Virus record (IMG/VR): IMGVR_UViG_3300033053_000017
Location: 1 to 64,000 of that record
Strand: one strand, 5' to 3'
Length of the DNA stretch: 64,000 nt
Source: a virus
This document shows, one piece after another, positions 1 through 64,000 of this stretch; position 1 is the first letter of the stretch, and the number at the start of each line of letters is the position of its first letter. The translations under genes and the position numbers were made by a program. The notes beneath the pieces were generated by a model that did no database searches, had not been told where the DNA came from, and worked only from the letters and a program-made list of their open reading frames with translations.

Positions 1-5
1 CCACT

Positions 6-33
6 TTTACACCTCGCTTTCTTATGATATAAT
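6..33 (+). promoter_or_regulatory. Sigma-A-type promoter inside IR arm A
   Basis: TTTACA (6-11), 16-nt spacer, extended -10 TGaTATAAT (25-33). It reads rightward, convergent with recT. Confidence 0.6.
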
Positions 34-39
34 ATAAAT

Positions 40-224
40 ATATAACTAAGAGAAAACCGTTATTTAGGCACTCTTAGAGATTATAGAGTACACTCTATAG
101 TTTGCGGTGTTGTCAATCACCGTATCGTAACCTACGTTTGAGATGGGAGGTACTTTGTACCATGTACCATGTGTAGTAGAGTTACAAGCACCCACTTCAA
201 CGAAGTAAGTGGTGTGTCATTGAC
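40..224 (+). ncRNA. Candidate structured untranslated RNA (IR arm A transcript)
   Basis: Lies downstream of the promoter and has no SD-led ORF. Hairpins: 46-52/71-77, 82-88/93-99, 105-109/118-122, 149-153/157-161 (alternative partner 164-168), 189-197/207-216. Confidence 0.4.
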
Positions 225-267
225 GTTTGCCTCCTTTCAGGAGAGAGCATTTTGGATACTCTCTCAG

Positions 268-1212
268 TTAAAATCCTGGGCCTTCTTCATTGCCTAGCAT
301 ACTTTGTTGCCCTTGGATAACTTCTTCTTTGACTTCATTGGCTGGTGTTGGTTCTACATCAATTATCTTTTCTTCTTTTGATTCTTCTTCCTGAATATCT
401 ATAGGCTGAGTATTTGCCTTTTCTTTGATTTCTTCTTTGACTTCATATTCAACATTGTCAACCATATTAGATTTATCATACTTTTCATCATCATCTACAC
501 TTTGAGCATCATTGAAAGCTTCTATCAATACGTCGCTATCGTCTGAAGTATTTACAAACAGCTTACAGCAGCGGTTAATAACAGTCTTCTTCACCATTTG
601 ATCTGTAAAATTCTTATGTGCGCCACTATTGCCTTTTGCATAACCTTGATTCCAAGCTGCCCTTATTTGATTCATATTCATTACTTCAGTGTAGATTGGA
701 CCATGTTCACCCATAACCACAGCAAAAGCACCTTTGATTTTATTATTGTCTACATTCTCAAATTTAGGGTTAAACTTAGTTATCTTTAAGGTACATGTAT
801 CTAAGTCAAATTCCTGCTCAAATTCATCACCTTCGTAAATTACAAAAGCTTTTATATCTTTAACGCCTCTTAATCTTTTTGTAGCTGCTATAGTTCCCAT
901 GTAGGACCTCATAAGGGTTAGTTTCCCACCGTACACTACAAAATAAGCTTGTTTCTTGCTAATGGACAACCCTTGTATTACCATATTAAGAAGTGCATTA
1001 GCTATACTTTCTTTGCTGCATACTTGTAAAGCCGGTTGATGGTTTTTGTCCTCTGTTTCCTGAAGAACTAACCAAGCTGATTTTAAAGCATTAGCATAGC
1101 TGTAGTTTGCTGGAAACTGGAGATTGTTCTCCTTTTCCAAGTCCTTCACCCTATTTAACACTTGATCTGATAAGTTTTTTTCCATTGTAGTTATTGCTTT
1201 ATTATTTTCCAT
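268..1212 (-). CDS. recT: RecT-family single-strand annealing recombinase
   Basis: 314 aa. The core (NLQFPANYSYANALKSAWLVLQ...QAYFVVYGGKLTLMRSYMG) resembles RecT/Bet-type SSAPs from memory, with an acidic C-tail. It is the last gene of a recombination operon. Confidence 0.75.
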   Translation of the reverse strand: MENNKAITTMEKNLSDQVLNRVKDLEKENNLQFPANYSYANALKSAWLVLQETEDKNHQPALQVCSKESIANALLNMVIQGLSISKKQAYFVVYGGKLTLMRSYMGTIAATKRLRGVKDIKAFVIYEGDEFEQEFDLDTCTLKITKFNPKFENVDNNKIKGAFAVVMGEHGPIYTEVMNMNQIRAAWNQGYAKGNSGAHKNFTDQMVKKTVINRCCKLFVNTSDDSDVLIEAFNDAQSVDDDEKYDKSNMVDNVEYEVKEEIKEKANTQPIDIQEEESKEEKIIDVEPTPANEVKEEVIQGQQSMLGNEEGPGF

Positions 1213-1420
1213 TTTCTATTCCCTCCAATGTATTAATTTTTTCTTTAAAAGTTTTCATATCAACCCATGAAGATAAACAAAAATCTTCATGATATAATCT
1301 TATATTTAATTTATTGCCACGTTTGGCTATCAAGGTTTGCATTGGCAATTCAACGTATGCAACATTATTTTCATTTAGCATGTCTTTAAAATCATTAAAT
1401 TGTTTAGACAAATCTGCCAT
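1202..1420 (-). CDS. Hypothetical protein (72 aa)
   Basis: ORF tightly packed between the ATPase and recT, overlapping both neighbours by a few nt. Confidence 0.5.
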   Translation of the reverse strand: MADLSKQFNDFKDMLNENNVAYVELPMQTLIAKRGNKLNIRLYHEDFCLSSWVDMKTFKEKINTLEGIENGK

Positions 1421-3378
1421 TATAATTCCTTCCTCTCTATTTTAAGTTCTTTATCTTTACTTACTACTAAACATACCATTTGTGAATTGGTTGGTAGTAT
1501 ATCGTTGATGCTCTCAGCATTATCTACAAATACAGGAACTTCGATTTTATAATGATCTGATAGAGCAACTATAATATCTAAGCCTGCATTAATTCTCATG
1601 GCTGAGTTAAGACTTTCATATGGAACTCCATTAACCGTAGCTGTGCAGCACTCCTCCAAACCGCCATTTATCAAGCTATTAAACAATTTAAAGTTAACTA
1701 ATTTGAATTTATTGTTTATGCTGCTTTCCATAAGCTCAACTTTAGTTTTAATAAATTCCTCACATAAGAACTCTTGACCCTCTATTTTCGCTATCTGTTC
1801 CCCTAATGCTTTTTCCTGATCCATTAATTCTTGTATTCTAGCTTTTATAGTTTCATTTTGTTCTTTTGCCATAAGTTGCTTTTTAACTTCATCCATCTTG
1901 GCTGTAAATTCTTTTTTCTTATCTCTTAATTCTGAGGCTAAATTATTATTTTCTATTCCTTCAGATCCTTCAGTTATTAAAGCTTTCATGTAATCAATTT
2001 CCTTTAATAAGTTCTGATATTCTTCATTTTTACTTAATACATCTACTGGCTTAAATTCTGATATTGCAATTTCAATTCCTTTAACTTCGGCTGTAAGCTC
2101 CTTTATATCATTTTCTATGTTTCCTATTGCATTGTCTATGCCTTTTATATCCTCTTGAAGTTTTTCAATTGTAGTTTTGCCCTCTTTGCCTTTTTTGCCT
2201 ATGGCTGAAAGTTCTCTTGATTTATTTTGGTTGAAGTTTTCTACTATTTCAGCTTTTTTAGTTTCAACGTCATGTTCTTCGAATGGTCTGTTACATGTAG
2301 GACATATAAACTTAGATTCATCAAATATTAATGCTTTTTTATTAACTTCATGCCATTTTGCCCTTAATTCGTCGTTAGCCTTAGTTACATCGGCTATTGT
2401 ATTTTCACAAATTGTCTTCTTTTCAAATAGGTTATTTAGCTTATCTTCTGCTGATCTCAATTCATATTCTGCCTTTTGAAGCTTGGATTTTAATTCAAAT
2501 AGCGGTTTATCCTTATTGCTGTTAGCTTCGTTTTCTATAGCTTGTAATTTGCTTTGTAAGCCATATAATGCTTTTTGCTTTTCCAAAGTATCTTTAGCGA
2601 CTTTTCCATTGTCTAAAAGCTTATCTTCAATATCTTTTAAGTCATTTTCATAAGTCTGCAGTTGTTGTTCTAAATCTTTCCAATCATATTCATTCAGGGA
2701 GTTATTCAATTCATCTATTCTATAAGGTATTGATTTTATATCGTCATTAAGTTTCTTTCTCCTGGCTGCTGTACTTCTTTTTAATGTGTCAATGTCTTTA
2801 TCCTCTAGTAGCGGTGTCAATGCTCCTAATTCACTGTTATAATTAATTACTCTATCCTTTGTTATATCTCCAACTATGTCTAATATTACATTCCTTCTAT
2901 CCTGCCATTTTAGAACCGTATTAAAGTATAAAGGGTTGCTCACAAGCTTGAATAGTTTTTCATCAATTATGCTATTTATCTTATCCTGGTATTCACTTTT
3001 CTTAACTGGTACCTCATCTATATAATAAAGTGTTTCATGCCCTGTGAATTGCTTTTCTGCTTCTCCTTTTTTCTTAGTCCACTTTTCTTTAAAAGTTTTA
3101 GTTAGCGTTACTGGCTTCTCGTTGACCTCCAATACTGCGGTTACTGTATGTTCTAATCCATGAATAGCTTCGTTATTGCTATCTAGTGTTTTGATCTCAA
3201 AGTCCTTTCTGTCTTGGCTGTCTTTATCGAATAGTAACCAAAAGAATCCATCTGCTATAGTAGTTTTGCCTGTTGCGTTCTCTCCTGAGATAGAAGTTTT
3301 CTCCCCAAATTTTACGTCTAAGTCCTTAACTCCTTTAAAGTTTTTAAGAGTAAGACTTATAAGTTTTATTTTATTCAT
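1420..3378 (-). CDS. Rad50/SbcC-like SMC-family ATPase with zinc hook
   Basis: Walker A GENATGKTT near the N-terminus, a long coiled coil, a central CPTCNRPF (CxxC hook) and a C-terminal Walker B VPVFVDNAE. Confidence 0.8.
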   Translation of the reverse strand: MNKIKLISLTLKNFKGVKDLDVKFGEKTSISGENATGKTTIADGFFWLLFDKDSQDRKDFEIKTLDSNNEAIHGLEHTVTAVLEVNEKPVTLTKTFKEKWTKKKGEAEKQFTGHETLYYIDEVPVKKSEYQDKINSIIDEKLFKLVSNPLYFNTVLKWQDRRNVILDIVGDITKDRVINYNSELGALTPLLEDKDIDTLKRSTAARRKKLNDDIKSIPYRIDELNNSLNEYDWKDLEQQLQTYENDLKDIEDKLLDNGKVAKDTLEKQKALYGLQSKLQAIENEANSNKDKPLFELKSKLQKAEYELRSAEDKLNNLFEKKTICENTIADVTKANDELRAKWHEVNKKALIFDESKFICPTCNRPFEEHDVETKKAEIVENFNQNKSRELSAIGKKGKEGKTTIEKLQEDIKGIDNAIGNIENDIKELTAEVKGIEIAISEFKPVDVLSKNEEYQNLLKEIDYMKALITEGSEGIENNNLASELRDKKKEFTAKMDEVKKQLMAKEQNETIKARIQELMDQEKALGEQIAKIEGQEFLCEEFIKTKVELMESSINNKFKLVNFKLFNSLINGGLEECCTATVNGVPYESLNSAMRINAGLDIIVALSDHYKIEVPVFVDNAESINDILPTNSQMVCLVVSKDKELKIERKEL

Positions 3379-3404
3379 TTTTACATATCCCCTTTCCCTT
3401 TTAT

Positions 3405-3710
3405 CTAAACCTCATAATCCTCTTGAGTCTCCGCTATCAATAGTTCTCTTTCTTCCTTATCCTGCTTCATTAAGTCCTTAGTCATTTTAACCATTTGATC
3501 GTGATACTTCTCAGCATCCTTAAAGCTTATTCCTAATGACTTAGCAAGTTCGTTGATAGCATAAGCCCTGATATTATTGTCGTGTAGCTTCTCTGCATCA
3601 ACATATGGTATATCTTTAGTGATAGCTGTCTTAGCTATTTCAAAACACCTTTCGTTGTCTGCTTTTTTAAGGTTTGTAATATTTTTTATCATTAACTTTC
3701 CCCCACTCAC
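3405..3710 (-). CDS. Hypothetical protein
   Basis: ORF in the recombination operon. The real start is probably the internal Met at 3692 (MIKNITNL), which is preceded by a GGGGGA SD. Confidence 0.5.
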   Translation of the reverse strand: MSGGKLMIKNITNLKKADNERCFEIAKTAITKDIPYVDAEKLHDNNIRAYAINELAKSLGISFKDAEKYHDQMVKMTKDLMKQDKEERELLIAETQEDYEV

Positions 3711-3734
3711 TTATATTTTTACCTCTAAGCCTTT

Positions 3735-3875
3735 TTATTTTTTAAGTTTGTCTTGAAGCTTCATTGTTACGTAGGCATTTTTAGTTATACCTAGTTTTTT
3801 TATTTCTTCTTCGATCTTTTCATTTAATTCTGCTGGGATTCTAATTGAGAACTTTACAAAATTCTTATCTGTCAA
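3735..3875 (-). CDS. Ribbon-helix-helix (CopG/Arc-like) DNA-binding protein, first gene of the recombination operon
   Basis: Below the ORF-track size cutoff. TTG start 7 nt after GGAGG. 46 aa TDKNFVKFSIRIPAELNEKIEEEIKKLGITKNAYVTMKLQDKLKK shows a strand-helix-helix pattern. Confidence 0.55.
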   Translation of the reverse strand: MTDKNFVKFSIRIPAELNEKIEEEIKKLGITKNAYVTMKLQDKLKK

Positions 3876-3901
3876 TGTCTTTACCTCCCTTCCATGATTT
3901 T

Positions 3902-3930
3902 ATTGTATCACCCTTTTAGTTATTTGTCAA
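3902..3930 (-). promoter_or_regulatory. Promoter of the RHH/ATPase/RecT operon
   Basis: On the minus strand: TTGACA, 17 nt, TACAAT. Confidence 0.55.
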
Positions 3931-3995
3931 ACCTTTTTGCAATCTTTTTTCACCTCTATTTAATATTATTTTACCCTTTTTAAATCCTTTTATAC

Positions 3996-4025
3996 ATATA
4001 AAAAGGAACCTTTTTTCAAGGCTCC
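3996..4025 (-). terminator. Rho-independent terminator after the accessory-gene run
   Basis: Minus-sense GGAGCC-loop-GGUUCC hairpin followed by UUUUUAUAU. Confidence 0.55.
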
Positions 4026-4052
4026 TAGTACGTATTGTAGTTGAATTGCGAA

Positions 4053-4394
4053 TTAAGTATGTTGTTCATTAACTGCAATTAGTAGTCTGTTTAATTCATC
4101 ATAGTAGCCATTAGAGTAATGGAGATTGTTAAATCTTGATACCATATTTCTACCCTTGCACTTATTGACTTCTTTTATAAAATTACATATGTTTTTAAAA
4201 TAACATCCATGAACGCTTAACTCGTCTGTAGTCCATTTGTGGTTATCATCACATTTATGTCCTATGAGATACCATATCCCTCTATCTCCCCTGTAATCCA
4301 GTTGAAAAAACACATACTTATCTACATCAATTTCTACTATTGGATATTCAACCCAATCAATTGTCTGTCTTATACATTCTAAATTTAATTTCAT
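4053..4394 (-). CDS. Hypothetical protein (113 aa)
   Basis: Co-directional ORF with no motif I recognise. Confidence 0.55.
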   Translation of the reverse strand: MKLNLECIRQTIDWVEYPIVEIDVDKYVFFQLDYRGDRGIWYLIGHKCDDNHKWTTDELSVHGCYFKNICNFIKEVNKCKGRNMVSRFNNLHYSNGYYDELNRLLIAVNEQHT

Positions 4395-4481
4395 TACCTT
4401 TACTCCCTTCAGTTAATACGCATAATTTTCAGATTACGTTTTATTTGAGGTGGTTTTAAGATGCTTTTACCACCTCATAGA

Positions 4482-4670
4482 CTATTTTTTAATTGGTAAG
4501 TAGTCTGTTACTTTATTCCCATAAAGCCCTCGTTCTTCCGCTGTTCTATTTAATTTGTCCACATCTATTCTTTTAGGTAAAATTTCTTCCTTATCTCTAT
4601 AACAATAGTTGCTGTTTTCGTCCCAACAACCTTTAATCATTTCTGTGCAGTTTCTACAGTCCTTAGCCAT
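4482..4670 (-). CDS. Small Cys-rich hypothetical protein
   Basis: 62 aa with CRNC...C...C. Abuts the upstream ORF. Confidence 0.5.
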   Translation of the reverse strand: MAKDCRNCTEMIKGCWDENSNYCYRDKEEILPKRIDVDKLNRTAEERGLYGNKVTDYLPIKK

Positions 4671-4898
4671 TTATTGTCCCTCCAATTTTTTAAATAATGC
4701 TTCTATTAAAGTTGATTTGCCATGTTCAACATGTCCTATAACACCTATGTTTATTTTCTTTTTATGCTCATAATTTGTGCATTTCTTACCATTCCAAAAT
4801 GTACAATCTCTATAACAATCCCAATTGTTTATTCCTATACATATAGTACAATGTAGCCTTCCTTGTTTATCTTCACTGGTTTCGTTGCTATAGTTCAT
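4671..4898 (-). CDS. Cys-rich protein ending in an orphan translational-GTPase G1 (P-loop) motif
   Basis: 75 aa. The C-terminal INIGVIGHVEHGKSTLIEALFK resembles the GHVDHGKT/STL G1 box of EF-Tu/SelB-type GTPases, but the ORF stops straight after it. Confidence 0.5.
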   Translation of the reverse strand: MNYSNETSEDKQGRLHCTICIGINNWDCYRDCTFWNGKKCTNYEHKKKINIGVIGHVEHGKSTLIEALFKKLEGQ

Positions 4899-5029
4899 AA
4901 AATCACTCCTTCGCCTTTTTTAACTTTCTTATAACTAAAACCAGCATCTTTAATAGTTTTTTCAAATTCTTCATCAGTCATATTGTCAAACATCGAGTTT
5001 AATTCTTTTAATTTTTCTTCTTTATTCAA
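4895..5029 (-). CDS. Small hypothetical protein (44 aa, TTG start)
   Basis: AGGTGA SD then TTG. Its stop overlaps the next ATG (TTATGA). Below the track cutoff. Confidence 0.3.
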   Translation of the reverse strand: MNKEEKLKELNSMFDNMTDEEFEKTIKDAGFSYKKVKKGEGVIL

Positions 5030-5103
5030 AAAATTCACCTCATTTACTTCACATATTTATCAGTTCACTAATTAATTCTTATACAATATTTTCGAATTGT
5101 GGC

Positions 5104-5496
5104 TTACCATCCTGCAAATTCATGTAAATTTTCATATTCTTCCTTTGGCATTTCAAAGCATTTAAAAGTCAATCCTTCAATATCATACTTTTCACCAATA
5201 TTTAAATTCGATATTTTTTCTATGCAATCTTTTATATCAATATTCCATTCTTCACATTCATTAAAATCTTGCACCTCATTATTAAAATCCTTTGGATTCT
5301 TAGTACACCATCCAGTTTCATTGCAATAATAAATTTGATATAACTTAACCATATCATTAATAATTCTACTTTGTACTTTGCCACTAGGAGTAATAACATA
5401 ACCGCCACAATCGCATTTCATTCCATAATCTTTTGGTGTTGTATTGGATATATCATGTTCTTTATTACATGACCAACAATACGCTAAAATTTTCAT
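5104..5496 (-). CDS. Zinc-ribbon-containing hypothetical protein
   Basis: 130 aa with CWSC...CDCGG cysteine pairs. Confidence 0.55.
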   Translation of the reverse strand: MKILAYCWSCNKEHDISNTTPKDYGMKCDCGGYVITPSGKVQSRIINDMVKLYQIYYCNETGWCTKNPKDFNNEVQDFNECEEWNIDIKDCIEKISNLNIGEKYDIEGLTFKCFEMPKEEYENLHEFAGW

Positions 5497-5571
5497 TATT
5501 TAATCTCTCCCTTTTACTTCACAATATCTTCAGGTTGTGCATTTATCATTAAATTTTAAATATTGAGTGAA

Positions 5572-5844
5572 TTACCTATACAAACTTTCAACTATTTTTA
5601 TAACTTCTTCTTTTCTTAAGCCCAATCTTTGAATTTGAGAATTTAAATCTTTTTTAAATATATTTATTTCAGTCTTTTCAATGCTTGAATTACTGACTAT
5701 AAATCTCTCAACTAATGGTAATTCACTTTTACCAATCCATTTTAACCATGCCCCACAATCACCACAAATTAAAGCCTTTTGACTTCCTCTGTCATCAATA
5801 AATACATCTACACTACCACACTTAGTACAAGCATAATTTCTCAT
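5572..5844 (-). CDS. Zinc-ribbon-containing hypothetical protein
   Basis: 90 aa with CTKCGS...CGDCGA pairs. Confidence 0.55.
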   Translation of the reverse strand: MRNYACTKCGSVDVFIDDRGSQKALICGDCGAWLKWIGKSELPLVERFIVSNSSIEKTEINIFKKDLNSQIQRLGLRKEEVIKIVESLYR

Positions 5845-5888
5845 TTTAATACCTCCATTTACTTCACAATATAATCAAATTACGATTC

Positions 5889-6623
5889 TTATTCGGTCAA
5901 TCCTAAATCCATCATTGTGTCTAAATCTATTAAAGCTGCATCATAAAGTTCTTTTATATCATTTTCTAATATGAGTTTTACAAACTCAGTTCCTTTGTCT
6001 TCTGTCCACCCATGCCTTATAGATGTTCCCCAAGAGATAAAATTCGCATGATCCATAAGAATTATCAAGGAATAAGTCAGTGCCTCACTTTCTAGTTTTT
6101 CTTTTATCTGTTCCACATCATACACATAATAAGTCTTTTCGTTTTTAAAAGTACTGAAGGCATCTTTTAAACTTTTTAGTATAGGCATTTCCCCAGTACC
6201 ATAGCAATAGCAATTAAACTTTTCCCACAATGGATAGAATTTTAATATTAATTCTTTGTTTTTTAGCATAGTTTTCGCTTCACTTTTAACAGCATAAATA
6301 TAAAATTTTTTTATTTGAATGTTCTTATTAAATATATTCTTGTTTTCGATAAGTCCATCAAATTTAGCGGCTTCTCTTTCTATGTTTTCTTTTGTGGCAT
6401 CTTTTGAATATAAATCTATAAATAATAGCTTTGTTGAACCATCTATATATTCAATTAAAATTCGTCCACCTTCTTTAAAATGTTTGATAGCTTCTGGCTT
6501 AGGCACTTCTTTCCGTTCAAATTCAAGTGTTCCTTTAATAAAAGGTATGTCGAATTTTTTATCAAACTCTTCTGCACTACAGGTAACTTTACCCATAAAA
6601 TCATTTTTTAACACGATTGTCAC
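5889..6623 (-). CDS. Hypothetical protein (244 aa)
   Basis: Long co-directional ORF with no recognisable motif. Confidence 0.6.
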   Translation of the reverse strand: MTIVLKNDFMGKVTCSAEEFDKKFDIPFIKGTLEFERKEVPKPEAIKHFKEGGRILIEYIDGSTKLLFIDLYSKDATKENIEREAAKFDGLIENKNIFNKNIQIKKFYIYAVKSEAKTMLKNKELILKFYPLWEKFNCYCYGTGEMPILKSLKDAFSTFKNEKTYYVYDVEQIKEKLESEALTYSLIILMDHANFISWGTSIRHGWTEDKGTEFVKLILENDIKELYDAALIDLDTMMDLGLTE

Positions 6624-6748
6624 TCCTTATTATTTAGAATTTATTCTAGTAGTGTGTTTTCTCTCCTTAATTAATCACCTGTCCCACCGCTATAGCAACA
6701 CTTATTCCTGCTAATAGATATATTGCAATTTTTATTAGTTCCATACTA

Positions 6749-7027
6749 CTACTTCCCATATTCACTATTTATATAAAGCTTTGCATCTCTGCCATATCTA
6801 GGCGTTATGGTTATACTTGTATTACATTGAGCAACTATATATTCAGCTCCTGTTTCCGTATCTACATAAATGGATATAGTTCCATCTATAACATTCCCTT
6901 GACTGTATACCTGAATAAACTTATCATTACCGGCCTTGGCTGGTGTATCTGTGCAGCTGGTAAAAGCCATAACACTTAAAGTAACAACTCCCACTGCTAG
7001 CAATAGATTGATTATTTTATCTCTCAT
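6749..7027 (-). CDS. Putative lipoprotein
   Basis: Signal peptide MRDKIINLLLAVGVVTLSVMAFTSC with a lipobox-like FTSC. Confidence 0.55.
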   Translation of the reverse strand: MRDKIINLLLAVGVVTLSVMAFTSCTDTPAKAGNDKFIQVYSQGNVIDGTISIYVDTETGAEYIVAQCNTSITITPRYGRDAKLYINSEYGK

Positions 7028-7573
7028 TTATTTTTCCTCCCCTATTTCCTTTTTAATTATATCTCCCAAAATAGGCATTATTATATCTGCAAAAGCATGA
7101 GCTTGAGGTGAAAAACCTTCTATAATATCAAATGAATACCATGGTTCATCATAATATTTGCGTACAATGCTACTCTCATAACATTGATGCTGTAAACTTT
7201 CACTAGAAAGGTAATAATCAAATTCAATTATTTCATCCCATAATTCTCTTGCCTGTTCTTTGTCTAATTCCCCTTCTTTTCTTGCCCTTATAACTTCTTC
7301 TTTCCAGGCTTTTTCGGTTTTTTCCTCATAATAGTGTTTATCATCTGCTACCTTGCCTAGAAAATATGGTTTATCACTAACTAGTTCTAATATAAAATGC
7401 TTAAAACTTTTTCTGCCATGACTAGGCCAGCTGTATGAATAATTGTCATAATCTGATTGAGCATTAAATAGCCCTCCATTTTCATCTATAGTAATTGTTG
7501 CCCATCCATAATCATCTACTAGCCTTATATCGTATCTTTCACATGTAGATTTTTTAAAATTATATTTTTCCAT
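7028..7573 (-). CDS. Hypothetical protein (181 aa)
   Basis: Co-directional ORF that abuts the lipoprotein gene. Confidence 0.6.
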   Translation of the reverse strand: MEKYNFKKSTCERYDIRLVDDYGWATITIDENGGLFNAQSDYDNYSYSWPSHGRKSFKHFILELVSDKPYFLGKVADDKHYYEEKTEKAWKEEVIRARKEGELDKEQARELWDEIIEFDYYLSSESLQHQCYESSIVRKYYDEPWYSFDIIEGFSPQAHAFADIIMPILGDIIKKEIGEEK

Positions 7574-7644
7574 TTACATATCCCCCTTGATTTATATTAT
7601 CCCCTATATGAACCATAGAGGCACTTTTTAGCTTGTTTTATTAC

Positions 7645-7803
7645 TTAATTGAATAAATCCTTTGCCATCTCAAAATGTATCCCCATATTCGTCATTTCGG
7701 TATTAAACCACTGTTCTAATTTATCAAGTCTTTTTTCATTCTTTTTGCTTAGTGTTGCAGCGGAATTATATTTGTCTAGTAGCTTGGAATATTCTATAAT
7801 CAT
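7645..7803 (-). CDS. Small hypothetical protein (52 aa)
   Basis: Its ATG overlaps the upstream stop (ATGA). Below the track cutoff. Confidence 0.35.
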   Translation of the reverse strand: MIIEYSKLLDKYNSAATLSKKNEKRLDKLEQWFNTEMTNMGIHFEMAKDLFN

Positions 7804-8195
7804 TCTTTATCACCTCTAATAATTTTTAAATTAGGCTTGTTTTTAGGTTCCTCGTAATTTTCGTGATACTCATTTACAAAGTAATCACAATTGCAATGTA
7901 TATATAAATAGCCACTCTGTTTATCCCAACTTAAATGATGTATTCTTCTTATCCTCAATTCTGTTTCAACTCCATGTAATTCATAACCATTACACCATCT
8001 ATCCAACATAGGAGTTTCACTGTATAATGCCACCGGTATTTTTAAATCCTTATTTCTTATACAGCCCCTTTCATCCACTTTGAATACTAAACAACTTTTT
8101 TCATCCCTAGGAGATTCTTGACTAGTACATTCCCCTCCATGAGTGCGGTTTCTGATACAATAAGCACATTGTAGTCTGTTAGGTATAATTTTCAT
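7800..8195 (-). CDS. Cys/His-rich hypothetical protein
   Basis: 131 aa. Overlaps the rep stop by 4 nt, which suggests translational coupling. Confidence 0.55.
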   Translation of the reverse strand: MKIIPNRLQCAYCIRNRTHGGECTSQESPRDEKSCLVFKVDERGCIRNKDLKIPVALYSETPMLDRWCNGYELHGVETELRIRRIHHLSWDKQSGYLYIHCNCDYFVNEYHENYEEPKNKPNLKIIRGDKE

Positions 8196-8896
8196 TCTTC
8201 ATCGCCTCCGCTTATAATTTCTATATTTTCAAACTCAAAGTATTTTCTAAGATGTATTTCAATTAAAACCAAAAACTTGTTTTCAATCATTCCCTTTACA
8301 AAGTCATTAGGACATTGAATTATGATCTTATTTTCATTTTGGCTTATATCCAGGACATTAATAAAAGAATAAAAACCTATTTCTGAATTTCTCTCTATCA
8401 TATCAGCTTTTATAGAATTAAAAAACTTATCTAGGTCATTAGGGGAGAGAGAGGCTTCTCTATTCTTCCTCTTAGTATTATTAGAGTTAGTATTATTAGA
8501 GTTAGTATTATTATATATACCCCCTTTTCCATTACCTGCGTCCCCCATATCTGAATTATCCATAGTACGGGTATTCAGTACATGGCTTTCATCTAATAAT
8601 TCATATTCATAGTGGAAAATACCTTTCTCATTTTTTAACTTATATTGCACTAAATACCCCTTGTCTTTAAGTTCTTTCCATGTTGAATTGAAAGAATCTC
8701 TACCTTCTGAACAATCTTTTTTTAATTTGTTTTTATATAGAATATAATTTTCCATGGTTATATAAGATTGAATTAAAGCATACAAACCCTTTGCTTTTAA
8801 ACTTAAACCCGGATCTCTTAAAGCCTCATTGCTAACCTGAGCAAAATAAACCTTCTTTTTTCTAAAAGCTCCGTTATCATTCAAATTACCATTCAC
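8192..8896 (-). CDS. Plasmid/phage-type replication initiator (winged-HTH N-domain plus DnaA-N-like C-domain)
   Basis: N-terminal FAQVSNEALRDPGLSLKAKGLYALIQSY is typical of Firmicute Rep/DnaD-like initiators. The C-terminal SFINVLDISQNENKIIIQCPNDFVKGMIENKF resembles the DnaA N-terminal domain. An RHH gene lies upstream. Confidence 0.55.
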   Translation of the reverse strand: MNGNLNDNGAFRKKKVYFAQVSNEALRDPGLSLKAKGLYALIQSYITMENYILYKNKLKKDCSEGRDSFNSTWKELKDKGYLVQYKLKNEKGIFHYEYELLDESHVLNTRTMDNSDMGDAGNGKGGIYNNTNSNNTNSNNTKRKNREASLSPNDLDKFFNSIKADMIERNSEIGFYSFINVLDISQNENKIIIQCPNDFVKGMIENKFLVLIEIHLRKYFEFENIEIISGGDEE

Positions 8897-8987
8897 TTCC
8901 TTTGAATATTTCTATAAAATCGTAGTATACTAATAGTACATATAAATTTTAATATCCCTTTTGTTTTCCGGTGAAGCAAACACCGGT

Positions 8988-9137
8988 TTATTTTTTTACC
9001 TCCTTTCCGTACTTTTTAAATAAATCCTCTAGGGCTTCATCTACTAGCCTAGCCATAGGTATTCTGGTTTCTTTTGCTAGTTCTTCTATAGCTGTTTTGT
9101 AAGTATCTTCAGTCATTGTGTTGAATTTTATTCTCAT
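8988..9137 (-). CDS. Ribbon-helix-helix (CopG-like) protein upstream of rep
   Basis: 49 aa MRIKFNTMTEDTYKTAIEELAKETRIPMARLVDEALEDLFKKYGKEVKK. GGGAGGTGA SD. Below the track cutoff. Confidence 0.55.
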   Translation of the reverse strand: MRIKFNTMTEDTYKTAIEELAKETRIPMARLVDEALEDLFKKYGKEVKK

Positions 9138-9158
9138 TTATTCACCTCCCTTAAACTT

Positions 9159-9188
9159 ATTATATCATGATAATTCATGATTATGCAA
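9159..9188 (-). promoter_or_regulatory. Promoter/operator of the RHH-rep operon
   Basis: Minus strand TTGCAT, 18 nt, TGATATAAT. The spacer carries direct repeats TCATGAT(A/T)A at 9165-9173 and 9175-9183. Confidence 0.55.
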
Positions 9189-9219
9189 CACCTATTTAGA
9201 AATATTTTCAAATAATTAT

Positions 9220-9339
9220 TTGCAACAAGATATAACTTGATGTACAATATAATTGTTAAGTAATCGTGGCAAATTCGACAAGTCAAATTCCCTAGTTAAT
9301 TAAGAAAGAGGCCTGCTTATATCCAGGGGCTTCTTTTTT
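9220..9339 (+). ncRNA. sRNA cassette A (own promoter and terminator)
   Basis: TTGCAA (9220-9225), 17 nt, TACAAT (9243-9248). The transcript is about 85 nt and ends in a bulged hairpin 9305-9333 plus T6 (9334-9339). No ORF. Confidence 0.45.
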
Positions 9340-9341
9340 AT

Positions 9342-9455
9342 TTGCAATTGTAAATATTTTGCTTTATAATAATCTTGTGTTTATGTTTATATTTGTTTTT
9401 CAATAATCACTAACCCTTTACTCGAAAGAAGTAGCTTGCAGACTGCTTCTTTTTT
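9342..9455 (+). ncRNA. sRNA cassette B (own promoter and terminator)
   Basis: TTGCAA (9342-9347), 17 nt, TATAAT (9365-9370). Hairpin 9427-9450 plus a T-run to 9455. Confidence 0.45.
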
Positions 9456-9457
9456 AT

Positions 9458-9593
9458 TTGCAATTATTTTCCTTTAGGTATATAATGTAAATATATTTAT
9501 ATTTATAAGGCTCATTTATCAATTCTCAACTCATTTGACAAATACATATTCCCTAGCCAAAAGGAAGTCGATAATGCCTAGACTTCCTTTTTT
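9458..9593 (+). ncRNA. sRNA cassette C (own promoter and terminator)
   Basis: TTGCAA (9458-9463), 17 nt, TATAAT (9481-9486). A 9-bp hairpin 9561-9569/9581-9589 plus a T-run to 9593. Confidence 0.45.
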
Positions 9594-9636
9594 ATTTGAA
9601 TTATAATTAAAATATCAAATACATAGAGGTTTGATA

Positions 9637-9696
9637 TGAGGTAACAACATGGAGCTATGCTGTGACATAGTGTGGGTTCAAGTCCTACTATCTCAT
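9637..9696 (+). ncRNA. tRNA-like element lacking a D-arm (acceptor stem, one hairpin, canonical T-arm)
   Basis: The 7-bp acceptor TGAGGTA (9637-9643) pairs with TATCTCA (9689-9695). T-arm is GTGGG-TTCAAGT-CCTAC (9672-9688). Only 28 nt lie between, holding one hairpin (CTATG/CATAG). No encoded CCA. Confidence 0.3.
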
Positions 9697-9704
9697 ACAA
9701 GACA

Positions 9705-9726
9705 ATAGAGGGTTTTCACCCTCTAT
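9705..9726. terminator. Bidirectional terminator hairpin between the sRNA array and mob
   Basis: ATAGAGGG-TTTTCA-CCCTCTAT followed by TTTTATTT on the plus strand. It lies directly after the mob stop on the minus strand. Confidence 0.55.
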
Positions 9727-9727
9727 T

Positions 9728-10681
9728 TTATTTGCTCATAGTTTTATACCTCTTACCGCTAAAACCTCTCTTAAAAGCGTGCTTATTGTCATTCTGAAGT
9801 ACTTCCTCTTTGCCATTCATATTCTTTTTTAATTCCTCTATTATTTTCAATAAAGTTTTATTCTCCTGCTGAAGCTTTTCATTTGTTTCATCCTTCTGCC
9901 TATTCATGTGCTGGAATGATTTTAAAGTCTTATCCATGTAGTTTACTTTCATTTTAAGCATTTCTTCATGGGCCGCTTTAGCCTGTAAAGTTTGCATGTC
10001 TGTTTCTTTAGAGTTATTATTAATCCTTGCATACCAATTGCGAATGCTAACATGTTTTGCTTTGCTGTACCGGCATCCTCTCTGCATTACAGGAAAAACC
10101 TTCTGCATATGGTCTGCGTAACTATCCTGCATATCTCTTAAAGCCTGGTATCCGTTGAAATACTTATAGTTTTGCAAGGTATAGCAGCCTTTTTTCTCAT
10201 TCCATATCCGGGGTATTAAAAGGCAATGCAAATGTAATGTTGTTTCGTCATCATGGGCAAAAACCGCTCTTATATTATCTTTGAAAGTTTCCTGCAGCCA
10301 TTCCAAATTAGTGTTTTTCCATAATTCTATTTCCTGTTTTGACATGCCTTTAAAGAATTGAGGTGTAGCGGTCAATAACAATTCTCTGCCAATCACGCTG
10401 TTTTTATATATCTTTGTGTCTTTTAGATATTCTTTAGTATCTTCGTATAAATCATTGGATCCTAAAAGCTGCTCATTATATTTAAATCTCTCAGGATCCG
10501 CATTAGGTGTTTCCCTTTCTCTTTTCATATGTTTAACAAATCCTTTAATGGATGGAATTGTTTTGAACTTTTTCTCCGATACTCTGAAAATACAATAAAT
10601 GGGCATTTTGTTATTAAAAGCATAAGGCATATCTTTTCTGTATTCGTTGGTTACTTTTTCCTCTTTAAGTCTAGCATCCAT
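9728..10681 (-). CDS. mob: MobV (Mob/Pre family) relaxase
   Basis: HMKRERE matches MobM motif I (HNQRER). AHDDETTLHLHCLLIP matches the HxDE..PHxH motif III (VHNDEQTPHMHLGVVP in pMV158 MobM, recalled from memory). Confidence 0.8.
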   Translation of the reverse strand: MDARLKEEKVTNEYRKDMPYAFNNKMPIYCIFRVSEKKFKTIPSIKGFVKHMKRERETPNADPERFKYNEQLLGSNDLYEDTKEYLKDTKIYKNSVIGRELLLTATPQFFKGMSKQEIELWKNTNLEWLQETFKDNIRAVFAHDDETTLHLHCLLIPRIWNEKKGCYTLQNYKYFNGYQALRDMQDSYADHMQKVFPVMQRGCRYSKAKHVSIRNWYARINNNSKETDMQTLQAKAAHEEMLKMKVNYMDKTLKSFQHMNRQKDETNEKLQQENKTLLKIIEELKKNMNGKEEVLQNDNKHAFKRGFSGKRYKTMSK

Positions 10682-10700
10682 TTTCTCAACTCCTATTCAT

Positions 10701-11057
10701 TTAGTAAAAACTAATTATCAAGCTATTAGAAGAAGGATACATTGTATATTCCACTTCCCTATTAATAACCGAATTAAAATCAATCTTTTCGATCCCTTCC
10801 TTGTCTTTCAAATTCTTTTTAACAAAATTTACATAATTATTGATCTTTATGCTCTCCAAAAGTTCGTCTAAATCTTCATTTTCTGTAAGTTTAAATTTCA
10901 TTATAGATGGGAATATACAATTTTTTTTGCCACAAATTATTAACACATCTATATATTTCTTAAACCAATTGCAATCTTTTACAAACTTAACAAAACATTT
11001 CTTAATATCATCATTATTGGAATTGACTTTTATGTCTTTACAAAATATTCCTAACAT
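10701..11057 (-). CDS. Hypothetical protein (118 aa)
   Basis: ORF immediately upstream of mob on the same strand. Confidence 0.5.
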   Translation of the reverse strand: MLGIFCKDIKVNSNNDDIKKCFVKFVKDCNWFKKYIDVLIICGKKNCIFPSIMKFKLTENEDLDELLESIKINNYVNFVKKNLKDKEGIEKIDFNSVINREVEYTMYPSSNSLIISFY

Positions 11058-11063
11058 GAATAA

Positions 11064-11213
11064 TCATTCCTCCCTCTTTAACTGCTCCAATACTTTTTCA
11101 TACACACATTTGCTGCACTCAAAATAAACTGGACAACTATCACAACTTTCCTGACTTTCACAAAGTGATTTATACATTTCAAATAATTGTCTTACCAATT
11201 TGGTATCTACCAA
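11064..11213 (-). CDS. Small Cys-rich protein (49 aa, TTG start)
   Basis: TAAGGAGG SD 7 nt before the TTG. Contains CESQESCDSCPVYFECSKC. Below the track cutoff. Confidence 0.35.
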   Translation of the reverse strand: MVDTKLVRQLFEMYKSLCESQESCDSCPVYFECSKCVYEKVLEQLKREE

Positions 11214-11243
11214 GATTATTCCTCCTTAAAATTGATAAAAACG

Positions 11244-11277
11244 AGATATACAGGTTATAAAGATATACAGGTTATAA
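11244..11277. repeat. Perfect tandem 17-bp direct repeat (AGATATACAGGTTATAA x2) next to a nic-like motif; candidate oriT
   Basis: Read directly at 11244-11260 and 11261-11277. It is followed by ACACACTACT, whose minus-strand reading is AGTAGTGTGTTTATAAC. Confidence 0.9.
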
Positions 11278-11296
11278 ACACACTACTAAAATAATT

Positions 11297-11800
11297 TTAT
11301 TTAGCAAAACTTCTCTGATTATTATTAACTTTCCTGTTAAAATTATGCTTCACAATTTGATTCTCTTTTTTAATCTCGACTACTTTTTCCTTGTCTTTAT
11401 ACTTCTGGTTTTCTGTTGTAAGTCTATTATTTTCAGCAGTAAGTAACTTTAGTTCATTTTTGAGCTTTTCATTTTGCTTGCTAACATTATCTACAATATG
11501 ATTAACTGTATCTATAGATTTCTGTATGCTCTTATTTTCGCTTTTAAGAGTGTTGTTTAATTGAAGCATCCTTTCATATGCTAACTTGTATTTAACGTCT
11601 TCCTTGGCTTCTGTGTTAGTTTTAAGGATATTATTTTCTTTAGCTAAGTATTCCTTTCCTGATTCTAATTCCCTGATCTTTTCATTAAGTTCATATATCT
11701 TATCAAACAGAAACTCCTTGCTTACTGCATACATATACTGAACCTTACCTTTACTGATTTGTCGTAGTAAGATATTGTTTAGCTTTTCTTTAATTGACAT
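11297..11800 (-). CDS. Coiled-coil protein (possible relaxosome accessory)
   Basis: 167 aa, heptad-rich with a basic tail. Lies between the T4CP gene and the oriT-like repeat. Confidence 0.55.
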   Translation of the reverse strand: MSIKEKLNNILLRQISKGKVQYMYAVSKEFLFDKIYELNEKIRELESGKEYLAKENNILKTNTEAKEDVKYKLAYERMLQLNNTLKSENKSIQKSIDTVNHIVDNVSKQNEKLKNELKLLTAENNRLTTENQKYKDKEKVVEIKKENQIVKHNFNRKVNNNQRSFAK

Positions 11801-11801
11801 T

Positions 11802-13256
11802 TTACTGGCCCTCCTTCATATTCTTATTTAAAAGCATTGCTTTGTCTTCATAGTATCTATACTGCTTCGCTAATATTGGTTTTAAGTTTTGGGATATAAT
11901 AAGAACTTCATCTTTTTTTAGCCTTCTAATTTCATCAGGAGTAAACACATTTTTTTTCATCTTTACAGTTCTATTGCCCTGCACTATAGGAATCTCCTTA
12001 TCACCATTTAGTGTTGTAAATTCTCTTAACATTTCTACCTCTGAATAAGCTGGTAAGATGCACTTCGTCTGCATAGCATTTAAAATTGATCTAGTTCCAT
12101 TCCTTCCGTATACATCAATCAACGCTGAAACAGATTGTAGGACAAGTAGGAAAGCATAATTTGACTCTCTTGAACTATTTACTGTTTGTGCTAAGGTTGG
12201 TATTCTGCCTAGGTTTTGCGCTTCGTCTAAAAGCCAAACAATGTTATTTTTATTGTTATCATAATACTTTTTACATTTTTCTATTAATTGGGTATACATG
12301 ATGCTCATTAATGGGGAAAGATAGTTTGAATCTTCAGGGAAGTATTTAATGTAAAGAGAAACCCTTTCATCTCTTAACATTTTATAATTAAAGTCTGAAT
12401 AGCTTGTTTTAGATGCTATCTGAGGGTCAAGCCAAAACTTTGTATTTGTTGCTAGTGTACTTAATATAGATGTTAATGGTCCACCACTGCTGTCTTCATC
12501 CTGTGGAACTGACATATTGAAAATGTTGAATTGTTTTACAACATTTTGATTTTTAGAATTACCAAATACTATTTCTATGTCTTCTGGTTCATTACTAATT
12601 AAAAAATCCACCGCTTCAGATATTGTGTTGTGTGGCCTTTTTAAATCTTTATGATAAAACAAGCTTGCCGCTAAAAGTGCTGTAGCTGCTTGAATCCAAA
12701 AAGCATCATTGCTGCTAAAACTTCCACCGCCATTACCTGAATCCAGTTTGATTGCTAGTGTTCCAGACATAAGAATGTCTTTTGCTAGTTTCTCTACTTC
12801 TGAATAAGTTTCTGCCCATTCTAAAGGGTTATAATGTCCATGTGTGCCTAGCGGTTCAAATAAAAATATTTTTCTGCCTATGCTTTTTTGATAACATGAT
12901 GTGTCTCTCCATAGTTCTCCTTTAGAATCATTGATTACTATGCTTGTATTTATAGGAAAATGATTAATTAGAAGCTGAGTATACACAAACGGAGTAGTTT
13001 TGTGCTGCCCTGGAGGGCCTATAACAATTACATTTTGCAATGAAGATTTCCAACTTAATTGATATTTTTTACCGATTTTATTTTTTCCAATTATAAAACC
13101 ATCTTTGCCTTTAATGTCTTCTAAGTCATTAGTAACTCCACCTGTAGCACTCTTAGTTCTACCTTCAAAAACAATTGGTATAGCAGCACTAGCAGCGCAA
13201 AAAGCCATCCCAGCGTAAAAAACCTTGTTTATTAATTCCATATCTAATCCATACAT
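11802..13256 (-). CDS. Type IV coupling protein (TraG/TraD/VirD4 family)
   Basis: N-terminal TM segment, Walker A GPPGQHKTT, and WLLDEAQNLGRIP...LLVLQSVSALIDVYG, which matches the TraG-D_C / TraM-recognition region. Confidence 0.8.
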   Translation of the reverse strand: MYGLDMELINKVFYAGMAFCAASAAIPIVFEGRTKSATGGVTNDLEDIKGKDGFIIGKNKIGKKYQLSWKSSLQNVIVIGPPGQHKTTPFVYTQLLINHFPINTSIVINDSKGELWRDTSCYQKSIGRKIFLFEPLGTHGHYNPLEWAETYSEVEKLAKDILMSGTLAIKLDSGNGGGSFSSNDAFWIQAATALLAASLFYHKDLKRPHNTISEAVDFLISNEPEDIEIVFGNSKNQNVVKQFNIFNMSVPQDEDSSGGPLTSILSTLATNTKFWLDPQIASKTSYSDFNYKMLRDERVSLYIKYFPEDSNYLSPLMSIMYTQLIEKCKKYYDNNKNNIVWLLDEAQNLGRIPTLAQTVNSSRESNYAFLLVLQSVSALIDVYGRNGTRSILNAMQTKCILPAYSEVEMLREFTTLNGDKEIPIVQGNRTVKMKKNVFTPDEIRRLKKDEVLIISQNLKPILAKQYRYYEDKAMLLNKNMKEGQ

Positions 13257-13347
13257 ATAAACACTCCATTTAATTATTTTTTATGAATAATAAATTATGT
13301 ACTGGGCATAATAATAGTATCGAATAAAACAAAAGGAGATGATTTTT

Positions 13348-13416
13348 ATGTATATAATCGTAGCCGGAGGATTATTAACTTATGCCGGATATTGTATATA
13401 TCAAATTTTGATGTAG
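13348..13416 (+). CDS. Possible 22-aa hydrophobic peptide
   Basis: AAAGGAG SD 9 nt before the ATG. Sequence MYIIVAGGLLTYAGYCIYQILM. It lies antisense to the T4CP operon leader. Confidence 0.25.
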   Translation: MYIIVAGGLLTYAGYCIYQILM

Positions 13417-13483
13417 TATACTTACTACTACTTTTAATATATTCTATGATTATAGATTTAAAATTGATACAAAAATTTGCAAA

Positions 13484-13516
13484 TTAAAAACCACCAGTTA
13501 TTAATTTACTGGTGGT
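13484..13516 (-). terminator. Rho-independent terminator of the HTH gene
   Basis: 9-bp stem ACCACCAGT/ACTGGTGGT overlapping the stop, followed by UUUUUAAUUU on the minus strand. Confidence 0.6.
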
Positions 13517-13704
13517 TCATCATAGTTATATTCAATTATTTTATTTTTCTCTTTGTACCACCTATCTACATCAGCCACCACAAAAATTACGCTTCTTCCT
13601 CTCCTCTTGAAAGGCATTCCCTTCTTCATATATCTTTCTATAGTAGTACGACTAACGCTATAATATTCACACAAATCCTTAACAGTACATTCTTTCTTTT
13701 CCAT
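13501..13704 (-). CDS. Excisionase/MerR-type (HTH_17-like) DNA-binding protein
   Basis: 67 aa. CTVKDLCEYYSVSRTTIERYMKKGMPF...VDRW fits the Xis/AlpA-type winged helix. The gene is monocistronic. Confidence 0.65.
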   Translation of the reverse strand: MEKKECTVKDLCEYYSVSRTTIERYMKKGMPFKRRGRSVIFVVADVDRWYKEKNKIIEYNYDEPPVN

Positions 13705-13780
13705 CTTATCGCCCCCTAATACAATATATGCAACATCTTATAAATAATTGCAAAAATAATTTTAAAAAAGTATGCAACAT

Positions 13781-13809
13781 TTAGCAATGTGATACATAGT
13801 ATGTAATAT
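13781..13809 (+). promoter_or_regulatory. Candidate promoter of the plus-strand cassette
   Basis: TTAGCA, 17 nt, TAATAT. A 10-mer TATGCAACAT is repeated at 13727-13736 and 13771-13780. Confidence 0.4.
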
Positions 13810-13841
13810 AAAGATTTAAAAATTAAAAAGGGGATATGTAA

Positions 13842-14078
13842 ATGAAAACATTCAGATTCAATAGAGAAGGGCTAAATCAATGTATGGCATATACAGATTA
13901 TAAAGAAATAGCTAAAGAGATGCTTGAAAACAACCCTCAGATACTCCCAATGGTATTAATAGGTGTATTAGGTCTGTCAATATTTTTAATAAGTCCTGGT
14001 GCATCACAAGTCGCATATAAGGCGTCCTTAGATGATACAACATCTATTATCGCATTTAAATTTTTAGGAGGTTTTTAA
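13842..14078 (+). CDS. Small membrane protein (78 aa)
   Basis: GGGGA SD and a central TM segment ILPMVLIGVLGLSIFLISPG. First gene of the only plus-strand operon. Confidence 0.55.
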   Translation: MKTFRFNREGLNQCMAYTDYKEIAKEMLENNPQILPMVLIGVLGLSIFLISPGASQVAYKASLDDTTSIIAFKFLGGF

Positions 14079-14081
14079 TAT

Positions 14082-14297
14082 ATGGATAATTTAATAAGCG
14101 GAATGATATTAGTTGAGAAAACATACGGAGATTTGCACTTGCTTTGTGCTACTCCTTATGGCTGGAAAGTGGTTGATGCAAATGGGAGTTATATCGAATT
14201 TGATCCTAGCAATTATTCAAAGGCTTATATTCCTGAAAGTTACGAAGATCCTTGGACACCATTAGCAGGCACGATAAAAGGAGGAGAAAGTATCTAA
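14082..14297 (+). CDS. Hypothetical protein (71 aa)
   Basis: Begins 3 nt after the previous stop, with an AGGAGG SD. Confidence 0.55.
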   Translation: MDNLISGMILVEKTYGDLHLLCATPYGWKVVDANGSYIEFDPSNYSKAYIPESYEDPWTPLAGTIKGGESI

Positions 14298-14497
14298 TGG
14301 AGATAACAAAATACTTGCAATTCCAAGGGAAGGAACTAGAGATTGATTCTTTAGAAAAAGAAGTTAAAGGCATATGGAAGAAACAAGGCAAGCTATTAAA
14401 AGATATAAAGGCATTGAAGTTGTATATAAAGGTTGAGGAAGGTATGTGTTACTATATAATAAATGATACTTATAATGGGAGTTTTTCAATAGAGTAG
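14297..14497 (+). CDS. Hypothetical protein (66 aa; internal start of track ORF 14252..14497)
   Basis: ATG at 14297 preceded by AGGAGG and overlapping the upstream stop (TAATG). Confidence 0.5.
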   Translation: MEITKYLQFQGKELEIDSLEKEVKGIWKKQGKLLKDIKALKLYIKVEEGMCYYIINDTYNGSFSIE

Positions 14498-14513
14498 GTT
14501 TTGAGCCTACTCT
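14491..14513. terminator. Terminator hairpin between convergent genes
   Basis: AGAGTAGG-loop-CCTACTCT followed by ATGTTATTTT on the plus strand. It lies 4 nt from the minus-strand holin stop. Confidence 0.55.
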
Positions 14514-14516
14514 ATG

Positions 14517-15005
14517 TTATTTTGCTTGTATATTAGTTGCTGCAGTATTCACTTGGTCGGTAACTATAGAAGGACTAATCAAAGGAGTTAATTCAGTCCC
14601 ATCTGGTGCGACATATTTTGTTACAGGTGTTACTGTGATTTGTTGAATAGTCTGTTGTTCTGTTTCTTTTACAGCTTCTTTACATTTATTAACTTCTCCT
14701 GCTATTGCTTGTCTTACTAAATTAATTTCTGCATCTGTTATGCTAGGGAATTGTTGCTTTATCATAGCTTCAAAAGTATTAATCTTAGTATCTGCTAGGT
14801 TCCCTAGCCTTGCATCTTCTTCAATTGCACTAAAAATATCTGCTGCAACAGTTTTTAATTTTCCGTAATTAGCAAATCCTGCTTTAGCAATCAATAGCTT
14901 AACAGCACTAGGAACTACTTTTTTAATCTCATAAACTAAAAAACCACTAACACCGGTAACAACATAAGGTATTGCCGCATTAATTAAACTTGTTAAATCA
15001 ACCAT
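14517..15005 (-). CDS. Holin-like protein (LL-H type architecture)
   Basis: N-terminal TM (IPYVVTGVSGFLVY) followed by a soluble helical region. Downstream of the amidase. Confidence 0.5.
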   Translation of the reverse strand: MVDLTSLINAAIPYVVTGVSGFLVYEIKKVVPSAVKLLIAKAGFANYGKLKTVAADIFSAIEEDARLGNLADTKINTFEAMIKQQFPSITDAEINLVRQAIAGEVNKCKEAVKETEQQTIQQITVTPVTKYVAPDGTELTPLISPSIVTDQVNTAATNIQAK

Positions 15006-15179
15006 TTAAATATCCACTTCCTTTTTATCTATTTCTATTTGTATTATGTACTTATCTTCTTTTATCTGCATTTTCACCTTTGCACCTTTTAATTCCCTTC
15101 TTGCCAATTCTTTGTATATAGCATAGAGAGAAACATTTTTAAGCGGGCTGGAATAACCGCTGTTAAAAGTATGCCCCAT
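15006..15179 (-). CDS. Small hypothetical protein (57 aa)
   Basis: AGAGGTGG SD and ATG at 15179. Fills the gap between the amidase and the holin. Below the track cutoff. Confidence 0.35.
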   Translation of the reverse strand: MGHTFNSGYSSPLKNVSLYAIYKELARRELKGAKVKMQIKEDKYIIQIEIDKKEVDI

Positions 15180-15191
15180 AAAACCACCTCT

Positions 15192-16025
15192 TTAAAACAA
15201 TCTTTTAGAACCGCCTTGGCCCTTATTATTATTCCAAAATACTTCAGGTGCGCCGCCTTTTCTTAAAGTCACATAATTACCTCTATCTAAATGAACACCC
15301 ATGTCACCATCTGCTCTTTTTTCAATATAAAAGCCTGTGTCACCTAAAGGGAAAATATTAGGCCCAGTTGGTATACTTTCGTCATAAGTTGGTGCTTTCT
15401 GTGTGGTAGTTTGACTTGTTGTTGCTTGTACTGTTTGCCCTGTTAAGGCTTGAACTATTGCGTTTGCTATTTTATCACTACCTAATGAGTTATATAAATC
15501 TGCATCTGATTGAGTATCCACAAAACATACTTCTATCAATATTGCTACTGGGCTACTATGTCTTATAACATATAAACCGCTACCATCTTTTACGCCACGA
15601 TTAACAAAGCCCAATGCTACTAGATTAGTTAAAACTTTAGAGGCTAAAGCTTTTCCAGCAGCACTCATAGCAAATACTTCTGTCCCTTTTCCTTTTCCTG
15701 CGTTTAAATGAATAGAAACTAAATAATCGGTTCCACTTGCAGCATCACATCTTCTTTGTAAACTATCTGTAACACTTGAAGCCTTGGTTGGTCTTGTATT
15801 CCATGCTGTATGTCCTAAAGCTTCTAATTTAGATATAACTTTGTTAACTATATCTAAAGAACAATCTTGTTCATTTAAATACCCTTCTGCTCCTGTATCT
15901 GGATAAATTCCATGTGCTGCATCTATAGAAAACTTACTCATGTTTTCCAACATCTCCTTTTTTTGAATTGCCCAAACAGGCATATGTACGATCATCAATT
16001 CGAGATATTCTTCTTTGATTTTCAA
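15192..16025 (-). CDS. N-acetylmuramoyl-L-alanine amidase endolysin (Amidase_3 type)
   Basis: SIDAAHG...LVSIHLNAGKGKGTEVF...PVAILIEVCFVDT motifs. The probable true start is the Met at 15941 (MSKFSIDAAHG), which overlaps the holin stop as ATGAGTAA. Confidence 0.9.
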   Translation of the reverse strand: MKIKEEYLELMIVHMPVWAIQKKEMLENMSKFSIDAAHGIYPDTGAEGYLNEQDCSLDIVNKVISKLEALGHTAWNTRPTKASSVTDSLQRRCDAASGTDYLVSIHLNAGKGKGTEVFAMSAAGKALASKVLTNLVALGFVNRGVKDGSGLYVIRHSSPVAILIEVCFVDTQSDADLYNSLGSDKIANAIVQALTGQTVQATTSQTTTQKAPTYDESIPTGPNIFPLGDTGFYIEKRADGDMGVHLDRGNYVTLRKGGAPEVFWNNNKGQGGSKRLF

Positions 16026-16281
16026 CAGCTATCTCTAAAATTGTGTCCAATTTATTATTTGTTTCTTTCTGATCCTTGTCATTAGTAACCATTTCTCTGG
16101 TCAATGTTGTTACTAATGTGTCTATTTTGTCACACAGTTTGTCTACCTTTTTATCACTTGATGTGATAACTTTACCGTTTTGCCTTGAATTTAGAATTAC
16201 GCTTATTAAAACTATTAATAAGGCTGCCCCTGCAATTCCTAACTGTAAATATCCATTTGTAATTGTATCTGTTACCGGCAT
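15934..16281 (-). CDS. BhlA/UviB-like holin
   Basis: One N-terminal TM (LQLGIAGAALLIVLISVIL) plus a charged coiled-coil tail. Directly upstream of the endolysin. Confidence 0.5.
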   Translation of the reverse strand: MPVTDTITNGYLQLGIAGAALLIVLISVILNSRQNGKVITSSDKKVDKLCDKIDTLVTTLTREMVTNDKDQKETNNKLDTILEIAVENQRRISRIDDRTYACLGNSKKGDVGKHE

Positions 16282-16301
16282 GGTCCACCTCCATTGTAAG
16301 T

Positions 16302-16352
16302 AAAAAAGAGTGGTATACTTACTACTATTCTTTAAGTAAATAATACCACTCT
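16302..16352 (-). terminator. Leader terminator/attenuator upstream of the holin gene
   Basis: 10-bp stem AGAGTGGTAT/ATACCACTCT with a 26-nt structured loop, followed by U6 on the minus strand, 20 nt before the holin SD. Confidence 0.6.
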
Positions 16353-16377
16353 TTACAAATGTTTGCTACAGGTTTAA

Positions 16378-16405
16378 TTTATAATGTTCTTGAATTGCAT
16401 GTCAA
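16378..16405 (-). promoter_or_regulatory. Candidate promoter just upstream of the leader terminator
   Basis: Minus strand TTGACA, 16 nt, TATAAA. Confidence 0.45.
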
Positions 16406-16563
16406 TCTTCATCTACATATTCAAAACCATTTTGCTTTCCCTCTGCTTTCAACTCAATTAACGCTCTATTAAAAAAACAGGTTTCATCAAGAATAGTGCC
16501 ATCTTTAAGCTTTACATAGTGTTCAAATTTTTCAATTTCACGTCCACAATCTTTACATCTCAT
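16402..16563 (-). CDS. Small Cys-containing protein (53 aa)
   Basis: GAGGTGA SD. Sequence MRCKDCGREIEKFEHYVKLKDGTILDETCFF... It is the first ORF downstream of IR arm B. Confidence 0.4.
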   Translation of the reverse strand: MRCKDCGREIEKFEHYVKLKDGTILDETCFFNRALIELKAEGKQNGFEYVDED

Positions 16564-16657
16564 GGTATCACCTCGATTCACATTTTATTCAAATTACGTC
16601 ATTACTTTTATAGTGCCACAACTTTATGTTCTATAATTTATAACATAAAAAAGAGCT

Positions 16658-16841
16658 GTCAATGACACACCACTTACTTCGTTGAAGTGGGTGCTTGTAA
16701 CTCTACTACACATGGTACATGGTACAAAGTACCTCCCATCTCAAGCGTAGGCTACGATACGGTGATTGACAACACCGCAAACTATAGAGTGTACTCTATA
16801 ATCTCTAAGAGTGCCTAAATAACGGTTTTCTCTTAGTTATA
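16658..16841 (-). ncRNA. Candidate structured leader/sRNA (IR arm B transcript)
   Basis: Same hairpin set as arm A. The conserved part is followed by CUCUUUUUUAU (about 16645-16655). Confidence 0.4.
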
Positions 16842-16847
16842 TATTTA

Positions 16848-16875
16848 ATTTTATCATAAGAAAGTGAGGTGTAAA
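16848..16875 (-). promoter_or_regulatory. Sigma-A-type promoter inside IR arm B
   Basis: Minus strand TTTACA, 16 nt, TGaTAAAAT. It reads toward the small ORF and the lysis cassette. Confidence 0.6.
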
Positions 16876-16980
16876 AGTGGTAAGTATAAGAAGTTGCTTG
16901 TCAGCAAGTGGCAATTCCTCCCCCACTTTAGAAGTAGAAGTATCCTTGCCACGAATGGATGAAAGCTATAGCTCTTAATA

Positions 16981-17289
16981 TTATTTAGTTTTAGCTTTTA
17001 ACATCTCACTAGCTTTACGGATGCAATAAACATTAATTACAAAACCTATTGTACCATTTGTAAAGAAAGTTCCTAGTAGAACTAATATAGCCATCATAAA
17101 GGTTCTTTGATAATCAAAATACATTGAAAAATGTAATCTAAAGTAGCATAACGCAACAACCGCATCTAGTATTACAAGTATTATAAGCTTCTCTGGTGAA
17201 TCAGGAAAAAAGTTAAATGCAACAATGCTACACCCATAAAAAATAATCATACTTAAAATTAATAAATTTTTGTTTTTCTTTATATCCAT
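16981..17289 (-). CDS. Small integral membrane protein (3 predicted TM segments)
   Basis: 102 aa and hydrophobic throughout. Last gene of the polyvalent-protein operon. Confidence 0.6.
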   Translation of the reverse strand: MDIKKNKNLLILSMIIFYGCSIVAFNFFPDSPEKLIILVILDAVVALCYFRLHFSMYFDYQRTFMMAILVLLGTFFTNGTIGFVINVYCIRKASEMLKAKTK

Positions 17290-17295
17290 TTTGAA

Positions 17296-17340
17296 CCACC
17301 CCTTTCTATTATATACCTAAAAGGGGTGGAAAAGTCCACC
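17296..17340 (-). promoter_or_regulatory. Mutually exclusive hairpins that sequester the SD of the membrane-protein gene
   Basis: Minus sense reads TAA-GGUGGA-CUUU-UCCACC-CCUUUU...AAAGGGGUGG-UUCAAA-AUG. CCACCCCUUU pairs with the SD AAAGGGGUGG (10 bp) or, alternatively, with the upstream GGUGGA. Confidence 0.45.
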
Positions 17341-20300
17341 TTAATTGTCATAAGGATTAGCTTTTCCTTTTTTCTTTGTAGGTGCTTTTCCTTTCTTTAA
17401 TACAGCAGCTTTATTAGATAAGCTTTGAAGTAATTGGCTTTTCTTTTCTAGTGATATATTGGCTTTAGAGATTAAATCCGCTTGCTGTCTTATATAAGTA
17501 GCTTTGCTGGAAGTATTATATTTTATATGGTCTTCAATGTTAGACTTCAGTTCAGTTGGAGAAACTATGCTACTGTCACCATTCATAAGTTTATTTGCCT
17601 CTGCTGCTGTATCTATTATTTGCTGTCTTAAAGATTTAACTTTTTCTGTTTCTCCGTTTTGCATAGCTTCAAATACTTGTTTTGATAAATCCGCTATAGT
17701 TTTATTGGCTTTAGTAAATTCACTGGACACATTTTCCTCATGCGTAACAACTTTAGAATCTATGTTTTCCGAGAAGTTTTTATCCGCTGCTGCTGTTTTG
17801 GATTTTTGCATGTTGTCGTAGAAGTCCTGTACATCCTGGTTATTATATAACGGATCTGCTGTAAATCTTGTGGTAACAGGAGAAAGTATATCATCTAATT
17901 TGCTGTCGCCTTTTGTGTTTGACAAAGTTGTCATTGGAAGTACAAACTGTCCTATAACGCCAGTGTAGGATTTAATAACATAGTCTACCTGTTTAGGTGA
18001 TAAGCCTAGCTTTCCAAATAGCTTTCCTATTTCACTGGTCTTTTCATCATACTGTAACTCCGCTGAACGTCCTTCTATTGACTGGGGAACAATTGCCCTT
18101 CCAGCAAAATCCTTATTAGAAGGCAAATTATAAATAAGAGGAGAAAATATATTATTTTCAATAGGGTCAGTTGGTGAAAAGTTTGTTGCTATTGTATTGC
18201 CAAATCCTTTAAAAGCTTCATCATCGCCATTAGACTTCCTCCAAATACGTTCAAATAACGATCCGAATATTACACCATATTCTCTTGACTTAGGTATCTT
18301 TATGAATTTATCGCCATAAGGAATTAAATAATAAGTATCTTTAGTTCTATTGTCTAATTTATCATAGTTTGGATTATCGGCATTTACTATATTCTGAAGT
18401 ACACTTAATGATGTAACACCTATTAATCCCTTAGCTACTGTTGGAATAGCCTTTTTGCCTTTAAACTGTCTAACTAATTTGTCCAAGCCTTGAATACTGG
18501 CGTTTAGGTAAGGAACCCAAGCATCAACTTTCTTTGTAACATCTCCACCTCTGCTGAAGTTCGTTGTGACTTCGTTTGAGTCAAATAAAGCTTTTTCTAT
18601 ATCGCCAGTCTTAGCTAAAGTCCTTTTAAATTCTGCAAGCCTTGGCGCGCTTTCAAGGGCATTGTTAAAGGCTTCAACCTTGTTCCCTATTCTACTTAAT
18701 AAGCCTTCTTTTCTTAGTTGTGCTGCTGACTTATAAGTCTTTTCGCTGTCAAAGAAGTTAGAACCTCCACCGCCTACGCCTTTATATTTTTGGTAACTTT
18801 CGGCATTAGTTAGAACATCTTTAAATGCACTCCCTAAATTGCCTACAGCTTTTAAAGGATTATTTTCCTTAGAGTTTATCATATACGTTGGAATATCTCT
18901 TGATACATTGGATATTGCAAATAGTGGATTTTTAGTTGTTATCAATGCTTTAAATAAATTCGTAGCTGCTTTTGCTTTCCTCGTTATATCTCCTAAGTCA
19001 CTTTTGTTAACAGCCTTTAAAGCATCTAGGAAAGGTTTATTATTAATCTGAAGATTAACACGTTCTCCATTTTCTAGCACTGTAACAATGTTGTCGTGAT
19101 TATGATTAATCTCAACATCTTTAGGAATTATTTCAGCAAAACCTTGTAATTCTGTAGGATGCTGTCTTATTGAATTTAAAGCCTCTTGACCTACTTCATT
19201 ATATTTTGCAGTTCTTACAGTACGATTAACTAAATTCATAATGTTTTCCACTGGATTTTTTATATCTCTATCTGAACCTTGGGCTCTGCTTAATGGTGTA
19301 GATTGGTCTACAAATCCTTTACCGTTAGTCTTTTCTATCCCACCTTCTAATTCTGTAAAGCTTCTATTAGTTGGTATATAGTTAGGATATTTCTTTTTCA
19401 AGCTGTTCCATAAATCATCCGATATTAAACCGCTCTTATGGCCCCATTCTTCCATGAAAGTTTTTAACCACTTAGTAACATTGTCTCCGGCTCTTTTTAA
19501 ATCAGGATTCAATTTTTCAAACTCGTTTACTATATTCTGTGATGATTCACTGTTATGTTTTGGATAAACAGGCTTGTTTTCTGCATATCTTTGAACATTA
19601 TGTCTATGCAGCATATATTCCCAGAACTCATTTTCTTTTCCTTTAGGAACTTGATTGACTAATTCTCTTAATGAATTACCTATCTTTTTGCCTTTCATAT
19701 CTACTAATGCACTTGTTAGTATATGATCCACTACACCGCCTACATTTTTAGAGTTAGTAGATTTTATATATGCTTTATCTCCGCTTACCTTGGAAAAATC
19801 CGCAGTAGGTTTATTGGTATCGACTATCCTAGTATAGAATTTATTCCAAGAATTTTTAAAACTAAACTTACTATCGTTTTTGCTGGATACTATTTTAACG
19901 TCATTTTCAGGCATATTAGGTCTTACTACGTCTTTAAGCTGTTTAAGTCTTTGCTCTGCTGCAAATAGCTGTAGATTAATTGATCTTACTTTTTTATTAT
20001 CTTTAGCTTTTACAGCTTCTTTTACAGCAGTTTTTAAATTGCTTATATGTTCTTTTAAAGTATTTGCATCATCTATTTTATTAAAATCTATTGAAGCATC
20101 ATTGGTCTTAACATCGTTAACTTTAACATCATTGCTTTCCATCCTGGTCCTATTCAAGTCGTTAAAAGTCTTTTTGCTAATAGTAATATCTTTTCCGCTC
20201 TTATGAGTAGCTATGACATTCTTACCATTGATAGATTTTACAGTAACCTCGCCTATATTCTTAAGATTATATTTTTCGTTCTCTATTATAGGCTTTTTAG

Positions 20301-23300
20301 GATTCATTAAGCTAGGCATTTTTTTACTAGAATATTTAGTGCTTTGTGGTACTACTTTAGTTGTTTCATGTATTACTTCTTTATATCCGCTTACTTTATT
20401 TCCTTTTGGCTTTTCACCTAGTTCTTTTGCTTCGTAGCCCTTCCATACAGGTGTAGATTCTTTCTTTACAGTTTTATAAGGTTGCTCTTTGTATCCGCTA
20501 AATACAGGCTTTGTTTCGTGGCTTACTTTTTCCACTGTCTCATATTTAGGATTATTTGTTGCAACTCTATCAGTTGTCTTTTTAATAACTGATTGTTCCC
20601 TGTATCTGTTTTCCCTAAATTTTTCTTCAGTCTCATTTACTCTAACGCCCTTGCCAACATCTTTGCCCATCCATTTAGTGTTATTTACTTTGTCAGGTCT
20701 TATGCCCATGTCTTTACGCAAGCTTACTGTAGATTCTTTAGTGTTAATTAAAGCATCATTTATATGGCCTTTTCTAACTAAGTTAGACAAGCTCTCCGTT
20801 GCTCCTTCACCGTTAGCATTTACAAATACGGAAGTTGATCCAAATTCTTTCATTCTGCCCCTGAGATAATCTGTTGTTGCTTTCTCATTCTCTAGTATCT
20901 TACTAGGGATTTCTTGTATTGCCCTTACTTTTAATTTACTGTCCATATAAAATACTGCACTTTGATTGCTGTCAAGCTGTAGTTCTTTACTTGTAATAGC
21001 TAGTTGTTGAGGATTCTTTATTGTTTCACCTAATAGTGGATGATCTAAGCTAGGTTTTAATATCTTGTCTTCTCCCATGCCTAAGTCCAATATATCACTT
21101 TCAAGCCCTTTGCCTATTGTTGCATACTTTTCACTGTTAATAACTACATGTCCCTTAAAGCCTTTAACATTATCTCTATATGCTTTAGTAGCTTCCAAGT
21201 CAGGCTTTGAAGGCGTAGGCTCTCCTGAAGGATGATTATGTAATAAGTAATATCCATCTGCTTTCATTCTTTTCATTCTCTGATTCATTTCGAAAAATGC
21301 AGCAGGCTTATTCTTTAAAAATGCAACAGTTGAACCTGGTATTCTTGAAGTCATAGCTTCATGCCCTACTATCTCATTTCCACGAGTATAAATAATACGG
21401 AAAGTCTCATATTGAGGGTTTCGGAATATTTGGCCCATTACAGCTACGTCTTTTACATCATTTACTTTTCTTCCTCTAAGTTCGACGTATCCTTTGTGTG
21501 CAAGTTCTTTTGAGAAGGAAACACCGACTGTCTTGATGCCATTTCCACTAGTTGTTCCTCCGGTGCTTCGTACTCTATCTTCAAGTTGTCTTGTGCTTTC
21601 AATTGCTTCACTTGCAAGGTTCATTGCCTCCTTATCTTTATTTTTGTATAAATGTTGAATTTTACCTAGTAAGTCCGTTTTGTCTTTTTGTTGACTGCTT
21701 TTTTCTCCATCCTCTATGAAAGACTGTTTTTCTTCTTCTAATATATTTTTACTATTTAAATCAAATTTAGAGTTGTTGCCTATAGATGATTTAATTTGAT
21801 TAGGAGAAAAAACAGCATAAGTTTCAGACTTTAATTCCTTCCACACTAAACCATCAATGTCATTATCTTTTAATGCTTTTACAAAATTATTATTGTCAAA
21901 GTACATGTAAGCATCCCATTTACCGTTCCTGATTTGGTCTGCAACTTCTTCCTCGTAATTAGGATGCTCGTTAAGTAAGCCCTCTTTCTCTAATAATTTT
22001 CGTCTTTGTTCAACTTCACTCTTGTAATAATCATTAATAACAGATGTAGCTTTTTCTCTAGTTATCCCAGAATTTACTAATATATGTCCCGCTGTCACCT
22101 GGTCATTTAATGACATGCTCCTTAGATCTAATGGGTTTTCAAGTTTTAAATAAACAGGTGTAATGTTAGCACCCTTCTTTAACTTGTTTTGTTTTCTACC
22201 ACCCATAGCAAATGTTTCTGCATGTTCAGCATCTTTAGCAAACCAAAAAGCATTACGTCTGCCGCCAAAAGTGCTTATTCCTTTTTTATCTTTTCCAACA
22301 AACGTTGAACCATGATAAACCACTAAAGGATTACCCTTTTCATCAGTAACCTTGCTGTCACCAAACCATTTTTTAAATTCAGGTGTTTCCACTTTAGCAC
22401 CTTCAAAATTATTACTATTAACATTATTATATGCTTCTGCCTTTTCTTTGACTTGATTGCTTTCAGGCTTATCAATAACAACCAATCTAGTATTTACACC
22501 TGTGGATCTGTCACTTTCTTTAAAACTACCTTCAGGAAGCTTTTCAGATGTACCGCCTAATCCATCTAGCCATTCTCTAAATTCTACACTCTTTTTATCG
22601 TTGGCGAAAAACGGATGTTCACTCATTATAGCTACTATTCTTCCACCTGGTTTAAGCTGTTCATAAGCGTGTTGAACGTGGATAACATCTTGATTCTTTT
22701 CAAAAGGTGGATTCATTATTATTTTGTCATACTGCCCTTTATGTTCCAAGAAGTCTTGACTTACTACATTATGCCCTTTTGCTTTTAAAATTTCTGACAG
22801 TGAATTATTATATTCTCCGACTTCTAAGTTATTCTTTGGATGCTCTGCTTTTATCATATCTGCAATATGTCCGCTTCCAGCTGAAGGTTCCAATATACTT
22901 TCACCATCTTTAATATTAGCTTCTTCCAGCATCCTATCGACTACCTTTTTAGGTGTAGGGAAGTAGCTTTCAAACTTCTTTCCTATAATGCCTCTTTCAA
23001 GTTCTTTAACTTTCTTGGCCTGTACTTCTTCAGGAGATAACTTAAAATCACCTTTAGCTTTTTGAAACTCCCTTAACGCAGCTCTAAGCATAGTTGTGTT
23101 TTTGATGCCCATAGTTTGAAGCCTTTTATAATCTACTAAATCATAATCTCTACTAAAATCTTTACCTGATCTTTTGAGCTTGTCGTAAAGTTCAATAATA
23201 TCCTCTGCTATGTTTTTAGTGTCAATATAACGTTCCTCACCTTTAACCTTATTTTGTACTACAGCTTTATCTATTTTCTGTCTTAATCTAGCAGTATTAG

Positions 23301-26300
23301 GTATACTTACAGTTTCTTTCGTTAGCTGCTTTAATGTTTCGTCGTAAGTTTTAGTTAGTGGATATTCTGCTGTATCTATAGAATTAAATTCAACTTCAGG
23401 TTTATCTTTCAATTCTTGTTCATATCGCTTCTTAGTTTCATATGTTCCACTGTTACCAGGATATTTTTCATCAATCATTTTTGAAACAAGCTTATTTTTA
23501 GTTGTCCTTAATACGCCTTCTAAGGTTTCAATATGAGTTTTTGCAGTAACACCGTCTAAATGTTTTGCTTCTCCGCTTTCAATTAAATCTGCTATGTTTC
23601 TAATGATTTTCTGCTGTTTCTTTAGTGCCTCTCCTTCTGCTTCAGCGTTAGCTGCCATACTTGCCCTTCTAGCTGTGTTGGTTTGTCTATCTGCAAATTT
23701 ATTATCTATAGTTGATTGCATGTTATCAGCTACAGTTCTAAGTTTGTTGGCAACTTCTTTTTTTCTGCTTGGCTTAACTTCTTCTTTTGCAGTTTCTACT
23801 ACATCGCCTTTTTTAATAGAGTTAAGTTTTTCAGTAGGATCAAAGTAAAAATTAAATCCTCTTGTAAATCTTGAATAGCCAGCACCGCCCAAGTCCTTCA
23901 TTTGTTTATTTAAAGTCTTAAAGTCTCCACTCTTATCCTTAAATTTAACTACCCATAAATCTCTTTTATCCCTGGTATCTTGCGTTTTAGATATATCATA
24001 TTCACTATTAGATTCTAGGTTTGTTACTGTCTTAACTCCTTTTTCTTTCTCTTTAGCTTTAATATCTAAGGACTTTAATTCTTCGTACTGTCTTTGTTCC
24101 TCTGTGCTTAATTTTTTCACTCTTTTAGCTAGTTCAAAATCTTCTAATGTGGTAGGATTTTTAATGCTTTCAATTTTAGCCTTTCTTTCTTCTGCAGCTT
24201 TATTGTAAGAACTCTTTTTCTTTTCTAGCATTGAATCAAGTTTTTCCTGTGTAAGTTTTTCTAATGAGGATTTAATTTTGCCTTTCATCTGGTCCTCTAA
24301 GCGTTCCTTACCGCCATAACTTAAACCGCTTAATGTATCAGTATCAGCTATATCATAGTAAGTTCTATTTAATTGGTTATTGTAAATATGTTCAACCTTA
24401 TCTTGCTTCTTAGTATAGTCTTTAGCTCTCCATCCTATCATCTTGTCAAGTTCAGCGTTTTTAAGTTTAGATAGTTCGGATTTTATAACATCTTCATTGT
24501 TCATAATATACTCAGCATGGTTTTTAACTTCTTCTGCAGTAAGTGGTTCACCTTTTCTAATTTTGCTATTTGTTTTAGTTATAGTAGTTAAGGGGTTTTC
24601 TTGTTTAGCTTCTTCTTTTTTTGTTAACTCAGGATAATCTTTTGCGACTTCTTCAGGAACCTGTCTTCCTTCCTTTAGTGCATTTCTAACTGATTGTTCA
24701 TGTTCATATTGAAGTAGCTCCTTAGTTGCCCCACGAGTTTTACCAACATATTCAGCCTTTGTTTTTAAGTAAGCTTCTTCTTGTGCTTTTCTTGAATTAT
24801 CATATTTTTGTTTCAATTCTTGTTCATGTTCTTTCTTTAGCTGCTCTCCTTCTTGTTTTTTAATTTCTTTAACTTTATCTTCTGTTTGTTTAGATAGTTC
24901 TTTTGCTGTAGGTTTTCCCTTGCTTTTTTCCATTTCACTTTTAAGCTTTTCAGCATCTTCTTTAATTCCAGGATACTCTTTCAAAACTTCTTCAGGCACA
25001 TTTTTGCCTTCGATTAAAGCACTTTTAATTGAATTTTTATGCTGAATTTCTCCTAGTGGGTTCCACGATTCTTCTGTCCACCCTTTTTCTGATCTAACTT
25101 TTTTCATTTCTGCCTTGGTCAATTGCCAGTGTTCCTGTGGCTTTTCTTCCTTAACTTCAGTATTTAATTTCTGTCCGCTACCTTCAATATCATTCTTTTT
25201 AGATACGTAATCTTTATTAGCTTCAATGTCATTGCCCATCATATCTTTATATCCGTTACTTAGCCTGCTATCTATAACAAGTTCTATCTTCTTACTCTTA
25301 GCGTTATTTTCTTTCCCATCATCTGATATAAGTTTATTTAATCCTTCTTCTATGTCTTTATATCCCATTTTATATTGATCTCTTAAATAAGCTATATCAC
25401 CACTTGTTACCCTCTGCTGGCCCCATGTTGTGCCATCTTCTCTTGTGCCTTTTTCACCTTTAGAAGTGTTTTTCAAATCATCCAGCAAGGATTTTGCATC
25501 ATCTTGAATATGGTGTTTTAGTTCAGGATGTAAATACTGATAAGATTGAACCTTTCTATTTCCTACATTTGTGTTGTCTCTTTCATCTATAGGAAGTTGT
25601 TCTTTCGCTGTAGGCTGTGATTTTATGCTTTCATATTGTTCGCCATTCTTTTTAGCTAGTACATAATCACCTTCAGGTCTTTGTATTTCAACAGTACCAT
25701 CATTATTTATCTTGTGTATAGTCCCTGCATCCAGTTTATTATTATGGTTTAATAATACTTCGTCATTTACTTTATGTGTTATATTCTCCATAGAAGCGTT
25801 TTGAGCAGCATTATTTTCTACAGGTATATTTGTATCACTAAGTGCAACTTCATTTGTCTGTGGCTGTTCTGTGGTCTTAACATTATCTTCTACTGTATTT
25901 GCTTTTCTATTATTTTTCATTTCTTGTAATTTTTTAAATTCAGCACTCATATTATTTAATGTTGATTGATTTTCAGGTGTTATTTGTCCATTATTATCGG
26001 CTAGTATTTTTTTAGTTCTTTCAGTTAGATCATTTATTCTTTTATCTACAAATTCACTAGAAAGTTTAGGCTGTCTATAACTTCTTACTACTGGAATTTG
26101 TTCAGTACCTTCTGCATAATTTGTAACGTCTTTATATTGTGGTAGTCCTGTTTCCTGCTTTTGATAGTCAACATTTCTTTCTTTTTTAACACTTACCAAA
26201 GGCACTTGCTCATTTGCAGTAACAGGAACATTTTCTTTATAGGTCATTACACTTGGAACTTGTTCTTTTGCTGTAGGTTCTCTATAGGTTCTTACATAAG

Positions 26301-27849
26301 GTATTTGTTCTGTGGTCGTTTCTTTTACTGGATTAAATGTTGTGCTGTCTACTCCTGCAACCTGTCTTAGCCTTTGCCTATCACCTATTGCTCTTATATC
26401 TGTTTTAGCTGTTTCAGCATCTTTAACCAGCTGTTCTAAGTCAATTCCTAACTCTGGCTTTATTCTTGCCATTTCTTCAGGAGTAAGTTTATTAGTTCCA
26501 AAATGATTTCCTATAGCATCCATAGCATCTTGCAATTTCTGCTGTGCTTGTTCTGGAGCTGTATTTTTAACTGTATATGTGGTTCCTCCTGGTTTGCCTA
26601 ATCTTGTTTTTAATTCATTGTTTATAGCATTATTGCTTATATTATCAGGATTTAAGCCCATGTTGCTCATGGAGTTCTTAGTTTCATCATTATATTTTTT
26701 AGCCGCTAATAGTTCAGGAGCAGTATATGAGGACAAGTCATTACTTGTATTAACGCTATCTATAGTTGATTTAGGTATTGTCTGTGCTGTACTGTCAAAG
26801 GTTGTTTTGTCTATATCATGTATATTACCAGCTTCATCCTGTACTCTTACATTTTGCCCATCATCATTTAGAACTTTAACTTTTCCTTTGCCTTGTAAAT
26901 AGTGAGTGAAGGCATCTCCTACAAGCTTACCGCCTGCGCCCCACAACGCCCCTTGTTCAAAACCTTCTTTTACTGCTTCGCCTACATCTTGACCATTTAC
27001 AGCACTATTTATTCCTTCATTTAATCCAAACTCTGCACCTGTTTTTAAGGATTTCGTAATATAATCAGGTGTGTTTTTAATTGCATATCCTGTGCCTTGT
27101 GAAAGTTTATTAAGGGCATAATTGCCCCATTTATTTTCAACATTGTTTGCTAAATTAGATATATTTCCTTCTACTCTATTGCCTAAATTAGTAGCTTTAT
27201 TGGTAAGATCGTATTTACTAGCTAATTTATTTAAAGCATTTTCCGTAGGTTGTCCGATAACTTTATTCATGGCATTACCTATGGAGAAGTTAGCACCAGG
27301 AAGATTTGCACTGAACCCAATACCGCCCCCAATGAAGTCTGCTACTGAATCCGCTAAGTCACTTCCTGTACTGTATTCTTTATCTTTTAAAGCATTGCCG
27401 CCTGTCATAACATCCGCTGCAGATTGCCCAGCCCTAGCTATCCCACTAGTTATAGGATTACTACTGATTAAATCATCAAACTTAGTATTTAACCAGTCCT
27501 CACCTTTTCTAACAGTTCCCCAAAAGCCGGTATCATCATCACTACTATTGCTAGAACTACTAGAAGGAGTTATGCCATCAAAAGAAAATGAAGTATCGCT
27601 ATCATTACTATTATTGTTATTAGAACTATCTACAAACATATCAGCATATTTTGGATCTATTTGACTATCCGAACTATTATTACTACTTGATATATCCGAA
27701 CTTGCACTAGAGTTATCACTTGTTTCATCTTTTTGGTGGACTAAAGGATCATTTAGAAAACTAGGCAATTTACTTGATTGACTTTGAGATTGACTCCCGC
27801 TTGAAAAGCCATCAAGATAACTAGGTAATTTCTTTTTCTTTTTAGCCAT
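17341..27849 (-). CDS. Giant polyvalent protein (3502 aa) with N6-adenine MTase, PARP/DT-like ART and RadC/JAB domains
   Basis: MTase motif I ILEPSAGSGH and motif IV NPPF (aa 1713-1716, nt 22702-22713). VVYHGS...NAFWFAKD around aa 1846 (about nt 21900-22360). YYLLHNHPSGEPTPSKPD at aa 2204 (about nt 21130-21520). The N-terminus is Ser-rich and low-complexity. There are repeated ALxEG(K/R)xVPEEVxK(E/D)YP modules. Confidence 0.9.
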   Translation of the reverse strand: MAKKKKKLPSYLDGFSSGSQSQSQSSKLPSFLNDPLVHQKDETSDNSSASSDISSSNNSSDSQIDPKYADMFVDSSNNNNSNDSDTSFSFDGITPSSSSSNSSDDDTGFWGTVRKGEDWLNTKFDDLISSNPITSGIARAGQSAADVMTGGNALKDKEYSTGSDLADSVADFIGGGIGFSANLPGANFSIGNAMNKVIGQPTENALNKLASKYDLTNKATNLGNRVEGNISNLANNVENKWGNYALNKLSQGTGYAIKNTPDYITKSLKTGAEFGLNEGINSAVNGQDVGEAVKEGFEQGALWGAGGKLVGDAFTHYLQGKGKVKVLNDDGQNVRVQDEAGNIHDIDKTTFDSTAQTIPKSTIDSVNTSNDLSSYTAPELLAAKKYNDETKNSMSNMGLNPDNISNNAINNELKTRLGKPGGTTYTVKNTAPEQAQQKLQDAMDAIGNHFGTNKLTPEEMARIKPELGIDLEQLVKDAETAKTDIRAIGDRQRLRQVAGVDSTTFNPVKETTTEQIPYVRTYREPTAKEQVPSVMTYKENVPVTANEQVPLVSVKKERNVDYQKQETGLPQYKDVTNYAEGTEQIPVVRSYRQPKLSSEFVDKRINDLTERTKKILADNNGQITPENQSTLNNMSAEFKKLQEMKNNRKANTVEDNVKTTEQPQTNEVALSDTNIPVENNAAQNASMENITHKVNDEVLLNHNNKLDAGTIHKINNDGTVEIQRPEGDYVLAKKNGEQYESIKSQPTAKEQLPIDERDNTNVGNRKVQSYQYLHPELKHHIQDDAKSLLDDLKNTSKGEKGTREDGTTWGQQRVTSGDIAYLRDQYKMGYKDIEEGLNKLISDDGKENNAKSKKIELVIDSRLSNGYKDMMGNDIEANKDYVSKKNDIEGSGQKLNTEVKEEKPQEHWQLTKAEMKKVRSEKGWTEESWNPLGEIQHKNSIKSALIEGKNVPEEVLKEYPGIKEDAEKLKSEMEKSKGKPTAKELSKQTEDKVKEIKKQEGEQLKKEHEQELKQKYDNSRKAQEEAYLKTKAEYVGKTRGATKELLQYEHEQSVRNALKEGRQVPEEVAKDYPELTKKEEAKQENPLTTITKTNSKIRKGEPLTAEEVKNHAEYIMNNEDVIKSELSKLKNAELDKMIGWRAKDYTKKQDKVEHIYNNQLNRTYYDIADTDTLSGLSYGGKERLEDQMKGKIKSSLEKLTQEKLDSMLEKKKSSYNKAAEERKAKIESIKNPTTLEDFELAKRVKKLSTEEQRQYEELKSLDIKAKEKEKGVKTVTNLESNSEYDISKTQDTRDKRDLWVVKFKDKSGDFKTLNKQMKDLGGAGYSRFTRGFNFYFDPTEKLNSIKKGDVVETAKEEVKPSRKKEVANKLRTVADNMQSTIDNKFADRQTNTARRASMAANAEAEGEALKKQQKIIRNIADLIESGEAKHLDGVTAKTHIETLEGVLRTTKNKLVSKMIDEKYPGNSGTYETKKRYEQELKDKPEVEFNSIDTAEYPLTKTYDETLKQLTKETVSIPNTARLRQKIDKAVVQNKVKGEERYIDTKNIAEDIIELYDKLKRSGKDFSRDYDLVDYKRLQTMGIKNTTMLRAALREFQKAKGDFKLSPEEVQAKKVKELERGIIGKKFESYFPTPKKVVDRMLEEANIKDGESILEPSAGSGHIADMIKAEHPKNNLEVGEYNNSLSEILKAKGHNVVSQDFLEHKGQYDKIIMNPPFEKNQDVIHVQHAYEQLKPGGRIVAIMSEHPFFANDKKSVEFREWLDGLGGTSEKLPEGSFKESDRSTGVNTRLVVIDKPESNQVKEKAEAYNNVNSNNFEGAKVETPEFKKWFGDSKVTDEKGNPLVVYHGSTFVGKDKKGISTFGGRRNAFWFAKDAEHAETFAMGGRKQNKLKKGANITPVYLKLENPLDLRSMSLNDQVTAGHILVNSGITREKATSVINDYYKSEVEQRRKLLEKEGLLNEHPNYEEEVADQIRNGKWDAYMYFDNNNFVKALKDNDIDGLVWKELKSETYAVFSPNQIKSSIGNNSKFDLNSKNILEEEKQSFIEDGEKSSQQKDKTDLLGKIQHLYKNKDKEAMNLASEAIESTRQLEDRVRSTGGTTSGNGIKTVGVSFSKELAHKGYVELRGRKVNDVKDVAVMGQIFRNPQYETFRIIYTRGNEIVGHEAMTSRIPGSTVAFLKNKPAAFFEMNQRMKRMKADGYYLLHNHPSGEPTPSKPDLEATKAYRDNVKGFKGHVVINSEKYATIGKGLESDILDLGMGEDKILKPSLDHPLLGETIKNPQQLAITSKELQLDSNQSAVFYMDSKLKVRAIQEIPSKILENEKATTDYLRGRMKEFGSTSVFVNANGEGATESLSNLVRKGHINDALINTKESTVSLRKDMGIRPDKVNNTKWMGKDVGKGVRVNETEEKFRENRYREQSVIKKTTDRVATNNPKYETVEKVSHETKPVFSGYKEQPYKTVKKESTPVWKGYEAKELGEKPKGNKVSGYKEVIHETTKVVPQSTKYSSKKMPSLMNPKKPIIENEKYNLKNIGEVTVKSINGKNVIATHKSGKDITISKKTFNDLNRTRMESNDVKVNDVKTNDASIDFNKIDDANTLKEHISNLKTAVKEAVKAKDNKKVRSINLQLFAAEQRLKQLKDVVRPNMPENDVKIVSSKNDSKFSFKNSWNKFYTRIVDTNKPTADFSKVSGDKAYIKSTNSKNVGGVVDHILTSALVDMKGKKIGNSLRELVNQVPKGKENEFWEYMLHRHNVQRYAENKPVYPKHNSESSQNIVNEFEKLNPDLKRAGDNVTKWLKTFMEEWGHKSGLISDDLWNSLKKKYPNYIPTNRSFTELEGGIEKTNGKGFVDQSTPLSRAQGSDRDIKNPVENIMNLVNRTVRTAKYNEVGQEALNSIRQHPTELQGFAEIIPKDVEINHNHDNIVTVLENGERVNLQINNKPFLDALKAVNKSDLGDITRKAKAATNLFKALITTKNPLFAISNVSRDIPTYMINSKENNPLKAVGNLGSAFKDVLTNAESYQKYKGVGGGGSNFFDSEKTYKSAAQLRKEGLLSRIGNKVEAFNNALESAPRLAEFKRTLAKTGDIEKALFDSNEVTTNFSRGGDVTKKVDAWVPYLNASIQGLDKLVRQFKGKKAIPTVAKGLIGVTSLSVLQNIVNADNPNYDKLDNRTKDTYYLIPYGDKFIKIPKSREYGVIFGSLFERIWRKSNGDDEAFKGFGNTIATNFSPTDPIENNIFSPLIYNLPSNKDFAGRAIVPQSIEGRSAELQYDEKTSEIGKLFGKLGLSPKQVDYVIKSYTGVIGQFVLPMTTLSNTKGDSKLDDILSPVTTRFTADPLYNNQDVQDFYDNMQKSKTAAADKNFSENIDSKVVTHEENVSSEFTKANKTIADLSKQVFEAMQNGETEKVKSLRQQIIDTAAEANKLMNGDSSIVSPTELKSNIEDHIKYNTSSKATYIRQQADLISKANISLEKKSQLLQSLSNKAAVLKKGKAPTKKKGKANPYDN

Positions 27850-27861
27850 ATGTGTTCCTCC

Positions 27862-29382
27862 TTAGAATCTGAACTCAGTGTCAGAATCGTAACTATTGCC
27901 GGCATAATCGGTACTGGTTCCACCGCCTCCACTATCTGAAGCACTAACATCATCTAACTGCTTTAACAATGAATTATATGTACTATATCCAGCCTTTGTT
28001 ATTAATTCGTCTCTATTGTTGGATAACCAGTTCGATAAATCAGATGTAGTTGCTGTACCATCCTTAACCTGTTGAAGCATATCAGCAAATTTAGCTTGTG
28101 TCATATTGACAATATCTGATTGTGAATAATCATCTGCTGTTGCAGCATCTTTTTCTTTATTATAATCAAAAGTTTGCTGCCAGTTTGATTGATCCACGCC
28201 TTTCCAGTAGTTATTGTTATTAAATTCTTGTTGCCAATTGCTCTGATCTACACCTTTCCAATAATTATTATTATCAAAAGTTTGCTGCCAGTTTGATTGG
28301 TCAACACCTTTCCAGTAATTGTCGTTGTCGAAAGTTTTTTGCCAGTGGTCATTGCTTGTATCAAATTCTTTCTGCCAATTGCTTTGTTGCTGATCCTTAT
28401 AAGCTTGGTCTGCATTAAAGTTTTTATTTTGCCAGTAATTACTATTAGCATTACTATAAAGTTGCTGCTGTCTATTAAATTGGTCATTATATAATTGATA
28501 AGCCCTATCATAAGCTTTGTCATAATTAGCGGATGCCATATTATTAACTTGTTGTTGATTAGCTAAATCGGCATACATAATGTCTTTATTCCTATAGGCA
28601 TTTATTTGATCGTCCCTATTTCCAGCATAGCTGCTTCTTGCCAGTCCTCTCCTTAGAGTGTCATTGTCTGAATTTTCTACTTGGGTATCGTAGTTATCAT
28701 TAATTTTTATCTTTTCCATTTCCAATTGCGGAGATAATAAGTTTTGAGCCTGGTCTAAATAATCCTGCATACTGCCATTGAAAGTAAAAGCATCATTTGT
28801 AGGTGCTAAAGAATTTACATAACTTGACCCCATTTTATCCGCTGTTGCTGCTTCGTCCTTACCGCCCACTCTAGTTACTCCCAAGGAATTAAGCATATCA
28901 TCTGTTATATTCGTGTTAACGCCTGTTCCTCCAAGAAGAACACTGCCGGCTACCATTGAATTAGGGTTGAAACTCTGCTGAGATACATCAACAAATTGAT
29001 AGTTTGGATTGTTACCATATAAGTTTTTGGCATTTGCTAAATCTCTATCTGACCCATAAACTATTTTTTTACCCATAGCATTAGCTAAAGCTGTTTGCGT
29101 TCCTGCTTGGTTATCACCCCATAATCTAGTCACACCTTTACTGTTAAGTAGATTATCAGTAACATTGCCGTTAACTGCCGAACCCCCAAGCATCCATGAA
29201 CCGCTTACCATTGAATTAGGGTCAAAACCTTGGGCTGAAGTATCTACAAATTTATAGCCAGCGTTGTTACCATAAAGGCTTTTAGCATTAGAAAGATCGC
29301 TCCCCGACCCATATATATATTTAACTTGATTAGCATTATTATTAGCTGTATTTGTTGTAGAAGTTGTATTTGCCATATACAC
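27862..29382 (-). CDS. Cell-wall-binding (CWB2-like x2) protein with a W/N/Q-rich repeat region
   Basis: Two repeats of about 95 aa (YGS.SDL.NAK.LYGNN..Y.FVD...VTR..G.) resemble CWB2. These are followed by NYWKGVDQSNWQQ x3. Confidence 0.7.
   Translation of the reverse strand: MYMANTTSTTNTANNNANQVKYIYGSGSDLSNAKSLYGNNAGYKFVDTSAQGFDPNSMVSGSWMLGGSAVNGNVTDNLLNSKGVTRLWGDNQAGTQTALANAMGKKIVYGSDRDLANAKNLYGNNPNYQFVDVSQQSFNPNSMVAGSVLLGGTGVNTNITDDMLNSLGVTRVGGKDEAATADKMGSSYVNSLAPTNDAFTFNGSMQDYLDQAQNLLSPQLEMEKIKINDNYDTQVENSDNDTLRRGLARSSYAGNRDDQINAYRNKDIMYADLANQQQVNNMASANYDKAYDRAYQLYNDQFNRQQQLYSNANSNYWQNKNFNADQAYKDQQQSNWQKEFDTSNDHWQKTFDNDNYWKGVDQSNWQQTFDNNNYWKGVDQSNWQQEFNNNNYWKGVDQSNWQQTFDYNKEKDAATADDYSQSDIVNMTQAKFADMLQQVKDGTATTSDLSNWLSNNRDELITKAGYSTYNSLLKQLDDVSASDSGGGGTSTDYAGNSYDSDTEFRF
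28174..28335. repeat. Tandem 54-bp repeat x3 (coding)
   Basis: The period-54 spacing of the CAGTTTGATTG motif was read directly. It encodes (T/E)F(D/N)N(D/N)NYWKGVDQSNWQQ. Confidence 0.9.
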
Positions 29383-29435
29383 TACCTCCTTTACATAAAT
29401 TTCATGTGAAAAATTATTTACATATTTATACTTTT

Positions 29436-29465
29436 ATTATACATAAGGAAAAGGAAGTTGTACAA
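29436..29465 (-). promoter_or_regulatory. Promoter of the CWB2 / polyvalent-protein operon (overlaps the terminator)
   Basis: TTGTAC, 18 nt, TGtTATAAT on the minus strand. Confidence 0.5.
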
Positions 29466-29470
29466 CTTCC
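29441..29470 (-). terminator. Terminator after the fibre genes
   Basis: Perfect palindrome GGAAGTTGTACAACTTCC followed by UUUUCCUUAUG on the minus strand. Confidence 0.6.
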
Positions 29471-29472
29471 CT

Positions 29473-29973
29473 TTAAACAAAGTACTTAGGACAACTAGTC
29501 CAGTTTGTAGCTTGACCCTTGTAAGGGCAACTTTGCCAAGGTATACTTCCTGTGGTCATATATCCCTGAGAAGTAACCCATGATTGTGTAGCATAACCCG
29601 TAAGCCAAGGTGATATAAAGCTTCCTAGATTGTTCGATGTTATTATATCGTGTCCACCTATACTACCACTATTAGGGGCTAATTGAGTTGATTGTGAACC
29701 ATCTGCATTTAAAACCGCAAATTGTCCATTGCCATTCATTGTAGCCCTGACATTGCCACTTGCATCATAAAGATTTATAAATCCACCGACGCTAGTATCG
29801 TCACCTGACATATAAGCCAAAGTCGTTGTCAAGTCGGAGGCTTTTTGACTAATAGGTACATTTACAGTGCCTCTCGTTATACCTTTAGCATTAAGATTAA
29901 ATAGCTTTTGTTCCAAGGTTTCGACACGTTCTGTTAAATATCTTATTTTCTTTTCCATTTCTTCTACAGTCAT
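29473..29973 (-). CDS. Fibre-associated protein with an N-terminal coiled coil
   Basis: 166 aa. EEMEKKIRYLTERVETLEQKL followed by a Gly/Ser/Thr-rich beta region. Sits in the tail-fibre cluster. Confidence 0.5.
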   Translation of the reverse strand: MTVEEMEKKIRYLTERVETLEQKLFNLNAKGITRGTVNVPISQKASDLTTTLAYMSGDDTSVGGFINLYDASGNVRATMNGNGQFAVLNADGSQSTQLAPNSGSIGGHDIITSNNLGSFISPWLTGYATQSWVTSQGYMTTGSIPWQSCPYKGQATNWTSCPKYFV

Positions 29974-29986
29974 TTAATCACTTCCT

Positions 29987-31486
29987 TTAATCTTCGTCTA
30001 CATCCATTAAAATTTTAGGATTTATTAATGTGAAAGAACTTCCATCAACATTACTGAATTTAAAATTAAATCTCCGGCCTTTATTCCTTAACCTTTTTTT
30101 TATTACTGTAGGTGTACTTGGTAAATCTATTGTGATGCTTTTGGTTGTACCATCAAAAGTAGCATCTATTTTTATTTGTCCTTCTCCCTGAAAAGTGCCA
30201 TAAAGATATGTACTTGTTTTAGTTGCATTTGGTGCATCCCAATCGGTATTTGGCGTGCCCCAAAAGGCTTCTATCTTCTCACCATCTAATGTAGTCCCTG
30301 TGTCATATTCGTAAACATCACAAACATAAATCTTTACAGGATTTCCAGACTCGTCCGTAAATGTGCTAGAAACTCTTTTCTTACCATTTGTAAATATTAA
30401 AGTATCGTCATACTTTACAAAACTATTAACACTTATTCCTGTTCTAATATTAAAAGTTTTATTTAATACGTCATATTCTATAATAGTATTGTTTTCCGTA
30501 GCATCTTGGCCCACTGGAACCGCAAGTATGTATTTACCATCGTGGAATATGCCTACAGCTTTATCTATTACATCTTTAGTTAAATTATCTATTATATTCT
30601 TTATAGGAGTTGATATAAGCTGTGTCTCTGTACCCTCATAGACATATATTCCATCCTCAGCTAAAAAGAAAGCCATCGTAACCGCATTAGCAATGCTTCT
30701 TTTAGCAATAGCACCTATGCTTGTGTAGATTGTTTTCTTTTCATATTCGCCCGGGTAACTACCGTAAATTTTAAAGATATTTTTCTCTTTGAAAACAACT
30801 ATATTGTCAAAGATACTCATAACCGCAATACATTTGCTGCCATCCCAGGTAGGCATATCAATTAAACCGCCGGTTGTTAAAGTTTGTGTCCATACTTCAG
30901 GGTTTAAATCATCTGAATAATAAACGCTGTTAGGTTCAGTACTAATGCCAGTACCCCAAACTCTTTCATAATGCAGAGCCAAGGATGAAAACTTTGGAGG
31001 TGTACCGCCTAAATTCGCCACTGTCGTACCATCATATTTTAAAACATTATCTACACCATTTGTCATTATGATTAAATCTGTATCGTTCTTTTGATAGTTG
31101 ATATATTCAAAGTACCCATTGGTTAAGCCTGTTTTAATCGACTGCCACCCTGGACCATCTGAAAGCTTATAATTTGCCATATCTAACTTATAGATTGCAC
31201 TTTCAGTAGCAGCTAAAAGGTATGATGATACTGTCCCATCGTCGTTATTGGTGTAGAAAGGCATTAAACTTTTAATGCCTGTTTCTGTTTCTGATCCTAA
31301 TATCAATGCTTGGTTTTGATTTACAAACTTTTTATATCCTTTGCAAGTGTTTAAATTTCCGTCCCTAATGTCCATATTCTGAGCATTTTGTGTTTCCCCT
31401 GTAGAAAGGAATTGACTATGACTAGATTGATTGTATCCTGTAAATCTATGAATGGCATATTGCTGACTAACTTCGTCTTGCGCCAT
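29987..31486 (-). CDS. Virion structural protein (tail/baseplate-like, 499 aa)
   Basis: Lies between fibre genes and has a beta-rich composition. No specific motif recognised. Confidence 0.5.
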   Translation of the reverse strand: MAQDEVSQQYAIHRFTGYNQSSHSQFLSTGETQNAQNMDIRDGNLNTCKGYKKFVNQNQALILGSETETGIKSLMPFYTNNDDGTVSSYLLAATESAIYKLDMANYKLSDGPGWQSIKTGLTNGYFEYINYQKNDTDLIIMTNGVDNVLKYDGTTVANLGGTPPKFSSLALHYERVWGTGISTEPNSVYYSDDLNPEVWTQTLTTGGLIDMPTWDGSKCIAVMSIFDNIVVFKEKNIFKIYGSYPGEYEKKTIYTSIGAIAKRSIANAVTMAFFLAEDGIYVYEGTETQLISTPIKNIIDNLTKDVIDKAVGIFHDGKYILAVPVGQDATENNTIIEYDVLNKTFNIRTGISVNSFVKYDDTLIFTNGKKRVSSTFTDESGNPVKIYVCDVYEYDTGTTLDGEKIEAFWGTPNTDWDAPNATKTSTYLYGTFQGEGQIKIDATFDGTTKSITIDLPSTPTVIKKRLRNKGRRFNFKFSNVDGSSFTLINPKILMDVDED

Positions 31487-31501
31487 ATAACTCCCTCCTT
31501 T

Positions 31502-33820
31502 CTATCCTAATATAGTTGCTTTTGTTTGAATAACATGAGTATAAGGGACATATTCAGTAGCAAAAATGCATCCACCAAAAACGCCAGCTTTTGCAAATCC
31601 TGAATTGTCTACATAAGCGGTTCCCATCAATCTGTATTGCCATATTAGCACTCCATTAGGACTATACCCCCTGCCAATCTGAGTTGAATTTGACGTACTA
31701 GCAGCAGATTCAGCACCGACACTTAACATAAAATAGTTTTCGTTTGCATCTAAAAAAGCTCTCCCAGCCGTGGAATATATATATGGATTTACTGACCAAA
31801 GCAACGTACCAACGCTATTATATTTATAAATTGCACCAGTTCCAGCTAAACTAGCTAAATAAACATTTCCGCTTGAATCAACCTGTAAACTATTATATAC
31901 ATAGGAACCTGAAGGAATTGTTACTAAAATTGTCGCTCCTGTAGATGTGACTATATATATATTATAATTGGTACTATAGCGGCTTTTAGCTATTGCCCTG
32001 TTATTAGCTGCATCGTAACATACTTCTGCTGCGCCTGAAGAAGAAATCGTGTAGCCCCATTGTATAGCGTTATTAGAATGAAACTCAACAACACCTGATG
32101 ATGTACCAATGTAAAACTCAGTATCACTTTTTTTGGAAAAACAAGATATTGTACCTGAGGCTGTCGCACTTACCGCTACAGGAGCAACGCTATTAGGGTC
32201 ATTGCCTGCTGCTATTTTATAAATAATATAATTGTTACTATAATAAAAATTATTCGAGCTATCAACATATATATGATTTTTACTTCCAGAGATTGTATAA
32301 GACCACACTAAAGTTCCATCTGAAGCGTGCTTATAAATTAAAGTATCATTCGTAGAATAAACATTCCCTAGGCTATCTATAGCTAAATTTGAATCCGTTG
32401 CTGAACTTGTACTAACATTTATATATGAATAGCTTTGTTGTGAATTTTTTATAGTGTCACCCACGCCATAAAGCAGTTTATTTCCTGTTATTCCAGCTAC
32501 AGTAACATCCTTTTTCAAAACATCTGCTGTTAAATTAGTTAAATCTAAAGTTCCCTGGACAACTCCGTTCTCAGTTCCTAGGGTTTTCGTACTTCTTACA
32601 TCGCTTGCGGTTGCTGTTCCATACTCACCTCCTTCACCCAATGCAATAAAAGCCGAACCATCAAAGTAAAATAAATATGAACTTGAATACATGCTTGTTT
32701 TGTTATCACCATTTTGTTTATTTACATTGTAAGATGTTCCACCATTTAGCGATAGCGTAACATTACCGCCAGACGAAGCTGTTTGCATGGTCAATGTAAA
32801 TCTATCTCCTATTCCTATTGCACAAGATGTAGTTACATCGTAAGCACCAAGCCCAGTTGAATCCGTTGCTATCCCTAAATGTGGAATATGAGTTGTATAA
32901 TCAGTTTTATGGTCTACTAATGAATCATTTGTAGCTTTTACTGTTTCTGTAGTTCTTCCAGTGCCAGCGAGATTATCAACAACAGATTGAGTTATAAAAG
33001 CTGGTGGGTTTGTTACGCCTGTCCATGGTACACTAGAGGCAACATCTGCTGCATTTACTACATTGTCTCCATTAGTGTCATAACTTGATGCTACCATATC
33101 CCCCGAACCGCTTCCAGAAGGTCCAATCGGTCCTTGTTCCCCTGTGTCTCCTTTATCACCCTTGGAAACAATTAAAACCCAATTGGCATTATCTGTGCCT
33201 TCTGTTGGAGAGACACCAGTACAACCAACTATATTTACATAACTGCTACCATTTAAACAAACCTTGTTACCAGGAATATAAGGCTTTGAAGGGTTATAAG
33301 TTTCCCAAACTTTTCTTGCATTTTCATTTGCTATTCTTGTATTCTCGTTAGTGGTACGAATACCATCGTTGCTTATTATGTCACTTTCTATAGTATTTAC
33401 GCTTGCAATTAATTCTGAAAGCACATTGTATTCATTGGAACTTGTAGCCCCGCCACCATCACTTAATTCATCAACTACCTTGAATTTTGATTGTGTTGTT
33501 GTTGTTCTAGCACCATTGTTATATATCTCTAATGTGTAAGTGACGTTTCCTACAGCACTTATGGCTTGTGTACTTACTGTATATGTACATTTTCCTGATG
33601 TTGCATCTGTTATAGCACAAGAATTAACAACCTCGTTTCCATCTGGTTTTGCCATTGTGATTGTTATTGTAGTACCTGTGAGGTCTAAAACTACCCCAGC
33701 TTTTGTTATGGTAAAGTTAAATATATTACCACCTGTATCTCCTTTTACAAGTGATATAGTTTCACCTAGAATTTTGTATATAGTATCTATACTAATTGAA
33801 TATTCTTTTGCGACTGACAT
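31502..33820 (-). CDS. Tail fibre / receptor-binding protein (BppU-like N-domain, collagen-like segment, beta-propeller-like C-terminus)
   Basis: N-terminal VKGDTGGNIFNFTITKAGVVLDLTGTTITITMAKPDG. Collagen-like GDKGDTGEQGPIGPSGSGSG. C-terminal repeated SSGNVY/SLGNVY blades. Confidence 0.7.
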   Translation of the reverse strand: MSVAKEYSISIDTIYKILGETISLVKGDTGGNIFNFTITKAGVVLDLTGTTITITMAKPDGNEVVNSCAITDATSGKCTYTVSTQAISAVGNVTYTLEIYNNGARTTTTQSKFKVVDELSDGGGATSSNEYNVLSELIASVNTIESDIISNDGIRTTNENTRIANENARKVWETYNPSKPYIPGNKVCLNGSSYVNIVGCTGVSPTEGTDNANWVLIVSKGDKGDTGEQGPIGPSGSGSGDMVASSYDTNGDNVVNAADVASSVPWTGVTNPPAFITQSVVDNLAGTGRTTETVKATNDSLVDHKTDYTTHIPHLGIATDSTGLGAYDVTTSCAIGIGDRFTLTMQTASSGGNVTLSLNGGTSYNVNKQNGDNKTSMYSSSYLFYFDGSAFIALGEGGEYGTATASDVRSTKTLGTENGVVQGTLDLTNLTADVLKKDVTVAGITGNKLLYGVGDTIKNSQQSYSYINVSTSSATDSNLAIDSLGNVYSTNDTLIYKHASDGTLVWSYTISGSKNHIYVDSSNNFYYSNNYIIYKIAAGNDPNSVAPVAVSATASGTISCFSKKSDTEFYIGTSSGVVEFHSNNAIQWGYTISSSGAAEVCYDAANNRAIAKSRYSTNYNIYIVTSTGATILVTIPSGSYVYNSLQVDSSGNVYLASLAGTGAIYKYNSVGTLLWSVNPYIYSTAGRAFLDANENYFMLSVGAESAASTSNSTQIGRGYSPNGVLIWQYRLMGTAYVDNSGFAKAGVFGGCIFATEYVPYTHVIQTKATILG

Positions 33821-33832
33821 TTATATCACCAC

Positions 33833-34369
33833 CTATTCTTGATTCTGTGCCGCTTGTACCGCCTGAATATTGCTGTTAGGCATATATAAATTAAATTCCT
33901 GCAGTAACATTTGTGCTGCAGAATACTTCTTCTTGCCTAATTGATATACATAACCGGCATATGCTGAGACTGCACCTGTATAGGCATCCTTTAGTCTTAA
34001 AACATCTGTATCATTGACTAATTTACCAGGAAAACATACATATGTAAGAGTAATGTCACCAGAAGTCATGTCTTTGCTTTTAAAAAACAGAATATCATCT
34101 CTTTTTTCATAATCCAGTTTGCTTATTTCTCCCAGCAATTCGTGTTCTACCATTACTATTTCGACAAAATCTAAAGGTAAAGGAAGTTTATTATTGTAAT
34201 CTTCTAGTGCTAATACCTTTGTTGCGGTTCTTTTATCCACTGAACCAGCTAATAACAGATAAGCATTGTTTATAGCATCCTTTATCAACGTTAACGTTAC
34301 TGCTTCCACATCTTCTATGCTTTCATCTACTCTTATCAGTGCCATTGTTTGTGCTTCTAAAAAGGTCAT
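33833..34369 (-). CDS. Head-tail connector/adaptor candidate
   Basis: 178 aa. Call is by position only, between the capsid and fibre genes. Confidence 0.45.
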   Translation of the reverse strand: MTFLEAQTMALIRVDESIEDVEAVTLTLIKDAINNAYLLLAGSVDKRTATKVLALEDYNNKLPLPLDFVEIVMVEHELLGEISKLDYEKRDDILFFKSKDMTSGDITLTYVCFPGKLVNDTDVLRLKDAYTGAVSAYAGYVYQLGKKKYSAAQMLLQEFNLYMPNSNIQAVQAAQNQE

Positions 34370-34380
34370 GTACTCACCTC

Positions 34381-34935
34381 CTACCTAAAAATAGGAGCCT
34401 TGATTCTTGCCCCTCGTCTTTTTTCTCTCATAAGCTTCATATTTACATTTTCCGTAGCATTATTAAAATCACTTAAAAGTTTACTAATCCTAGGATCATT
34501 AGGATTAGCTTGTAACAGTATTTGCGCTGCTACATAGAAAGGCAAGGCCCTATGATATAATACATTTATTCCAGGAATATCTGTATAAAGTTCTTTCTGA
34601 TATATTTTTCTATCAGTTAATGCTGGATTCTTTATGTATCTTACAGCGTAAGTCCCTTTATAATCAAATGTTATGTTATTATCATATACCGTAAAGCAAT
34701 TAAATTTGACATTATCATTTAAAACTTTGGTAACTCCGATGCAATCTTCAGGAAGTGCATACTCAGAGTTAGTATCAGTACATGTAATAGTTGTACTATC
34801 TGTATTACATGCTGTGTCATAGTTAGCCGCTAACATCTGCATAGCTTCATTAATGTATCGCCTAGATTTAAAATAATCTATTGCCAAGCCACCTGTTAAG
34901 GTAATGGCTTGGTCTGCAATTTCTTTTATATTCAC
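34381..34935 (-). CDS. Head-tail connector/adaptor candidate
   Basis: 184 aa. Call is by position only. Confidence 0.45.
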   Translation of the reverse strand: MNIKEIADQAITLTGGLAIDYFKSRRYINEAMQMLAANYDTACNTDSTTITCTDTNSEYALPEDCIGVTKVLNDNVKFNCFTVYDNNITFDYKGTYAVRYIKNPALTDRKIYQKELYTDIPGINVLYHRALPFYVAAQILLQANPNDPRISKLLSDFNNATENVNMKLMREKRRGARIKAPIFR

Positions 34936-34941
34936 TGCTTA

Positions 34942-35373
34942 TCACACCACCTCTTTAAAATATTTGCTGTTAGCATCTATTGTTTCTTTGCTTTCATGTG
35001 TATTCAAATATCTAAATATGTCTTTGGTTACTACCTCAGTTACCTCTTTTAGTTCTTTATCTCCTTTGGTTTCTAATTCTACATTATGTCTATCCATTTC
35101 AGCTATAATATTGTCTATGTATTGAATCTGTGTTTCTCTTACTCTCTGCAATGTTCTTTCGTCTAGTTCGTTGAAAGGAATATTCAAGCAAAAAGTACCG
35201 CCTATCTGTTTCCAATGGTGAACCTCAAATTGTTTAGTAGCATGATTCCTTACAAGAAAATAGTCTGAGTCAATTTGCTTTAATCTAGCTGGTATATTAT
35301 GAGTAGAATTTGTTATGATCTCTCTATCCTTATCTATGTACATAAAATCACCTTTCTTTATAAGAAAAGGCAA
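34942..35373 (-). CDS. Hypothetical protein downstream of the capsid gene
   Basis: 143 aa co-directional ORF. Confidence 0.5.
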   Translation of the reverse strand: MPFLIKKGDFMYIDKDREIITNSTHNIPARLKQIDSDYFLVRNHATKQFEVHHWKQIGGTFCLNIPFNELDERTLQRVRETQIQYIDNIIAEMDRHNVELETKGDKELKEVTEVVTKDIFRYLNTHESKETIDANSKYFKEVV

Positions 35374-35420
35374 GGTTTTATCCCTGCCTTATTCAACATA
35401 AGTTATTATTCAATAATTTC

Positions 35421-36611
35421 TTATTGCTCTGTTATTCCTGTCATATCAGCCTGGCCGCCTGGATGTGAACATAAAAGTTCGAGGTATCTTACTAATGAAG
35501 CAGTCCACACTGGTGTTCCTGCAACCTGTGTTAATACTGAACCCATTGTTCCTTGTAACCAGTCCCAGTCTCCCATATGATAGAACTTAAAATCATCGGT
35601 ATTTAAGAATTTTAGTGTTCCTGCTGGTGCAAACTTTGAACTTACAAGAGGTGTATTATTATAGCTTAGGGCTGTAAAGCCTCCCTTTAAATCCAAGCTA
35701 TTAACATTTCTCTTAGTGGATTCCAAGTATGCTTGATATGATCTCTTAACTCCGCTTGAACACAATAAGAAGTTAACCTTTGATCCTGCAACTTCATCTA
35801 GGTAGTCGATTCCTGATTGAATAGTAACATCATTTATTGAACCTATTGAACCTTTAATGTATGGGACCATCCAATAGTTAGCTGATCTGTCCACTCCATA
35901 AAGTGATCCACTACTCTTGAATATCTCTCCAAGTCCAATTATTTCTGCATTGTATGATTGCTGAACAGTAATTATTTCTGTCCCTGCTAAAGTAACATTT
36001 CCACCTTCAGTATCTAATGTAATAGTAGGACTAGCTCCTCTTACCACATTTACTATTCTTCTTGCTGATCCATTTGTTACTGCTGCATGGCTTGAAGCAT
36101 CTAATATATCTATTGTTAAACCTTCAATAAGATATTTATAGCTTGATACTCCAAAAGTTAGCCCTGCTGTAACTGCTGAAGCTGTAGCTAATATTCCAAC
36201 GCCATCACCATATAGCATACGTGAAAGATTGAATTTTGCTGTTTTCTTTAATCCTTCAAGTTCTGCTTGTAATAGTGATAGAAAAGCTCCTTCATTACCT
36301 TGTGTAGCTTTCATACTCTTATCAGATATGGTTACTGTACCATATAAGTTTTTAAGAGTTGATACGAATTGTTGATATTGGTTTCCATTAGATTTAGGTA
36401 AATTACCTGTTTCACTGCCGGCTCCAATACCACCGTTAACACCAAATGGTGCGGCTACTCTAACTTCTTTACCTGTCACGCCCTCAACTGAAGTTCCAAT
36501 TGCGTTATAAAGCGGATCAGTTTCAGTGTTTAATTGGTTTGCTAAAAGTTCTCTATATACGATTTTAAGTACCTGATCGGCACTTGCCATAGTTACTGCC
36601 ATATGTATCAC
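35421..36611 (-). CDS. Major capsid protein
   Basis: 396 aa, directly after a Q-rich scaffold gene and the portal gene. Strong SD. Call rests on position and size. Confidence 0.65.
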   Translation of the reverse strand: MIHMAVTMASADQVLKIVYRELLANQLNTETDPLYNAIGTSVEGVTGKEVRVAAPFGVNGGIGAGSETGNLPKSNGNQYQQFVSTLKNLYGTVTISDKSMKATQGNEGAFLSLLQAELEGLKKTAKFNLSRMLYGDGVGILATASAVTAGLTFGVSSYKYLIEGLTIDILDASSHAAVTNGSARRIVNVVRGASPTITLDTEGGNVTLAGTEIITVQQSYNAEIIGLGEIFKSSGSLYGVDRSANYWMVPYIKGSIGSINDVTIQSGIDYLDEVAGSKVNFLLCSSGVKRSYQAYLESTKRNVNSLDLKGGFTALSYNNTPLVSSKFAPAGTLKFLNTDDFKFYHMGDWDWLQGTMGSVLTQVAGTPVWTASLVRYLELLCSHPGGQADMTGITEQ

Positions 36612-36629
36612 TCCTTAGTTTGAATTATT

Positions 36630-37721
36630 TTATCCTTGCAACATTTTTAAAGCCATTGCTCTTGCTTCTTCATTATTCTGTGGTTTATTCTCAGGAACCC
36701 CAGGTGCTTGACCATTTGCCTGTCCAGCCTGACCAGTAATAACTGTAGGCGCTTGATTGCCTTGTTTCAAGCCTTGCAAATATTCCTGAATAACTTGATT
36801 TTTAGCTTCAGGCGGCATATTTTGCAATACATAGTTTGTATCCTGGAATATTGCATTAGGGTCTTTATAGCTTTCTCCCTTTGCCATCTTGTAAGCTATT
36901 TGAATAGCGTCTCTTGGGTCCATCTGGTTTAATGCTTGATTACTTGATAATATTTGCGCCATTGCTGGTTTAAATTGGTCAAAATCCGGTGTAGCATCTG
37001 CAAATTGCTTTGTAGCTACATTCCTAGCGTTAGCCATCTGTTGCTCCTTGAACTGCTGTTGAATTGGTGCAATTTGAGGCATAATAGATTGTTCTATTGC
37101 CTGCTGAACCATCTGTTGAATACTCTGTGTAGGGTTTTCATAGAATTGGTTCATAAATTGCTCATTCAATTCTTCTGGGCTTGGTTGCTGTTGCTGCTGT
37201 TGAGGATTAATAACGCTTGCCATTTGCTGCTTCATTTGCTCCATAGCTTGTGCCATAGCTTGCATTTGTTGGTCTTTAGCGGCTAGTTCTTGCCTAGTTT
37301 GGGTGTAGGCTTTCTCAACGTTAACATAACCATTTGCCAGTTCTTGAGGGGTTTTAAACTTCCCTACTAACAATTCGCCTTGCATATTTGGGGCCTGCTG
37401 TTGTTGAGGTTGTCCCTGCGTAGGTTCTTGATTAGGTTGTTGTCCCTCTGTTTGTCCATTATTATCCACTTGTTGTGGACTGTTTTGTGGACTATTATCA
37501 CCTGTAGGTTGCGGTTGTCCCTGTGGGGCCTCTCCTGCTGGTGCTGTTCCACCATTCTGTAAAATTGCCATAGCCCTAGCAGTTAAATCTGCTTGACTAG
37601 GCTGAGTTTGTGGGTGTGGGTGTCCTTCTGCTGGTGCTGTGTCTGAAAATCTCTGTAAGTCAATCAGAAAAGGCACTCTAATTTTTTTAGTTTCTTGGTT
37701 TGCCATATGTATATCCTCCAA
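36630..37721 (-). CDS. Scaffolding protein (Gln/Pro-rich, helical)
   Basis: 363 aa, low complexity and Q-rich. Lies between the portal and capsid genes. Confidence 0.55.
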   Translation of the reverse strand: MEDIHMANQETKKIRVPFLIDLQRFSDTAPAEGHPHPQTQPSQADLTARAMAILQNGGTAPAGEAPQGQPQPTGDNSPQNSPQQVDNNGQTEGQQPNQEPTQGQPQQQQAPNMQGELLVGKFKTPQELANGYVNVEKAYTQTRQELAAKDQQMQAMAQAMEQMKQQMASVINPQQQQQQPSPEELNEQFMNQFYENPTQSIQQMVQQAIEQSIMPQIAPIQQQFKEQQMANARNVATKQFADATPDFDQFKPAMAQILSSNQALNQMDPRDAIQIAYKMAKGESYKDPNAIFQDTNYVLQNMPPEAKNQVIQEYLQGLKQGNQAPTVITGQAGQANGQAPGVPENKPQNNEEARAMALKMLQG

Positions 37722-37787
37722 TCACTCTATTAAATGTTATCCCTATTGGCTTTCAGGGCATCTAATAGGCTGTAGTTATTTTTTAAA

Positions 37788-39899
37788 TTATCCTCTTTGA
37801 TTATTTATAGGGTCCCTTGGGCCTTTTATATTATCATGTGTTATCTTAGCCTTGCTGTTATTTTGTTGTGGCTGTTGGCCTCCTTGGGCTTGTATTTGTG
37901 CCATCATCTGTTGTCTCTGCGCCATCTGTATAGCTTGTTGATGCACTAATACATGATTATCAAAATATGCTGCTAAATCAGGTCTGCTGCGTTCTAAATC
38001 ATTGTATTCAGAACTTAACCTAAATTTATTATGTTCCTCTATATGTATTACGTGGTTATCAAAATCTCTTACTCTTATTTGATTACCTTCTTGTATCTCT
38101 AAATTTTCTCTTAAAGCTTTATTTATGTGCATCTGGTCAATGTCGTTTCCATCTTCCCAGTTACCGTAATTCAATATTTCCATGACTTTAGCTCTTGTGC
38201 TTCTATCCATCTTTCCAGTATCAGGATCATTAAACAGTCCTAACTGTAATAGATTCATAGCTTGCTGCTTTTTCTGTGCTGGTGTTTGGGCTAAATCATC
38301 ATCTGTAAGTGGCACAACATCATCACTTGTAAGCTGATCTTTATTCCAATAGCTAACATATACAGCATCATTGTTTCCTACTAGCCTTGACATTCTTGGA
38401 CCTGAAGAATACTGCTTGTATAACCTTAACCATTGTTTAGCTACTTCAAGTATAGCCTGCCTTATATTGTCTGCTGTAAGACTTATTCTTGTATCATCTT
38501 GTTCTTTTAAAACTTCAAGAGCTACTCCACTTCCTGCCCCATTTGAAGCATTACTAGAAGCTGACAACTCAGAAACACCTGATATTTCTCTAAATTCCTG
38601 CATTAGTTTTTCTTCTTCATTTTCGAAACTAGCTGGCAAGGTTCCGTTTTCTATAGCCTGTGGAGGTGCTGAACCCTGTTTCCTAGGTATTAAAGTTCCT
38701 GGGGCCATCCCATCCTCTTCCAAAACCTCTGCATCAATTGAGTTTTCTTCATAGGTGTATGCTCCTACCGCTAATCTATTCATATAATCATGTTTCTTAT
38801 TTTTCATAGCATTATAAGCACGTTGTATAGGCAAACATCTTTCTGCTACTGATATACTAAAGAATTGTCCGCTATCTTTTACACATTCCTGTCTCACAAA
38901 AGGCAATGCTATTTTGCCATTTTCCCCTATCTGATAAGGGCAAGTTCCATAATAAAGAAGTTCATCTGCAGTTGTTATAATAAGTCTACCTTTTGGGTAT
39001 ACTTTACTAGGCAATTCGTAATATTCCATTACAACTTGACTTTTCTCCTTGGTTGTTCTAGCTGCTGTAGGCACTGTAGCATTATATCCCATACCACCTA
39101 CGCCAGTTTTAGTTGAACCAAGTGAGTATACATCAACGTCCGTTCCCTGTACTTTTACATTCCACGTTTCAAATATTTCATCCTCTGTAAATGCTTTAGC
39201 ATGAATTAAGCTTTTACACTTACCTACTCCATCATTTACACAACTATCAGGGAAGATTTCAAAAGCTGGCACGATTACTGTCTCAATATCGCCTTCGTAT
39301 ACTGGAGTTTGGCTTTCTTCGTCAAGCTGTATATGTCCTACTAGCTGTCCGCCTTGGCTGTTCCATACAGTTTTATAAAATACAGATCCACATATTTCAG
39401 CCCACGAATTAGCTTCGCTTATTTTCTGTGGCATCTTTTGGCCTTGATATGTACTATCTACTATAGCTTTGCAAACTTTAGCACTTGCAATATCGTCATT
39501 ATCCGAGGTCATTGGTCTAACTGTCATATTAGGCTTTAATCTTCCTAACTTAGCCAATCTAACCTCTACTATTGCCGCTATGTGGTTATATACTTCTCTT
39601 TGCTGCCACCAATACAGCGGAGGTTGCTGAACTATGGTATTAGATGCTTCGTTTATGTCGCAGTATTGATTGCCTCTTATAAAGTTTTGCGTTAAAATCC
39701 ATCTAAGTTCATAAGGAGTTCGTTCTTCCTGCCTTTTATCAAATTCCTCTTTTACAAAAGATATAAGCTGTTCTTTGAATATGTACTCTTGAACATCACC
39801 CACAATAGGCTTTGACTCTACTATGTTTTTCTGTTTAGATTGTTTACTGTCAAAATATCCATTGATTATTGTTTTAATATTTCCTAAAACACCAGGCAA
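37788..39899 (-). CDS. Portal protein
   Basis: 703 aa, upstream of scaffold and capsid, with an acidic/Q-rich C-tail. Call rests on position and size. Confidence 0.6.
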   Translation of the reverse strand: MPGVLGNIKTIINGYFDSKQSKQKNIVESKPIVGDVQEYIFKEQLISFVKEEFDKRQEERTPYELRWILTQNFIRGNQYCDINEASNTIVQQPPLYWWQQREVYNHIAAIVEVRLAKLGRLKPNMTVRPMTSDNDDIASAKVCKAIVDSTYQGQKMPQKISEANSWAEICGSVFYKTVWNSQGGQLVGHIQLDEESQTPVYEGDIETVIVPAFEIFPDSCVNDGVGKCKSLIHAKAFTEDEIFETWNVKVQGTDVDVYSLGSTKTGVGGMGYNATVPTAARTTKEKSQVVMEYYELPSKVYPKGRLIITTADELLYYGTCPYQIGENGKIALPFVRQECVKDSGQFFSISVAERCLPIQRAYNAMKNKKHDYMNRLAVGAYTYEENSIDAEVLEEDGMAPGTLIPRKQGSAPPQAIENGTLPASFENEEEKLMQEFREISGVSELSASSNASNGAGSGVALEVLKEQDDTRISLTADNIRQAILEVAKQWLRLYKQYSSGPRMSRLVGNNDAVYVSYWNKDQLTSDDVVPLTDDDLAQTPAQKKQQAMNLLQLGLFNDPDTGKMDRSTRAKVMEILNYGNWEDGNDIDQMHINKALRENLEIQEGNQIRVRDFDNHVIHIEEHNKFRLSSEYNDLERSRPDLAAYFDNHVLVHQQAIQMAQRQQMMAQIQAQGGQQPQQNNSKAKITHDNIKGPRDPINNQRG

Positions 39900-39902
39900 G
39901 TT

Positions 39903-40145
39903 TTACTCACCCCCTTGTTGTTTTTCTATCTCATTAATCTTTCTTTTTATGTGATTTTTAATTCCTGTTTTGGGCTTTTCATTATCTGGCTTAATATCAA
40001 TGCCTAGATGCTTATACAGCCCTCTCCTTTCATCATAATGCAACTTTGTCAAGTACGCAATACATAAAATGAGCAAAATTGTTACAATTGATAGTAAAAT
40101 TATTGAAACAAGCGTAAAATCACCTCCTAAGAAGCACTTATTCAA
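39903..40145 (-). CDS. Small membrane protein (80 aa)
   Basis: TM segment VSIILLSIVTILLILCIAYL followed by a basic tail. Confidence 0.5.
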   Translation of the reverse strand: MNKCFLGGDFTLVSIILLSIVTILLILCIAYLTKLHYDERRGLYKHLGIDIKPDNEKPKTGIKNHIKRKINEIEKQQGGE

Positions 40146-40170
40146 AACAAATAAGTGCTTTTATTTATAC

Positions 40171-40461
40171 CTATTGCAATAATCCTAAGTCCTTTGCAAG
40201 CTTAACTTGTTCTAATTTAGCCTGTATTTCTGCTTGGTTTATCCCTTCTAATGCCTTTTGATCTACAAAATTATTATAGTTCTCTGCTGTATCTGTAGGA
40301 CAATCTGATAAGGATAAATTAACTCCTATTTTGTCAAAAGGAATCTCTGTAAGTAGTTCTTGCTTTGCTTCATCTGTATACACTTCTACCTTTCCTACTA
40401 CTCTTAAAGGTAAATTGTCATGTATATTTGTTATTAACTTGATTACTGTATAGTAAAACAT
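40171..40461 (-). CDS. Hypothetical protein (96 aa)
   Basis: Co-directional ORF. Confidence 0.5.
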   Translation of the reverse strand: MFYYTVIKLITNIHDNLPLRVVGKVEVYTDEAKQELLTEIPFDKIGVNLSLSDCPTDTAENYNNFVDQKALEGINQAEIQAKLEQVKLAKDLGLLQ

Positions 40462-40473
40462 GTTTTCACTCTC

Positions 40474-43400
40474 CTATCTATTTAATTCGACCTTGATTGA
40501 AAGATAGTCTAAATCTACTTCTGAAGATATACAACCATCTGATTTATAAGTTGAGTAGACTAGAGCATAAACCTTATTCGATGTGGTAATCATATTTTGT
40601 ATCTCGGACAATACTGTCCTTGCACTTGAATTAAATTTTGCAATTGAAGACGATATGTTTCCACCATTACTATATCCCCATGTTGATTCGTTGACCGCCC
40701 ACAATTTGCCTTGTGTATTATTGCCTAACTGATTCACATTACTACCTGAACCCATAGCATAAATATCTGCTTGAATACTCTTTAAAGCACTTTTTAAAGC
40801 ACTATTACTACCACCATATAAAGCATTAGCAATTGGAGTTAAATCTAGTTCTATTAAATAAGCACTTGCCTTGGCATTAGTAGTCACGCTTACCTCTGCT
40901 GAATTATTTGTGAAGTATTCATATCCTACAGTATCAGATTTAAAAGATAAAGTTAATTTCACGTAGTCCGTATTTATAACTGAAGCTGTTACTCCATCAC
41001 TTGCGTTTGTATAGGCAATTACATTTGTAAATCCGTCAGTACTGATTATCTGACTTGGAACATCCCCAAAACTTACTTCATTTTCTACAGTAGCTACAGC
41101 TACAGTGGACAAGGTATGACTTCCTGTCCCTCTTACCTTCCATGCAGAACCCGCTACATCCCAAAAACATATTCTTGCATAATTTCCACTAGGACTACTT
41201 CCAAAGCCATACCAATCACACTTAATACTTCTTAGATTATCCTTCAGCCATTGAATCTTTGTTGCTGTGTCTGCTCCTGGGATTGATGTTCCTAATGCTT
41301 TTTCTGCTATTGCTATTAAATTGAATTGGAATAGCTGTTGGGATATATGTCCGCTAACCAAACTACTAACAGTTCTACAAGTTCCATTTAAATTTGTTAT
41401 TTTACTATAATCGTTTGTAATATCTTCCCAAGTAAATACAGATGGATTTTGGGCTACTGAAAAGTCAGGAGATACTGCTGTCTTGTTAGGATTTTCAACT
41501 ACACTTCCGCTAACCTTACCTGTAAAATCACTAATCATATCACCTATTTGTCTTTTAACTAAAACTATATCTGTAAGTCCTGCATCCCTTCTAGTGTTAA
41601 CATCTGTAAAGAAGTCATAAGTGGGTAGATATTTCAACTTGATTGTTAGTTTTACGTAGTCTGTATAAATAGTGCTTGCTGTAACTCCGTCGCTGGCATC
41701 TGTATAAGCTAGAAAGTGAATCATGCCGTTAGTATCAATATTATTCGCCACTTTAAAGTAATCTAAGGCATGGTCATAGGCTAACCCTATCGTACAATTG
41801 CTTGGTGAAGATGCTGTATTTCCGCCACTACCGTCATTCCATGCACCTGACCCATAAGACCTAAATGATGCTTTGTTACCACTAGGGCAACTTCCATATC
41901 CAGTCCATACACAGGTAATCCTATTTATAAAGTCCTTACACCACTGCACCTTATCTACTGCTGGAATACTTTGACCTAGTGCTTTTTCTACTGCTGTTAC
42001 TATGTTGAAGCTGAATAGTTGTTTTCCTATTGCCCCATTAGTCAAACCTGTCCCAAATGCTCCACAAATGGAGTCTAGAGTTTTAATTTTGTCAGTGTTA
42101 GTCTGCCCATTTTCAGTATAGCCTGCACTTGATGGAGCATCTAAAGTACTAGAACCGCTCCACTTGAATATATTAGCATTCTCACTAGTACTTCCTGAAA
42201 CCTTACCAGTATAGTCCGTTACAATATCACTTAATGTATTTGTTGCTGTAATCTTGCTCTCAGGAGCTTTTAAAGTTAGTTCTAAGGACACATAATCTGT
42301 GTAGATTGTGCTAGGTATTACTATATCATTTGCTACCTGAGTTCCTGCATAATTAAGTAATTGGAACGCATCACCGCTTGCTTGCCCTGTTATTGCTGTC
42401 TGACAGGTCAAAGTGTTAGCATCAACTACAGTAACTTTACTTGATATATAACCTCTAGTATTATTAATTATCCAGTCATCAGTGCTTAAACCATGATTAG
42501 TTATCACAATTGTTGTAGAACTCGTTCCACTTTCTGCTGTTTTATTCGTAGGTTGTTTATGAAATTTTTTAATAGTGTCTCCTGCTACCTGCCCAGCTAT
42601 AGGGGCTGATAATGATAATGAGTTTGCTAAAGAAGGCTCTGTTTGAAGTTGACTCATTTTACCTCTTGTAACATTTTCCACAATATCTAATCTTGATAAC
42701 CCATGAGCATTAAGCCCTAAGAAAGTAGAATTTGTTGTACCTTCTGCTGTTTGTGTGCCTAATAATGGGTAAACATAAATTATATCTCCTGTTGTCTGTC
42801 CTGTAATAGCAGTATTGCAAGTTATTGTATTGGCATCTACTACAGTTATCTTAGATAATGCCCAGCTCCTTGTATTATTTTTTATAAAATCCCCAGTGCT
42901 TAAACCATGATTAGTTATCTTAAGGGTAGTTGCATCTGTTCCGCTTTCAGCAGTTAAATGAGTAGTATTTCTATACTTCTTAATGCCGTCACCTGCAACT
43001 TGTCCTGTAATAGCTGTTGTGGGTATAAAGTTAACACCAAAACTACTTCCATTTACTACACTTATAGTATTGCTTCTAGTCACATTTTCCACTATATCCC
43101 CACCTGTTAAACCATGTGCTGTTAATACTAGTCCAGTCGAGTCTGTAGTTCTAGCACTATCTGTGTAAGCTAGGAAGTGGACGAATCCATCTGATTGAAT
43201 ACATGCACTAATATCATCCCATGTAGCACCTTTTGATAGTGCTTTTACTAATAATGATGAAGAAGAAGCAGTATTGTTAAGTGAACCTGTCCAATTTGTA
43301 CTATTCCAAGATTGAAGATAAGCTTTATTACCTAGTGGTCCAACTCCATAAATATACGCTTTTGCTATAATGGTAGTTAAATTAGCCTTTAACCAAGCAA

Positions 43401-43983
43401 CCTTCTCTGCTGTAGTTTCTTTTGGTATTGAACCGAATTTTCTCTCAAACATTTCTATGATGTTGAAGGAGAATAGCATTTGAGGAATTTTGTTCGCTAC
43501 AAGTGTGCCTACATTGTTATTTACTGAATTTTGCGTTGCTATATTAGCATAAGTAGTTCCCCATGAACCTGTTTCTGTAGCAAAATTTGATGGTAACTGT
43601 AATGTAGTCTCTGCACTTAATTTACATACATGTGGATTCTCTATAACACTTCCAGTTGTTTTCCCTACAAAATCATCCACCACTTTTAAAGTCGCTGTCT
43701 TAGTCAATGTCTTACTATTCCAAGTAACTGTACTGTGATCTGTAGCTATTGCACTAACTGTCAATTCATTTTGTGCTTTTAACTTATCTAAAATAGTTTG
43801 TGAGGTTATTTCATTCCATCCTGTTAAGGGGTCAGGTAACGCAGAAGGGTCTACCTCTTGCTTATATATTTTCAATGGACATTCTGTTACTGAACCGCTT
43901 ACTTTATTTTTAAAATCGTAGAATAACGCTAATTTAGTGATTTTTGCTAAGTTTCTATGTATTCCTAACGCTAAACCAAACAT
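40474..43983 (-). CDS. Large repeat-containing fibre/adhesin-like protein (1169 aa)
   Basis: Four modules of about 200 aa each end in ...(H)FLAYT(D/N)(A/S)...YTDYV(K/S)L(T/E)... There are also four units of about 55 aa, HGL(T/S)xGD(I/F)(V/I)xN(V/N)TR...ITGQxxGD. Confidence 0.7.
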   Translation of the reverse strand: MFGLALGIHRNLAKITKLALFYDFKNKVSGSVTECPLKIYKQEVDPSALPDPLTGWNEITSQTILDKLKAQNELTVSAIATDHSTVTWNSKTLTKTATLKVVDDFVGKTTGSVIENPHVCKLSAETTLQLPSNFATETGSWGTTYANIATQNSVNNNVGTLVANKIPQMLFSFNIIEMFERKFGSIPKETTAEKVAWLKANLTTIIAKAYIYGVGPLGNKAYLQSWNSTNWTGSLNNTASSSSLLVKALSKGATWDDISACIQSDGFVHFLAYTDSARTTDSTGLVLTAHGLTGGDIVENVTRSNTISVVNGSSFGVNFIPTTAITGQVAGDGIKKYRNTTHLTAESGTDATTLKITNHGLSTGDFIKNNTRSWALSKITVVDANTITCNTAITGQTTGDIIYVYPLLGTQTAEGTTNSTFLGLNAHGLSRLDIVENVTRGKMSQLQTEPSLANSLSLSAPIAGQVAGDTIKKFHKQPTNKTAESGTSSTTIVITNHGLSTDDWIINNTRGYISSKVTVVDANTLTCQTAITGQASGDAFQLLNYAGTQVANDIVIPSTIYTDYVSLELTLKAPESKITATNTLSDIVTDYTGKVSGSTSENANIFKWSGSSTLDAPSSAGYTENGQTNTDKIKTLDSICGAFGTGLTNGAIGKQLFSFNIVTAVEKALGQSIPAVDKVQWCKDFINRITCVWTGYGSCPSGNKASFRSYGSGAWNDGSGGNTASSPSNCTIGLAYDHALDYFKVANNIDTNGMIHFLAYTDASDGVTASTIYTDYVKLTIKLKYLPTYDFFTDVNTRRDAGLTDIVLVKRQIGDMISDFTGKVSGSVVENPNKTAVSPDFSVAQNPSVFTWEDITNDYSKITNLNGTCRTVSSLVSGHISQQLFQFNLIAIAEKALGTSIPGADTATKIQWLKDNLRSIKCDWYGFGSSPSGNYARICFWDVAGSAWKVRGTGSHTLSTVAVATVENEVSFGDVPSQIISTDGFTNVIAYTNASDGVTASVINTDYVKLTLSFKSDTVGYEYFTNNSAEVSVTTNAKASAYLIELDLTPIANALYGGSNSALKSALKSIQADIYAMGSGSNVNQLGNNTQGKLWAVNESTWGYSNGGNISSSIAKFNSSARTVLSEIQNMITTSNKVYALVYSTYKSDGCISSEVDLDYLSIKVELNR

Positions 43984-43985
43984 AA

Positions 43986-44288
43986 TTATAACCCCTTGTA
44001 AGCCATTATTTTTCCGCTTGTTAAGGTAACGGATTTAAATCTTCCATAAATAACAGTACCCACTGTCAATATGTTGCCTGTTAGCGTATTCCCTGTGATT
44101 AATGCTCCTGTATCTGTGGTATAAGCAGAGATTATTGCATCACTTATTACCTGTAGGGCTGTAAAAACATTTGTTGTTGTATGTGCTGCTGTATCTGATA
44201 TGAACTCAGATCCTTTCCAGCCGGCTTGTGATTCTGCTAAATCCACCATATTAATCTCTTTTCCGTCTTCTTTTAAGCCTCTATACAT
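43986..44288 (-). CDS. Hypothetical protein (100 aa)
   Basis: Co-directional ORF that abuts the 1169-aa gene. Confidence 0.5.
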   Translation of the reverse strand: MYRGLKEDGKEINMVDLAESQAGWKGSEFISDTAAHTTTNVFTALQVISDAIISAYTTDTGALITGNTLTGNILTVGTVIYGRFKSVTLTSGKIMAYKGL

Positions 44289-44290
44289 GT

Positions 44291-44728
44291 TTATTCCTCC
44301 TTTGATTCTATGTAATTTATCAAGTCAATTTTGGACATGCCCACTTTAAACTCTAGGCCCTTATTTACAGCTATCTCCTTAACTTCTTTAAAGGGGAGTG
44401 CATCTAAATTTGATGGGTTCCACAATCCTTTTTCATAAGCTTCAACTAACTTTTTAACATTGTTAGCTTCTTCACCTTCAAGTGCCTTTCCCACGTTTTC
44501 TAGCTTTTCTTCTGTAGTTTCTTCTTCGATCTCTGCTAGTTCTGGTCTATTTAATATCATCTCTAGCGGTGCAGTATTAATAATTCCCTGTAGGCACTCG
44601 TCACAATATAATATCTTTTGTGCCTGTCCTTCTCCCACTTTACCTATAACATGTTTGGCTATATTACTGCATCCATATATATCGCAAGTAGTATTGTATT
44701 TATTTTCTGTTCTCTCTGTTTGTGCCAT
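44291..44728 (-). CDS. Protein with an N-terminal Cys cluster and a C-terminal Rho_N/SAP-like helix pair
   Basis: CDIYGC...CDEC at the N-terminus and LPFKEVKEIAVNKGLEFKVGMSKIDLINYI at the C-terminus. Confidence 0.5.
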   Translation of the reverse strand: MAQTERTENKYNTTCDIYGCSNIAKHVIGKVGEGQAQKILYCDECLQGIINTAPLEMILNRPELAEIEEETTEEKLENVGKALEGEEANNVKKLVEAYEKGLWNPSNLDALPFKEVKEIAVNKGLEFKVGMSKIDLINYIESKEE

Positions 44729-44985
44729 TATTTATCAGTCCTTTCATAAGTTTTTTCAAATATATCTGGTTTACATGGATAAACTTCGTGAATTACACCT
44801 AATATAATATAATCGCCTTTATTAGCTTTCATAGTTCCTTCTAGCGTTTCTATGTCGCATGTACCGTCCTCATGAGTAATAATTGTATTATTACTTACTC
44901 TACTTGCAAACCAGTCTGGCATAACTTCGTCTATTTGAAACCTAAACGCTTCAATTTCAACTGGTTTCTTTCTGTATTTAGCCAT
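44728..44985 (-). CDS. Hypothetical protein (85 aa)
   Basis: The N-terminal KKPVEIEAFRF is a common small phage-protein pattern. Stop and start are coupled with the neighbours. Confidence 0.55.
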   Translation of the reverse strand: MAKYRKKPVEIEAFRFQIDEVMPDWFASRVSNNTIITHEDGTCDIETLEGTMKANKGDYIILGVIHEVYPCKPDIFEKTYERTDK

Positions 44986-46807
44986 TTATATAACTCCCTT
45001 TCTAAATCTTTTCAAAGCTTTTATTCTTCTTTCAAGGTCCTTTTGGATTAAAGTCTTTTCTTGCTTTGGTAGTTTAATTTTAGTTATCATCTGTCCTCTA
45101 ACTTTATTAGCAATTAGCCAAGAAAGTACGCAATCGTCGTGTTGACCTTCCGCTGCTTGTGGTTTTCCATCAATCTTTTGGAAGACTATCATCTCACTTA
45201 GGGTATCTATGTCATTGATTAAGCCTACACTTTCTCTAACTATCTCTACACCATCACCAACTAATACTGGCCTTGTAGCTTTATTAGTATTCCATCCGAA
45301 TTTCTTTTCTAATTTACCGCTAATATTGTCTACAGTTTCTCTCATATATTGGTTAGGATAGCCCAATCTTTCCAATTCTTTTACTGGATGCAAATCAAAA
45401 TTCATTTCAATTGCTTCCAGTGCTTTATTGTACCACATGCCAAGTGCAAACATATCTTTAGCAAATAAATCTGTGTCTGTCCTATCTCTGTACTTAGCAA
45501 CTTGCTTTCCACTGCTATTATCTAATGCTTGGCCAACACAATAATCTTCTCCACCTTCCGCAGTATCGCCGCCAATTACATAAGGATAGCCATATTTAGG
45601 CTTTTCATATACAATCAATGGCCCATTAGGGTCTTCTACAAATTCTATTGTGTCTATGATGATTCTCTGAGTAATTTCATCATATTTATACTTCATCCTG
45701 CCTCTAAGTGGAGGATTTTTCTTATATTCCTGTATTAAATAATCCCTTCTCTTTAGCACTGCTTCAATATCAAATACTGGCAAACCGCTAGAAAGGAAGG
45801 CTTCTAGCGGTGTACATGGGTATTCTTGATCTAACAACTCTTTTAAGTCCTTTTCCTTTGAAGAATACCAATATAGTTGCGACCAATCCAACCCTTTAGT
45901 ATCCAGCAACCATTTTAATTTATGCTCAAATTTTGTAGAGGGTTTATTCACTCTATTTTTAAAGATTTCCTCTGCTTCTGTGCTTTCAAAGTCTAGTCTA
46001 TATTCAGAAGTCTGCCACCATTCGAAAAATAAAGGCTCCCAGTTATTTTCTTTCTGTTCACCTTCTACCCATAAAACTCTATATTCATTAAATCCATTGG
46101 CTGTAGACTCTATTATTTGGATACTGTCTTTAGTTAACGCCTGTCCTAAACCTCCCATAATAGATTGAATACTATCAAAGAAGGCTCCTTCTGACAAATG
46201 TACAAAATTTATGGTTTTAGAACGCCCTATTTGCTTATTGCCAGCTGTTGCTATTCTCCATTTGCTATTTAATTTACTAAAATGGAGTTCTTGCCTTGTA
46301 TTGTATTTTTCCTGGGGTTGTAATAATATTGGTAATAAAGAAAATGGGAATTTAGCTTTATCTTCAAAAATAGTTGATGTGTTGTCACTGCTGTCTGCTA
46401 CTGTCATACCTGTGAAGTTCTTGTTGGTAATGGTTTTACTAAGCTGATATGCTGTAATAAATGTTGTGAAGCCGGGCCTGCCTCCCTTTGAGAACTAAAA
46501 ACTTTAGGTGGTGTCGTTTGTTCTCTTTGTATTCACCTATAGCCTTATTTAGCGTGTCACATAGTTTTTGCTGTACTTCATTTAAAAAGAAAGGCATAGC
46601 TTCTTGAAGCTTATTTACTACAGTGAAGCACATTTCAATTAGATATTCAGGATGTTCTTTAACCTCCTGCCTTAGCAGTTCTCCCTGCTTATCTTCTGCA
46701 CACAGCTTTTCCGCTACTGCCCATATATATTCTTTGTCCTGCTCTGCATCTTTATTCTTATTCCATAATTCTTTACGCTTATTAATTAAATCCCTACAGT
46801 TTAACAT
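44986..46807 (-). pseudogene. terL: Terminase large subunit interrupted by a 1-nt frameshift inside the Walker A region
   Basis: ORF 46439..46807 ends ...FLVLKGRQARLHNIYYSISA*. Skipping one C of CAGGCCCGGC (plus-strand GGG at 46474-46476) gives KGRQAGFTTFITAYQ...GMTVADSS, in frame with 44986..46407. That ORF carries Walker B FVHLSEGAFF, ESTANG, and the nuclease motifs GGDTAEGGED and HDD. Confidence 0.8.
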
Positions 46808-46930
46808 GTTATCACCTTATTCTTAAAATATTGAAAGGAGGGATCTTCTTTTGTACACTAATTAATTTTTACGCTTTTGTTATCTATATTAAAAGATAAT
46901 AAGCTTTATATATTAAAAGCCAAATCTTTT

Positions 46931-47140
46931 TTAAGATTCGGCCATTAGTCCAGCTGCTTTTAATTTTGTAAGTAGTGCGTTAAAATCTGTTTTTAGTCCT
47001 GCTACGTCTGAAGCTGTGCTTGCTGCTTGTACTGGCATTTGTGATCCTACTCCTGCCTGAAGTTCATCTCCAAGTTTTACATCTCTTGCTACTGGACACA
47101 TATTATTTAATTTAGCCTTTTGTGCATCTGATATTGCCAT
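46931..47140 (-). CDS. Small Ala/Gly-rich protein between terS and terL
   Basis: 69 aa ending LKTDFNALLTKLKAAGLMAES. Locally less AT-rich than its surroundings. Confidence 0.5.
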   Translation of the reverse strand: MAISDAQKAKLNNMCPVARDVKLGDELQAGVGSQMPVQAASTASDVAGLKTDFNALLTKLKAAGLMAES

Positions 47141-47326
47141 AACTTATCACTCCTTTGTAATGGTATTATGTGCAGCGGTTCAGTGATTATGCCATAATAA
47201 CCGCTATGCGAATATGTTTTATTAAAGGTATAAATGTATTGCCTACCCTTGAAAACTCTCTTAGAATTGCTCTATGAAAGTATACCTTTTTAGTCAGGTT
47301 CGCTAAATCTCTATTTAACGATTATC

Positions 47327-47761
47327 CTAGAAAAAGTCCTCCAGTTTCTTAACTGATAGTTCTCCTTTTATTTCCATTTTATCTGTAAACATTCCTAGAT
47401 GCTTTCCAATTAATTCCGTTGCCTTGTTGGCTCCTGCTGGATCAAATTTAAATTCCCCAGTTTCATTGCCATCTTTGTCTATAACTGGTGTTGCCTGTAC
47501 ACATCTATCTGATATCAGCTTTAGTCTTTCAAGTACCCATTGTGCATCTAACTTAACTTCTTGGGCTCTTTCTGTCTGCATTTCATTGATTCTAGTGTAT
47601 ATCCTAGGGTTTTTCAGTAGCTTATGTGATTCTACTCCAGCCACTTTATCACTTTTAGCAGAATAGCCAGCATCCTTATAAGCTCTTGTAGCATTAAAGT
47701 CTTTACAGTATTCCAAACAGAATAGTTCCTGCTTTTCAGTTAGCTTATCACCTTTAGCCAT
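47327..47761 (-). CDS. terS: Terminase small subunit
   Basis: LTEKQELFCLEYCKDFNATRAYKDAGYSAKS...KLLKNPRI matches the Terminase_2-type N-terminal HTH. Confidence 0.8.
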   Translation of the reverse strand: MAKGDKLTEKQELFCLEYCKDFNATRAYKDAGYSAKSDKVAGVESHKLLKNPRIYTRINEMQTERAQEVKLDAQWVLERLKLISDRCVQATPVIDKDGNETGEFKFDPAGANKATELIGKHLGMFTDKMEIKGELSVKKLEDFF

Positions 47762-48030
47762 TAATACTACACCTCCCTTGACAACATTAGTTTCAAAATA
47801 TTTCTATCTACTTTCAATTTACCACATCTTGTATACTGTTGCAAATACTTTTTTAAAAACAAAACTTTTTATTGACAAGATTTAAATGTTCTGTTACCCT
47901 TATTAATTTAATATATACAGTAATATATAGGCGTTAGCCTATATATTACGTTAATAAAAGAATACTACGTATTAATCGCCTAAGGGCGATTTAATATAAG
48001 TGTTAATATAAATATATAGTTTATATATAA

Positions 48031-48055
48031 ATAAAAAGAAGCCCTCTTAGGCTTC
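48031..48055 (-). terminator. Terminator closing the early region
   Basis: GAAGCC-loop-GGCUUC overlapping the stop of 48047..48247, followed by UUUUUAUUUAU. Confidence 0.6.
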
Positions 48056-48247
48056 CTCAAACACAAAACTTATTTGGTTATATTTTTTCTCTGCAATAAT
48101 CAAGTTTTCAAATTTAAGCAACATCTCAAGTTCTTCTTCATTCGCTAGATGATTTAATATTCCATGATCCTTAACACTGTATTTACTCTCTAAGTACTCG
48201 TAAAACTTATTCCTTGATATTTCTAGGTTCTTTATATATTCTTCCAT
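48047..48247 (-). CDS. Hypothetical protein (66 aa)
   Basis: Co-directional ORF. Confidence 0.5.
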   Translation of the reverse strand: MEEYIKNLEISRNKFYEYLESKYSVKDHGILNHLANEEELEMLLKFENLIIAEKKYNQISFVFEEA

Positions 48248-48355
48248 TTATCTACCTCCTAGTAATATACTTACAGCATATATCATAGTCCAAGCTGTAA
48301 AACCTACTAGCCCTACTGCAATTGACAAGCCGACAAATATTTTCATTTTATTCAT
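48248..48355 (-). CDS. Small membrane peptide (35 aa)
   Basis: MNKMKIFVGLSIAVGLVGFTAWTMIYAVSILLGGR. Packed between two ORFs, and its stop overlaps the next SD/ATG. Confidence 0.35.
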   Translation of the reverse strand: MNKMKIFVGLSIAVGLVGFTAWTMIYAVSILLGGR

Positions 48356-48356
48356 G

Positions 48357-48680
48357 CTATGCAACCTCCTTATCAATCTTTTTAACCTGATCTATAGTGA
48401 ATAAGCTGGACTTCTTTAAGAACATCTTAGTACCTTTTTTCTCTTTATCGTCCTTATCTTTTTCTTTGAATTTACATGGTGTCCATAGTTCAACTTGTAG
48501 CAATGCCTTTTGTCCCTTCTGTACTTGGTATCCTGCTGCTTTCCATGCTGCATAAGTCTTTAAGTTAGTTCCATCATACTCAAAATCAATCTCAAAAGCT
48601 TCTAATGCCAATCTTATAATGCTTTGATTGTCTTTACCTCTCTTATTAGCTAAGTTCATCATTGTACTTGTAATTTCCAT
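48357..48680 (-). CDS. Hypothetical protein with an ArdC-N/DUF1738-like motif (tentative)
   Basis: LKTYAAWKAAGYQVQKGQKALLQVELW resembles the W..GY.V.KGEK segment of the ArdC N-terminal ssDNA-binding domain. The similarity is weak. Confidence 0.5.
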   Translation of the reverse strand: MEITSTMMNLANKRGKDNQSIIRLALEAFEIDFEYDGTNLKTYAAWKAAGYQVQKGQKALLQVELWTPCKFKEKDKDDKEKKGTKMFLKKSSLFTIDQVKKIDKEVA

Positions 48681-48735
48681 AAATCATATCCCCTTTTGCA
48701 TTTTACTAGGTTGTTTGCCTCAACCTTATGTATTT

Positions 48736-48764
48736 ATTATACAATTACATACCCACATTTTCAA
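48736..48764 (-). promoter_or_regulatory. Promoter with an embedded AATGTGGGTA motif
   Basis: Minus strand TTGAAA, 17 nt (ATGTGGGTATGTAATTG), TATAAT. Confidence 0.55.
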
Positions 48765-48865
48765 ACTCTATTTTAGGTTAAATTCCATTATATTCTTCTA
48801 ATTCCATACCCACAATTAGAATATCTTTGAATATCTCCTATTTTCTCCAATTCCTATTTCTAGGC

Positions 48866-48890
48866 AATAAAAAAGCAGCGGTTAAGCTGC
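48866..48890 (-). terminator. Terminator after the RHH gene
   Basis: GCAGC-loop-GCUGC followed by UUUUUUAUU. Confidence 0.6.
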
Positions 48891-49045
48891 TAATCTCCAA
48901 TACATATAGATATAAATCTTTTCAATACTTCTGTCATATCCTTCTTGTTATTCTCGCAATACTTCTTAAACGCTTCTCTTTCATGTTCTGTTACTCTGAT
49001 CTTAATATATTTTACTGCCCTGTCTTGATCTTCTTTTTTATTCAT
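48890..49045 (-). CDS. Ribbon-helix-helix protein (51 aa)
   Basis: AAGGAGG SD. KYIKIRVTEHEREAFKKYCENNKKDMTEVLKRFISICI shows a strand-helix-helix pattern. Replaces the plus-strand track ORF 48827..49114. Confidence 0.5.
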   Translation of the reverse strand: MNKKEDQDRAVKYIKIRVTEHEREAFKKYCENNKKDMTEVLKRFISICIGD

Positions 49046-49096
49046 CTTATTACCTCCTTATATTTAAAAAAGCGGCTTTTATACCGCTATGCTTTA

Positions 49097-49480
49097 CTAT
49101 TCAATTGGTTCTAAACATATATCATAGTATTTAATTTCTCCATAATCTTCGTCTGAAGAAACATAAGTTATCTTAAATTTTTGAGTTAAAGGAACTAAAA
49201 CCTCACATTCATTTTCGCATCCTTCAGCTCCTAATATTTCACATTCTTCTTCATCCTCATAATCTACCTCATGACCATTTACAGGTTTTTCGCATCTAAA
49301 GAAGTATTGATATTTTCTTTCATTTTCAACATTGAATATTCCATATTTAGTACACCAGCTCATTCCTAAATTATCTACTATCTGACCTACTTCAAAATTT
49401 AATTTCTCATCTACTAAAATTGTTCTATATATATCTCCAAAATAATTAATATCTTTTGCTATTTCTGATTTATTACTCAT
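49097..49480 (-). CDS. Acidic hypothetical protein (127 aa)
   Basis: ORF with its own promoter. Confidence 0.55.
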   Translation of the reverse strand: MSNKSEIAKDINYFGDIYRTILVDEKLNFEVGQIVDNLGMSWCTKYGIFNVENERKYQYFFRCEKPVNGHEVDYEDEEECEILGAEGCENECEVLVPLTQKFKITYVSSDEDYGEIKYYDICLEPIE

Positions 49481-49526
49481 TCAACATATCCCCTTTTTAT
49501 TTAATTTTGTTTCACTTGATGATTTA

Positions 49527-49555
49527 ATTATAATCTCAATGCCCACATTTTACAA
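49527..49555 (-). promoter_or_regulatory. Promoter with an embedded AATGTGGGCA motif
   Basis: Minus strand TTGTAA, 17 nt (AATGTGGGCATTGAGAT), TATAAT. Confidence 0.55.
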
Positions 49556-49630
49556 TAATCAAAAATCCTTAAATTAGCTAAATGCCTACCCACATTTTAA
49601 ACTATCTCTTTATATCTCCTTTTTCTTTCA

Positions 49631-49661
49631 AAATAGAAAAGAGAGGAATTAATCCCCTCTC
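49631..49661 (-). terminator. Rho-independent terminator
   Basis: GAGAGG-loop-CCUCUC followed by UUUUCUAUUUU. Confidence 0.55.
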
Positions 49662-49794
49662 ACCTTCTTCAGCAATTCCTGATCTATTCTCAGCATCTCT
49701 TGATATGTTGCAACCTGTCTTAACTCTCTAATACTATAAACTCTATATTTTCCCATAAGCCCTGCTATATAATCCGTAGCCTATCACCTCTTTT

Positions 49795-50127
49795 TTATTC
49801 ATAAATTATCGTTTTTCCCTGTGCTGAAGCATATTCATATTCAACTTTCGCACCTATGCTATCTTTCCAGTTTTTAAGCATATATATAGCATCACAACAA
49901 TTTATCATAGCAACACAAATAGGTAAATATGCTTCATACGGAAAACCTTCAGGCAATACACTTGGATTCATACAAATATGCCCTCTTACCTTCCAATACT
50001 TTTCTGCTTTATCAAAATTTTCTTTATAATTTGGTAAACCGTTTATTTTTCCTGCAATGTATATTTTCATATTTATCACCCCACTAAAACCAGTTCCAAA
50101 AGCTAGTCCACCTATTAGCCTTTTCAA
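49795..50127 (-). CDS. Nucleoside 2-deoxyribosyltransferase-like (DUF4406-type) protein
   Basis: MKIYIAGKINGLPNYKENFDKAEKYW...CDAIYMLKNW. The likely true start is the Met at 50070, preceded by a GGGGTGA SD. Confidence 0.6.
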   Translation of the reverse strand: MKRLIGGLAFGTGFSGVINMKIYIAGKINGLPNYKENFDKAEKYWKVRGHICMNPSVLPEGFPYEAYLPICVAMINCCDAIYMLKNWKDSIGAKVEYEYASAQGKTIIYE

Positions 50128-50176
50128 ACATATTAAATATACTCTTTAGATCCTTATAATTAGTTTTTCTTTTCAT

Positions 50177-50839
50177 CTATTTCTCCTTACATTGAAAACA
50201 AGTAACACCGCATTTTCTAGCCTTATATCCCACAAATGGAACTATTCTTTCAACTTGTTCTAGCATCTTATCGGCTAGTTCTCTAATTTCGGCTTGGGCG
50301 TGAATGCACAATCTTTCTGATAAGAAGTGTCTAAAATTACGTAAATCCGCTGTAACTATTAAATTTGTAGTAGTTCCATTAGGCAAAATACATCTCGCAT
50401 CTTCCTTTTCTATTCCTGCTGCAATCATTTCATCATATAGGTTCCATATATCAGATAAGATTTTACTTACTTTATTATCATAATCTTTATAAGTAACGTT
50501 ATGTGGCATTATAAAACTAAAAGCATCTCCATTTACATATCTTTGACTTTGTACTGAGAATTTAAAGGTTCTATGTCTGGTTATTTGTGCTAATAACGCC
50601 CTGCTTACTCCCTCTATAGCAAAAGTAAATGATACATGCTCCAATGGGCTCTCATGTTGTAGGTCTATCTTATCTTTTATAAACTTAATCATTTCTCCGT
50701 TATTTGGGTAATTCCCCATTGATGTTTCAACTGTTGGTATTTCTATTTCTGTAGGAGGCAACGCACTATAACAAGTACGATATGCCTTGAATATGGTTTG
50801 GATTGGTCTTTCTGTTCTATCTATTATCTTTACATTCAT
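50177..50839 (-). CDS. thyX: Flavin-dependent thymidylate synthase
   Basis: ThyX signature RHRTFKFSVQSQRY, plus HESPLEH and the C-terminal DLRNFRHF. Confidence 0.9.
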   Translation of the reverse strand: MNVKIIDRTERPIQTIFKAYRTCYSALPPTEIEIPTVETSMGNYPNNGEMIKFIKDKIDLQHESPLEHVSFTFAIEGVSRALLAQITRHRTFKFSVQSQRYVNGDAFSFIMPHNVTYKDYDNKVSKILSDIWNLYDEMIAAGIEKEDARCILPNGTTTNLIVTADLRNFRHFLSERLCIHAQAEIRELADKMLEQVERIVPFVGYKARKCGVTCFQCKEK

Positions 50840-50854
50840 TCTCTCGCCCTCCGC

Positions 50855-51238
50855 TTATAATAAAAATTTAAGAATTAGAATTCCAATTCCAACCGCTACT
50901 AGGAAACAGATTAAAACTACAACACCAACTGCTCCTCTGTCAACCTTGCTAGAGCTATATTCAGTGTTATCACTCGCATTGCTTTGATTATTAGTTGTTT
51001 CATTTTGTACATGTGGCACAACTACTGGTGTAACAGGTTTTGGCGTTACTGTTTCCGTAGGTGTTGAAACGTGTGGCGTAACTACTGGTTCACTTACATG
51101 TGGTGTAACTACTGGTGTAGAAACATGTGGCGTTACAGGTACAGACACATGTGGAACAACTACTGGTGCAGCTTGCACCTTGTTATATATTAAAAATTCA
51201 CTAATTAAAGCTAGGCTTAAAACTTTTTTTACATTCAT
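50855..51238 (-). CDS. Secreted/anchored Pro-Val repeat protein
   Basis: Signal peptide, then P(V)VTPHVS x5, then a C-terminal TM segment GVVVLICFLVAVGIGILILKFLL. Confidence 0.6.
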   Translation of the reverse strand: MNVKKVLSLALISEFLIYNKVQAAPVVVPHVSVPVTPHVSTPVVTPHVSEPVVTPHVSTPTETVTPKPVTPVVVPHVQNETTNNQSNASDNTEYSSSKVDRGAVGVVVLICFLVAVGIGILILKFLL

Positions 51239-51402
51239 TATTTTTCTCCCCCCTTAAATTCCACTTCCTTAAATTCTTTCTGTTCATCTATTAAAATTCT
51301 CATGCAAACTACTACACACTCATTACATATATCAGCATCTTTAGTTATTATCATTCTTTTAACTTGCTTCTCTGTTTTACCGCAAAAACTACATACTTTC
51401 AT
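51238..51402 (-). CDS. Stand-alone ClpX-type C4 zinc-finger protein (54 aa)
   Basis: MKVCSFCGKTEKQVKRMIITKDADICNECVVVCMRIL matches the ClpX N-domain pattern CSFCGK...IC.EC...C. TAATG overlaps at both ends. Below the track cutoff. Confidence 0.5.
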   Translation of the reverse strand: MKVCSFCGKTEKQVKRMIITKDADICNECVVVCMRILIDEQKEFKEVEFKGGEK

Positions 51403-51710
51403 TATTTTTCTTCCCCCTTAACACTCTTAACTTCATATAATTCAAATCTATACTTTTGCCCTGTAGGATTTTCTTTCCCTTCTGGAACTTCTTCATTGAA
51501 CATTTCATAAGGCCTTACATATGCATTGCAATCTCCATATAAAGCTCTATAAACAACCATCATTTTGCCCGTTTCGGTATGTTCTGCAAATTCTAAAACT
51601 AAATATAAATCACCTTTAAAATGCCGAACTACTTTGCCTAAAAAACCGACTGTTCTCATCATTTCTTCAAGTTTTTGTATTCTCTTTTTAAGTTCGGTAT
51701 CTTTGTCCAC
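51402..51710 (-). CDS. DUF1653-like protein
   Basis: RHFKGDLYLVLEFAEHTETGKMMVVYRALYGD...VRPYEMF. Confidence 0.65.
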   Translation of the reverse strand: MDKDTELKKRIQKLEEMMRTVGFLGKVVRHFKGDLYLVLEFAEHTETGKMMVVYRALYGDCNAYVRPYEMFNEEVPEGKENPTGQKYRFELYEVKSVKGEEK

Positions 51711-52259
51711 CTAAACAACCTTCTTTCCTTTTGATTCATTCTTTAACCCTTTTATATCTTCTAAGCAATAAGCATACTTACAGTGTTTCCACTCATAGTC
51801 AGGTTCCATAAAGGGTTCTTCTACGTTGTTCTTGATAAACTCTTTAGCATAATCACAATCACCTTGACATTTACTACAATCTAAACAATTATTTGCTATA
51901 ACAAGTTCACATAAATCATAATAATGAGGTTCTCTTTTAATCATTAATTCTTTTTTAGCTTCATCTATTTTTCTTAACATATTTTCAAAAGCAAATTTAT
52001 CATATACATATACTGCGTAATTTTCCTGTTTATTTTCATAAGCACTTATACCTTTTTTGCTCATTCTTTTCATTACCTTTTGCCATGCTTTTTCTCCCCA
52101 CGTAAGAGACATTTTAAAGCCTTTTCTTTCTTCAGGGGAAAGGTTGCCCCTTCCCTCCCAATTCTTAATAAATTCGTCAAGCATATCCATCAGCTTTCCT
52201 ATTACAGCCATGTCTATTGTTTCTTTAGTGTTAAGGTAATCTTTCAACTTCTTCGACAT
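51711..52259 (-). CDS. Hypothetical protein with a Cys cluster
   Basis: 182 aa with CLDCSKCQGDC. Confidence 0.55.
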   Translation of the reverse strand: MSKKLKDYLNTKETIDMAVIGKLMDMLDEFIKNWEGRGNLSPEERKGFKMSLTWGEKAWQKVMKRMSKKGISAYENKQENYAVYVYDKFAFENMLRKIDEAKKELMIKREPHYYDLCELVIANNCLDCSKCQGDCDYAKEFIKNNVEEPFMEPDYEWKHCKYAYCLEDIKGLKNESKGKKVV

Positions 52260-52275
52260 AATCTATCCCCTTTCT

Positions 52276-52527
52276 TTATTTGTCCTTCAATTCATCCCTG
52301 CACACTTTACAAATACGCTTTTCCTTAAATTCTGTTAACTCTCCAGGCTCCCCACATATAGAACAAGTTGCCTGATACTTTCTGAGTATAATATTTTCAC
52401 CTTCAACCAAAATCTCAAATGGATCATGTGCTTTTACTCCTAATGTCTTACACAAACTCCTAGGAATAACTACCCTACCTAATTCGTCTAATCTGCGGAC
52501 CATGCCAGTACTAACAACCTTTACCAT
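52276..52527 (-). CDS. AbrB/SpoVT-family DNA-binding protein with a C-terminal zinc ribbon
   Basis: GMVRRLDELGRVVIPRSLCKTLGV...ILRKY, followed by CSICGE...CKVC. Confidence 0.8.
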   Translation of the reverse strand: MVKVVSTGMVRRLDELGRVVIPRSLCKTLGVKAHDPFEILVEGENIILRKYQATCSICGEPGELTEFKEKRICKVCRDELKDK

Positions 52528-52960
52528 TTTTAATATCCTCCTTCAACTTTTTATTCTTTTTTCTTATTTTTTGAAGTTCGCCATATTCAATCCAACCATC
52601 TTCATTCCCATACTTTAAGCTTCTAGCTATCCATATAAGCTTTATATTAGGATACAAGCTGTCAAATAGTTTCCTTCTAAGTTCTCCTTGCTGAGTGCTA
52701 AAGCCTTTAACATCTATAAGTTCCTCAGTACCATCTAAATGATAAATTAAGAAGTCTGGTGTATATGTTGTTTCTCTGTGAGTCTTGCCATACTTTTCAA
52801 ACTTAGGTATTAAAACATATTTAGGTTGCAATTCAAAGTTTAATATCTTGCCCTCTGCCTTTAGTTTTAAAAGATATTTATAATACTCTGATTCCTCGTG
52901 ACTATCAAAAGTAATACCGTCCTCAGTTACTTTTTTAGATTTATATTTACTCATATTCAT
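52511..52960 (-). CDS. DUF1064-type PD-(D/E)xK protein (phage resolvase-like)
   Basis: FDSHEESEYYKYLLKLKAEGKI...YTPDFLIYH...ELIDVKG. Confidence 0.65.
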   Translation of the reverse strand: MNMSKYKSKKVTEDGITFDSHEESEYYKYLLKLKAEGKILNFELQPKYVLIPKFEKYGKTHRETTYTPDFLIYHLDGTEELIDVKGFSTQQGELRRKLFDSLYPNIKLIWIARSLKYGNEDGWIEYGELQKIRKKNKKLKEDIKNGKGC

Positions 52961-52966
52961 ACCTCT

Positions 52967-53173
52967 TTACAGTGTAGAAACTATTTTAAGTACTCCCATT
53001 GCTCCTGCTAAAAACATAACTCTATATTTAAACTCAACTCCCTTACTTAGTGCTGGAATCAAGCATCCTGCCGCATAAACTATAGCTGTACCCATTATAA
53101 TTTCTTTACTTATTAACATTAAATTTCCCCCTTTAATCCGCTTAAAATCCAAGCTATTACATCTACTGTCCAT
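52967..53173 (-). CDS. Small membrane protein
   Basis: The likely start is the Met at 53119 (MLISKEII...), overlapping the dcm stop as TAATG. Two hydrophobic segments. Confidence 0.4.
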   Translation of the reverse strand: MDSRCNSLDFKRIKGGNLMLISKEIIMGTAIVYAAGCLIPALSKGVEFKYRVMFLAGAMGVLKIVSTL

Positions 53174-54147
53174 CCATTGCCAATGGCTTTTATTCTATTG
53201 CCATCTGTCATACCTTCAATCTTAGTATAGTTATCAGGTAATGTTTGTAACCTTTCACATTCTAAGGGCGTTAGCTTTCTTATTTGACCATGTATTAATA
53301 CTCCATGCCTATCCTGTGCAGTCAAAGTATAGAATTTTGCATTAGAAGGTTTAAACCGCTGCCCGTTTTGTCTTTTATTAACTCTATCAGGTGTTATACA
53401 AGGCATCCAATAAAGTCCTGTTTTAGCTCCCCATCCACCGCCTAATGCACTTATAGTTACGGATTTATCGTGTATTGTGTATATTCTATTTCCTTGGCTG
53501 TCTGTGCCTATATAAGCTATTTTGCCTTTCTTGGCTTCTATATTGCATATTTCTATAGTTCTATCTGTGCTTATATAATATTTTTCGTCTACTTCATCCT
53601 CAAGTATCTCGTTCAGCATTATTCCTTTATCTTCAGGTTGAACTATTCCTGGTATATTAGTCCAATACAAACGCTTGCGATTTTGTGCCGATAGAAGTGA
53701 ACTATTTATACATATACAATCAACACCCAAGACTGCTGTAATGGTTTCTTTATCACTTTTTTTCATACTTGCCACATTTTCAAATAAAAAATATCTAGGT
53801 TTAACCATTTTCAAAACTCTCACGTATTCCCAAAACAACTTTGATTTTTCACCCATCAAGCCAGTACCATCACCAGCAATACTTAGATTTTGGCATGGAC
53901 TGCCACCTATTAATAAATCTACAGTTCCCAATTCTTTAAGTTTTTCTTGAGTAAGTTTTGCGACGTCACCTAATTGAATTGTATTAGGATAATTCTTTTG
54001 TGCTATCTTCATAGCATTTTTATCAATTTCACTGGCATAATACTTATCAACCTTTATTCCTGCCCTTTCCAGTGCCACCATTCCGCAACTTATGCCATCG
54101 AACAATGAAAGTACCTTTATTTTTTTCATGCAACCCCATCCCATCAA
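53119..54147 (-). CDS. DNA (cytosine-5) methyltransferase
   Basis: Motif I LSLFDGISCG, motif IV GGSPCQNLS, motif VI FLFENV, and the C-terminal TLPDNYT and GNGWTV. Confidence 0.9.
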   Translation of the reverse strand: MMGWGCMKKIKVLSLFDGISCGMVALERAGIKVDKYYASEIDKNAMKIAQKNYPNTIQLGDVAKLTQEKLKELGTVDLLIGGSPCQNLSIAGDGTGLMGEKSKLFWEYVRVLKMVKPRYFLFENVASMKKSDKETITAVLGVDCICINSSLLSAQNRKRLYWTNIPGIVQPEDKGIMLNEILEDEVDEKYYISTDRTIEICNIEAKKGKIAYIGTDSQGNRIYTIHDKSVTISALGGGWGAKTGLYWMPCITPDRVNKRQNGQRFKPSNAKFYTLTAQDRHGVLIHGQIRKLTPLECERLQTLPDNYTKIEGMTDGNRIKAIGNGWTVDVIAWILSGLKGEI

Positions 54148-54148
54148 A

Positions 54149-54676
54149 TTAATAATTTGTTTTCTGCCTAATTATATTGGTTCTATTTTTTTCTCCATAC
54201 GCCGCTTTGATCTCTTGCACTGTATACTGCATCGTCTTAGCTATATCAAACAATGCCAAGAAACATTTAAAGTAATATTTCTCTATATTGTGTTTAGGTT
54301 CCCTATTAACGGACCAGTATTTCCAGGACCTCACCGCATTACAGAAGTCACTGAATTTCACATTAAAATTTAATATTGCATCCGAGTAATTATTTTCGAT
54401 ACTTTGTGCATATAATATATTAATATCATGTTTTTCGATACACTCACTTATATTAACCGCAAGTCCACAGCTTAAAAGGAAGTGCAAGCAATCTATAAAT
54501 TCTTCCTTTTTGAGATCGTGGTCTTTTTCTTTTACAAACTCTCCAATCTCCACGCTTACTGAAAGTAATCTTTGATTTATAAGCTGTCTATGTGTAATTT
54601 CTTTTCCAACTCTTTCACATAAATTCTTTACGATTAGATCATCTAGTTTTGCCTGTTTCTCAAATAGTTTTTTCAT
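54149..54676 (-). CDS. Dimeric (all-alpha) dUTPase-like protein
   Basis: KQAKLDDLI...VEIGEFVKE...EFIDCLHFLLSCG...WKYW...YGEKNRTNIIRQ fits the phage dUTPase_2 family from memory. Confidence 0.7.
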   Translation of the reverse strand: MKKLFEKQAKLDDLIVKNLCERVGKEITHRQLINQRLLSVSVEIGEFVKEKDHDLKKEEFIDCLHFLLSCGLAVNISECIEKHDINILYAQSIENNYSDAILNFNVKFSDFCNAVRSWKYWSVNREPKHNIEKYYFKCFLALFDIAKTMQYTVQEIKAAYGEKNRTNIIRQKTNY

Positions 54677-54681
54677 TTTAT

Positions 54682-55140
54682 TTATCTCCCTTCGTTGCTT
54701 CTGTATATTACAACCATACTTGGGAATGGTGCTGCATTTTTAGAATTACCAAATTTCAATCTGCCACGAATAAACCTAATTTCTGACTTATGGTATATAT
54801 AGTCATGAAAATATTTTGTATCTGTCCTGGCTGGTATCAGCATTACAATTACCTTAGCAGGTTTCAAGCCCATAGATTCATAAAAACATTTTTCCACCCA
54901 TTTTTTTAATTCTCTACCATAAGGAGGGTTGCAAAATACTATTTCATTTTTCCATGTCTGTTTTAGTCCATCATCTTCTATGGTAAAATATCTGCTACAT
55001 TTAGCATTTTCCTTTGTTGCACAAGCATCAAGTGTAAAATGGAACTCTTTGTCTAGTTCATTAAAAAAGTCTTGCGGTGTTGCCCATTCGCTGCTTTTAC
55101 TGCTAAACATTAATTCAGTATTCATCTTACTTTTTGTCAC
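54682..55140 (-). CDS. Phage-type DNA N6-adenine methyltransferase
   Basis: EWATPQDFF..EFHFTLDACA and catalytic NPPYG. The likely ATG start is at 55125; the track start is GTG. Confidence 0.8.
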   Translation of the reverse strand: MTKSKMNTELMFSSKSSEWATPQDFFNELDKEFHFTLDACATKENAKCSRYFTIEDDGLKQTWKNEIVFCNPPYGRELKKWVEKCFYESMGLKPAKVIVMLIPARTDTKYFHDYIYHKSEIRFIRGRLKFGNSKNAAPFPSMVVIYRSNEGR

Positions 55141-55264
55141 CTCTTATTCTAATTAGCCAAGGTCTTTCTAAATCCTTATCAGCTTTTGAAGCTGCTTTAC
55201 ACATTGCCCATACTATAAAGTCAATTATTAATGCAATTCCGCATACAATTAATACTAATTTCAA
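55127..55264 (-). CDS. Small membrane protein (45 aa, TTG start)
   Basis: AAGGAAGGGA SD. Sequence KLVLIVCGIALIIDFIVWAMC... Below the track cutoff. Confidence 0.35.
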   Translation of the reverse strand: MKLVLIVCGIALIIDFIVWAMCKAASKADKDLERPWLIRIRGDKK

Positions 55265-55282
55265 TTATCATCCCTTCCTTTG

Positions 55283-55495
55283 CTACAAGCTCTTTCTGAC
55301 TTTAACTACCTGTCGTAGTACCTCGCACTCTACATGTGCCACACAACACACCAATTCACAAAATTCAGACTTTATAAAGTATTCTGCATCCATTCTTTGC
55401 AATTCAGATTTACTTTTCATGTCTGCAGCTGCTTGTTTAAGTATTGCACTTGCTAATAGTTTCATTACCTCACTTTCCTGAATAAATTGATACAT
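55283..55495 (-). CDS. Hypothetical protein (70 aa)
   Basis: Co-directional ORF. Confidence 0.45.
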   Translation of the reverse strand: MYQFIQESEVMKLLASAILKQAAADMKSKSELQRMDAEYFIKSEFCELVCCVAHVECEVLRQVVKVRKSL

Positions 55496-55515
55496 TTTGC
55501 ATCACCAACTTTAGT

Positions 55516-56109
55516 TTATTTAAGGCTTTCATAAAATTTTGAATACTGATCTATATAATCCCATCTATCAATGTATTGGTTGTATTTTAAATTTCTTCCT
55601 AAATTCAATGACGTCTGCTTTAATTTGTTGCCTGGTATAATTAAAGTTTTTTCTACATTATCCGTTTCGTCTAATAGTAATATCAAATATAGATCACATG
55701 TAGCATACTTTTTATTTAAACCGACCACATAAATTCTTTCACCGTTATACACAGGCCTAGCCGCTTTAACATCAATGCTTATATTGTTGTTTACTAATAA
55801 ATCAAACGGATATTTAGTTGTCATTCTTATAATCTCGTATCCTCTCTGATTTAGCATTTTAATAGCTACTTCTTCAAAGCCTTTTCCAGTTTGGGTTTCA
55901 CTTTTTTTAATTGATAGTCCCATTTTTTTAGACCATTTATACAGCCCACCTCTACGCCTAATTGCATTACTTAATCCGCTGCTTTTTAAAACTTGTATTA
56001 TTTCAGTATTACTAGGCATCCTATCAATGTTTAAAGCCGAAACAACTTCAAGTATCTTATTCCTAATTTCAGTATCATTCCACTGAACACCAATGTTGTT
56101 ATAACCCAT
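55516..56109 (-). CDS. PD-(D/E)xK nuclease-fold protein (resolvase/endonuclease-like)
   Basis: GKGFEEVAIKML...YPFDLLV...ISIDVKAA gives an E...D...D-x-K arrangement. Lies next to ssb. Confidence 0.45.
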   Translation of the reverse strand: MGYNNIGVQWNDTEIRNKILEVVSALNIDRMPSNTEIIQVLKSSGLSNAIRRRGGLYKWSKKMGLSIKKSETQTGKGFEEVAIKMLNQRGYEIIRMTTKYPFDLLVNNNISIDVKAARPVYNGERIYVVGLNKKYATCDLYLILLLDETDNVEKTLIIPGNKLKQTSLNLGRNLKYNQYIDRWDYIDQYSKFYESLK

Positions 56110-56127
56110 ATAAATTCCCCCTTTTGC

Positions 56128-56553
56128 TTAGAATGGGATCGGATCCCCATCGTCCACTGGTGTTATATCCGCATTAAATCCTTCTGTATTTCCTTCACTG
56201 TTTCCTGCTGCTGGTGTGTTGTTATTGCTGGATTTTTTCTCATTCATAAAATCAACTTCTTCAGCCACAACCTCAGTTACATACACCGTTTTATCCTCTT
56301 TGTTTTTATATGTCCTGGTTTGTATTCTTCCTACAATTCCTATCTTATCGCCTTTAGAGCCACAATAATTAGCTGTACTTTCCGCTTGCTTTCCCCAAAT
56401 TACTATGCCAATAAAATCTGCTGATTGTTCTCCCTCTTTTTTAAACCTTCTATCTACTGCAATAGTTCCTGTCAACACTGCTGTACCATTACCACTTGTA
56501 AATTTTAGTTCTGTGTCTTTTACCCAACGACCTACTAATATTGATTTATTCAT
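56128..56553 (-). CDS. ssb: Single-stranded DNA-binding protein
   Basis: OB-fold N-terminus (MNKSILVGRWVKDTELKFT), a Gly/Asn-rich linker, and the acidic tail DDGDPIPF. Confidence 0.9.
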   Translation of the reverse strand: MNKSILVGRWVKDTELKFTSGNGTAVLTGTIAVDRRFKKEGEQSADFIGIVIWGKQAESTANYCGSKGDKIGIVGRIQTRTYKNKEDKTVYVTEVVAEEVDFMNEKKSSNNNTPAAGNSEGNTEGFNADITPVDDGDPIPF

Positions 56554-56758
56554 TTGTCAATACCTCCTCTTCTTCTAAAACCATTCCACTTATGTGATTA
56601 ATAGCTATTACGCTTTCAATCATTCTAATGCCATTTGCAAAACATTCGCTTGTCATTGTTCCATCTTCCTTTTCTTTAAATCCTACCAACACATAACTTT
56701 CAAAATCTTCGACTTTCCCATCTTCACTTAATATCATAACTTTGCTCATATTTGACAC
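56546..56758 (-). CDS. Hypothetical protein (70 aa)
   Basis: Overlaps the ssb start by 8 nt. Confidence 0.5.
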   Translation of the reverse strand: MSNMSKVMILSEDGKVEDFESYVLVGFKEKEDGTMTSECFANGIRMIESVIAINHISGMVLEEEEVLTNE

Positions 56759-56763
56759 GCTCC

Positions 56764-57063
56764 TTACGCTATTATTTTAATTCTTCCTTGCAAAAAGTCT
56801 GCAAACCCAAAACTTTCTTTTCTGCTTGACGTCCTAATTACGACAAGAAAGTCTGTAATTTGTATAACTGTCCCTTCAACAATTCTGATCGGTGTTTTCT
56901 TGCTGTCTTCCTTAACTCTCAGCTTAGTCCTTTTGTCCTTCTCGAATTGCTCTTTTACAGTGTGCATATATCTAGTTTTTAATCTTCCTTCTAATTCGTT
57001 AGTAGATTCCTTCTGTCCTGTAGCTACTTTTTTGTACTTAGTTTTACCGACATATTTGCTCAA
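56764..57063 (-). CDS. Hypothetical protein (99 aa, TTG start)
   Basis: TAGGAGG SD before the TTG. Confidence 0.5.
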   Translation of the reverse strand: MSKYVGKTKYKKVATGQKESTNELEGRLKTRYMHTVKEQFEKDKRTKLRVKEDSKKTPIRIVEGTVIQITDFLVVIRTSSRKESFGFADFLQGRIKIIA

Positions 57064-57083
57064 TTTAAAAACCTCCTAAACTC

Positions 57084-57112
57084 ATTATATATTTAAATCA
57101 CGTTTAAATCAC
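57084..57112 (-). promoter_or_regulatory. Promoter with a tandem GTGATTTAAA operator-like repeat
   Basis: Minus-strand TATAAT at 57084-57089. GTGATTTAAA occurs twice at an 11-bp period (plus strand 57092-57101 and 57103-57112), covering the -35 region. Confidence 0.4.
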
Positions 57113-57191
57113 TTCTAAGCCATTTTAATTCTAAGACAACCTAGACTATTCCTTCGAGTGTTTCTTGCTTTCTGTGTGGCTGTATGGTTTG

Positions 57192-57710
57192 TTAAACAGC
57201 ATTTACTTTCACACCATCAAAGTATTTCGTATATTCGTTTCCGTTTATAACTTTAAACCTTGTTATTGTGCTACTTGTTTTTTGCCTTCCTGGTTTTCTC
57301 ATTTTAACACCAAGTTTTTTAAGATAAGTATTCATGGTAGATACACAACATCCATATTTCTTAGCCAGGTCCTTTGATAAGGCTCCTTTGTTGTATGCTT
57401 TTATGATTTCTTCACCATTTGCATACATCATAGACTTAAATCCTTCTTGGTCTAAATTAGCTACGGAATTTTTTATATATTCTATTTGTTCTTTTAGAGA
57501 TACATTAATTTCTAATCTAGATTTTCCCTTGACTTGTTTTCCTGCGATGTGTGCTGCTGCGATAAGATCTTTTACTGTGGTTTCTGCTGCAATTGGTCCA
57601 TTGAATTGTAATTTGTGTATGTAGTAATTCATTAATTCTTCTTTTGTAACGACTTTTGGTAGTGCTGGTTTTAGTGCTTCGGCTACTAGGACTATATATC
57701 TTTCGCTCAT
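57192..57710 (-). CDS. HTH protein (sigma-70 region-4-like C-terminus)
   Basis: ALSKDLAKKYGCCVSTMNTYLKKLGV. Confidence 0.5.
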   Translation of the reverse strand: MSERYIVLVAEALKPALPKVVTKEELMNYYIHKLQFNGPIAAETTVKDLIAAAHIAGKQVKGKSRLEINVSLKEQIEYIKNSVANLDQEGFKSMMYANGEEIIKAYNKGALSKDLAKKYGCCVSTMNTYLKKLGVKMRKPGRQKTSSTITRFKVINGNEYTKYFDGVKVNAV

Positions 57711-57991
57711 TTTTCATATCTCCCCCTTGGTTTAGCTGGAAGATCCATTCTTTTAAGAAACTCTTTAACTGTAAATCTAGTGCATTTATAAATTTTTCCT
57801 ATGTCTGCAAGTGACATATTTTGTTCGTAGTAGTAAGCTTTAACAATTTCCTTTTGATCATCTTCAATCAGGTGTTTAAGCTTAACAGGTGCATCAATCC
57901 CTATTTCTTTTAATGCTGCTTCAGGCTCTAAGTTTTTAACTATACTCACTACTAAAGCATAAGCATTTTCTTTAACTATTTCCCCTTTCAT
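57707..57991 (-). CDS. HTH protein (sigma-70 region-4-like)
   Basis: MSLADIGKIYKCTRFTVKEFLKRM. Confidence 0.5.
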   Translation of the reverse strand: MKGEIVKENAYALVVSIVKNLEPEAALKEIGIDAPVKLKHLIEDDQKEIVKAYYYEQNMSLADIGKIYKCTRFTVKEFLKRMDLPAKPRGRYEK

Positions 57992-58157
57992 CTTCTTCTT
58001 TCCCCCAATAAAATAGGATCATAATATTTCCGCTTCTTTGCTTTATGTCAAATACATTATGTGTCTTTTGAAACTCTGTGGCCTTTTGGTCTACTTCTTC
58101 TGCTGTGGCTCCTGTTATGAATTTTACTTTCTTTTCGTAGGTTTCATAGTTTTCCAT
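57972..58157 (-). CDS. Hypothetical protein (61 aa)
   Basis: Co-directional ORF. Confidence 0.45.
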   Translation of the reverse strand: MENYETYEKKVKFITGATAEEVDQKATEFQKTHNVFDIKQRSGNIMILFYWGKEEDERGNS

Positions 58158-58167
58158 AGCTACACCT

Positions 58168-58968
58168 CTACAACCTATAATTATTTTCTCTGCCTATAAT
58201 CTCGCAAGAATAATCCTTAGACATTTCGTAGATTCTACTGGCTGTTGCTTCGTCTTTGTCTAATAGTTTGTCTATTGCAAACTCTGTGCTTATAATCATA
58301 GGTAATCTTTTTAAGTATCTATAGTTGATTATCTCAAACATGATATTTATATCTGTTTCTGTAATCTTGCCTTTGAATAAATCATCTATGAATAATACTT
58401 CTGCTTTTTTATATTTACCTACTTCTTTTTGATAAAATTCTTCGTCACACATATTTTGCTTTAGCCCTGTAATAACTTCTCTATAACTCATATACACTAC
58501 GCCTATTCCTTTACTAAGTAAATTTAGGCTAGTTGCTATACAAAGATGCGTTTTGCCGCTCCCAGGCTGGCCCATAAAAAGTAGTGAGTTTACTCTATCT
58601 GTTTTGGCCTTTTGAAAGTTTTTAGTGTAATTATAAGCTATACCTTTTGCTTTCTTTGCTATATCACTAATTTCTTTAAAAGTTTTGAACGTCTTTTCTT
58701 TACTGTCCGGATTAAAGCCTGATCTCTCCCACTTCTTTTTAATTTGGTTTATAGTGTAGCAGGAACATCTGCTCATTACCTCATAACCTTCTTCATCTAC
58801 TTTTGAAACCCATCCAGTATCGTTACAGATGTTACATGATGTCTGGGTCGTTAAAGTCAAAGTCTCCTTCTTTGAACTCGTGTTCTTTGATTTTAAAGTC
58901 CGCCCATTTTCCTTGGCCTTGGCTTGTATTCTGTTTACTATTGAACTTATTCTGTCCGTTGTTATCAT
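58168..58968 (-). CDS. DnaC/IstB-like AAA+ helicase loader with an N-terminal zinc-binding motif
   Basis: Walker A GQPGSGKTHL, Walker B VLFIDDL, and CNICNDTGW...SRCSC. The start is uncertain because the track ORF overlaps the organizer gene by 137 nt. Confidence 0.8.
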   Translation of the reverse strand: MITTDRISSIVNRIQAKAKENGRTLKSKNTSSKKETLTLTTQTSCNICNDTGWVSKVDEEGYEVMSRCSCYTINQIKKKWERSGFNPDSKEKTFKTFKEISDIAKKAKGIAYNYTKNFQKAKTDRVNSLLFMGQPGSGKTHLCIATSLNLLSKGIGVVYMSYREVITGLKQNMCDEEFYQKEVGKYKKAEVLFIDDLFKGKITETDINIMFEIINYRYLKRLPMIISTEFAIDKLLDKDEATASRIYEMSKDYSCEIIGRENNYRL

Positions 58969-59632
58969 CCCCCTTTAGTGGGAAAACCCCCTGCCAGCTA
59001 TTAACAATGCTTTGATTTAATATTTCTATTTGAATATTTTCATCATTGCTAAGTTTTTCTAATTTACTCAGCATTAAGTCAATTGCTTTTTCAGTCATTG
59101 GCTTTTTAATTGTTTTCCTCATTTTAATAAAATCTTTTATAGTTTCATCTAATAAAGAATTTTCACTATATATATTTTTCTTATTATCATTATTATCATT
59201 ATTATCATTATTATCATTATTGTTTGTGTCTTTTTTTGGTTTTTTTATGGTCTTTTTATGGTCTTCTTGTGGTTTTTCTGTGGTTTTTTCTTGGTTTTCC
59301 AAACCTTGATAAATGTTGTAGTTTACTATGGTTATGGTGGTTTTTTTCTTGTCACTATTTTTAATTATCATGTTATCATCTTGAAGTAATTTTAAAAAAC
59401 TTCTTAATTTAGTTTTAGACCATCCCCACCGCTCCATAAGCTTTAGTTCTGAAGTTACAAAACTTCCTCTAGGTATTAAAATGAGTTCATTACCTAATTT
59501 AACTTTATTTTCTTGGTGATTAGCACTTAATATTAAATCTAGCCACGCATGAGTTTTATCAAATGGTTTATCATCCCAAATCCAACTTTCCCTAATTCGT
59601 CTATGAACACTTATCCATCCCTCTTGTGACAT
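58832..59632 (-). CDS. Replisome organizer / DnaD-like replication initiation protein
   Basis: N-terminal WISVHRRIRESWIW...AWLDLILSAN...GSFVTSELKLMERWGWSKTKLRSFLKLL winged-helix pattern. Lies directly upstream of the DnaC-like gene. Confidence 0.6.
   Translation of the reverse strand: MSQEGWISVHRRIRESWIWDDKPFDKTHAWLDLILSANHQENKVKLGNELILIPRGSFVTSELKLMERWGWSKTKLRSFLKLLQDDNMIIKNSDKKKTTITIVNYNIYQGLENQEKTTEKPQEDHKKTIKKPKKDTNNNDNNDNNDNNDNKKNIYSENSLLDETIKDFIKMRKTIKKPMTEKAIDLMLSKLEKLSNDENIQIEILNQSIVNSWQGVFPLKGDDNNGQNKFNSKQNTSQGQGKWADFKIKEHEFKEGDFDFNDPDIM
59181..59300. repeat. 9-bp tandem repeat (TTATCATTA x4) followed by phased T-tracts inside the organizer gene; candidate origin
   Basis: Read directly. 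The repeats span 59181-59222. TGGT(T/C)TTTT recurs about every 10-11 bp across 59228-59300. Confidence 0.6.
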
Positions 59633-59648
59633 ATCACCTCACCTACTT

Positions 59649-59837
59649 TTATTTTTCAGTTCTTCTAATATGGGTTTCATATCCTGCTTCGATAAATCTT
59701 TTAGCTACTTTTAAAAGTTCTACACAGTCTTCATCGTAAATTGTTATGGCTGGAAAAACTTCATTTTCATTTGCTTCATTTGCTTCGATGCTCAGTTCGT
59801 ATTCATACATTTCGTTATTCCTCCTCCCTCTTTTCAT
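59649..59837 (-). CDS. Hypothetical protein (62 aa)
   Basis: Co-directional ORF. Confidence 0.45.
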   Translation of the reverse strand: MKRGRRNNEMYEYELSIEANEANENEVFPAITIYDEDCVELLKVAKRFIEAGYETHIRRTEK

Positions 59838-60000
59838 TCTGTTCCTGTCTCCATTGCTCCACTTCTTCAGCGTTAAATCTTACTAAGTTTCCGATCCTAG
59901 TACATGGCAAACCTTTGCTTGATGCCCAATAATAAACTGTTCTCTTAGGAACTTTGAAGTTCTTTGCTACATCCTCTGCTGTTAAATTGTACTCTTTCAT
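59815..60000 (-). CDS. Excisionase-type (HTH_17-like) DNA-binding protein
   Basis: LTAEDVAKNFKVPKRTVYYWASSKGLPCTRIGNLVRF. First gene after a strong promoter. Confidence 0.6.
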   Translation of the reverse strand: MKEYNLTAEDVAKNFKVPKRTVYYWASSKGLPCTRIGNLVRFNAEEVEQWRQEQNEKREEE

Positions 60001-60056
60001 TACCTTTTTTCACCTTCTTTCATTGAACTGTATACGTTGATTGCTTCCATGATTTT

Positions 60057-60085
60057 ATTATATACTTGTTACGCTGGAATTGCAA
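60057..60085 (-). promoter_or_regulatory. Strong promoter of the replication operon
   Basis: Minus strand TTGCAA, 17 nt, TATAAT. Confidence 0.6.
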
Positions 60086-60175
60086 CCCTTTGTATCCATA
60101 TTTTTAAAAAATATACCATCTTTTTGTCATCAAATTAACCCTAATTTCGACTACTTTATTCGACTGTTTTTACGC

Positions 60176-60204
60176 AATAAAAAAGAGGAGTGTTTAACTC
60201 CCCT
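60176..60204 (-). terminator. Rho-independent terminator
   Basis: AGGGGAGU-loop-ACUCCUCU (one mismatch) followed by UUUUUUAUU. Confidence 0.55.
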
Positions 60205-60209
60205 GATTA

Positions 60210-60686
60210 TTACTTCGCTATCTCACATGCTACCTGCCAGTATGCTTCAAGTAAATCATGTCCTAAGTCCCAGTATTCATTAATGGTCTTTAATTCTTCT
60301 GAACAAATTTCTATTCTATATCCTCTAAAGCCTTTATCATCATAATTAAGATACATACAATCAACTTTTCCATTGAGTTTTCCTTCTATAAATTTTCTTA
60401 GTTGTCCCTCTGTAAATAGTGGAACTATGTTATCAATAAATTGCACATTCCAGCTATCTATAGAAGCACTTGGACTTTTGTATTCATATGATGGGTATTT
60501 ATGTCTTAAATCTATGGTTACTATTTCATATTTTTTTACTTTTATAACTATATATTTTTGCCTTTTGTCGTTTAATTTTCTATAAAATAAATCATATTGC
60601 CTAATATTTGCTTTCCACCAATCTTTTAAAATCTTCCGTACCTTCTCGGGCTGCTCTAAAAATGTTTCTGCTTTAATATATTCCAT
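60210..60686 (-). CDS. Hypothetical protein (158 aa)
   Basis: Co-directional ORF. Confidence 0.55.
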   Translation of the reverse strand: MEYIKAETFLEQPEKVRKILKDWWKANIRQYDLFYRKLNDKRQKYIVIKVKKYEIVTIDLRHKYPSYEYKSPSASIDSWNVQFIDNIVPLFTEGQLRKFIEGKLNGKVDCMYLNYDDKGFRGYRIEICSEELKTINEYWDLGHDLLEAYWQVACEIAK

Positions 60687-61124
60687 TTATTCTTCCTCCC
60701 CTTCTTCTAGTTCTGCCTCGCTTACCTCTTTCTCCTTATTCTCATAAATATTACCCATAACTTCAACATCTTCTGTTATATTAATATCATCCATATCAAC
60801 TGTTTCTCTATTGGTAAAATAATAGCATAAGCTATCTGAATCGTACTTAACTACGCCAATATTTTCATAATTATCATAATCATAACTTTCGCCACATCTT
60901 GAAGCATCAGGATACTTAACAATATCTCCTTCATAAATTTCTTTTCCGTTCTTATCGTTAAGTCCTGTATACTGCATATATTCAAGTCCGTAATCATCAT
61001 AATTAAGTATTGTATTGATTACATCTACAGGGTTAGCATCATATTCTATATGGCCACTTTGTTCTTTGCTATATACCATCATTTTTAATTCTTTATCCCA
61101 CGCCCTAAATTTAATTTGTCTCAT
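60687..61124 (-). CDS. YopX-family protein
   Basis: MRQIKFRAWD...YTGLNDKNGKEIYEGDIV. Confidence 0.75.
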   Translation of the reverse strand: MRQIKFRAWDKELKMMVYSKEQSGHIEYDANPVDVINTILNYDDYGLEYMQYTGLNDKNGKEIYEGDIVKYPDASRCGESYDYDNYENIGVVKYDSDSLCYYFTNRETVDMDDINITEDVEVMGNIYENKEKEVSEAELEEGEEE

Positions 61125-61296
61125 TAACTTCTTCCTCCCTTATCTGATCTTCAAATATCCACCTGCAGTTTGTAGTTTTTAAATCATCAATTGGTCTAAC
61201 TTCATAGAAGCCTTGCTTATGCCCGTTGCAGTCTCTCCTGTCCATGCAACTACCTACAATGGCTTTCCCTTCTTCTGGTATTATTGCAACTTTCAC
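61111..61296 (-). CDS. Hypothetical protein (61 aa)
   Basis: Co-directional ORF. Confidence 0.45.
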   Translation of the reverse strand: MKVAIIPEEGKAIVGSCMDRRDCNGHKQGFYEVRPIDDLKTTNCRWIFEDQIREEEVNETN

Positions 61297-61308
61297 TTAT
61301 AACCCCTC

Positions 61309-61557
61309 CTATAGATACTTTAGAATCTTTACAACAGTAACATTCCTAGCAGTTATAACTATTTTTATATTTTCAGTAGCTTCTTTAATTTCCGTAATGT
61401 TTGCTGTCGCTCTTGCAATTATGTCATTAAACATATACAGCCTTGTGCCTACCAATAGCCCCTTCCAATCCCACTCGGTGCAGAATGTTTGATTATAAAG
61501 CTCTTTCTCCTCTCTATCATTCCAAAAATCGTAATAATACAAAATTTCATATTCCAT
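61309..61557 (-). CDS. Hypothetical protein (82 aa)
   Basis: Co-directional ORF. Confidence 0.5.
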   Translation of the reverse strand: MEYEILYYYDFWNDREEKELYNQTFCTEWDWKGLLVGTRLYMFNDIIARATANITEIKEATENIKIVITARNVTVVKILKYL

Positions 61558-61575
61558 ATAAACCCCTCCTACTTT

Positions 61576-61788
61576 TTAAAGCTTATCTCTAAATTCTTGC
61601 AATCCATCTAAAAACTCATAGAAACAAACTAAAGTATCTCCTATTTCGTTTTGCAGCTCGCTTATATCTCTTTCTACGCTTTCAACGTCCTTACCATCAT
61701 GGATAGCTTCATCTACTGCACTTGTTAGATTATCATTAGCACTTTTCAACCTTCTAAGTAACATCTTAGCTACTGCTATACTTATCAT
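61576..61788 (-). CDS. Hypothetical protein (70 aa)
   Basis: Co-directional ORF. Confidence 0.5.
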   Translation of the reverse strand: MISIAVAKMLLRRLKSANDNLTSAVDEAIHDGKDVESVERDISELQNEIGDTLVCFYEFLDGLQEFRDKL

Positions 61789-61800
61789 TTATACAACCTC

Positions 61801-61995
61801 CTATAAAAAACTCTCCTGAACTACTTTTCTTTTTTTAACCTTCTTTACTGGCTTTATTACTTCTCCGCCTTCCATCTCCGCTATTCTTCTTTTTAAGTCC
61901 TGCTGGTGTTTCTTGCTTATGCTGTATTCTAAAGATAGTTTTAATAACTCTAGTTGTGTTAGTTCCTTGATAGCCAAATTAACACCTACTTTCAA
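61801..61995 (-). CDS. Hypothetical protein (64 aa)
   Basis: Co-directional ORF. Confidence 0.45.
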   Translation of the reverse strand: MKVGVNLAIKELTQLELLKLSLEYSISKKHQQDLKRRIAEMEGGEVIKPVKKVKKRKVVQESFL

Positions 61996-61997
61996 AA

Positions 61998-62267
61998 TTA
62001 TTTTTTATCATAGAATTTACATTTTCTAGTTGTTTCGCCCCACATTGCACGCCAGCCATCTTCTCTGCTACAGCAGGGCATAAAAGCATAACCCAATCCT
62101 GCTTGATACTTATCTAGGTGTGAACAGCTATCACATTGTTCTCTTTTTTTAACGTCACCTTTTTTATTTACATGTTTAATGCTTATCATATTACCTTTTC
62201 TTACGATTTTACTTTTATCAGGTGATATATTAATCATGCCTAATAAATCAAATTTATCCATTAACAA
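61998..62267 (-). CDS. Cys-containing hypothetical protein (89 aa)
   Basis: Co-directional ORF. Confidence 0.5.
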   Translation of the reverse strand: MLMDKFDLLGMINISPDKSKIVRKGNMISIKHVNKKGDVKKREQCDSCSHLDKYQAGLGYAFMPCCSREDGWRAMWGETTRKCKFYDKK

Positions 62268-62273
62268 CCCCTC

Positions 62274-62564
62274 CTATTCAATTTTTAATCTATCGCCACA
62301 TGTAGCTCCATCAATATTATTAAGCTTCTTTAACTTCTCTGCACTGATCCCAAATTTCTTAGCTACTGTATTTATATTTTCCCCCGGCTTTAATTGATAT
62401 ATCATCTGTATATTATCCTGTCCTTTGCATATACTATATACTGCAGGGATCTGAAAGATAATTATAGCAGCCACAACCAATAAGATTAGTTTAATATTTA
62501 ATTTTCCCACTTGTACACCATCCAATCTTCTGATAAGATAGGTGTATGAGTTTGAACCGCTCAT
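62274..62564 (-). CDS. Membrane-anchored LysM-domain protein
   Basis: TM segment LILLVVAAIIIFQI followed by YQLKPGENINTVAKKFGISAEKLKKLNN. Confidence 0.65.
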   Translation of the reverse strand: MSGSNSYTYLIRRLDGVQVGKLNIKLILLVVAAIIIFQIPAVYSICKGQDNIQMIYQLKPGENINTVAKKFGISAEKLKKLNNIDGATCGDRLKIE

Positions 62565-62616
62565 ACACGAATTAAAACTTCTATGCTCGGATAGTCTATG
62601 TGCAGACTATCCTTAT

Positions 62617-62835
62617 TTATTTACCTGCAATCATTTCTTTTATGCTGTTAGCCAGTTTAAGTCTGCTTCCACTGTTTATATAATTTACTGCATCTTGTTT
62701 CGTGTTAAATTCAGTATATTTAACAAATATACCATCTGCTTTCCCTAGTAATATTTCTTCCCCATTATGGTTTACTGCTATGTTATATTTTCCTGAACTT
62801 CTGTTGTATTTAGGTCTAGCCATCATTATTCCCAT
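62617..62835 (-). CDS. Hypothetical protein (72 aa)
   Basis: Co-directional ORF. Confidence 0.5.
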   Translation of the reverse strand: MGIMMARPKYNRSSGKYNIAVNHNGEEILLGKADGIFVKYTEFNTKQDAVNYINSGSRLKLANSIKEMIAGK

Positions 62836-62837
62836 AG

Positions 62838-63203
62838 TTATTCCTCCTTAACTATAATTGTATTTTCACAAGCTTCGTTGAATAAAAATACTGCATTCTT
62901 TCCGTTGTCTATCCACCAGCTACCGTCATAAAACTTCACTTCCCCAGTAAAATCTATATCAGGACTGCCAATTAAAACCGATACTTGGTGTACAATATCG
63001 CCTTCATATATCTCGTTTCCATTGATGTCATTCTGTTCTGTATATTGCAATGGTATTAAATGCTTGTTGTTTTCAGTTCCTTCTATTATTCCGTCTTCAT
63101 CAAAAGATTGAATCCCTTCGCCATTTATATCAACGCTGCAGTTTAAATAGTTAACAACCTCATTATTCTTTGTGTCAAGTAATCTAAATTTTATTTCTCT
63201 CAT
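62838..63203 (-). CDS. YopX-family protein
   Basis: MREIKFRLLD...YTEQNDINGNEIYEGDIV. Confidence 0.75.
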   Translation of the reverse strand: MREIKFRLLDTKNNEVVNYLNCSVDINGEGIQSFDEDGIIEGTENNKHLIPLQYTEQNDINGNEIYEGDIVHQVSVLIGSPDIDFTGEVKFYDGSWWIDNGKNAVFLFNEACENTIIVKEE

Positions 63204-63249
63204 AAATATTTAACTCCTCTCAGAATATATTTGAATTGAGACTAAAAAA

Positions 63250-63423
63250 TTATTTATTTGCTTCGTTAAGTTTCATAGCAAAATATAATCTTTCTATATC
63301 TTGTTTGGATAACAAAACCTCTCCATTAATTTTGTCATTATAGTCATATGTCTGTATTTTATAATGATAAAACCCATCTGTAACTTTAATATTGTCATTT
63401 TTTAAAATTATATTTTCTTCCAT
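63250..63423 (-). CDS. Small hypothetical protein (57 aa)
   Basis: ATG at 63423. Fills the gap between neighbouring genes. Below the track cutoff. Confidence 0.35.
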   Translation of the reverse strand: MEENIILKNDNIKVTDGFYHYKIQTYDYNDKINGEVLLSKQDIERLYFAMKLNEANK

Positions 63424-63475
63424 AATTCCACCCCATTACTATTTAAATTAGTTCACAATATAATCACAATGCGTA

Positions 63476-64000
63476 TCAAAACACATTTAAATCAACTTCT
63501 AGTCCTTTTTCAGCAATGTAAACCGCTTTGCCTGTAGCTTTCTCTATCTCGGATTTAAATTGCCTAGAATCGCTGTTATCGTTACTGAGGTGGATTAGAA
63601 TTATATTATTAACTTTCTCCAAGTCTGTAGCTTTTAAAAACTCTTTTGCGTTGTCCAAGCTAAAATGTGATTTTGTTACTCTTGCAGCTAATCCCACTGG
63701 AATAATTTCGTTTTCTATATTTTCTTTTAAAATCTCTTTTGAGTAATTGCACTCTACCATGATCGTGTTTACATTTTTAAAATTATATTTGCAGTAGTAG
63801 CTGTCAGTAAGGAATAAAACTTTTTGCCCTTCGCATTGTATTAAATACCCTAGGTTGTATACGTCATGTTGCAGTTCGAAAGGAAGAACCGTAAACCCTC
63901 CTACCTTGAATTGTTTTTCACTTTCTACATGATGAACTCTATGTCCTTCAGCTCCACAGGCTTCAGCAGTTTCTTTACTGGTATAAACATCTATTCCGTT
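63476..64000 (-). CDS. MBL-fold metallo-hydrolase (5' end outside the window)
   Basis: The frame of track ORF 63476..63760 stays open to the window edge (NGIDVYTSKETAEACGAEGHRVHHVESEKQFKVGGFTVLPFELQHDVYNLGYLIQCEG...LIHLSNDN), a typical phage beta-lactamase-fold C-terminal half. Confidence 0.6.
   Translation of the reverse strand, partial: NGIDVYTSKETAEACGAEGHRVHHVESEKQFKVGGFTVLPFELQHDVYNLGYLIQCEGQKVLFLTDSYYCKYNFKNVNTIMVECNYSKEILKENIENEIIPVGLAARVTKSHFSLDNAKEFLKATDLEKVNNIILIHLSNDNSDSRQFKSEIEKATGKAVYIAEKGLEVDLNVF

Follow-up and report, generated by a model that had tools for sequence, protein, structure and literature searches.

Inverted repeats around a 16.4-kb block of a phage genome are two opposite-facing copies of a gene-less IS605-family mini-transposon

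A 64,000-nt stretch of viral DNA (called the window below, meaning the whole stretch analysed) begins inside one arm of a long inverted repeat, and the other arm lies some 16 kb away. What are these arms? A preliminary description offered three readings: substrates for inversion of the block between them, a duplicated regulatory cassette, or scars left by acquisition of the block. We conclude that the "inverted repeat" is two opposite-facing copies of a 301-bp gene-less IS605-family mini-transposon and not a built-in inversion switch.

Extent of the repeat unit

Global alignment of positions 1-224 with the reverse complement of 16658-16880 reproduced the repeat as first described, with 224 nt set against 223 nt, 4 substitutions and 1 indel. 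The substitutions are G/A at 16, T/A at 30, A/G at 130 and T/C at 137, the 1-nt indel falls at 34, and the arms are about 98% identical as inverted copies of ~300 bp. A repeat search of the 64-kb window turned up no other long inverted repeat; this one aligns over 190 nt without gaps at 99% complementarity, its arms stand 16,433 nt apart, and the similarity is far beyond chance level. The abrupt inner edge was also recovered, the alignment losing similarity past CATTGAC. On the outer side, the limit at 16880 did not stand: the unit of arm B runs on to 16958 and is followed by the motif TTCAT (16959-16963, minus strand). The suspicion that arm A is longer than what is seen proved right, as the window start cuts it within the left end of the element. 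From these two results it follows that the real repeat unit is the 301-bp element.

The gene content given for the bracketed block was broadly confirmed. RecT (268-1212, minus strand) was located by its domain (PF03837, E = 1.6e-39), and the ORF domain scan placed a Rad50-like ATPase at 1420-3378, a Mob_Pre relaxase at 9728-10681, a type IV coupling protein (T4CP) at 11802-13256 and an amidase endolysin at 15192-16025.

Relatives and exact ends

The comparison with plasmid sequences, suggested earlier as a check, showed that the repeat unit matches DNA around tnpB genes. By megablast, arm positions 86-193 are ~90% identical to plasmid DNA beginning at the stop codon of annotated TnpB genes, and 16689-16964 matches plasmid DNA as two pieces on either side of a tnpB gene. 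Copy A (1-224, plus strand), with its left end (LE) cut by the window start and its right end (RE) at 224 (...CATTGAC), is homologous to DNA just downstream of annotated tnpB genes. Copy B (16658-16958, minus strand) is complete in the alignment, comprising the LE (16856-16958), a tnpB 3' remnant of about 60 nt and an omega-RNA-like scaffold with the RE ending at 16658.

Four full-length tnpB elements (L001, L002, L006 and L007) are 81-89% identical to the LE (16856-16963) and 78-88% identical to the RE (16658-16796 and 86-224). Their termini are identical to those of the mini-element, namely TTCAT/CCAATCGTGGCAAGG at the LE and ATTGAC/ at the RE, where the slash marks the element boundary. Target duplication is absent from the family; the LE begins after TTCAT and the RE finishes in ATTGAC. 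The target, or transposon-adjacent, motif TTCAT adjoins the LE at all five independent insertion sites. The vacant site predicted for the insertion between NlpC/P60 and SSB is real and was found as one contiguous piece in 9 Clostridium plasmids, and of 5 vacant sites looked at, 3 show the exact joint TTCAT/ATTGTAAAG. The family boundaries of the element are therefore exact, as confirmed by real filled and vacant sites in Clostridium plasmids. Sequence searches found neither close relatives of the phage, one with a vacant site included, nor a copy of the 301-bp mini-element beyond the two in the window.

The mini-element retains the LE with its hairpin, a promoter-like site at the deletion junction, the last ~75 nt of the tnpB region and the whole scaffold to the RE. 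No protein-coding gene is present in its 301 bp, the only reading frame being a chance ORF of 43 aa. The LE and RE are unrelated in sequence, with no terminal inverted repeats, and each has a subterminal hairpin. That of the LE in copy B (16908-16952, minus strand; GTGGCAA...TTGCCAC with an inner stem) is kept in the full-length copies and is the expected TnpA recognition structure; that of the RE lies at 188-217 in copy A and has a counterpart in copy B. A tblastn search of the 64-kb window with the TnpB of the Clostridium family found no tnpB, and among the 60 ORFs scanned in the window there was no tnpA, invertase, integrase or other transposase. Mobilisation of the element and any use of its RNA would therefore both rely on an unseen host. 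An IStron was considered and rejected, since a search with Rfam 15 gave no group I intron match in the window and the LE of the full-length relatives reaches only ~136 nt ahead of the tnpB start.

Insertion sites in the phage

For the two window copies, the filled and vacant sites were compared by in-silico reconstruction, the real vacant sites above belonging to other members of the family. Excision of copy B restores a terminator with a perfect 9-bp stem, a 7-nt loop and a U-run, a fold equalled by only 1 of 200 shuffles. The 5' half of its hairpin (AAGAGCTAT, 16968-16976, minus strand) pairs, with the element removed, with AT and AGCTCTT (16959-16960 and 16651-16657), followed by TTTTTT. 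Excision of copy A gives AAGGAGGCAAAC/ATGAA, in which a ribosome-binding site is rejoined to its start codon. In relatives, ATGAA is the start of the gene after RecT, and a homologue of that gene lies at the other end of the window. This is an MBL-fold (metallo-beta-lactamase-fold) gene whose 3' part occupies 63476-64000 (minus strand), with the first 67 codons past the right end of the window, and it has 62-75% identity (tblastn) to the genes after RecT in L003 and L005. Because the gene directly follows RecT in relatives, the genome must be circular or permuted, with copy A between RecT, whose stop codon is 43 nt upstream of copy A, and the MBL-fold gene.

The two sites in the window are independent insertions. 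The same deletion is found in both copies at two unrelated sites, and therefore the mini-element itself has transposed. The reading of the arms as scars of block acquisition was not borne out: the copies occupy separate, clean TTCAT targets, where one splits a terminator hairpin and the other parts a ribosome-binding site from its start codon. A composite transposon was also rejected. IS605-type transposition is strand-specific, and with the copies inverted the LE of one is not on the same strand as the RE of the other; TTCAT is intact at each copy, and the outer flank of copy A lies beyond the window.

Guide-RNA-like scaffold and promoter-like site

The retained 3' part is predicted to fold like the guide RNA of TnpB (omega RNA). 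In copy A the omega-RNA-like scaffold (46-224, plus strand), as drawn from the consensus fold and a covariance model, has stems P1 (46-52/71-77), P2 (79-88/93-102) and P3 (103-109/118-124), a central multi-stem domain and the terminal RE hairpin. The P3 loop sequence GTCAAT (112-117) and the 3' end of copy A, ATTGAC (219-224), are complementary. The consensus fold contains 55 pairs, 17 of them with compensatory changes on both sides, among them pairs of P1 and P2 that distinguish the mini copies from the full-length elements; the set comprises only 6 sequences from effectively ~4 lineages, and its statistical power is modest. MFE z-scores are -3.3 and -5.9. The covariance model R1 has exactly two matches in the window, at 41-225 (203 bits) and 16657-16841 (201 bits), and in the four full-length elements the conserved fold begins ~60 nt before the tnpB stop and runs to the RE terminus. 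Of the arm differences, two are substitutions within the scaffold, which either keep the pair (A-U to G-U) or fall at an unpaired position. The scaffold is thus intact; the compensatory changes may date from the full-length ancestor and do not necessarily indicate current selection. Rfam 15 gave no match at gathering scores over the whole window and none meaningful to E = 10 on 16600-17000. Rfam may simply be without this type of scaffold.

Directly upstream of the scaffold, a near-consensus promoter-like site lies at the deletion junction in both copies, as judged by sequence match. In copy A (6-33, plus strand), where it matches at 11 of 12 positions, the LE supplies the -35 hexamer TTTACA and the kept tnpB 3' sequence the -10 hexamer TATAAT; the spacer measures 16 nt, and a TG precedes the -10. 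In copy B (16848-16875, minus strand) it reads TTTACA, 16 nt, TAAAAT, again with TG (10 of 12 matches). The earlier idea of a duplicated regulatory cassette was near the mark, because each copy combines a structured RNA gene with a promoter-like site; what it missed is the identity of the arms as an IS605-family miniature transposon.

By analogy with TnpB omega RNAs (PMC10055086), the 16 nt directly after the conserved RE end at 225-240 (GTTTGCCTCCTTTCAG, plus strand) were taken as the predicted guide of copy A. Read on the minus strand, this segment contains AAGGAGG (230-236), the ribosome-binding site of the downstream gene that was displaced. The guide predicted for copy B from the same position (AGCTCTTTTTTATGTT, 16642-16657, minus strand) coincides with the 3' half of the terminator that copy B splits, T-run included, and this T-run, 6 nt into the guide, could end the RNA too early for targeting.

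Alternative explanations

As substrates for homologous recombination, the arms could in principle invert the block, and only this part of the inversion proposal holds. Two copies without function for the phage might occasionally recombine through RecA or RecT, with a minority of genomes then carrying the flipped block. IS-mediated inversions are common in bacteria, and here ~300 bp at 98% identity lie inverted on one replicon that encodes RecT. The arms have, on the other hand, not been homogenised, since the 5 differences are retained, and flipped isomers are probably counter-selected, because in them the lysis genes would no longer be coupled to the late operon, nor RecT to the MBL-fold gene downstream of it. 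We regard such incidental inversion as possible and on balance doubtful.

That the copies are inert relics, decaying remnants that produce no RNA and serve no TnpB, with a structure merely inherited from a recent full-length ancestor, we consider unlikely. The missing TnpB and TnpA in the window, the mere two copies known, the T-run in the copy B guide and the lack of an Rfam match would all agree with decay. Decay is harder to reconcile with two copies that each keep the TnpA hairpins, the two ends and the full scaffold intact, with scaffold substitutions as harmless as the two described, with a near-consensus promoter-like site at the junction of each copy, and with at least one transposition of the mini-element after the deletion.

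A programmed switch, in which the arms would be recombination sites flipping the 16.4-kb lysis/plasmid/recombination block relative to the late operon to give two functional isomers, is very improbable. The length, inverted orientation and 98% identity of the arms, and the RecT recombinase gene adjoining arm A, first invite this reading. Each arm is, however, an asymmetric transposon copy that runs from LE to RE and has a target motif of its own, and known invertase sites measure tens of bp, not 300 bp. No invertase or integrase (resolvase/invertase or tyrosine recombinase domain) occurs in the 60 ORFs scanned. As assembled, the late, lysis, plasmid-module, Rad50-like/RecT, MBL and replication genes are co-linear on the minus strand, the GC skew keeps its sign across the 16.4-kb block, and the five arm differences persist.

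Least credible is an assembly artefact, in which repeat resolution or a chimeric path in the metagenome assembler produced one arm as a spurious duplicate: the source is a 64,378-nt metagenome contig and the window, perhaps the contig too, begins inside the repeat, but the arms differ at 5 positions, each has a distinct and biologically sensible insertion site, and the map closes consistently into a circle through RecT on the left and the MBL gene on the right.

Proposed origin

The arms are, very probably, non-autonomous IS605-family mini-elements with an omega-RNA scaffold, which derive from a 1.4-kb tnpB-only Clostridium insertion sequence by a ~1.1-kb internal deletion, were moved by TnpA and form an inverted pair without a switch. 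The deletion would have removed nearly all of tnpB. The mini-element may then have been mobilised in trans by a host-encoded Y1 transposase (TnpA), for which the shared deletion at two different sites gives indirect support. It would have moved as a single strand by "peel and paste", with TTCAT as its target, and entered a phage or phage-plasmid genome that is presumably circular and of about 64.3 kb. One insertion would have entered the loop of the terminator after the late operon. The other would have separated the MBL-fold gene after RecT, at its ATGAA start, from the ribosome-binding site. Each copy may express an omega RNA, with the neighbouring phage DNA serving as its guide. If the host supplied a cognate TnpB, the complex would cut element-free alleles (TTCAT plus guide), and the element would thereby tend to be retained or to home. 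The inverted layout would be a by-product of the two independent insertions, with homologous inversion possible on occasion and no switch involved.

Relation to known systems

Inverted repeats around a block of phage DNA recall the Gin/Hin/Cin G- and C-segments of phages Mu and P1 and the shufflons. Those systems rely on short sites for recombination, with the serine or tyrosine recombinase encoded alongside, and what they invert is tail-fibre genes. Here, in contrast, each repeat is a 301-bp transposon copy, the scanned ORFs contain no such recombinase and the 16.4-kb block spans several operons.

The mini-element is close to tnpB-only IS605-family elements that occur at full length in Clostridium magnum and on plasmids of C. 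botulinum and C. sporogenes (TnpB WP_003362366.1, 380 aa), which have the same termini, TTCAT motif and predicted RNA fold. The mini-element differs in being without ~1.1 kb, in P1 and P2 stems that have diverged with compensatory changes and in a shorter P1 loop.

The ISDra2 and IS608 systems of TnpA, TnpB and omega RNA were reportedly characterised by Karvelis and by Altae-Tran in 2021. By analogy with them, the mini-element is expected to transpose as a single strand 3' of a 4-5-nt motif, with an omega RNA that would end at the RE and take its guide from the flank, and with TnpB cleaving the vacant joint (PMC10055086). The mini-element differs in its motif, TTCAT rather than TTGAT or TTAC, in the lack of a linked nuclease or transposase, and in being known here from sequence alone.

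PATEs are non-autonomous IS200/IS605 elements; ones encoding omega RNAs that are used in trans have been described in Geobacillus stearothermophilus (Meers et al. 2023, PMC10055086), a PATE with IStron ends in C. difficile (bioRxiv 10.1101/2023.11.20.567912), and further PATEs in haloarchaea (PMC3119063). Like the omega-RNA PATEs, the mini-element has an LE and RE with subterminal hairpins, no protein-coding gene, a conserved target motif beside the LE and no target duplication, and it appears to keep a guide-RNA scaffold that would need TnpB encoded elsewhere, in trans. Unlike known PATEs, it belongs to a sequence family of Clostridium tnpB-only insertion sequences with a TTCAT motif, it occurs as two inverted copies on a phage or phage-plasmid genome without tnpA or tnpB, and its deletion junction sets the promoter-like site directly upstream of the scaffold. 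It is thus an already known kind of selfish element, an omega-RNA-bearing PATE, sitting in a phage genome.

Inverted repeat and its genomic context

End-to-end alignment of arm A (positions 1-224, plus strand) with the reverse complement of 16658-16880 in arm B returned exactly the differences listed in the preliminary description of this near-perfect inverted repeat, namely 4 substitutions (arm A positions 16, 30, 130 and 137) and a 1-nt indel at 34. Its sharp inner edge was also reproduced, with the similarity stopping directly after CATTGAC, and the loss of similarity on the outer side is due only to the start of the window. As had been suspected, arm A extends further: window position 1 is equivalent to 16880, a position within the left end (LE) of the element identified below, so this copy is cut by the window edge. 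Arm A is a truncated copy, not a shorter repeat. No second long inverted repeat came out of a repeat search of the window.

The window is a phage genome, with genes for the major head protein, portal, large and small terminase and tail proteins, and an early region at 47-64 kb for replication and nucleotide metabolism. The block of about 16.4 kb between the arms contains, as described earlier, a lysis cassette, a type IV coupling protein (T4CP)/Mob_Pre module and a Rad50-like/RecT operon. Nearly all genes, including every named module, are on the minus strand, and the GC and AT skews keep the same sign throughout the window. The circular order is RecT, copy A, MBL-fold gene, replication, packaging, head, tail, giant ORF, copy B, lysis, plasmid-like module and Rad50-like/RecT. 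Searches of the window, with 60 ORFs scanned, detected neither tnpA nor tnpB, and no invertase or integrase.

Several other features were observed along this genome. The T4CP and Mob_Pre relaxase genes (9728-13256, minus strand) lie on the same phage genome as the head, portal and terminase genes. Those RecT relatives that proved closest, L003 and L005, are prophages with serine integrases; integrase was not found in the window, and the T4CP and Mob_Pre pair without it suggests a mobilisable phage-plasmid lifestyle. Two 63-nt direct repeats (9329-9391 and 9445-9507, 73% identical), with promoter-like AT-rich sequence, sit between a Rep-like ORF (8192-8896) and the relaxase gene, and may be what was first called an sRNA array, or an iteron region. 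Just upstream of copy B, near the end of the tail/late operon, is a single 3,502-aa ORF (17341-27849, minus strand), whose centre matches phage DNA-methyltransferase-like PHROG families. The 506-aa ORF at 27862-29382 holds a tandem repeat of 54-nt period in three diverged copies (28157-28344) and a 113-nt direct repeat with its copies 255 nt apart (28946-29313); it has no family match and probably encodes a repetitive tail or receptor-binding protein. In the early region, a small ORF (48357-48680, minus strand) matches the N-terminal domain of the ArdC anti-restriction factor (E = 7e-8), with several DNA methyltransferases nearby, including those at 53119-54147 and 54682-55140.

Identity of the repeated unit

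In a megablast search, arm positions 86-193 were about 90% identical to plasmid DNA from a tnpB stop codon onward, the neighbouring genes being annotated as "RNA-guided endonuclease TnpB" on C. botulinum and C. sporogenes plasmids. The stretch 16689-16964 at arm B matched in two pieces 1.39 kb apart, one on either side of the tnpB gene. Scans of metagenome and genome collections with a conserved 22-mer added one full-length element each, from a JGI metagenome (L006) and C. magnum (L007), and no additional mini copies. The 4 full-length elements are 1,382-1,412 bp long, carry a 380-aa tnpB without tnpA, and have identical termini: LE begins with CCAATCGTGGCAAGG right after TTCAT, and the right end (RE) stops at ATTGAC. 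Copy B (16658-16958, minus strand; 301 bp, with TTCAT ahead of it at 16959-16963) consists of the same two ends fused, that is, 103 nt of LE (16856-16958), the final 75 nt or so of the tnpB region, and the RE downstream of it to 16658. LE and RE each have a subterminal hairpin and are not inverted repeats of one another. The feature is an IS605-family mini-element that bears a predicted omega RNA (the TnpB guide RNA) and lacks tnpB; the phage or phage-plasmid, of Clostridium type, carries it twice in inverted orientation.

Other searches gave little. The 224-nt arm found only weak 58-nt Enterococcus phage matches in a distant-mode search of the phage database, confined to its AT-rich promoter part and judged spurious; megablast of positions 1-20000 against that database found no match, and neither did a conserved 27-mer core in the IMG/VR scan. 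Rfam returned neither an omega-RNA family nor a group I intron family, and an IStron was rejected on the latter result.

To test the family boundaries, a vacant site was predicted for the NlpC/P60-SSB insertion (L001, a full-length element, and L011-L013) and then searched in the plasmid collection. It was contiguous in 9 Clostridium plasmids at 97.6-99.4% identity. The exact joint of TTCAT with ATTGTAAAG was present in 3 of the 5 vacant sites read, and the other two had TTTAT or TTAAT. This comparison of filled and vacant sites indicates that the family inserts 3' of TTCAT without target duplication. Such insertion is the hallmark of IS200/IS605 elements moved by Y1 TnpA. The changed motifs lie at the exact insertion point in L014 and L016 (plasmids pRSJ11_1 and pCBG), as compared with L015, L017 and L018; sites so altered should evade TnpB cleavage as well as a new insertion. 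A further tnpB copy on C. botulinum pCBG (L010:430-700) keeps tnpB and the RE/omega-RNA region without the LE hairpin and the TTCAT-adjacent terminus, and is probably immobilised.

Insertion sites in the phage

When copy B is removed in silico, AAGAGCTATAGCTTTCAT joins AGCTCTTTTTTATG to give a perfect 9-bp stem with a 7-nt loop and six U, a hairpin that only 1 of 200 shuffles matched in folding. The fold is that of a predicted intrinsic terminator, immediately following the last ORF of the late operon (102 aa), and the stem is restored only with exactly the inferred copy B boundaries. The 102-aa protein, used to look for a relative with a vacant site B, had no homologue but itself. The RE terminus and flank of copy B (16635-16662, minus strand) also contain a promoter-like site, TTGACA-16-TAAATT, directed toward the lysis cassette; this site and the split terminator could jointly change read-through into the lysis genes.

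Copy A lies 43 nt downstream of the RecT stop, and the flank on the gene strand reads AAGGAGGCAAAC up to the element. LE must follow TTCAT, read as ATGAA on the gene strand, and the predicted vacant site is therefore AAGGAGGCAAACATGAA, in which a putative ribosome-binding site stands at ideal spacing from a start codon. In L003 and L005 an MBL-fold gene starting ATGAA directly follows RecT. In the window, the homologue of this gene occupies the far right end (63476-64000, minus strand), with the first 67 codons missing; as RecT is at the left, the genome is circular or circularly permuted. Copy A lies between RecT and the MBL-fold gene and splits the latter from its ribosome-binding site. Placing the MBL-fold start codon at 64,201 and adding the 78 missing LE bases, we infer that the circle measures 64,279 bp. 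This RecT has a single database record (100% identical), from a 64,378-nt JGI contig, and the excess of 99 nt is close to the length of the k-mer overlap that assembly of a circular genome can leave. The RecT relatives L003, L005, L008 and L009, considered in looking for a vacant site B, were too distant and have a different RecT/MBL junction.

Predicted omega RNA, promoter and guides

TnpB omega RNAs are encoded from near the tnpB 3' end to RE (PMC10055086), and in the full-length elements the corresponding region begins about 60 nt ahead of the tnpB stop codon and extends as far as the RE terminus. Predicted folds of the mini-element and of a full-length copy agree in architecture, with z-scores of -3.3 and -5.9. 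A six-sequence consensus fold has 55 pairs, 17 of them with compensatory double changes; several of these changes are in P1 and P2, stems that differ in sequence between mini and full-length copies yet stay paired. Of the arm-to-arm substitutions, two fall within the scaffold, one turning A-U into G-U and the other in an unpaired column. A covariance model built from the alignment found exactly two matches in the window, at 203 and 201 bits. The P3 loop GTCAAT (112-117) is complementary to the RE terminus ATTGAC (219-224) in all six copies, including the copy B equivalents, and could form an omega-RNA pseudoknot; both segments are invariant and so provide no covariation support.

Just ahead of the scaffold, the deletion junction gives each copy a promoter-like site with an upstream TG: TTTACA-16-TATAAT (copy A) or TTTACA-16-TAAAAT (copy B). 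LE supplies the -35 hexamer; the -10 derives from TGATAGAAT, a conserved tnpB 3' sequence present in every full-length copy. The mini-element would then be a compact mobile unit of ends, promoter and guide-RNA scaffold. The predicted guide of each copy would be read from the phage DNA next to it, GTTTGCCTCCTTTCAG in copy A and AGCTCTTTTTTATGTT in copy B; across the window, both guides gave only chance-level matches with 3 mismatches. A T-run early in the copy B guide could terminate the copy B RNA.

Discussion

The best-supported account of the inverted pair is that a mini-element of the PATE type (a non-autonomous IS200/IS605 element) entered two TTCAT sites by independent single-strand transpositions, with a host TnpA mobilising it. 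IS605 insertion has a lagging-strand bias. The omega RNA would be usable only where the host supplies a cognate TnpB, and TnpB with this RNA would cut element-free alleles, so that retention or homing would be favoured. This has been shown for related systems, and PATEs with omega RNAs for use in trans have been explicitly noted (PMC10055086); a clostridial PATE has also been shown (bioRxiv 10.1101/2023.11.20.567912).

The preliminary description had proposed inversion of the bracketed block, and this stands in part at best. Since arms of about 300 bp at 98% identity are able to recombine, inversion of the 16.4-kb block as a by-product is possible, but the flipped block would uncouple co-linear operons. 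There is no indication of a dedicated or frequent switch, and an invertase system was rejected, with no invertase or integrase found in the 60 ORFs scanned. Duplication of one arm as an assembly artefact is unlikely in view of the five arm differences and the two sensible junctions. The earlier suggestion that the arms are scars of block acquisition does not fit two clean, unrelated target sites and IS605-type strand specificity, and a composite transposon fails on the same two points. Telomere-like or terminal repeats of a linear replicon were considered and rejected. With independent insertion of a mini-element, the unsupported idea of a 16-kb invertible module in a phage-plasmid is replaced by a concrete, checkable identity.

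This mini-element adds a member to an already described kind of element and is no new class of system. It is mildly notable that the element sits on a phage unaccompanied by a nuclease or transposase, that the deletion junction created a promoter, and that one copy lies between a ribosome-binding site and its start codon. It offers a natural example of a 301-bp mobile unit of promoter and guide RNA, apart from its nuclease, on a phage genome, and lends support to the view, already published, of omega RNAs and TnpB as modular and able to act in trans. For this clostridial TnpB family, the practical yield is the TTCAT motif, the exact element boundaries and a covariance model. The two sites also illustrate where a compact phage genome tolerates such elements, in a terminator loop and at an operon junction, the one at the junction parting a gene from its ribosome-binding site.

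A far bolder reading, which we regard as improbable, is that the omega RNAs are a promoter-equipped, tnpB-less phage weapon or gene drive, with the inverted pair also isomerising the genome. If it were true, the cognate TnpB of the Clostridium host would be turned on co-infecting or resident sibling phages, the targets being sibling genomes without the insertions, at TTCAT plus GTTTGCCTCCTTTCAG or TTCAT plus AGCTCTTTTTTATGTT, and rival genomes would be destroyed or converted. Viral mini-CRISPR arrays would then have a protein-free analogue in this element, carried by a phage.

Follow-up and report, generated by a model that had tools for sequence, protein, structure and literature searches.

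Inverted arms in a tailed-phage genome as probable PATE-type mini elements with an orphan TnpB omega RNA

The virus record IMGVR_UViG_3300033053_000017 begins, over the stretch of 64,000 nucleotides that we refer to as the window, with one arm of a long inverted repeat, and each arm consists of a promoter followed by a hairpin-dense RNA of about 185 nt. The question raised by this locus is what kind of unit such an arm represents. A sequence-only reading of the window had offered several possible roles, namely a put-like antiterminator, a trans-acting sRNA, an sso-like replication origin and a recombination site. We consider it likely, with a probability of roughly 0.8, that each arm is instead a PATE-type copy of a tnpB-only insertion sequence (IS) of the IS200/IS605 family from Clostridium, which has lost its protein-coding part by internal deletion and would supply an omega RNA in trans. 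The coordinates of the features discussed below are collected in the table.

The window belongs to a tailed phage that encodes a major head protein, portal, terminase, BppU baseplate protein, amidase and holin, as well as RecT, a Mob_Pre relaxase, a T4SS coupling protein and a 3502-aa polyvalent protein, and its GC content is 33.6%. The collections of phages and plasmids contained no close relatives; a megablast search of 25 kb of the window against them matched the IS ends only, which indicates that the phage itself is new. Its capsid protein is at most 32% identical to those of known phages, exact-protein look-ups of RecT and of the two ORFs flanking arm B found none of them on record, and the loci related by RecT and amidase are 45–69% relatives that lack synteny and are unusable for empty-site comparison.

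A repeat search of the window recovered the two arms that had been claimed, 35–224 and 16658–16847, as one long inverted repeat with 99% complementarity, and alignment of both arms extends their identity on to window position 1 and to 16890. Arm A differs from arm B at positions 16 (G/A), 30 (T/A), 130 (A/G) and 137 (T/C), the same four substitutions that had been listed before, and by a 1-nt indel at 34 that had been missed. With only four substitutions and one indel between them, either one copy arose recently from the other or both came from one source. The unit had also been drawn too narrowly, since arm B continues upstream to 16958 and is followed there by TTCAT at 16959–16963. Arm A is truncated by the start of the window about 68 nt into the left end, and the first ~68 nt together with TTCAT would precede the window. 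If the start of the window, which lies inside the arm A element, is also a contig end, it may represent an assembly break caused by the repeat. ORFs within the unit do not exceed 43 aa, in agreement with the earlier statement that no SD-led ORF follows the promoter; the longest ORF in 16640–16975 has 48 aa and overlaps the edge only.

An inverted pair of ~300-bp sequences with 99% identity, one of them adjacent to the phage's own RecT gene, could allow homologous recombination to invert the 16.4 kb between the arms. However, the minus strand carries all long ORFs, those within the segment and those beyond it, so that the present arrangement is collinear, and inversion would be a by-product that offers no explanation of the unit itself. 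We regard it as a very improbable account of the arms.

The identity of the unit emerges from its homologues. In a blastn search, window positions 86–224 are ~83% identical to DNA on 14 plasmids of C. botulinum/sporogenes, and all 14 matches are annotated under, or adjoin, an "RNA-guided endonuclease TnpB family protein". In two of these loci (L001 and L002) the match sets in within a 380-aa tnpB, 6 nt short of its stop codon, and continues ~130 nt downstream. The homology stops at ...ATTGAC, where the plasmid copies part from each other just as arms A and B do, and this shared stop is the signature of a transposon right end that carries a TnpB omega RNA. Two domains, OrfB_IS605 and a Cas12f1-like TNB, are recognized in the 380-aa proteins, and alignment with the structures of Cas12f and TnpB shows that the RuvC residues D, E and D are kept. 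We built a covariance model, R1, from nine tnpB-linked RNAs only, excluding the arms, and its search of the 64-kb window yielded exactly two matches, which are the two arms, both at full length (150 and 146 bits). The same RNA is found 3' of tnpB in at least nine unrelated loci, and further omega RNA matches occur in C. magnum and in metagenomes. Judged by this homology, the arm RNA is a member of the TnpB omega RNA family and not a new RNA class.

Searches by other routes gave little. Rfam returned zero matches at gathering thresholds for the whole window, in line with the earlier failure to recognize a riboswitch class, and only chance-level matches (E above 1) for positions 1–400 at E <= 10; a scan for tRNA and tmRNA found none, and blastn of the arm against phage records gave no match. 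Two core patterns scanned over viral contigs found nothing, one pattern scan of a genome collection found C. magnum only, and a pattern scan recovered L015 from viral contigs. Pattern scanning of metagenomes provided full copies (L006, L008, L009 and L011), a tnpB remnant (L010) and a second mini element. L007 was discarded as a chance match to the search pattern, not a homologue.

The other end of the unit is equally recognizable. The DNA upstream of arm B (~16850–16963) is homologous to the left end of tnpB elements; window positions 16847–16964 match that left end at 83–89% and positions 16658–16796 match the right end (L001, L008, L011). The left end upstream of arm B consists, in this order, of TTCAT, a subterminal imperfect palindrome, a small second hairpin and CCACTTTTACACCTCACTTTCTTAT, which is the -35 region upstream of the arm B omega RNA and precedes tnpB in the full copies. 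TTCAT is found directly 5' of the left end at eight sites (L001, L002, L003, L006, L008, L011, arm B and the L012 PATE) with unrelated DNA beyond, and the flanks of these insertions are not duplicated. Based on knowledge of the family and on the invariance of TTCAT beside unrelated flanks, we presume that it is an external target motif; TTCAT is the documented transposon-adjacent motif (TAM) of ISGst5 (PMC10055086).

At the opposite boundary, the right end of all 13 copies reads (A/G)TTGA(C/T), and the flanks beyond it are unrelated. The distance from left to right end is 1382–1412 bp in the full copies L001, L002, L003, L006, L008 and L011 versus 301 bp in arm B. By these sequence comparisons, each arm is the left end, promoter, omega RNA and right end of a tnpB IS from which the tnpB ORF has been deleted, and in-frame stops, as judged by inspection, occupy the position of the former tnpB 3' end in the mini element. 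The sequence-only reading had itself allowed that the unit might be simply the terminal part of a known IS or MITE family, and the combination of a left end with an omega RNA and right end is of that kind. An IStron or group I intron, considered because of the Clostridium relationship, was rejected: Rfam gave no intron match and the left end is only ~110 nt long.

Subterminal palindromes are located at both ends on the same strand (left, 16908–16952; right, 188–217; DNA folds), and their cores are similar in relatives. In L012 the position of the left-end palindrome is taken by a perfect 20-bp hairpin whose core, CCCCCACTTCTAAAGTGGG, resembles the right-end hairpin of L006. Compared with L012, the left-end hairpin of arm B is degraded, several C-to-T changes having produced G.T pairs, which makes its present-day mobility doubtful. 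In view of what is known of the family, we take the terminal hairpins to be single-strand DNA sites for the transposase.

These ends bear directly on the roles proposed earlier. A transposon-unrelated RNA acting in cis or trans, such as a riboswitch or a put-like antiterminator, or a single-strand replication origin, would agree with the hairpin-dense RNA behind a promoter and with the Mob_Pre relaxase gene in the region. We give almost no credence to this class of explanations, because Rfam offers no match, the left and right ends of the tnpB IS account for the whole unit, the same RNA follows tnpB in those nine or more unrelated loci, and the two arms differ in their downstream contexts, one convergent and one co-directional. 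The put-like role found no support, and neither did the sso-like origin, the terminal hairpins being read as the transposase sites just described. The two other proposals came close: an omega RNA, like a trans-acting sRNA, would work in trans, with TnpB as its partner, and the recombination site is near the mark in that the arms are transposon ends.

Both arms are headed by near-consensus promoters, as had been claimed, and the number of matches is 11/12 in arm A and 10/12 in arm B, with TG in both. The arm A promoter goes back to the left end of the parent IS, in which a homologous site precedes tnpB; in L011 this site (10531–10559) reads TTTACA-17-AATAAT and is 30 nt before the tnpB start. 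Removal of tnpB places the left-end promoter ~6–12 nt upstream of the first omega-RNA helix. The possibility that the -10 element was created by the deletion junction was dropped, as TATAAT is already present in the left end of L011. In the sister PATE L012 no plus-strand promoter passed the scan, and the site is weaker there; the strong promoter is consequently not fixed in the mini-element lineage, which we count against our preferred explanation. The full elements contain a possible internal promoter in the 3' end of tnpB, TTGCAA-18-TAGAAT with TG (L011, 11632–11661), and a promoter-like site at the same position in L001 (~2915–2945), ending ~6–10 nt before P1. This site, a 9/12 match in AT-rich DNA, hints that transcription of the omega RNA may be independent of the tnpB mRNA.

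The RNA structure itself is statistically unusual. The RNA from 40 to 245 has a minimum free energy (MFE) of -64.4 kcal/mol (z = -3.83), which none of 200 shuffled sequences equals. All of the helices that had been listed by eye (46–52/71–77, 82–88/93–99, 105–109/118–122, 149–153/157–161 and 189–197/207–216) are part of the MFE fold, arms A and B have the same MFE structure and energy, and the seven helices P1 to P7 are intact in both. Covariation was counted on an alignment of 13 homologues with a consensus fold from RNAalifold. Over its 41 pairs, 97% of cells are paired across the 13 homologues, and slid controls drop to 23–49%. Double changes affect 12 of the 41 pairs, compared to 4.8 +/- 1.5 in shuffles, and none of 500 shuffles reaches 12. 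P3 and P4 are near-invariant and are backed by conservation rather than covariation. In the tnpB-linked copies P1 is formed by CUUUGGA/UCCAAAG; the mini elements have CUAAGAG/CUCUUAG instead, and four of the pairs are fully compensated, a comparison that needed a 2-column register fix of the alignment. This helix is inside the tnpB coding sequence in the full copies, while in the mini elements its sequence is non-coding and rewritten and the helix is retained. The frequent G.U pairs fit an RNA read from the arm strand.

The covariation among homologues favors a structure under selection, as the sequence-only reading maintained, although the specific evidence which that reading had put forward did not survive. 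It had taken A130G and U137C as compensatory changes in a hairpin 129–131/136–138; this is at chance level, with 138 of 500 shuffles scoring as high over the 13 homologues. The hairpin has one double change (arm B) and is broken in L003, L004 and L009, in two of which (L004 and L009) U137C occurs alone and leaves A.C. The consensus fold has A130 paired with a U of P4, where A130G is tolerated as a G.U pair, and leaves U137 unpaired. The supposed switch, in which GGUAC would pair with either copy of a duplicated GUACCAU, is not conserved, the duplication being found in this window only. At the corresponding positions of the homologues, the first copy serves to close P6, which is variable, and CCAU further downstream completes the conserved AUGG/CCAU helix P5.

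The second mini element mentioned above (L012, identical with L013 and L014) aligns end to end with window positions 16658–16963 at 72%. This sister element, diverged 72–78%, shares TTCAT, the left-end hairpin and the rewritten P1, and the existence of two diverged elements that agree in architecture and in P1 indicates a propagating lineage, not a one-off deletion. The sister is located among genes of a bacterial chromosome (MFS transporter, SpoIIM, integrases), and the mini element is therefore not specific to phages. An independent partial deletion is seen in L010 (10220–10406, minus strand), where the omega RNA and right end follow a short tnpB remnant (aa 344–372).

Table. Features of the two arms and of their surroundings (window coordinates)
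Feature	Position	Strand	Basis or detail
Arm A, probable 3' 224 nt of a PATE-type mini insertion sequence	1..224	+	99% identity to arm B; homology to the left-end promoter region and the omega RNA/right end of tnpB elements
Arm B, probable complete 301-bp mini element (left end, promoter, omega RNA, right end)	16658..16958	-	end-to-end alignment with the L012-L014 PATE; ends align with full tnpB elements
Arm A promoter, TTTACA-16-TATAAT with TG	6..33	+	11/12 matches, extended -10
Arm B promoter, TTTACA-16-TAAAAT with TG	16848..16875	-	10/12 matches
Arm A omega RNA scaffold, ending ...AUUGAC	42..224	+	R1 positions 1-193, 150 bits, E ~3e-38
Arm B omega RNA scaffold	16658..16840	-	R1 positions 1-193, 146 bits, E ~4e-37
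P1	46-52/71-77	+ (arm A)	
P2	78-88/93-103	+ (arm A)	RNAalifold
P3	104-109/118-123	+ (arm A)	RNAalifold
P4, long-range	127-135/176-185	+ (arm A)	RNAalifold
P5	143-146/167-170	+ (arm A)	RNAalifold
P6, variable hairpin	149-153/157-161	+ (arm A)	
P7, right-end hairpin with bulged U213	188-197/207-217	+ (arm A)	RNAalifold
TTCAT, presumed TAM, directly 5' of the left end	16959..16963	-	same place at 8 independent sites
Left-end subterminal imperfect palindrome, GTGGCAA...TTGCCAC enclosing CTTCTACTT/AAGTGGGGG	16908..16952	-	DNA fold
Predicted guide of arm A, GTTTGCCTCCTTTCAGGAGA	225..244	+	flank directly 3' of the right end; putative guide use
Predicted guide of arm B, AGCTCTTTTTTATGTTATAA	16638..16657	-	first bases past the right-end boundary; putative guide use
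Predicted targets of the arm A and arm B guides, TTCAT+GTTTGCCTCCTTTCAG and TTCAT+AGCTCTTTTTTATGTT			
Split intrinsic terminator of ORF 16981-17289(-)	16647..16976	-	flanks joined in silico

The window contains no nuclease gene that could serve the RNA. A tblastn search of the 64 kb with the TnpB of L001 gave nothing better than E = 1, and tnpA is absent from the 64 kb and was seen next to none of the copies examined. The arm RNA is therefore an orphan that could act only with TnpB provided in trans; we assume such a partner, and count the absence of tnpB and tnpA from the window against our preferred explanation. The guides expected from this organization would be the flanks just past the right ends. 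Guides in this family are 16–20 nt long, and this length was assumed here. The predicted guides match nowhere else in the 64-kb window, and patterns representing the empty sites (TTCAT plus flank) were not found in viral contigs, a result that we likewise count against the preferred explanation.

The same observations could be accommodated if the arms were inert relics, that is, decayed IS remnants whose RNA, if made at all, has no function and whose copies persist because they are harmless. Neither tnpB nor tnpA is in the window, the window copy has a weakened left-end hairpin, the -10 of arm B carries a down-mutation from TATAAT to TAAAAT, and the search for guide targets found none. In contrast, a relic would not be expected to keep seven helices intact in both arms, to have P1 remodelled after the loss of tnpB by four compensated pairs that are common to a sister diverged 72–78%, or to match the tnpB-linked RNAs over the full length of the scaffold. 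Together, the intact helices, the remodelled P1 and the full-length score point to continued selection on RNA or single-stranded DNA structure, and we consider the relic explanation unlikely.

The insertion site of arm B can be reconstructed. When its flanks are joined in silico, they form a 9-bp hairpin followed by a U-run right after ORF 16981–17289; the 5' arm of this terminator is AAGAGCTAT (16976–16968), and the 3' arm is composed of AT (16960–16959) and AGCTCTT (16657–16651), followed by TTTT (16650–16647). The restored hairpin supports both the right-end boundary and the insertion event, and places arm B inside a terminator. It also forms if TTCAT is removed along with the element, and the reconstruction consequently fits either placement of TTCAT, inside or outside. 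The terminus of the right end together with the adjacent flank makes up a hybrid promoter-like sequence, TTGACA-16-TAAATT (10/12; 16635–16662, minus strand), which reads outward to a 59-aa Cys-rich ORF (16402–16581) and the holin and amidase genes. Arm A, for its part, is convergent with recT (268–1212).

One could imagine an exapted regulatory module, in which a mobile promoter and terminator-breaker is useful to the phage: arm B destroys the terminator after ORF 16981–17289 and reads toward the 59-aa ORF and holin/amidase, and the RNA of arm A is antisense to the 3' end of recT. The splitting of the terminator hairpin, the direction of the arm B promoter and of the hybrid site (16662–16635) toward the downstream genes, and the convergence of arm A with recT all agree with this idea. 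However, such effects are incidental to any IS insertion, and the contexts are not conserved, the sister PATE being situated beside unrelated chromosomal genes. We consider exaptation quite unlikely.

Returning to the PATE-type explanation, we propose the following mechanism. The mini element would keep the left end, with its TTCAT-adjacent boundary, hairpin and tnpB promoter, together with the complete omega RNA scaffold and the right end TTGAC. Transcription from about position 40 (about 16841 in arm B) would produce a scaffold of ~185 nt followed by 16–20 nt of flank as the guide. In a host with a cognate full-length element, TnpB made in trans could load the arm RNA and cut TTCAT-flanked "empty" insertion sites, which would lead to retention or homing of the mini element, and the hairpinned ends may allow a Y1 TnpA, also acting in trans, to move the element as single-stranded DNA. 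A more specific and quite unlikely extension is that the promoter-driven orphan omega RNAs serve the phage as a means of borrowing host TnpB for the spreading of linked alleles. On co-infection or recombination with related phages that are free of the insertions, host TnpB loaded with the arm RNAs would cut the uninterrupted TTCAT-plus-flank alleles, one past the 3' end of recT and the other within the terminator that precedes the lysis genes, and repair from the element-bearing genome would spread linked phage alleles. This would resemble marker exclusion by homing endonucleases, but with the nuclease supplied by the host.

The element is of an already known kind, and what is new is its occurrence in a new phage. 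Omega RNAs (reRNAs) of TnpB have reportedly been described for ISDra2 and ISGst elements (Karvelis 2021; Altae-Tran 2021). Like the omega RNA/reRNA of IS200/IS605 elements (Meers 2023, PMC10055086), which is a structured scaffold of ~150–190 nt that starts in the 3' end of tnpB, the arm RNA ends at the right-end boundary and is followed by a flank-derived guide, and the left end has a 5-nt T-rich motif. The arms differ in that tnpB is absent both nearby and from the window, that the RNA is directly behind the left-end promoter and not within a tnpB mRNA, that P1 has a new sequence, and that this Clostridial family, for which we found no biochemical characterization in the literature, has no Rfam model. 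With the PATEs described previously (Dyall-Smith 2011, PMC3119063; Meers 2023; Zedaveinyte 2023 preprint) they share hairpinned ends, the absence of an ORF, a size of a few hundred bp, multiple copies and, by analogy, the probable ability to be mobilized only in trans; PATEs often encode omega RNAs that are used in trans (Meers 2023, PMC10055086). In contrast to those, the arms are in a tailed-phage genome, form an inverted pair and have a near-consensus extended -10 promoter, and their mobility is a prediction. The IS1341-type (tnpB-only) elements of Clostridium have the left end, promoter -35, omega RNA and right end in common with the arms at 78–89% identity, but are ~1.4 kb long and encode a 380-aa nuclease, compared with 301 bp and no ORF in the window copies. 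Finally, orphan guides borne by viruses are known from the mini-CRISPR arrays of archaeal viruses and the guide RNAs of prophage TldR (Wiegand 2023 preprint, PMC10705468), where likewise a guide RNA gene is carried and the effector is perhaps elsewhere; the predicted guides of the arms, however, are simply the flanks of the insertion sites, as in any IS605-family element, with no sign of targeting competitors or host genes.

Several other features of the window deserve mention. The 3502-aa polyvalent protein (17341–27849, minus strand) has LPD38, ART-PolyVal (ADP-ribosyltransferase), methyltransferase and RadC-like JAB domains, and such polyvalent domains are typical of proteins that are injected or transferred with mobile DNA. 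The Mob_Pre relaxase (9728–10681) and the VirD4/TraG-type coupling protein (11802–13256, minus strand) in a tailed-phage genome suggest a mobilizable phage or phage-plasmid. A 63-nt direct repeat in intergenic DNA (9329–9391 and 9445–9507; 73% identity, 116-nt spacing), downstream of the Mob_Pre gene and upstream of a 234-aa ORF with a weak DnaA_N match, could be iterons, tandem promoters, an oriT or an origin region. Positions 56143–56568 have ~67% DNA identity to the gene of a single-stranded DNA-binding protein on the C. botulinum plasmid p1_CDC51232 (L002 3186–3634), which there adjoins the tnpB element; the similarity is consistent with a Clostridium-related host.

In all likelihood, then, what appeared to be a novel combination of a promoter and a hairpin-dense RNA is a miniature transposon that carries a TnpB guide-RNA gene as an orphan. 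Annotators who meet repeats of this kind in phages and plasmids of Clostridia should label them as IS200/IS605 PATEs with an omega RNA and not as new riboregulators. For TnpB biology, the arms offer a compact natural example of an omega RNA that has been freed from the constraint of tnpB coding and is placed directly behind a near-consensus promoter, and a 5' helix rebuilt by compensation helps to delimit the functional 5' boundary of the RNA in a family with the TAM TTCAT and the right end TTGAC. Mini elements of this type invade phage genomes, where guide RNAs without their nuclease could interact with TnpB encoded by the host.

Follow-up and report, generated by a model that had tools for sequence, protein, structure and literature searches.

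The DNA analysed here is a stretch of 64,000 nucleotides (the window) from a clostridial-type phage-plasmid, in which a gap of 590 bases (9138-9727) separates the replication genes from the mobilization genes. On one side of the gap lies an RHH-rep operon, on the other the gene for a Mob_Pre relaxase (mob), and both flanks are encoded on the minus strand. Within the gap are four back-to-back promoter-RNA-terminator units, A to D, which follow one another on the plus strand from 9220 to 9732 (Table 1). Each consists of a sigma-70-like promoter, 80-120 nt of body in which we found no credible open reading frame (ORF), and a hairpin followed by a T-run. A prior, sequence-only reading of this DNA had described three plus-strand cassettes (A-C) in an array that is divergent from the RHH-rep promoter and convergent with mob; the letters read as it described them, and the orientation was borne out. 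Its statement that the array overlaps no gene holds for both flanking genes but not for two mechanically called minus-strand ORFs (9134-9286 and 9578-9700). Because units A-D overlap neither flanking gene, action in trans, which had also been proposed, would be the natural reading of any RNAs made from them.

Table 1 Features of the array, its neighbourhood and the start-site boxes. P values at single boxes (0.001-0.008) compare the seed of unit C with flank-shuffled seeds and were computed after the three box genes had been seen.
Feature	Position	Strand	Remarks
Countertranscript candidate	8938-8996	+	promoter TTGAAT-18-TATACT at 8902-8931; AUAUCCCUUUUG motif; terminator 8968-8986
Imperfect palindrome TATTTAGAAATATTTTCAAATA, candidate RHH operator (putative role)	9193-9214		repeat I12; between the -35 boxes of the RHH and unit A promoters
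Promoter of unit A, TTGCAA-17-TACAAT	9220-9248	+	9/12 consensus matches; back-to-back with the RHH promoter
Unit A RNA, ~85 nt (predicted)	9255-9339	+	C-rich motif AUUCCCUAG at 9287-9295; terminator hairpin about 9302-9339; predicted fold
Promoter of unit B, TTGCAA-17-TATAAT	9342-9370	+	10/12 matches; begins 2 nt past the unit A T-run
Unit B RNA, ~79 nt (predicted)	9377-9455	+	C-rich motif UAACCCUUUAC at 9411-9421; terminator 9424-9453
Promoter of unit C, TTGCAA-17-TATAAT	9458-9486	+	10/12 matches
Unit C RNA, ~101 nt (predicted)	9493-9593	+	terminator arms 9559-9569 and 9581-9591; fold z = -3.3
Seed of unit C, UACAUAUUCCCU	9543-9554	+	nearly all unpaired in the minimum-free-energy fold
Promoter of unit D, TAGACT-17-TATAAT	9579-9607	+	10/12 matches
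Unit D RNA, ~119 nt (predicted)	9614-9732	+	fold z = -4.5; terminator 9704-9727
Start-site box GGGGATATGTAA, SbcC-like gene (3378 to 1420)	3381-3392	-	duplex with unit C -20.8 kcal/mol, P=0.001
Start-site box, 181-aa gene (7573 to 7028, phrog_13202)	7574-7585	-	duplex -19.3 kcal/mol, P=0.008
Start-site box, 78-aa gene (13842-14078)	13830-13841	+	duplex -17.4 kcal/mol, P=0.002

The promoters of A-C had been called near-consensus. Their boxes are present as read, but the -35 box that they have in common, TTGCAA, agrees with the consensus at only four of six positions, while unit D, which had been judged promoter-poor, has one that equals the promoters of B and C in quality. Across the whole window promoter-like sites occur at chance level (103 vs 93, 73 vs 72 and 81 vs 85 in the sequence and in shuffles, respectively). 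What is non-random about the array is the phasing of its terminator-promoter junctions, not the promoter matches alone. In the design seen in A and C, the -35 box of the next unit adjoins the T-run of the preceding terminator, and, in line with the earlier remark that unit boundaries repeat a string, an identical copy of the 21-nt junction string GCTTCTTTTTTATTTGCAATT is found at 9329-9349 and at 9445-9465. The promoter regions of B and C are 73% identical over 63 nt (repeat family D1). Copies of the string TTTATTTGCAA are spaced 116-138 nt apart, at a terminator-promoter junction every time; they do not have the arrangement of iterons at a replication origin, which are close, helically phased direct repeats of ~17-22 bp.

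The terminator hairpins have stems of ~13 bp (A, including G.U pairs), 11 bp (B) and 11 bp (C), each followed by TTTTTTATTT, and those of A and C, with loops of 12 and 11 nt, were not called by a consensus scan. Direct reading shows strong plus-strand T-runs, of six T followed by ATTT, and weak ones on the minus strand. That the stems differ internally and still pair had been taken as a sign of diverged paralogues kept functional; this says little, since any set of terminators pairs. RNAs of the ToxI type (type III toxin-antitoxin systems) are near-identical short tandem repeats upstream of a co-oriented toxin gene, and this assignment was rejected for the array, in which the units are 114-138 nt long, dissimilar, provided with a terminator each and convergent with the next gene.

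Just before their terminators A and C share the string ATTCCCTAG (at 9287-9295 and 9548-9556), as had been pointed out, and in pairwise comparisons the bodies of A and C and the promoters of B and C were similar (p<0.002 in each case); no pairwise similarity of the unit B body to that of A or C was found. Units A and C have a 3' core of ~22 nt in common, with which B can barely be aligned, and D has only the string CAAATACATA in common with the other units. A covariance model (R1) gave 55 bits for A and 62 bits for C, both of them training members; its best non-training matches in 137 kb were a related element, L155 (28 bits), and unit B, the best of the window (23.2 bits, E about 0.02). Of the three paralogues that had been proposed, A and C thus stand and B has a weak family-model match. 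The design common to A and C, and weakly to B, is an AU-rich 5' part, an exposed C-rich motif and an intrinsic terminator.

Five related metagenomic elements likewise have, adjacent to their RHH gene, the 3' module seen in A and C, in which an exposed C-rich motif precedes the terminator. In four of them (L001-L004) a homologous cassette adjoins the RHH gene on the opposite strand, and in L155 it forms the 3'UTR of a 40-aa ORF. The C-rich motif lies 5-13 nt upstream of the terminator in 8/8 cassettes and is unpaired or in a hairpin loop in all predicted folds. The terminator helix of the family is 90% paired, with compensatory changes in 5/11 pairs, and the C-rich module is kept across elements whose relaxases are only 57-72% identical. 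Conservation in homologous elements, proposed earlier as a check, was therefore seen for the 3' module beside the RHH gene but for the whole array in none of the elements found; the closest had a relaxase 72% identical, and scans of collections for a relative close enough to carry the array were empty. Scanned with three proteins (the relaxase, Rep and one of 75 aa encoded in relatives), viral, genome and metagenome contigs returned no loci, a DNA similarity search of phage and plasmid collections nothing relevant, an RHH protein search the query itself, and exact-pattern scans with the junction string and the family core unrelated chance matches; more distant relatives of the relaxase and Rep were not syntenic. 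At gathering thresholds Rfam models, those of LhrC and RsaE included, had no match in the whole window, and Pfam had none to the small ORFs of the relatives. The best sub-threshold Rfam scores were 21.5 vs 128 for SQ1002 and 18.5 vs 29 for tRNA; SQ1002 of C. difficile, a chromosomal sRNA beside feoA2, was rejected at a score so far under threshold.

The seed of unit C can form 12 contiguous base pairs, one of them G.U, with the box GGGGAUAUGUAA. Allowing at most one mismatch, this box is found at only three sites in the window, each directly upstream of a start codon, and it has two matches in 1.4 Mb of unrelated loci. The summed energy of the three sites was significant against flank-shuffled seeds (P<0.001, computed after the three genes had been seen). 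In an unbiased scan with unit C the three box genes were the top 3 of 95 start regions, with P=0.04 for the best single match. Start-region targets of units A and B were no better than chance, a full-length duplex scan of all start regions gave no better than shuffles, and exact k-mer complementarity was confined to 12-13-mers of borderline significance. The homologue in L001 has a core, UUACAUAUCCCC, that is a perfect complement of GGGGAUAUGUAA; a search for local targets of the relatives' RNAs within their own short loci found none. The opposite strand of the seed resembles a relic ribosome-binding site right after a hairpin, followed in L001 by an ATG and a 34-codon ORF, and the complementarity between seed and box could reflect ancestry instead of function.

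The explanation that we favour, tentatively and with a confidence just short of even for the whole of it, is that the gap contains, on the strand that does not encode the backbone genes, four separate genes for small non-coding RNAs, and that these may represent a new family within the Firmicute-type, C-rich anti-Shine-Dalgarno sRNAs exemplified by RsaE and LhrC. Unit C would pair through UACAUAUUCCCU with the box, which supplies both ribosome-binding site and spacer to three of the element's genes (the SbcC-like gene, the 181-aa gene downstream of rep and the plus-strand 78-aa gene), and pairing by a sufficiently stable transcript would repress their translation. Unit C would then belong to a class of bacterial regulators that is well known. 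Little work has been done on the phage-plasmids of Clostridia, and RNA regulators on them are almost wholly uncharacterized; if the prediction is true, one RNA of ~100 nt and one 12-nt box would form a small circuit linking the replication/mobilization region to three genes, and trans-acting sRNAs would here have arisen by duplication of an antisense control RNA.

The layout had been thought to be without precedent, yet tandem multicopy genes for sRNAs with C-rich seeds are known. In Listeria monocytogenes, LhrC1-4 of the five LhrC RNAs (LhrC1-5) form one multicopy locus of ~100-nt sRNA copies, each with its own promoter, whose UCCC motifs, unpaired or in a loop, prevent translation by binding the Shine-Dalgarno region; such a motif typifies the low-GC sRNAs that pair with Shine-Dalgarno sequences (PMC4132741). 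The array resembles LhrC in its several short units with their own promoters and exposed C-rich motifs. It differs in that LhrC copies are near-identical, chromosomal and of experimentally shown expression, whereas units A-D lie on a phage-plasmid, are dissimilar (A and C share only the 3' core, and Rfam reports no match to LhrC) and are known from their sequence only. As in RsaE/RoxS and other UCCC sRNAs, an exposed C-rich seed lies beside an intrinsic terminator and anti-Shine-Dalgarno action is proposed (PMC4132741); unlike in RsaE/RoxS, there is no homology of sequence or structure by Rfam, and the proposed targets are the element's own genes with the 12-nt box. At the level of sequence, the traits of the UCCC class are thus present as short independent units of predicted transcription and as a C-rich motif that is unpaired or in a loop, and complementarity of the seed to ribosome-binding regions extends over 12 bp at three start sites for unit C and is at chance for A and B. 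VpdS, from the temperate Vibrio phage-plasmid VP882, is reported to be a base-pairing sRNA acting on phage or host mRNAs (review PMC12197685); it is a single gene of a Gram-negative, Hfq-dependent system, unlike the tandem array of this clostridial-type element.

A competing view, which we consider unlikely while giving it real weight, takes the gap as a landing zone for small transcription units (morons) and the array as decaying debris, made up of duplicated terminator-promoter junctions and remnants of lost genes, possibly the 75-aa gene, including a ribosome-binding site on the backbone strand whose relic is the G-rich complement of the C-rich motif. The cargo of the relatives does differ at this place (a 75-aa ORF in L001-L003, a tRNA-Ser in L003, a 51-aa ORF in L004, a 40-aa ORF in L155), the 21-nt junction is an exact duplication, unit B begins with ATGTTT as does the 75-aa gene, and the seeds, read on the opposite strand, look like the start-site box. 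Decay, however, would not preserve 4/4 promoters and 4/4 terminator stems (10-13 bp) intact, nor is it expected to leave the C-rich module conserved across such divergent elements; no backbone-strand ORF is conserved across the eight cassettes compared. A tblastn search confined to the gap matched SFDKYIF at 9531-9551 (E=0.04), but an nhmmer profile of the 75-aa cassette had no match there, and the derivation of B and C from the 75-aa gene, for which the tblastn match is a hint only, was set aside. Should the sRNA prediction fail, the region would still mark a conserved site next to the RHH gene at which small, independent transcription units land.

Somewhat less plausible is a role in transcriptional insulation, in which hairpins and convergent promoters would stop or interfere with T4CP-mob read-through into RHH-rep and the RNAs would be by-products. 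The array lies exactly between two co-oriented operons, the hairpin of unit D abuts the mob stop codon and is called on both strands, and the hairpins could act in both directions because A-tracts precede their stems. Against this, the U-tracts on the minus strand are poor (UUUCGAG, UUUUGG, GUCUUG) compared with six U then AUUU on the plus strand, a single terminator would be enough, and both the conserved C-rich motif and the 12-bp match to the start-site box would be left unexplained.

In pMV158 (CopG/RNAII) and in P22 immI (Arc/sar RNA) a small RHH repressor gene has behind it a short antisense RNA that is provided with a promoter and a terminator of its own. This layout is matched by the candidate unit at 8938-8996, which is located within the RHH-rep operon and runs antisense to its intercistronic leader; A-D do not match it, being situated outside the operon, upstream of the RHH promoter, and not antisense to RHH-rep. 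That A-D themselves are copy-number or incompatibility control RNAs of the replicon, comparable to pMV158 RNAII or Inc18 RNAIII, as the sequence-only reading had suggested among other roles, is very unlikely, since they have no complementarity to the rep leader and a separate countertranscript-like unit exists. The array does adjoin the RHH (CopG-like) and rep module, and one operator may serve both unit A and the RHH promoter, but A-D do not overlap the RHH-rep transcript and the start regions of RHH and rep are not among their best predicted targets. The 8938-8996 unit is the better candidate for a copy-control RNA. Strings similar to the palindromic candidate operator occur in L001 and L004, and because the palindrome is common to the RHH promoter and that of unit A, unit A may be co-regulated with the replication module, perhaps through the RHH protein's operator.

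Units A-D resemble the countertranscript candidate in design only (an AU-rich body, an AUAUCCC-type motif and a terminator). A more speculative extension of the sRNA reading, which we regard as improbable, would make array and in-operon countertranscript one evolving family: terminator-linked antisense copies of a shared ribosome-binding box, duplicated out of cis, would now serve as a trans-acting post-transcriptional regulon of the phage-plasmid, tied through the RHH operator to its plasmid-maintenance state and controlling a nuclease/recombination gene, a rep-linked gene and a plus-strand gene beside an HTH regulator.

It is hardly probable that small proteins account for the region. Read directly, unit D has GAGGT at 9638-9642, then, 6 nt on, the ATG of a 19-codon ORF (9649-9708; peptide MELCCDIVWVQVLLSHTRQ) whose stop codon lies at the terminator foot, and on the backbone strand a 50-codon frame (9286 to 9134) upstream of RHH ends with an ATGA overlap on the RHH start; frames of 34 (L001) and 33 (L004) codons occupy the corresponding place. 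The frames of 50, 34 and 33 codons have no mutual sequence similarity and no family match, L002, L003 and L155 lack such an ORF, and the unit D peptide is absent from relatives that share the flanking sequence. The 50-aa frame (no Pfam or PHROG family match) contains the RHH promoter and has a poor start context, its TTG being 1-2 nt from a Shine-Dalgarno-like motif, which is too close. The frame at 9578-9700 (40 aa) is a mechanical call.

Unit D had also been said to carry a tRNA-like element. Its hairpin at 9672-9688 (GUGGG-UUCAAGU-CCUAC) does look like a T arm, and a helix of 9 bp (9635-9643 with 9689-9697) like an acceptor stem, but these are all that unit D has of a cloverleaf: a proper D arm is missing, the putative anticodon loop is 6 nt, ARAGORN makes no call and the tRNA model (RF00005) stays at the sub-threshold score given above. 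Least credible of all, decoy RNAs against host defence, either CRISPR-repeat mimics like Racrs, which are solitary promoter-repeat-terminator units on phages and plasmids (PMC10651486) and which the array resembles in its short promoter-RNA-terminator units on a mobile element, or a unit D tRNA mimic that absorbs or replaces the target of a tRNA-cleaving defence, can point to the T-arm-like GGUUCAAGUCC with its acceptor-like helix and to a relative with a real tRNA-Ser, of identical T-loop, at the place of the array, but are opposed by that incomplete cloverleaf and by the CRISPR-DR models of Rfam, whose best scores (19.5 vs a gathering score of 44, 16.8 vs 37) are far too low and on the minus strand, leaving the earlier suggestion of repeat mimicry without support from these models. 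No integrase was found among the ORFs scanned and no attachment-site-like match for the 18-mer of the unit D T arm and acceptor in genomes; the 18-mer occurs there in ordinary tRNAs only.

Nearly all genes of the window lie on the minus strand. Its phage genes (terminase, portal, major head and tail proteins) stand alongside plasmid genes for a DnaD-like Rep, a ribbon-helix-helix-type (RHH, CopG-like) protein, a Mob_Pre relaxase and a type IV coupling protein, so that the element can fairly be described as a phage-plasmid; plasmids of Clostridium perfringens, C. botulinum and Sarcina encode relatives of its Rep. Four predicted promoter–short RNA–terminator units, A to D, form an array that takes up the 590 nt from the relaxase stop (9728) to the RHH start (9137) and points in the direction opposite to both genes. 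The RHH promoter (TTGCAT-18-TATAAT with a TG extension; minus strand, -10 box at 9164-9159) stands back-to-back with that of unit A, with an imperfect palindrome (9193-9214) between the two -35 boxes. In addition, a 30-nt inverted repeat (8905-8934 and 9177-9206, 70% complementary) places AATATTTCTA near the promoter of a countertranscript-like unit and TAGAAATATT within the candidate RHH operator, and these copies may be RHH binding sites. Elsewhere, the minus strand encodes a polyvalent protein of 3502 aa (17341-27849) with LPD38, ART-PolyVal, methyltransferase and RadC-like domains; proteins of this kind typically come from conjugative elements and from phages that transfer proteins to recipient cells.

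The sequence-only reading had described three consecutive plus-strand promoters, each with a hairpin and then a T-run, at the start of this array; the observation itself was confirmed over 9220-9732 (Table), and its interpretation is supported in part. The T-run of the preceding hairpin is separated from each of these three promoters by 2-3 nt, and the predicted stems of A, B and C (~13, 11 and 11 bp) are each followed by TTTTTTATTT. The -35 box TTGCAA agrees with the consensus in 4 of 6 bases, and terminators A and C, with loops of 11-12 nt, were not called by a consensus scan. Because the minus-strand U-tracts read after the hairpins are weak, these are primarily plus-strand terminators. Promoter-like sites are no commoner in this AT-rich window than in shuffles; the non-random signal is the repeated terminator-promoter junction, with 21 nt identical at 9329-9349 and 9445-9465, and not such sites alone. 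The proposal of three paralogues stands for A and C, whose bodies are similar, as are the promoter regions of B and C (pairwise tests, p<0.002), but not for the body of B, which resembles neither A nor C in pairwise tests. Unit D, described there as promoter-poor, has a promoter that scores as well as the others. Between 46900 and 49700, the minus strand carries a series of single-gene units, each with its own promoter-like site and strong terminator; at 48035-48058 the terminator stem, GAAGCC...GGCTTC, resembles that of unit A.

Table. Predicted features of the array, the countertranscript-like unit and the start-site boxes.
Feature	Position	Strand	Detail
Unit A promoter	9220-9248	+	TTGCAA-17-TACAAT; read from sequence, promoter scan
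Unit B promoter	9342-9370	+	TTGCAA-17-TATAAT; read from sequence, promoter scan
Unit C promoter	9458-9486	+	TTGCAA-17-TATAAT; read from sequence, promoter scan
Unit D promoter	9579-9607	+	TAGACT-17-TATAAT; score equal to other units' promoters
Unit D terminator	9704-9727	+	10-bp stem; terminator scan
Countertranscript-like unit between RHH stop and rep start	8902-8996	+	promoter TTGAAT-18-TATACT at 8902-8931
Start-site box GGGGATATGTAA	3381-3392	-	SbcC-like gene
Start-site box GGGGATATGTAA	7574-7585	-	181-aa gene
Start-site box GGGGATATGTAA	13830-13841	+	78-aa gene

The collections searched held no close relative, the best relaxase being 72% identical. Each of four syntenic metagenomic loci (L001-L004) has one cassette, which runs opposite to the relaxase gene and includes a TATAAT box (TG-extended in L002 and L004). 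The cassette adjoins the RHH gene in L001, L002 and L004, and the L003 contig stops short of where that gene could appear. The 5' part of the cassette varies; its other elements are a C-rich motif, which reads AUAUCCCC, CUCCCCU or CCCAUCCCCC, and a terminator. When a covariance model trained on units A and C and the four relatives was searched in 137 kb, the best non-training matches were a further locus, L155 (28 bits), and unit B (23 bits, E about 0.02). In L155 the module is the 3'UTR of a 40-aa ORF whose transcription diverges from that of RHH-rep, and its end, CTCTTTTTTTTATTTGCAATG, is nearly identical to the window's junction string. Across the family 90% of the terminator helix is paired, and compensatory changes occur in 5 of its 11 pairs; every predicted fold leaves the C-rich motif unpaired or places it in a hairpin loop.

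Further small cargo lies in the same gap in the relatives: a 75-aa ORF (L001-L003), a tRNA-Ser gene that precedes the cassette module (L003) and a 51-aa ORF (L004). The conserved 75-aa ORF (MF..NFK...KEKYY.Y.EYEKI.FDKYTFLIT; L001 1940-2167, L002 6866-7093, L003 1765-1992, all on the minus strand of the locus) has its own promoter and terminator and no Pfam match, and sits where the window has units B and C. Derivation of B and C from this gene is hinted at by a single 7-residue tblastn match in a gap-only search (E=0.04) and has no support from nhmmer. The L003 gene is an intact tRNA-Ser(GCT) (2212-2299, minus strand), directly upstream of the C-rich/terminator module, with the same T-loop, GGTTCAAGTCC, as unit D. 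In L155, the 40-aa ORF is Cys-rich (3327-3449, minus strand); downstream of it, the predicted product of a 34-aa ORF (2863-2967, minus strand), with its hydrophobic N-terminus and basic C-terminus, resembles a small membrane protein or toxin.

The window's ribosome-binding sites are rich in G, and 12 of 84 genes have a GGGGA no more than 20 nt from the start. When the 28 nt 5' of each terminator were compared with 95 start regions, units A and B had no target above chance. For unit C the three highest-ranking genes start at 3378 (SbcC-like), 7573 (181 aa) and 13842 (78 aa, plus strand), and the leading match reached P=0.04 against flank-shuffled seeds. All three carry the 12-mer GGGGATATGTAA directly before the ATG. 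This box contains an ATG-TAA start-stop pair just 5' of the real ATG. The window has no further copy, even with one mismatch allowed; in 1.4 Mb of unrelated loci the box is some 30-fold rarer. It recurs at the start of a gene downstream of rep in L155 (about 6000) and in another locus, L156. Unit C UACAUAUUCCCU (9543-9554) pairs with it over 12 contiguous bp, including one G.U pair (P 0.001-0.008 per site and <0.001 summed, all post hoc), and the perfect complement of the box forms the core, UUACAUAUCCCC, of the L001 homologue. The homologous RNAs had no targets within their own short loci. We propose that the unit C seed would pair with the box at these three start sites of the element itself. 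The 78-aa gene heads a plus-strand operon (13501-14515 region; 78, 71 and 81 aa, the third a DUF6465 protein; terminator 14489-14515) divergent from an HTH_17 gene (13501-13704, minus strand).

In the whole window no Rfam family reached threshold. Among the C-rich anti-Shine-Dalgarno sRNAs of low-GC Gram-positive bacteria, LhrC is multicopy (PMC4132741). In its predicted design the array is like these: it has an exposed UCCC-type motif beside the terminator and several units, each with its own promoter. It is homologous to none of the described sRNA families. We read the array as predicted phage-plasmid-borne RNAs of this already known kind, with slightly less than even confidence in the mechanism; the target prediction for unit C is specific and testable.

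The same stretches can also be read on the backbone strand, where the complement of the C-rich motif resembles a ribosome-binding site just after the hairpin, followed by an ATG and 34 codons in L001 or 33 in L004; in unit A the frame that follows has 50 codons and ends in an ATGA overlap with RHH. We read these frames as non-coding because they share no sequence similarity, are absent from L002, L003, L155 and units B and C, leave no space for a promoter and, in the window, contain the RHH promoter. The seeds may descend from an antisense copy of a ribosome-binding site, an ancestry that would then account for part of the seed-box complementarity.

Copy-number control, an earlier suggestion for the array, is unlikely for A-D because the separate unit inside the operon, between RHH and rep, is the one that, by its sequence, has the layout of a replication countertranscript. 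Its predicted RNA of ~59 nt contains AUAUCCCUUUUG, ends at a hairpin/terminator (8968-8986) followed by a T-run, and is antisense to a Shine-Dalgarno-like AAAAGGGAUAUU, which a 3-codon mini-ORF follows, in the rep leader. CRISPR-repeat mimicry, also suggested, found no backing from Rfam CRISPR-repeat models, which scored far below threshold, and the junction string copies are 116-138 nt apart, unlike iterons.

Unit D (fold z = -4.5) combines a T-arm-like GUGGG-UUCAAGU-CCUAC with a 9-bp acceptor-like helix. It has no proper D arm, a putative anticodon loop of 6 nt and no ARAGORN call, and scores 18.5 bits with the Rfam tRNA model (threshold 29). An attachment-site role is unlikely, since an 18-mer over the T-arm and acceptor matched only ordinary tRNAs in genomes and the ORFs scanned included no integrase. 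Alternatively, a good Shine-Dalgarno sequence, GAGGT (9638-9642), precedes by 6 nt a plus-strand ORF of 19 codons (9649-9708); its product would be MELCCDIVWVQVLLSHTRQ, and it overlaps the T-arm, with its stop codon at the base of the unit D terminator. In L002 and L003 the 5' part of the unit (ATGAGGTA, AACAACAT) is also present, just there on the 5' side of the mob terminator.
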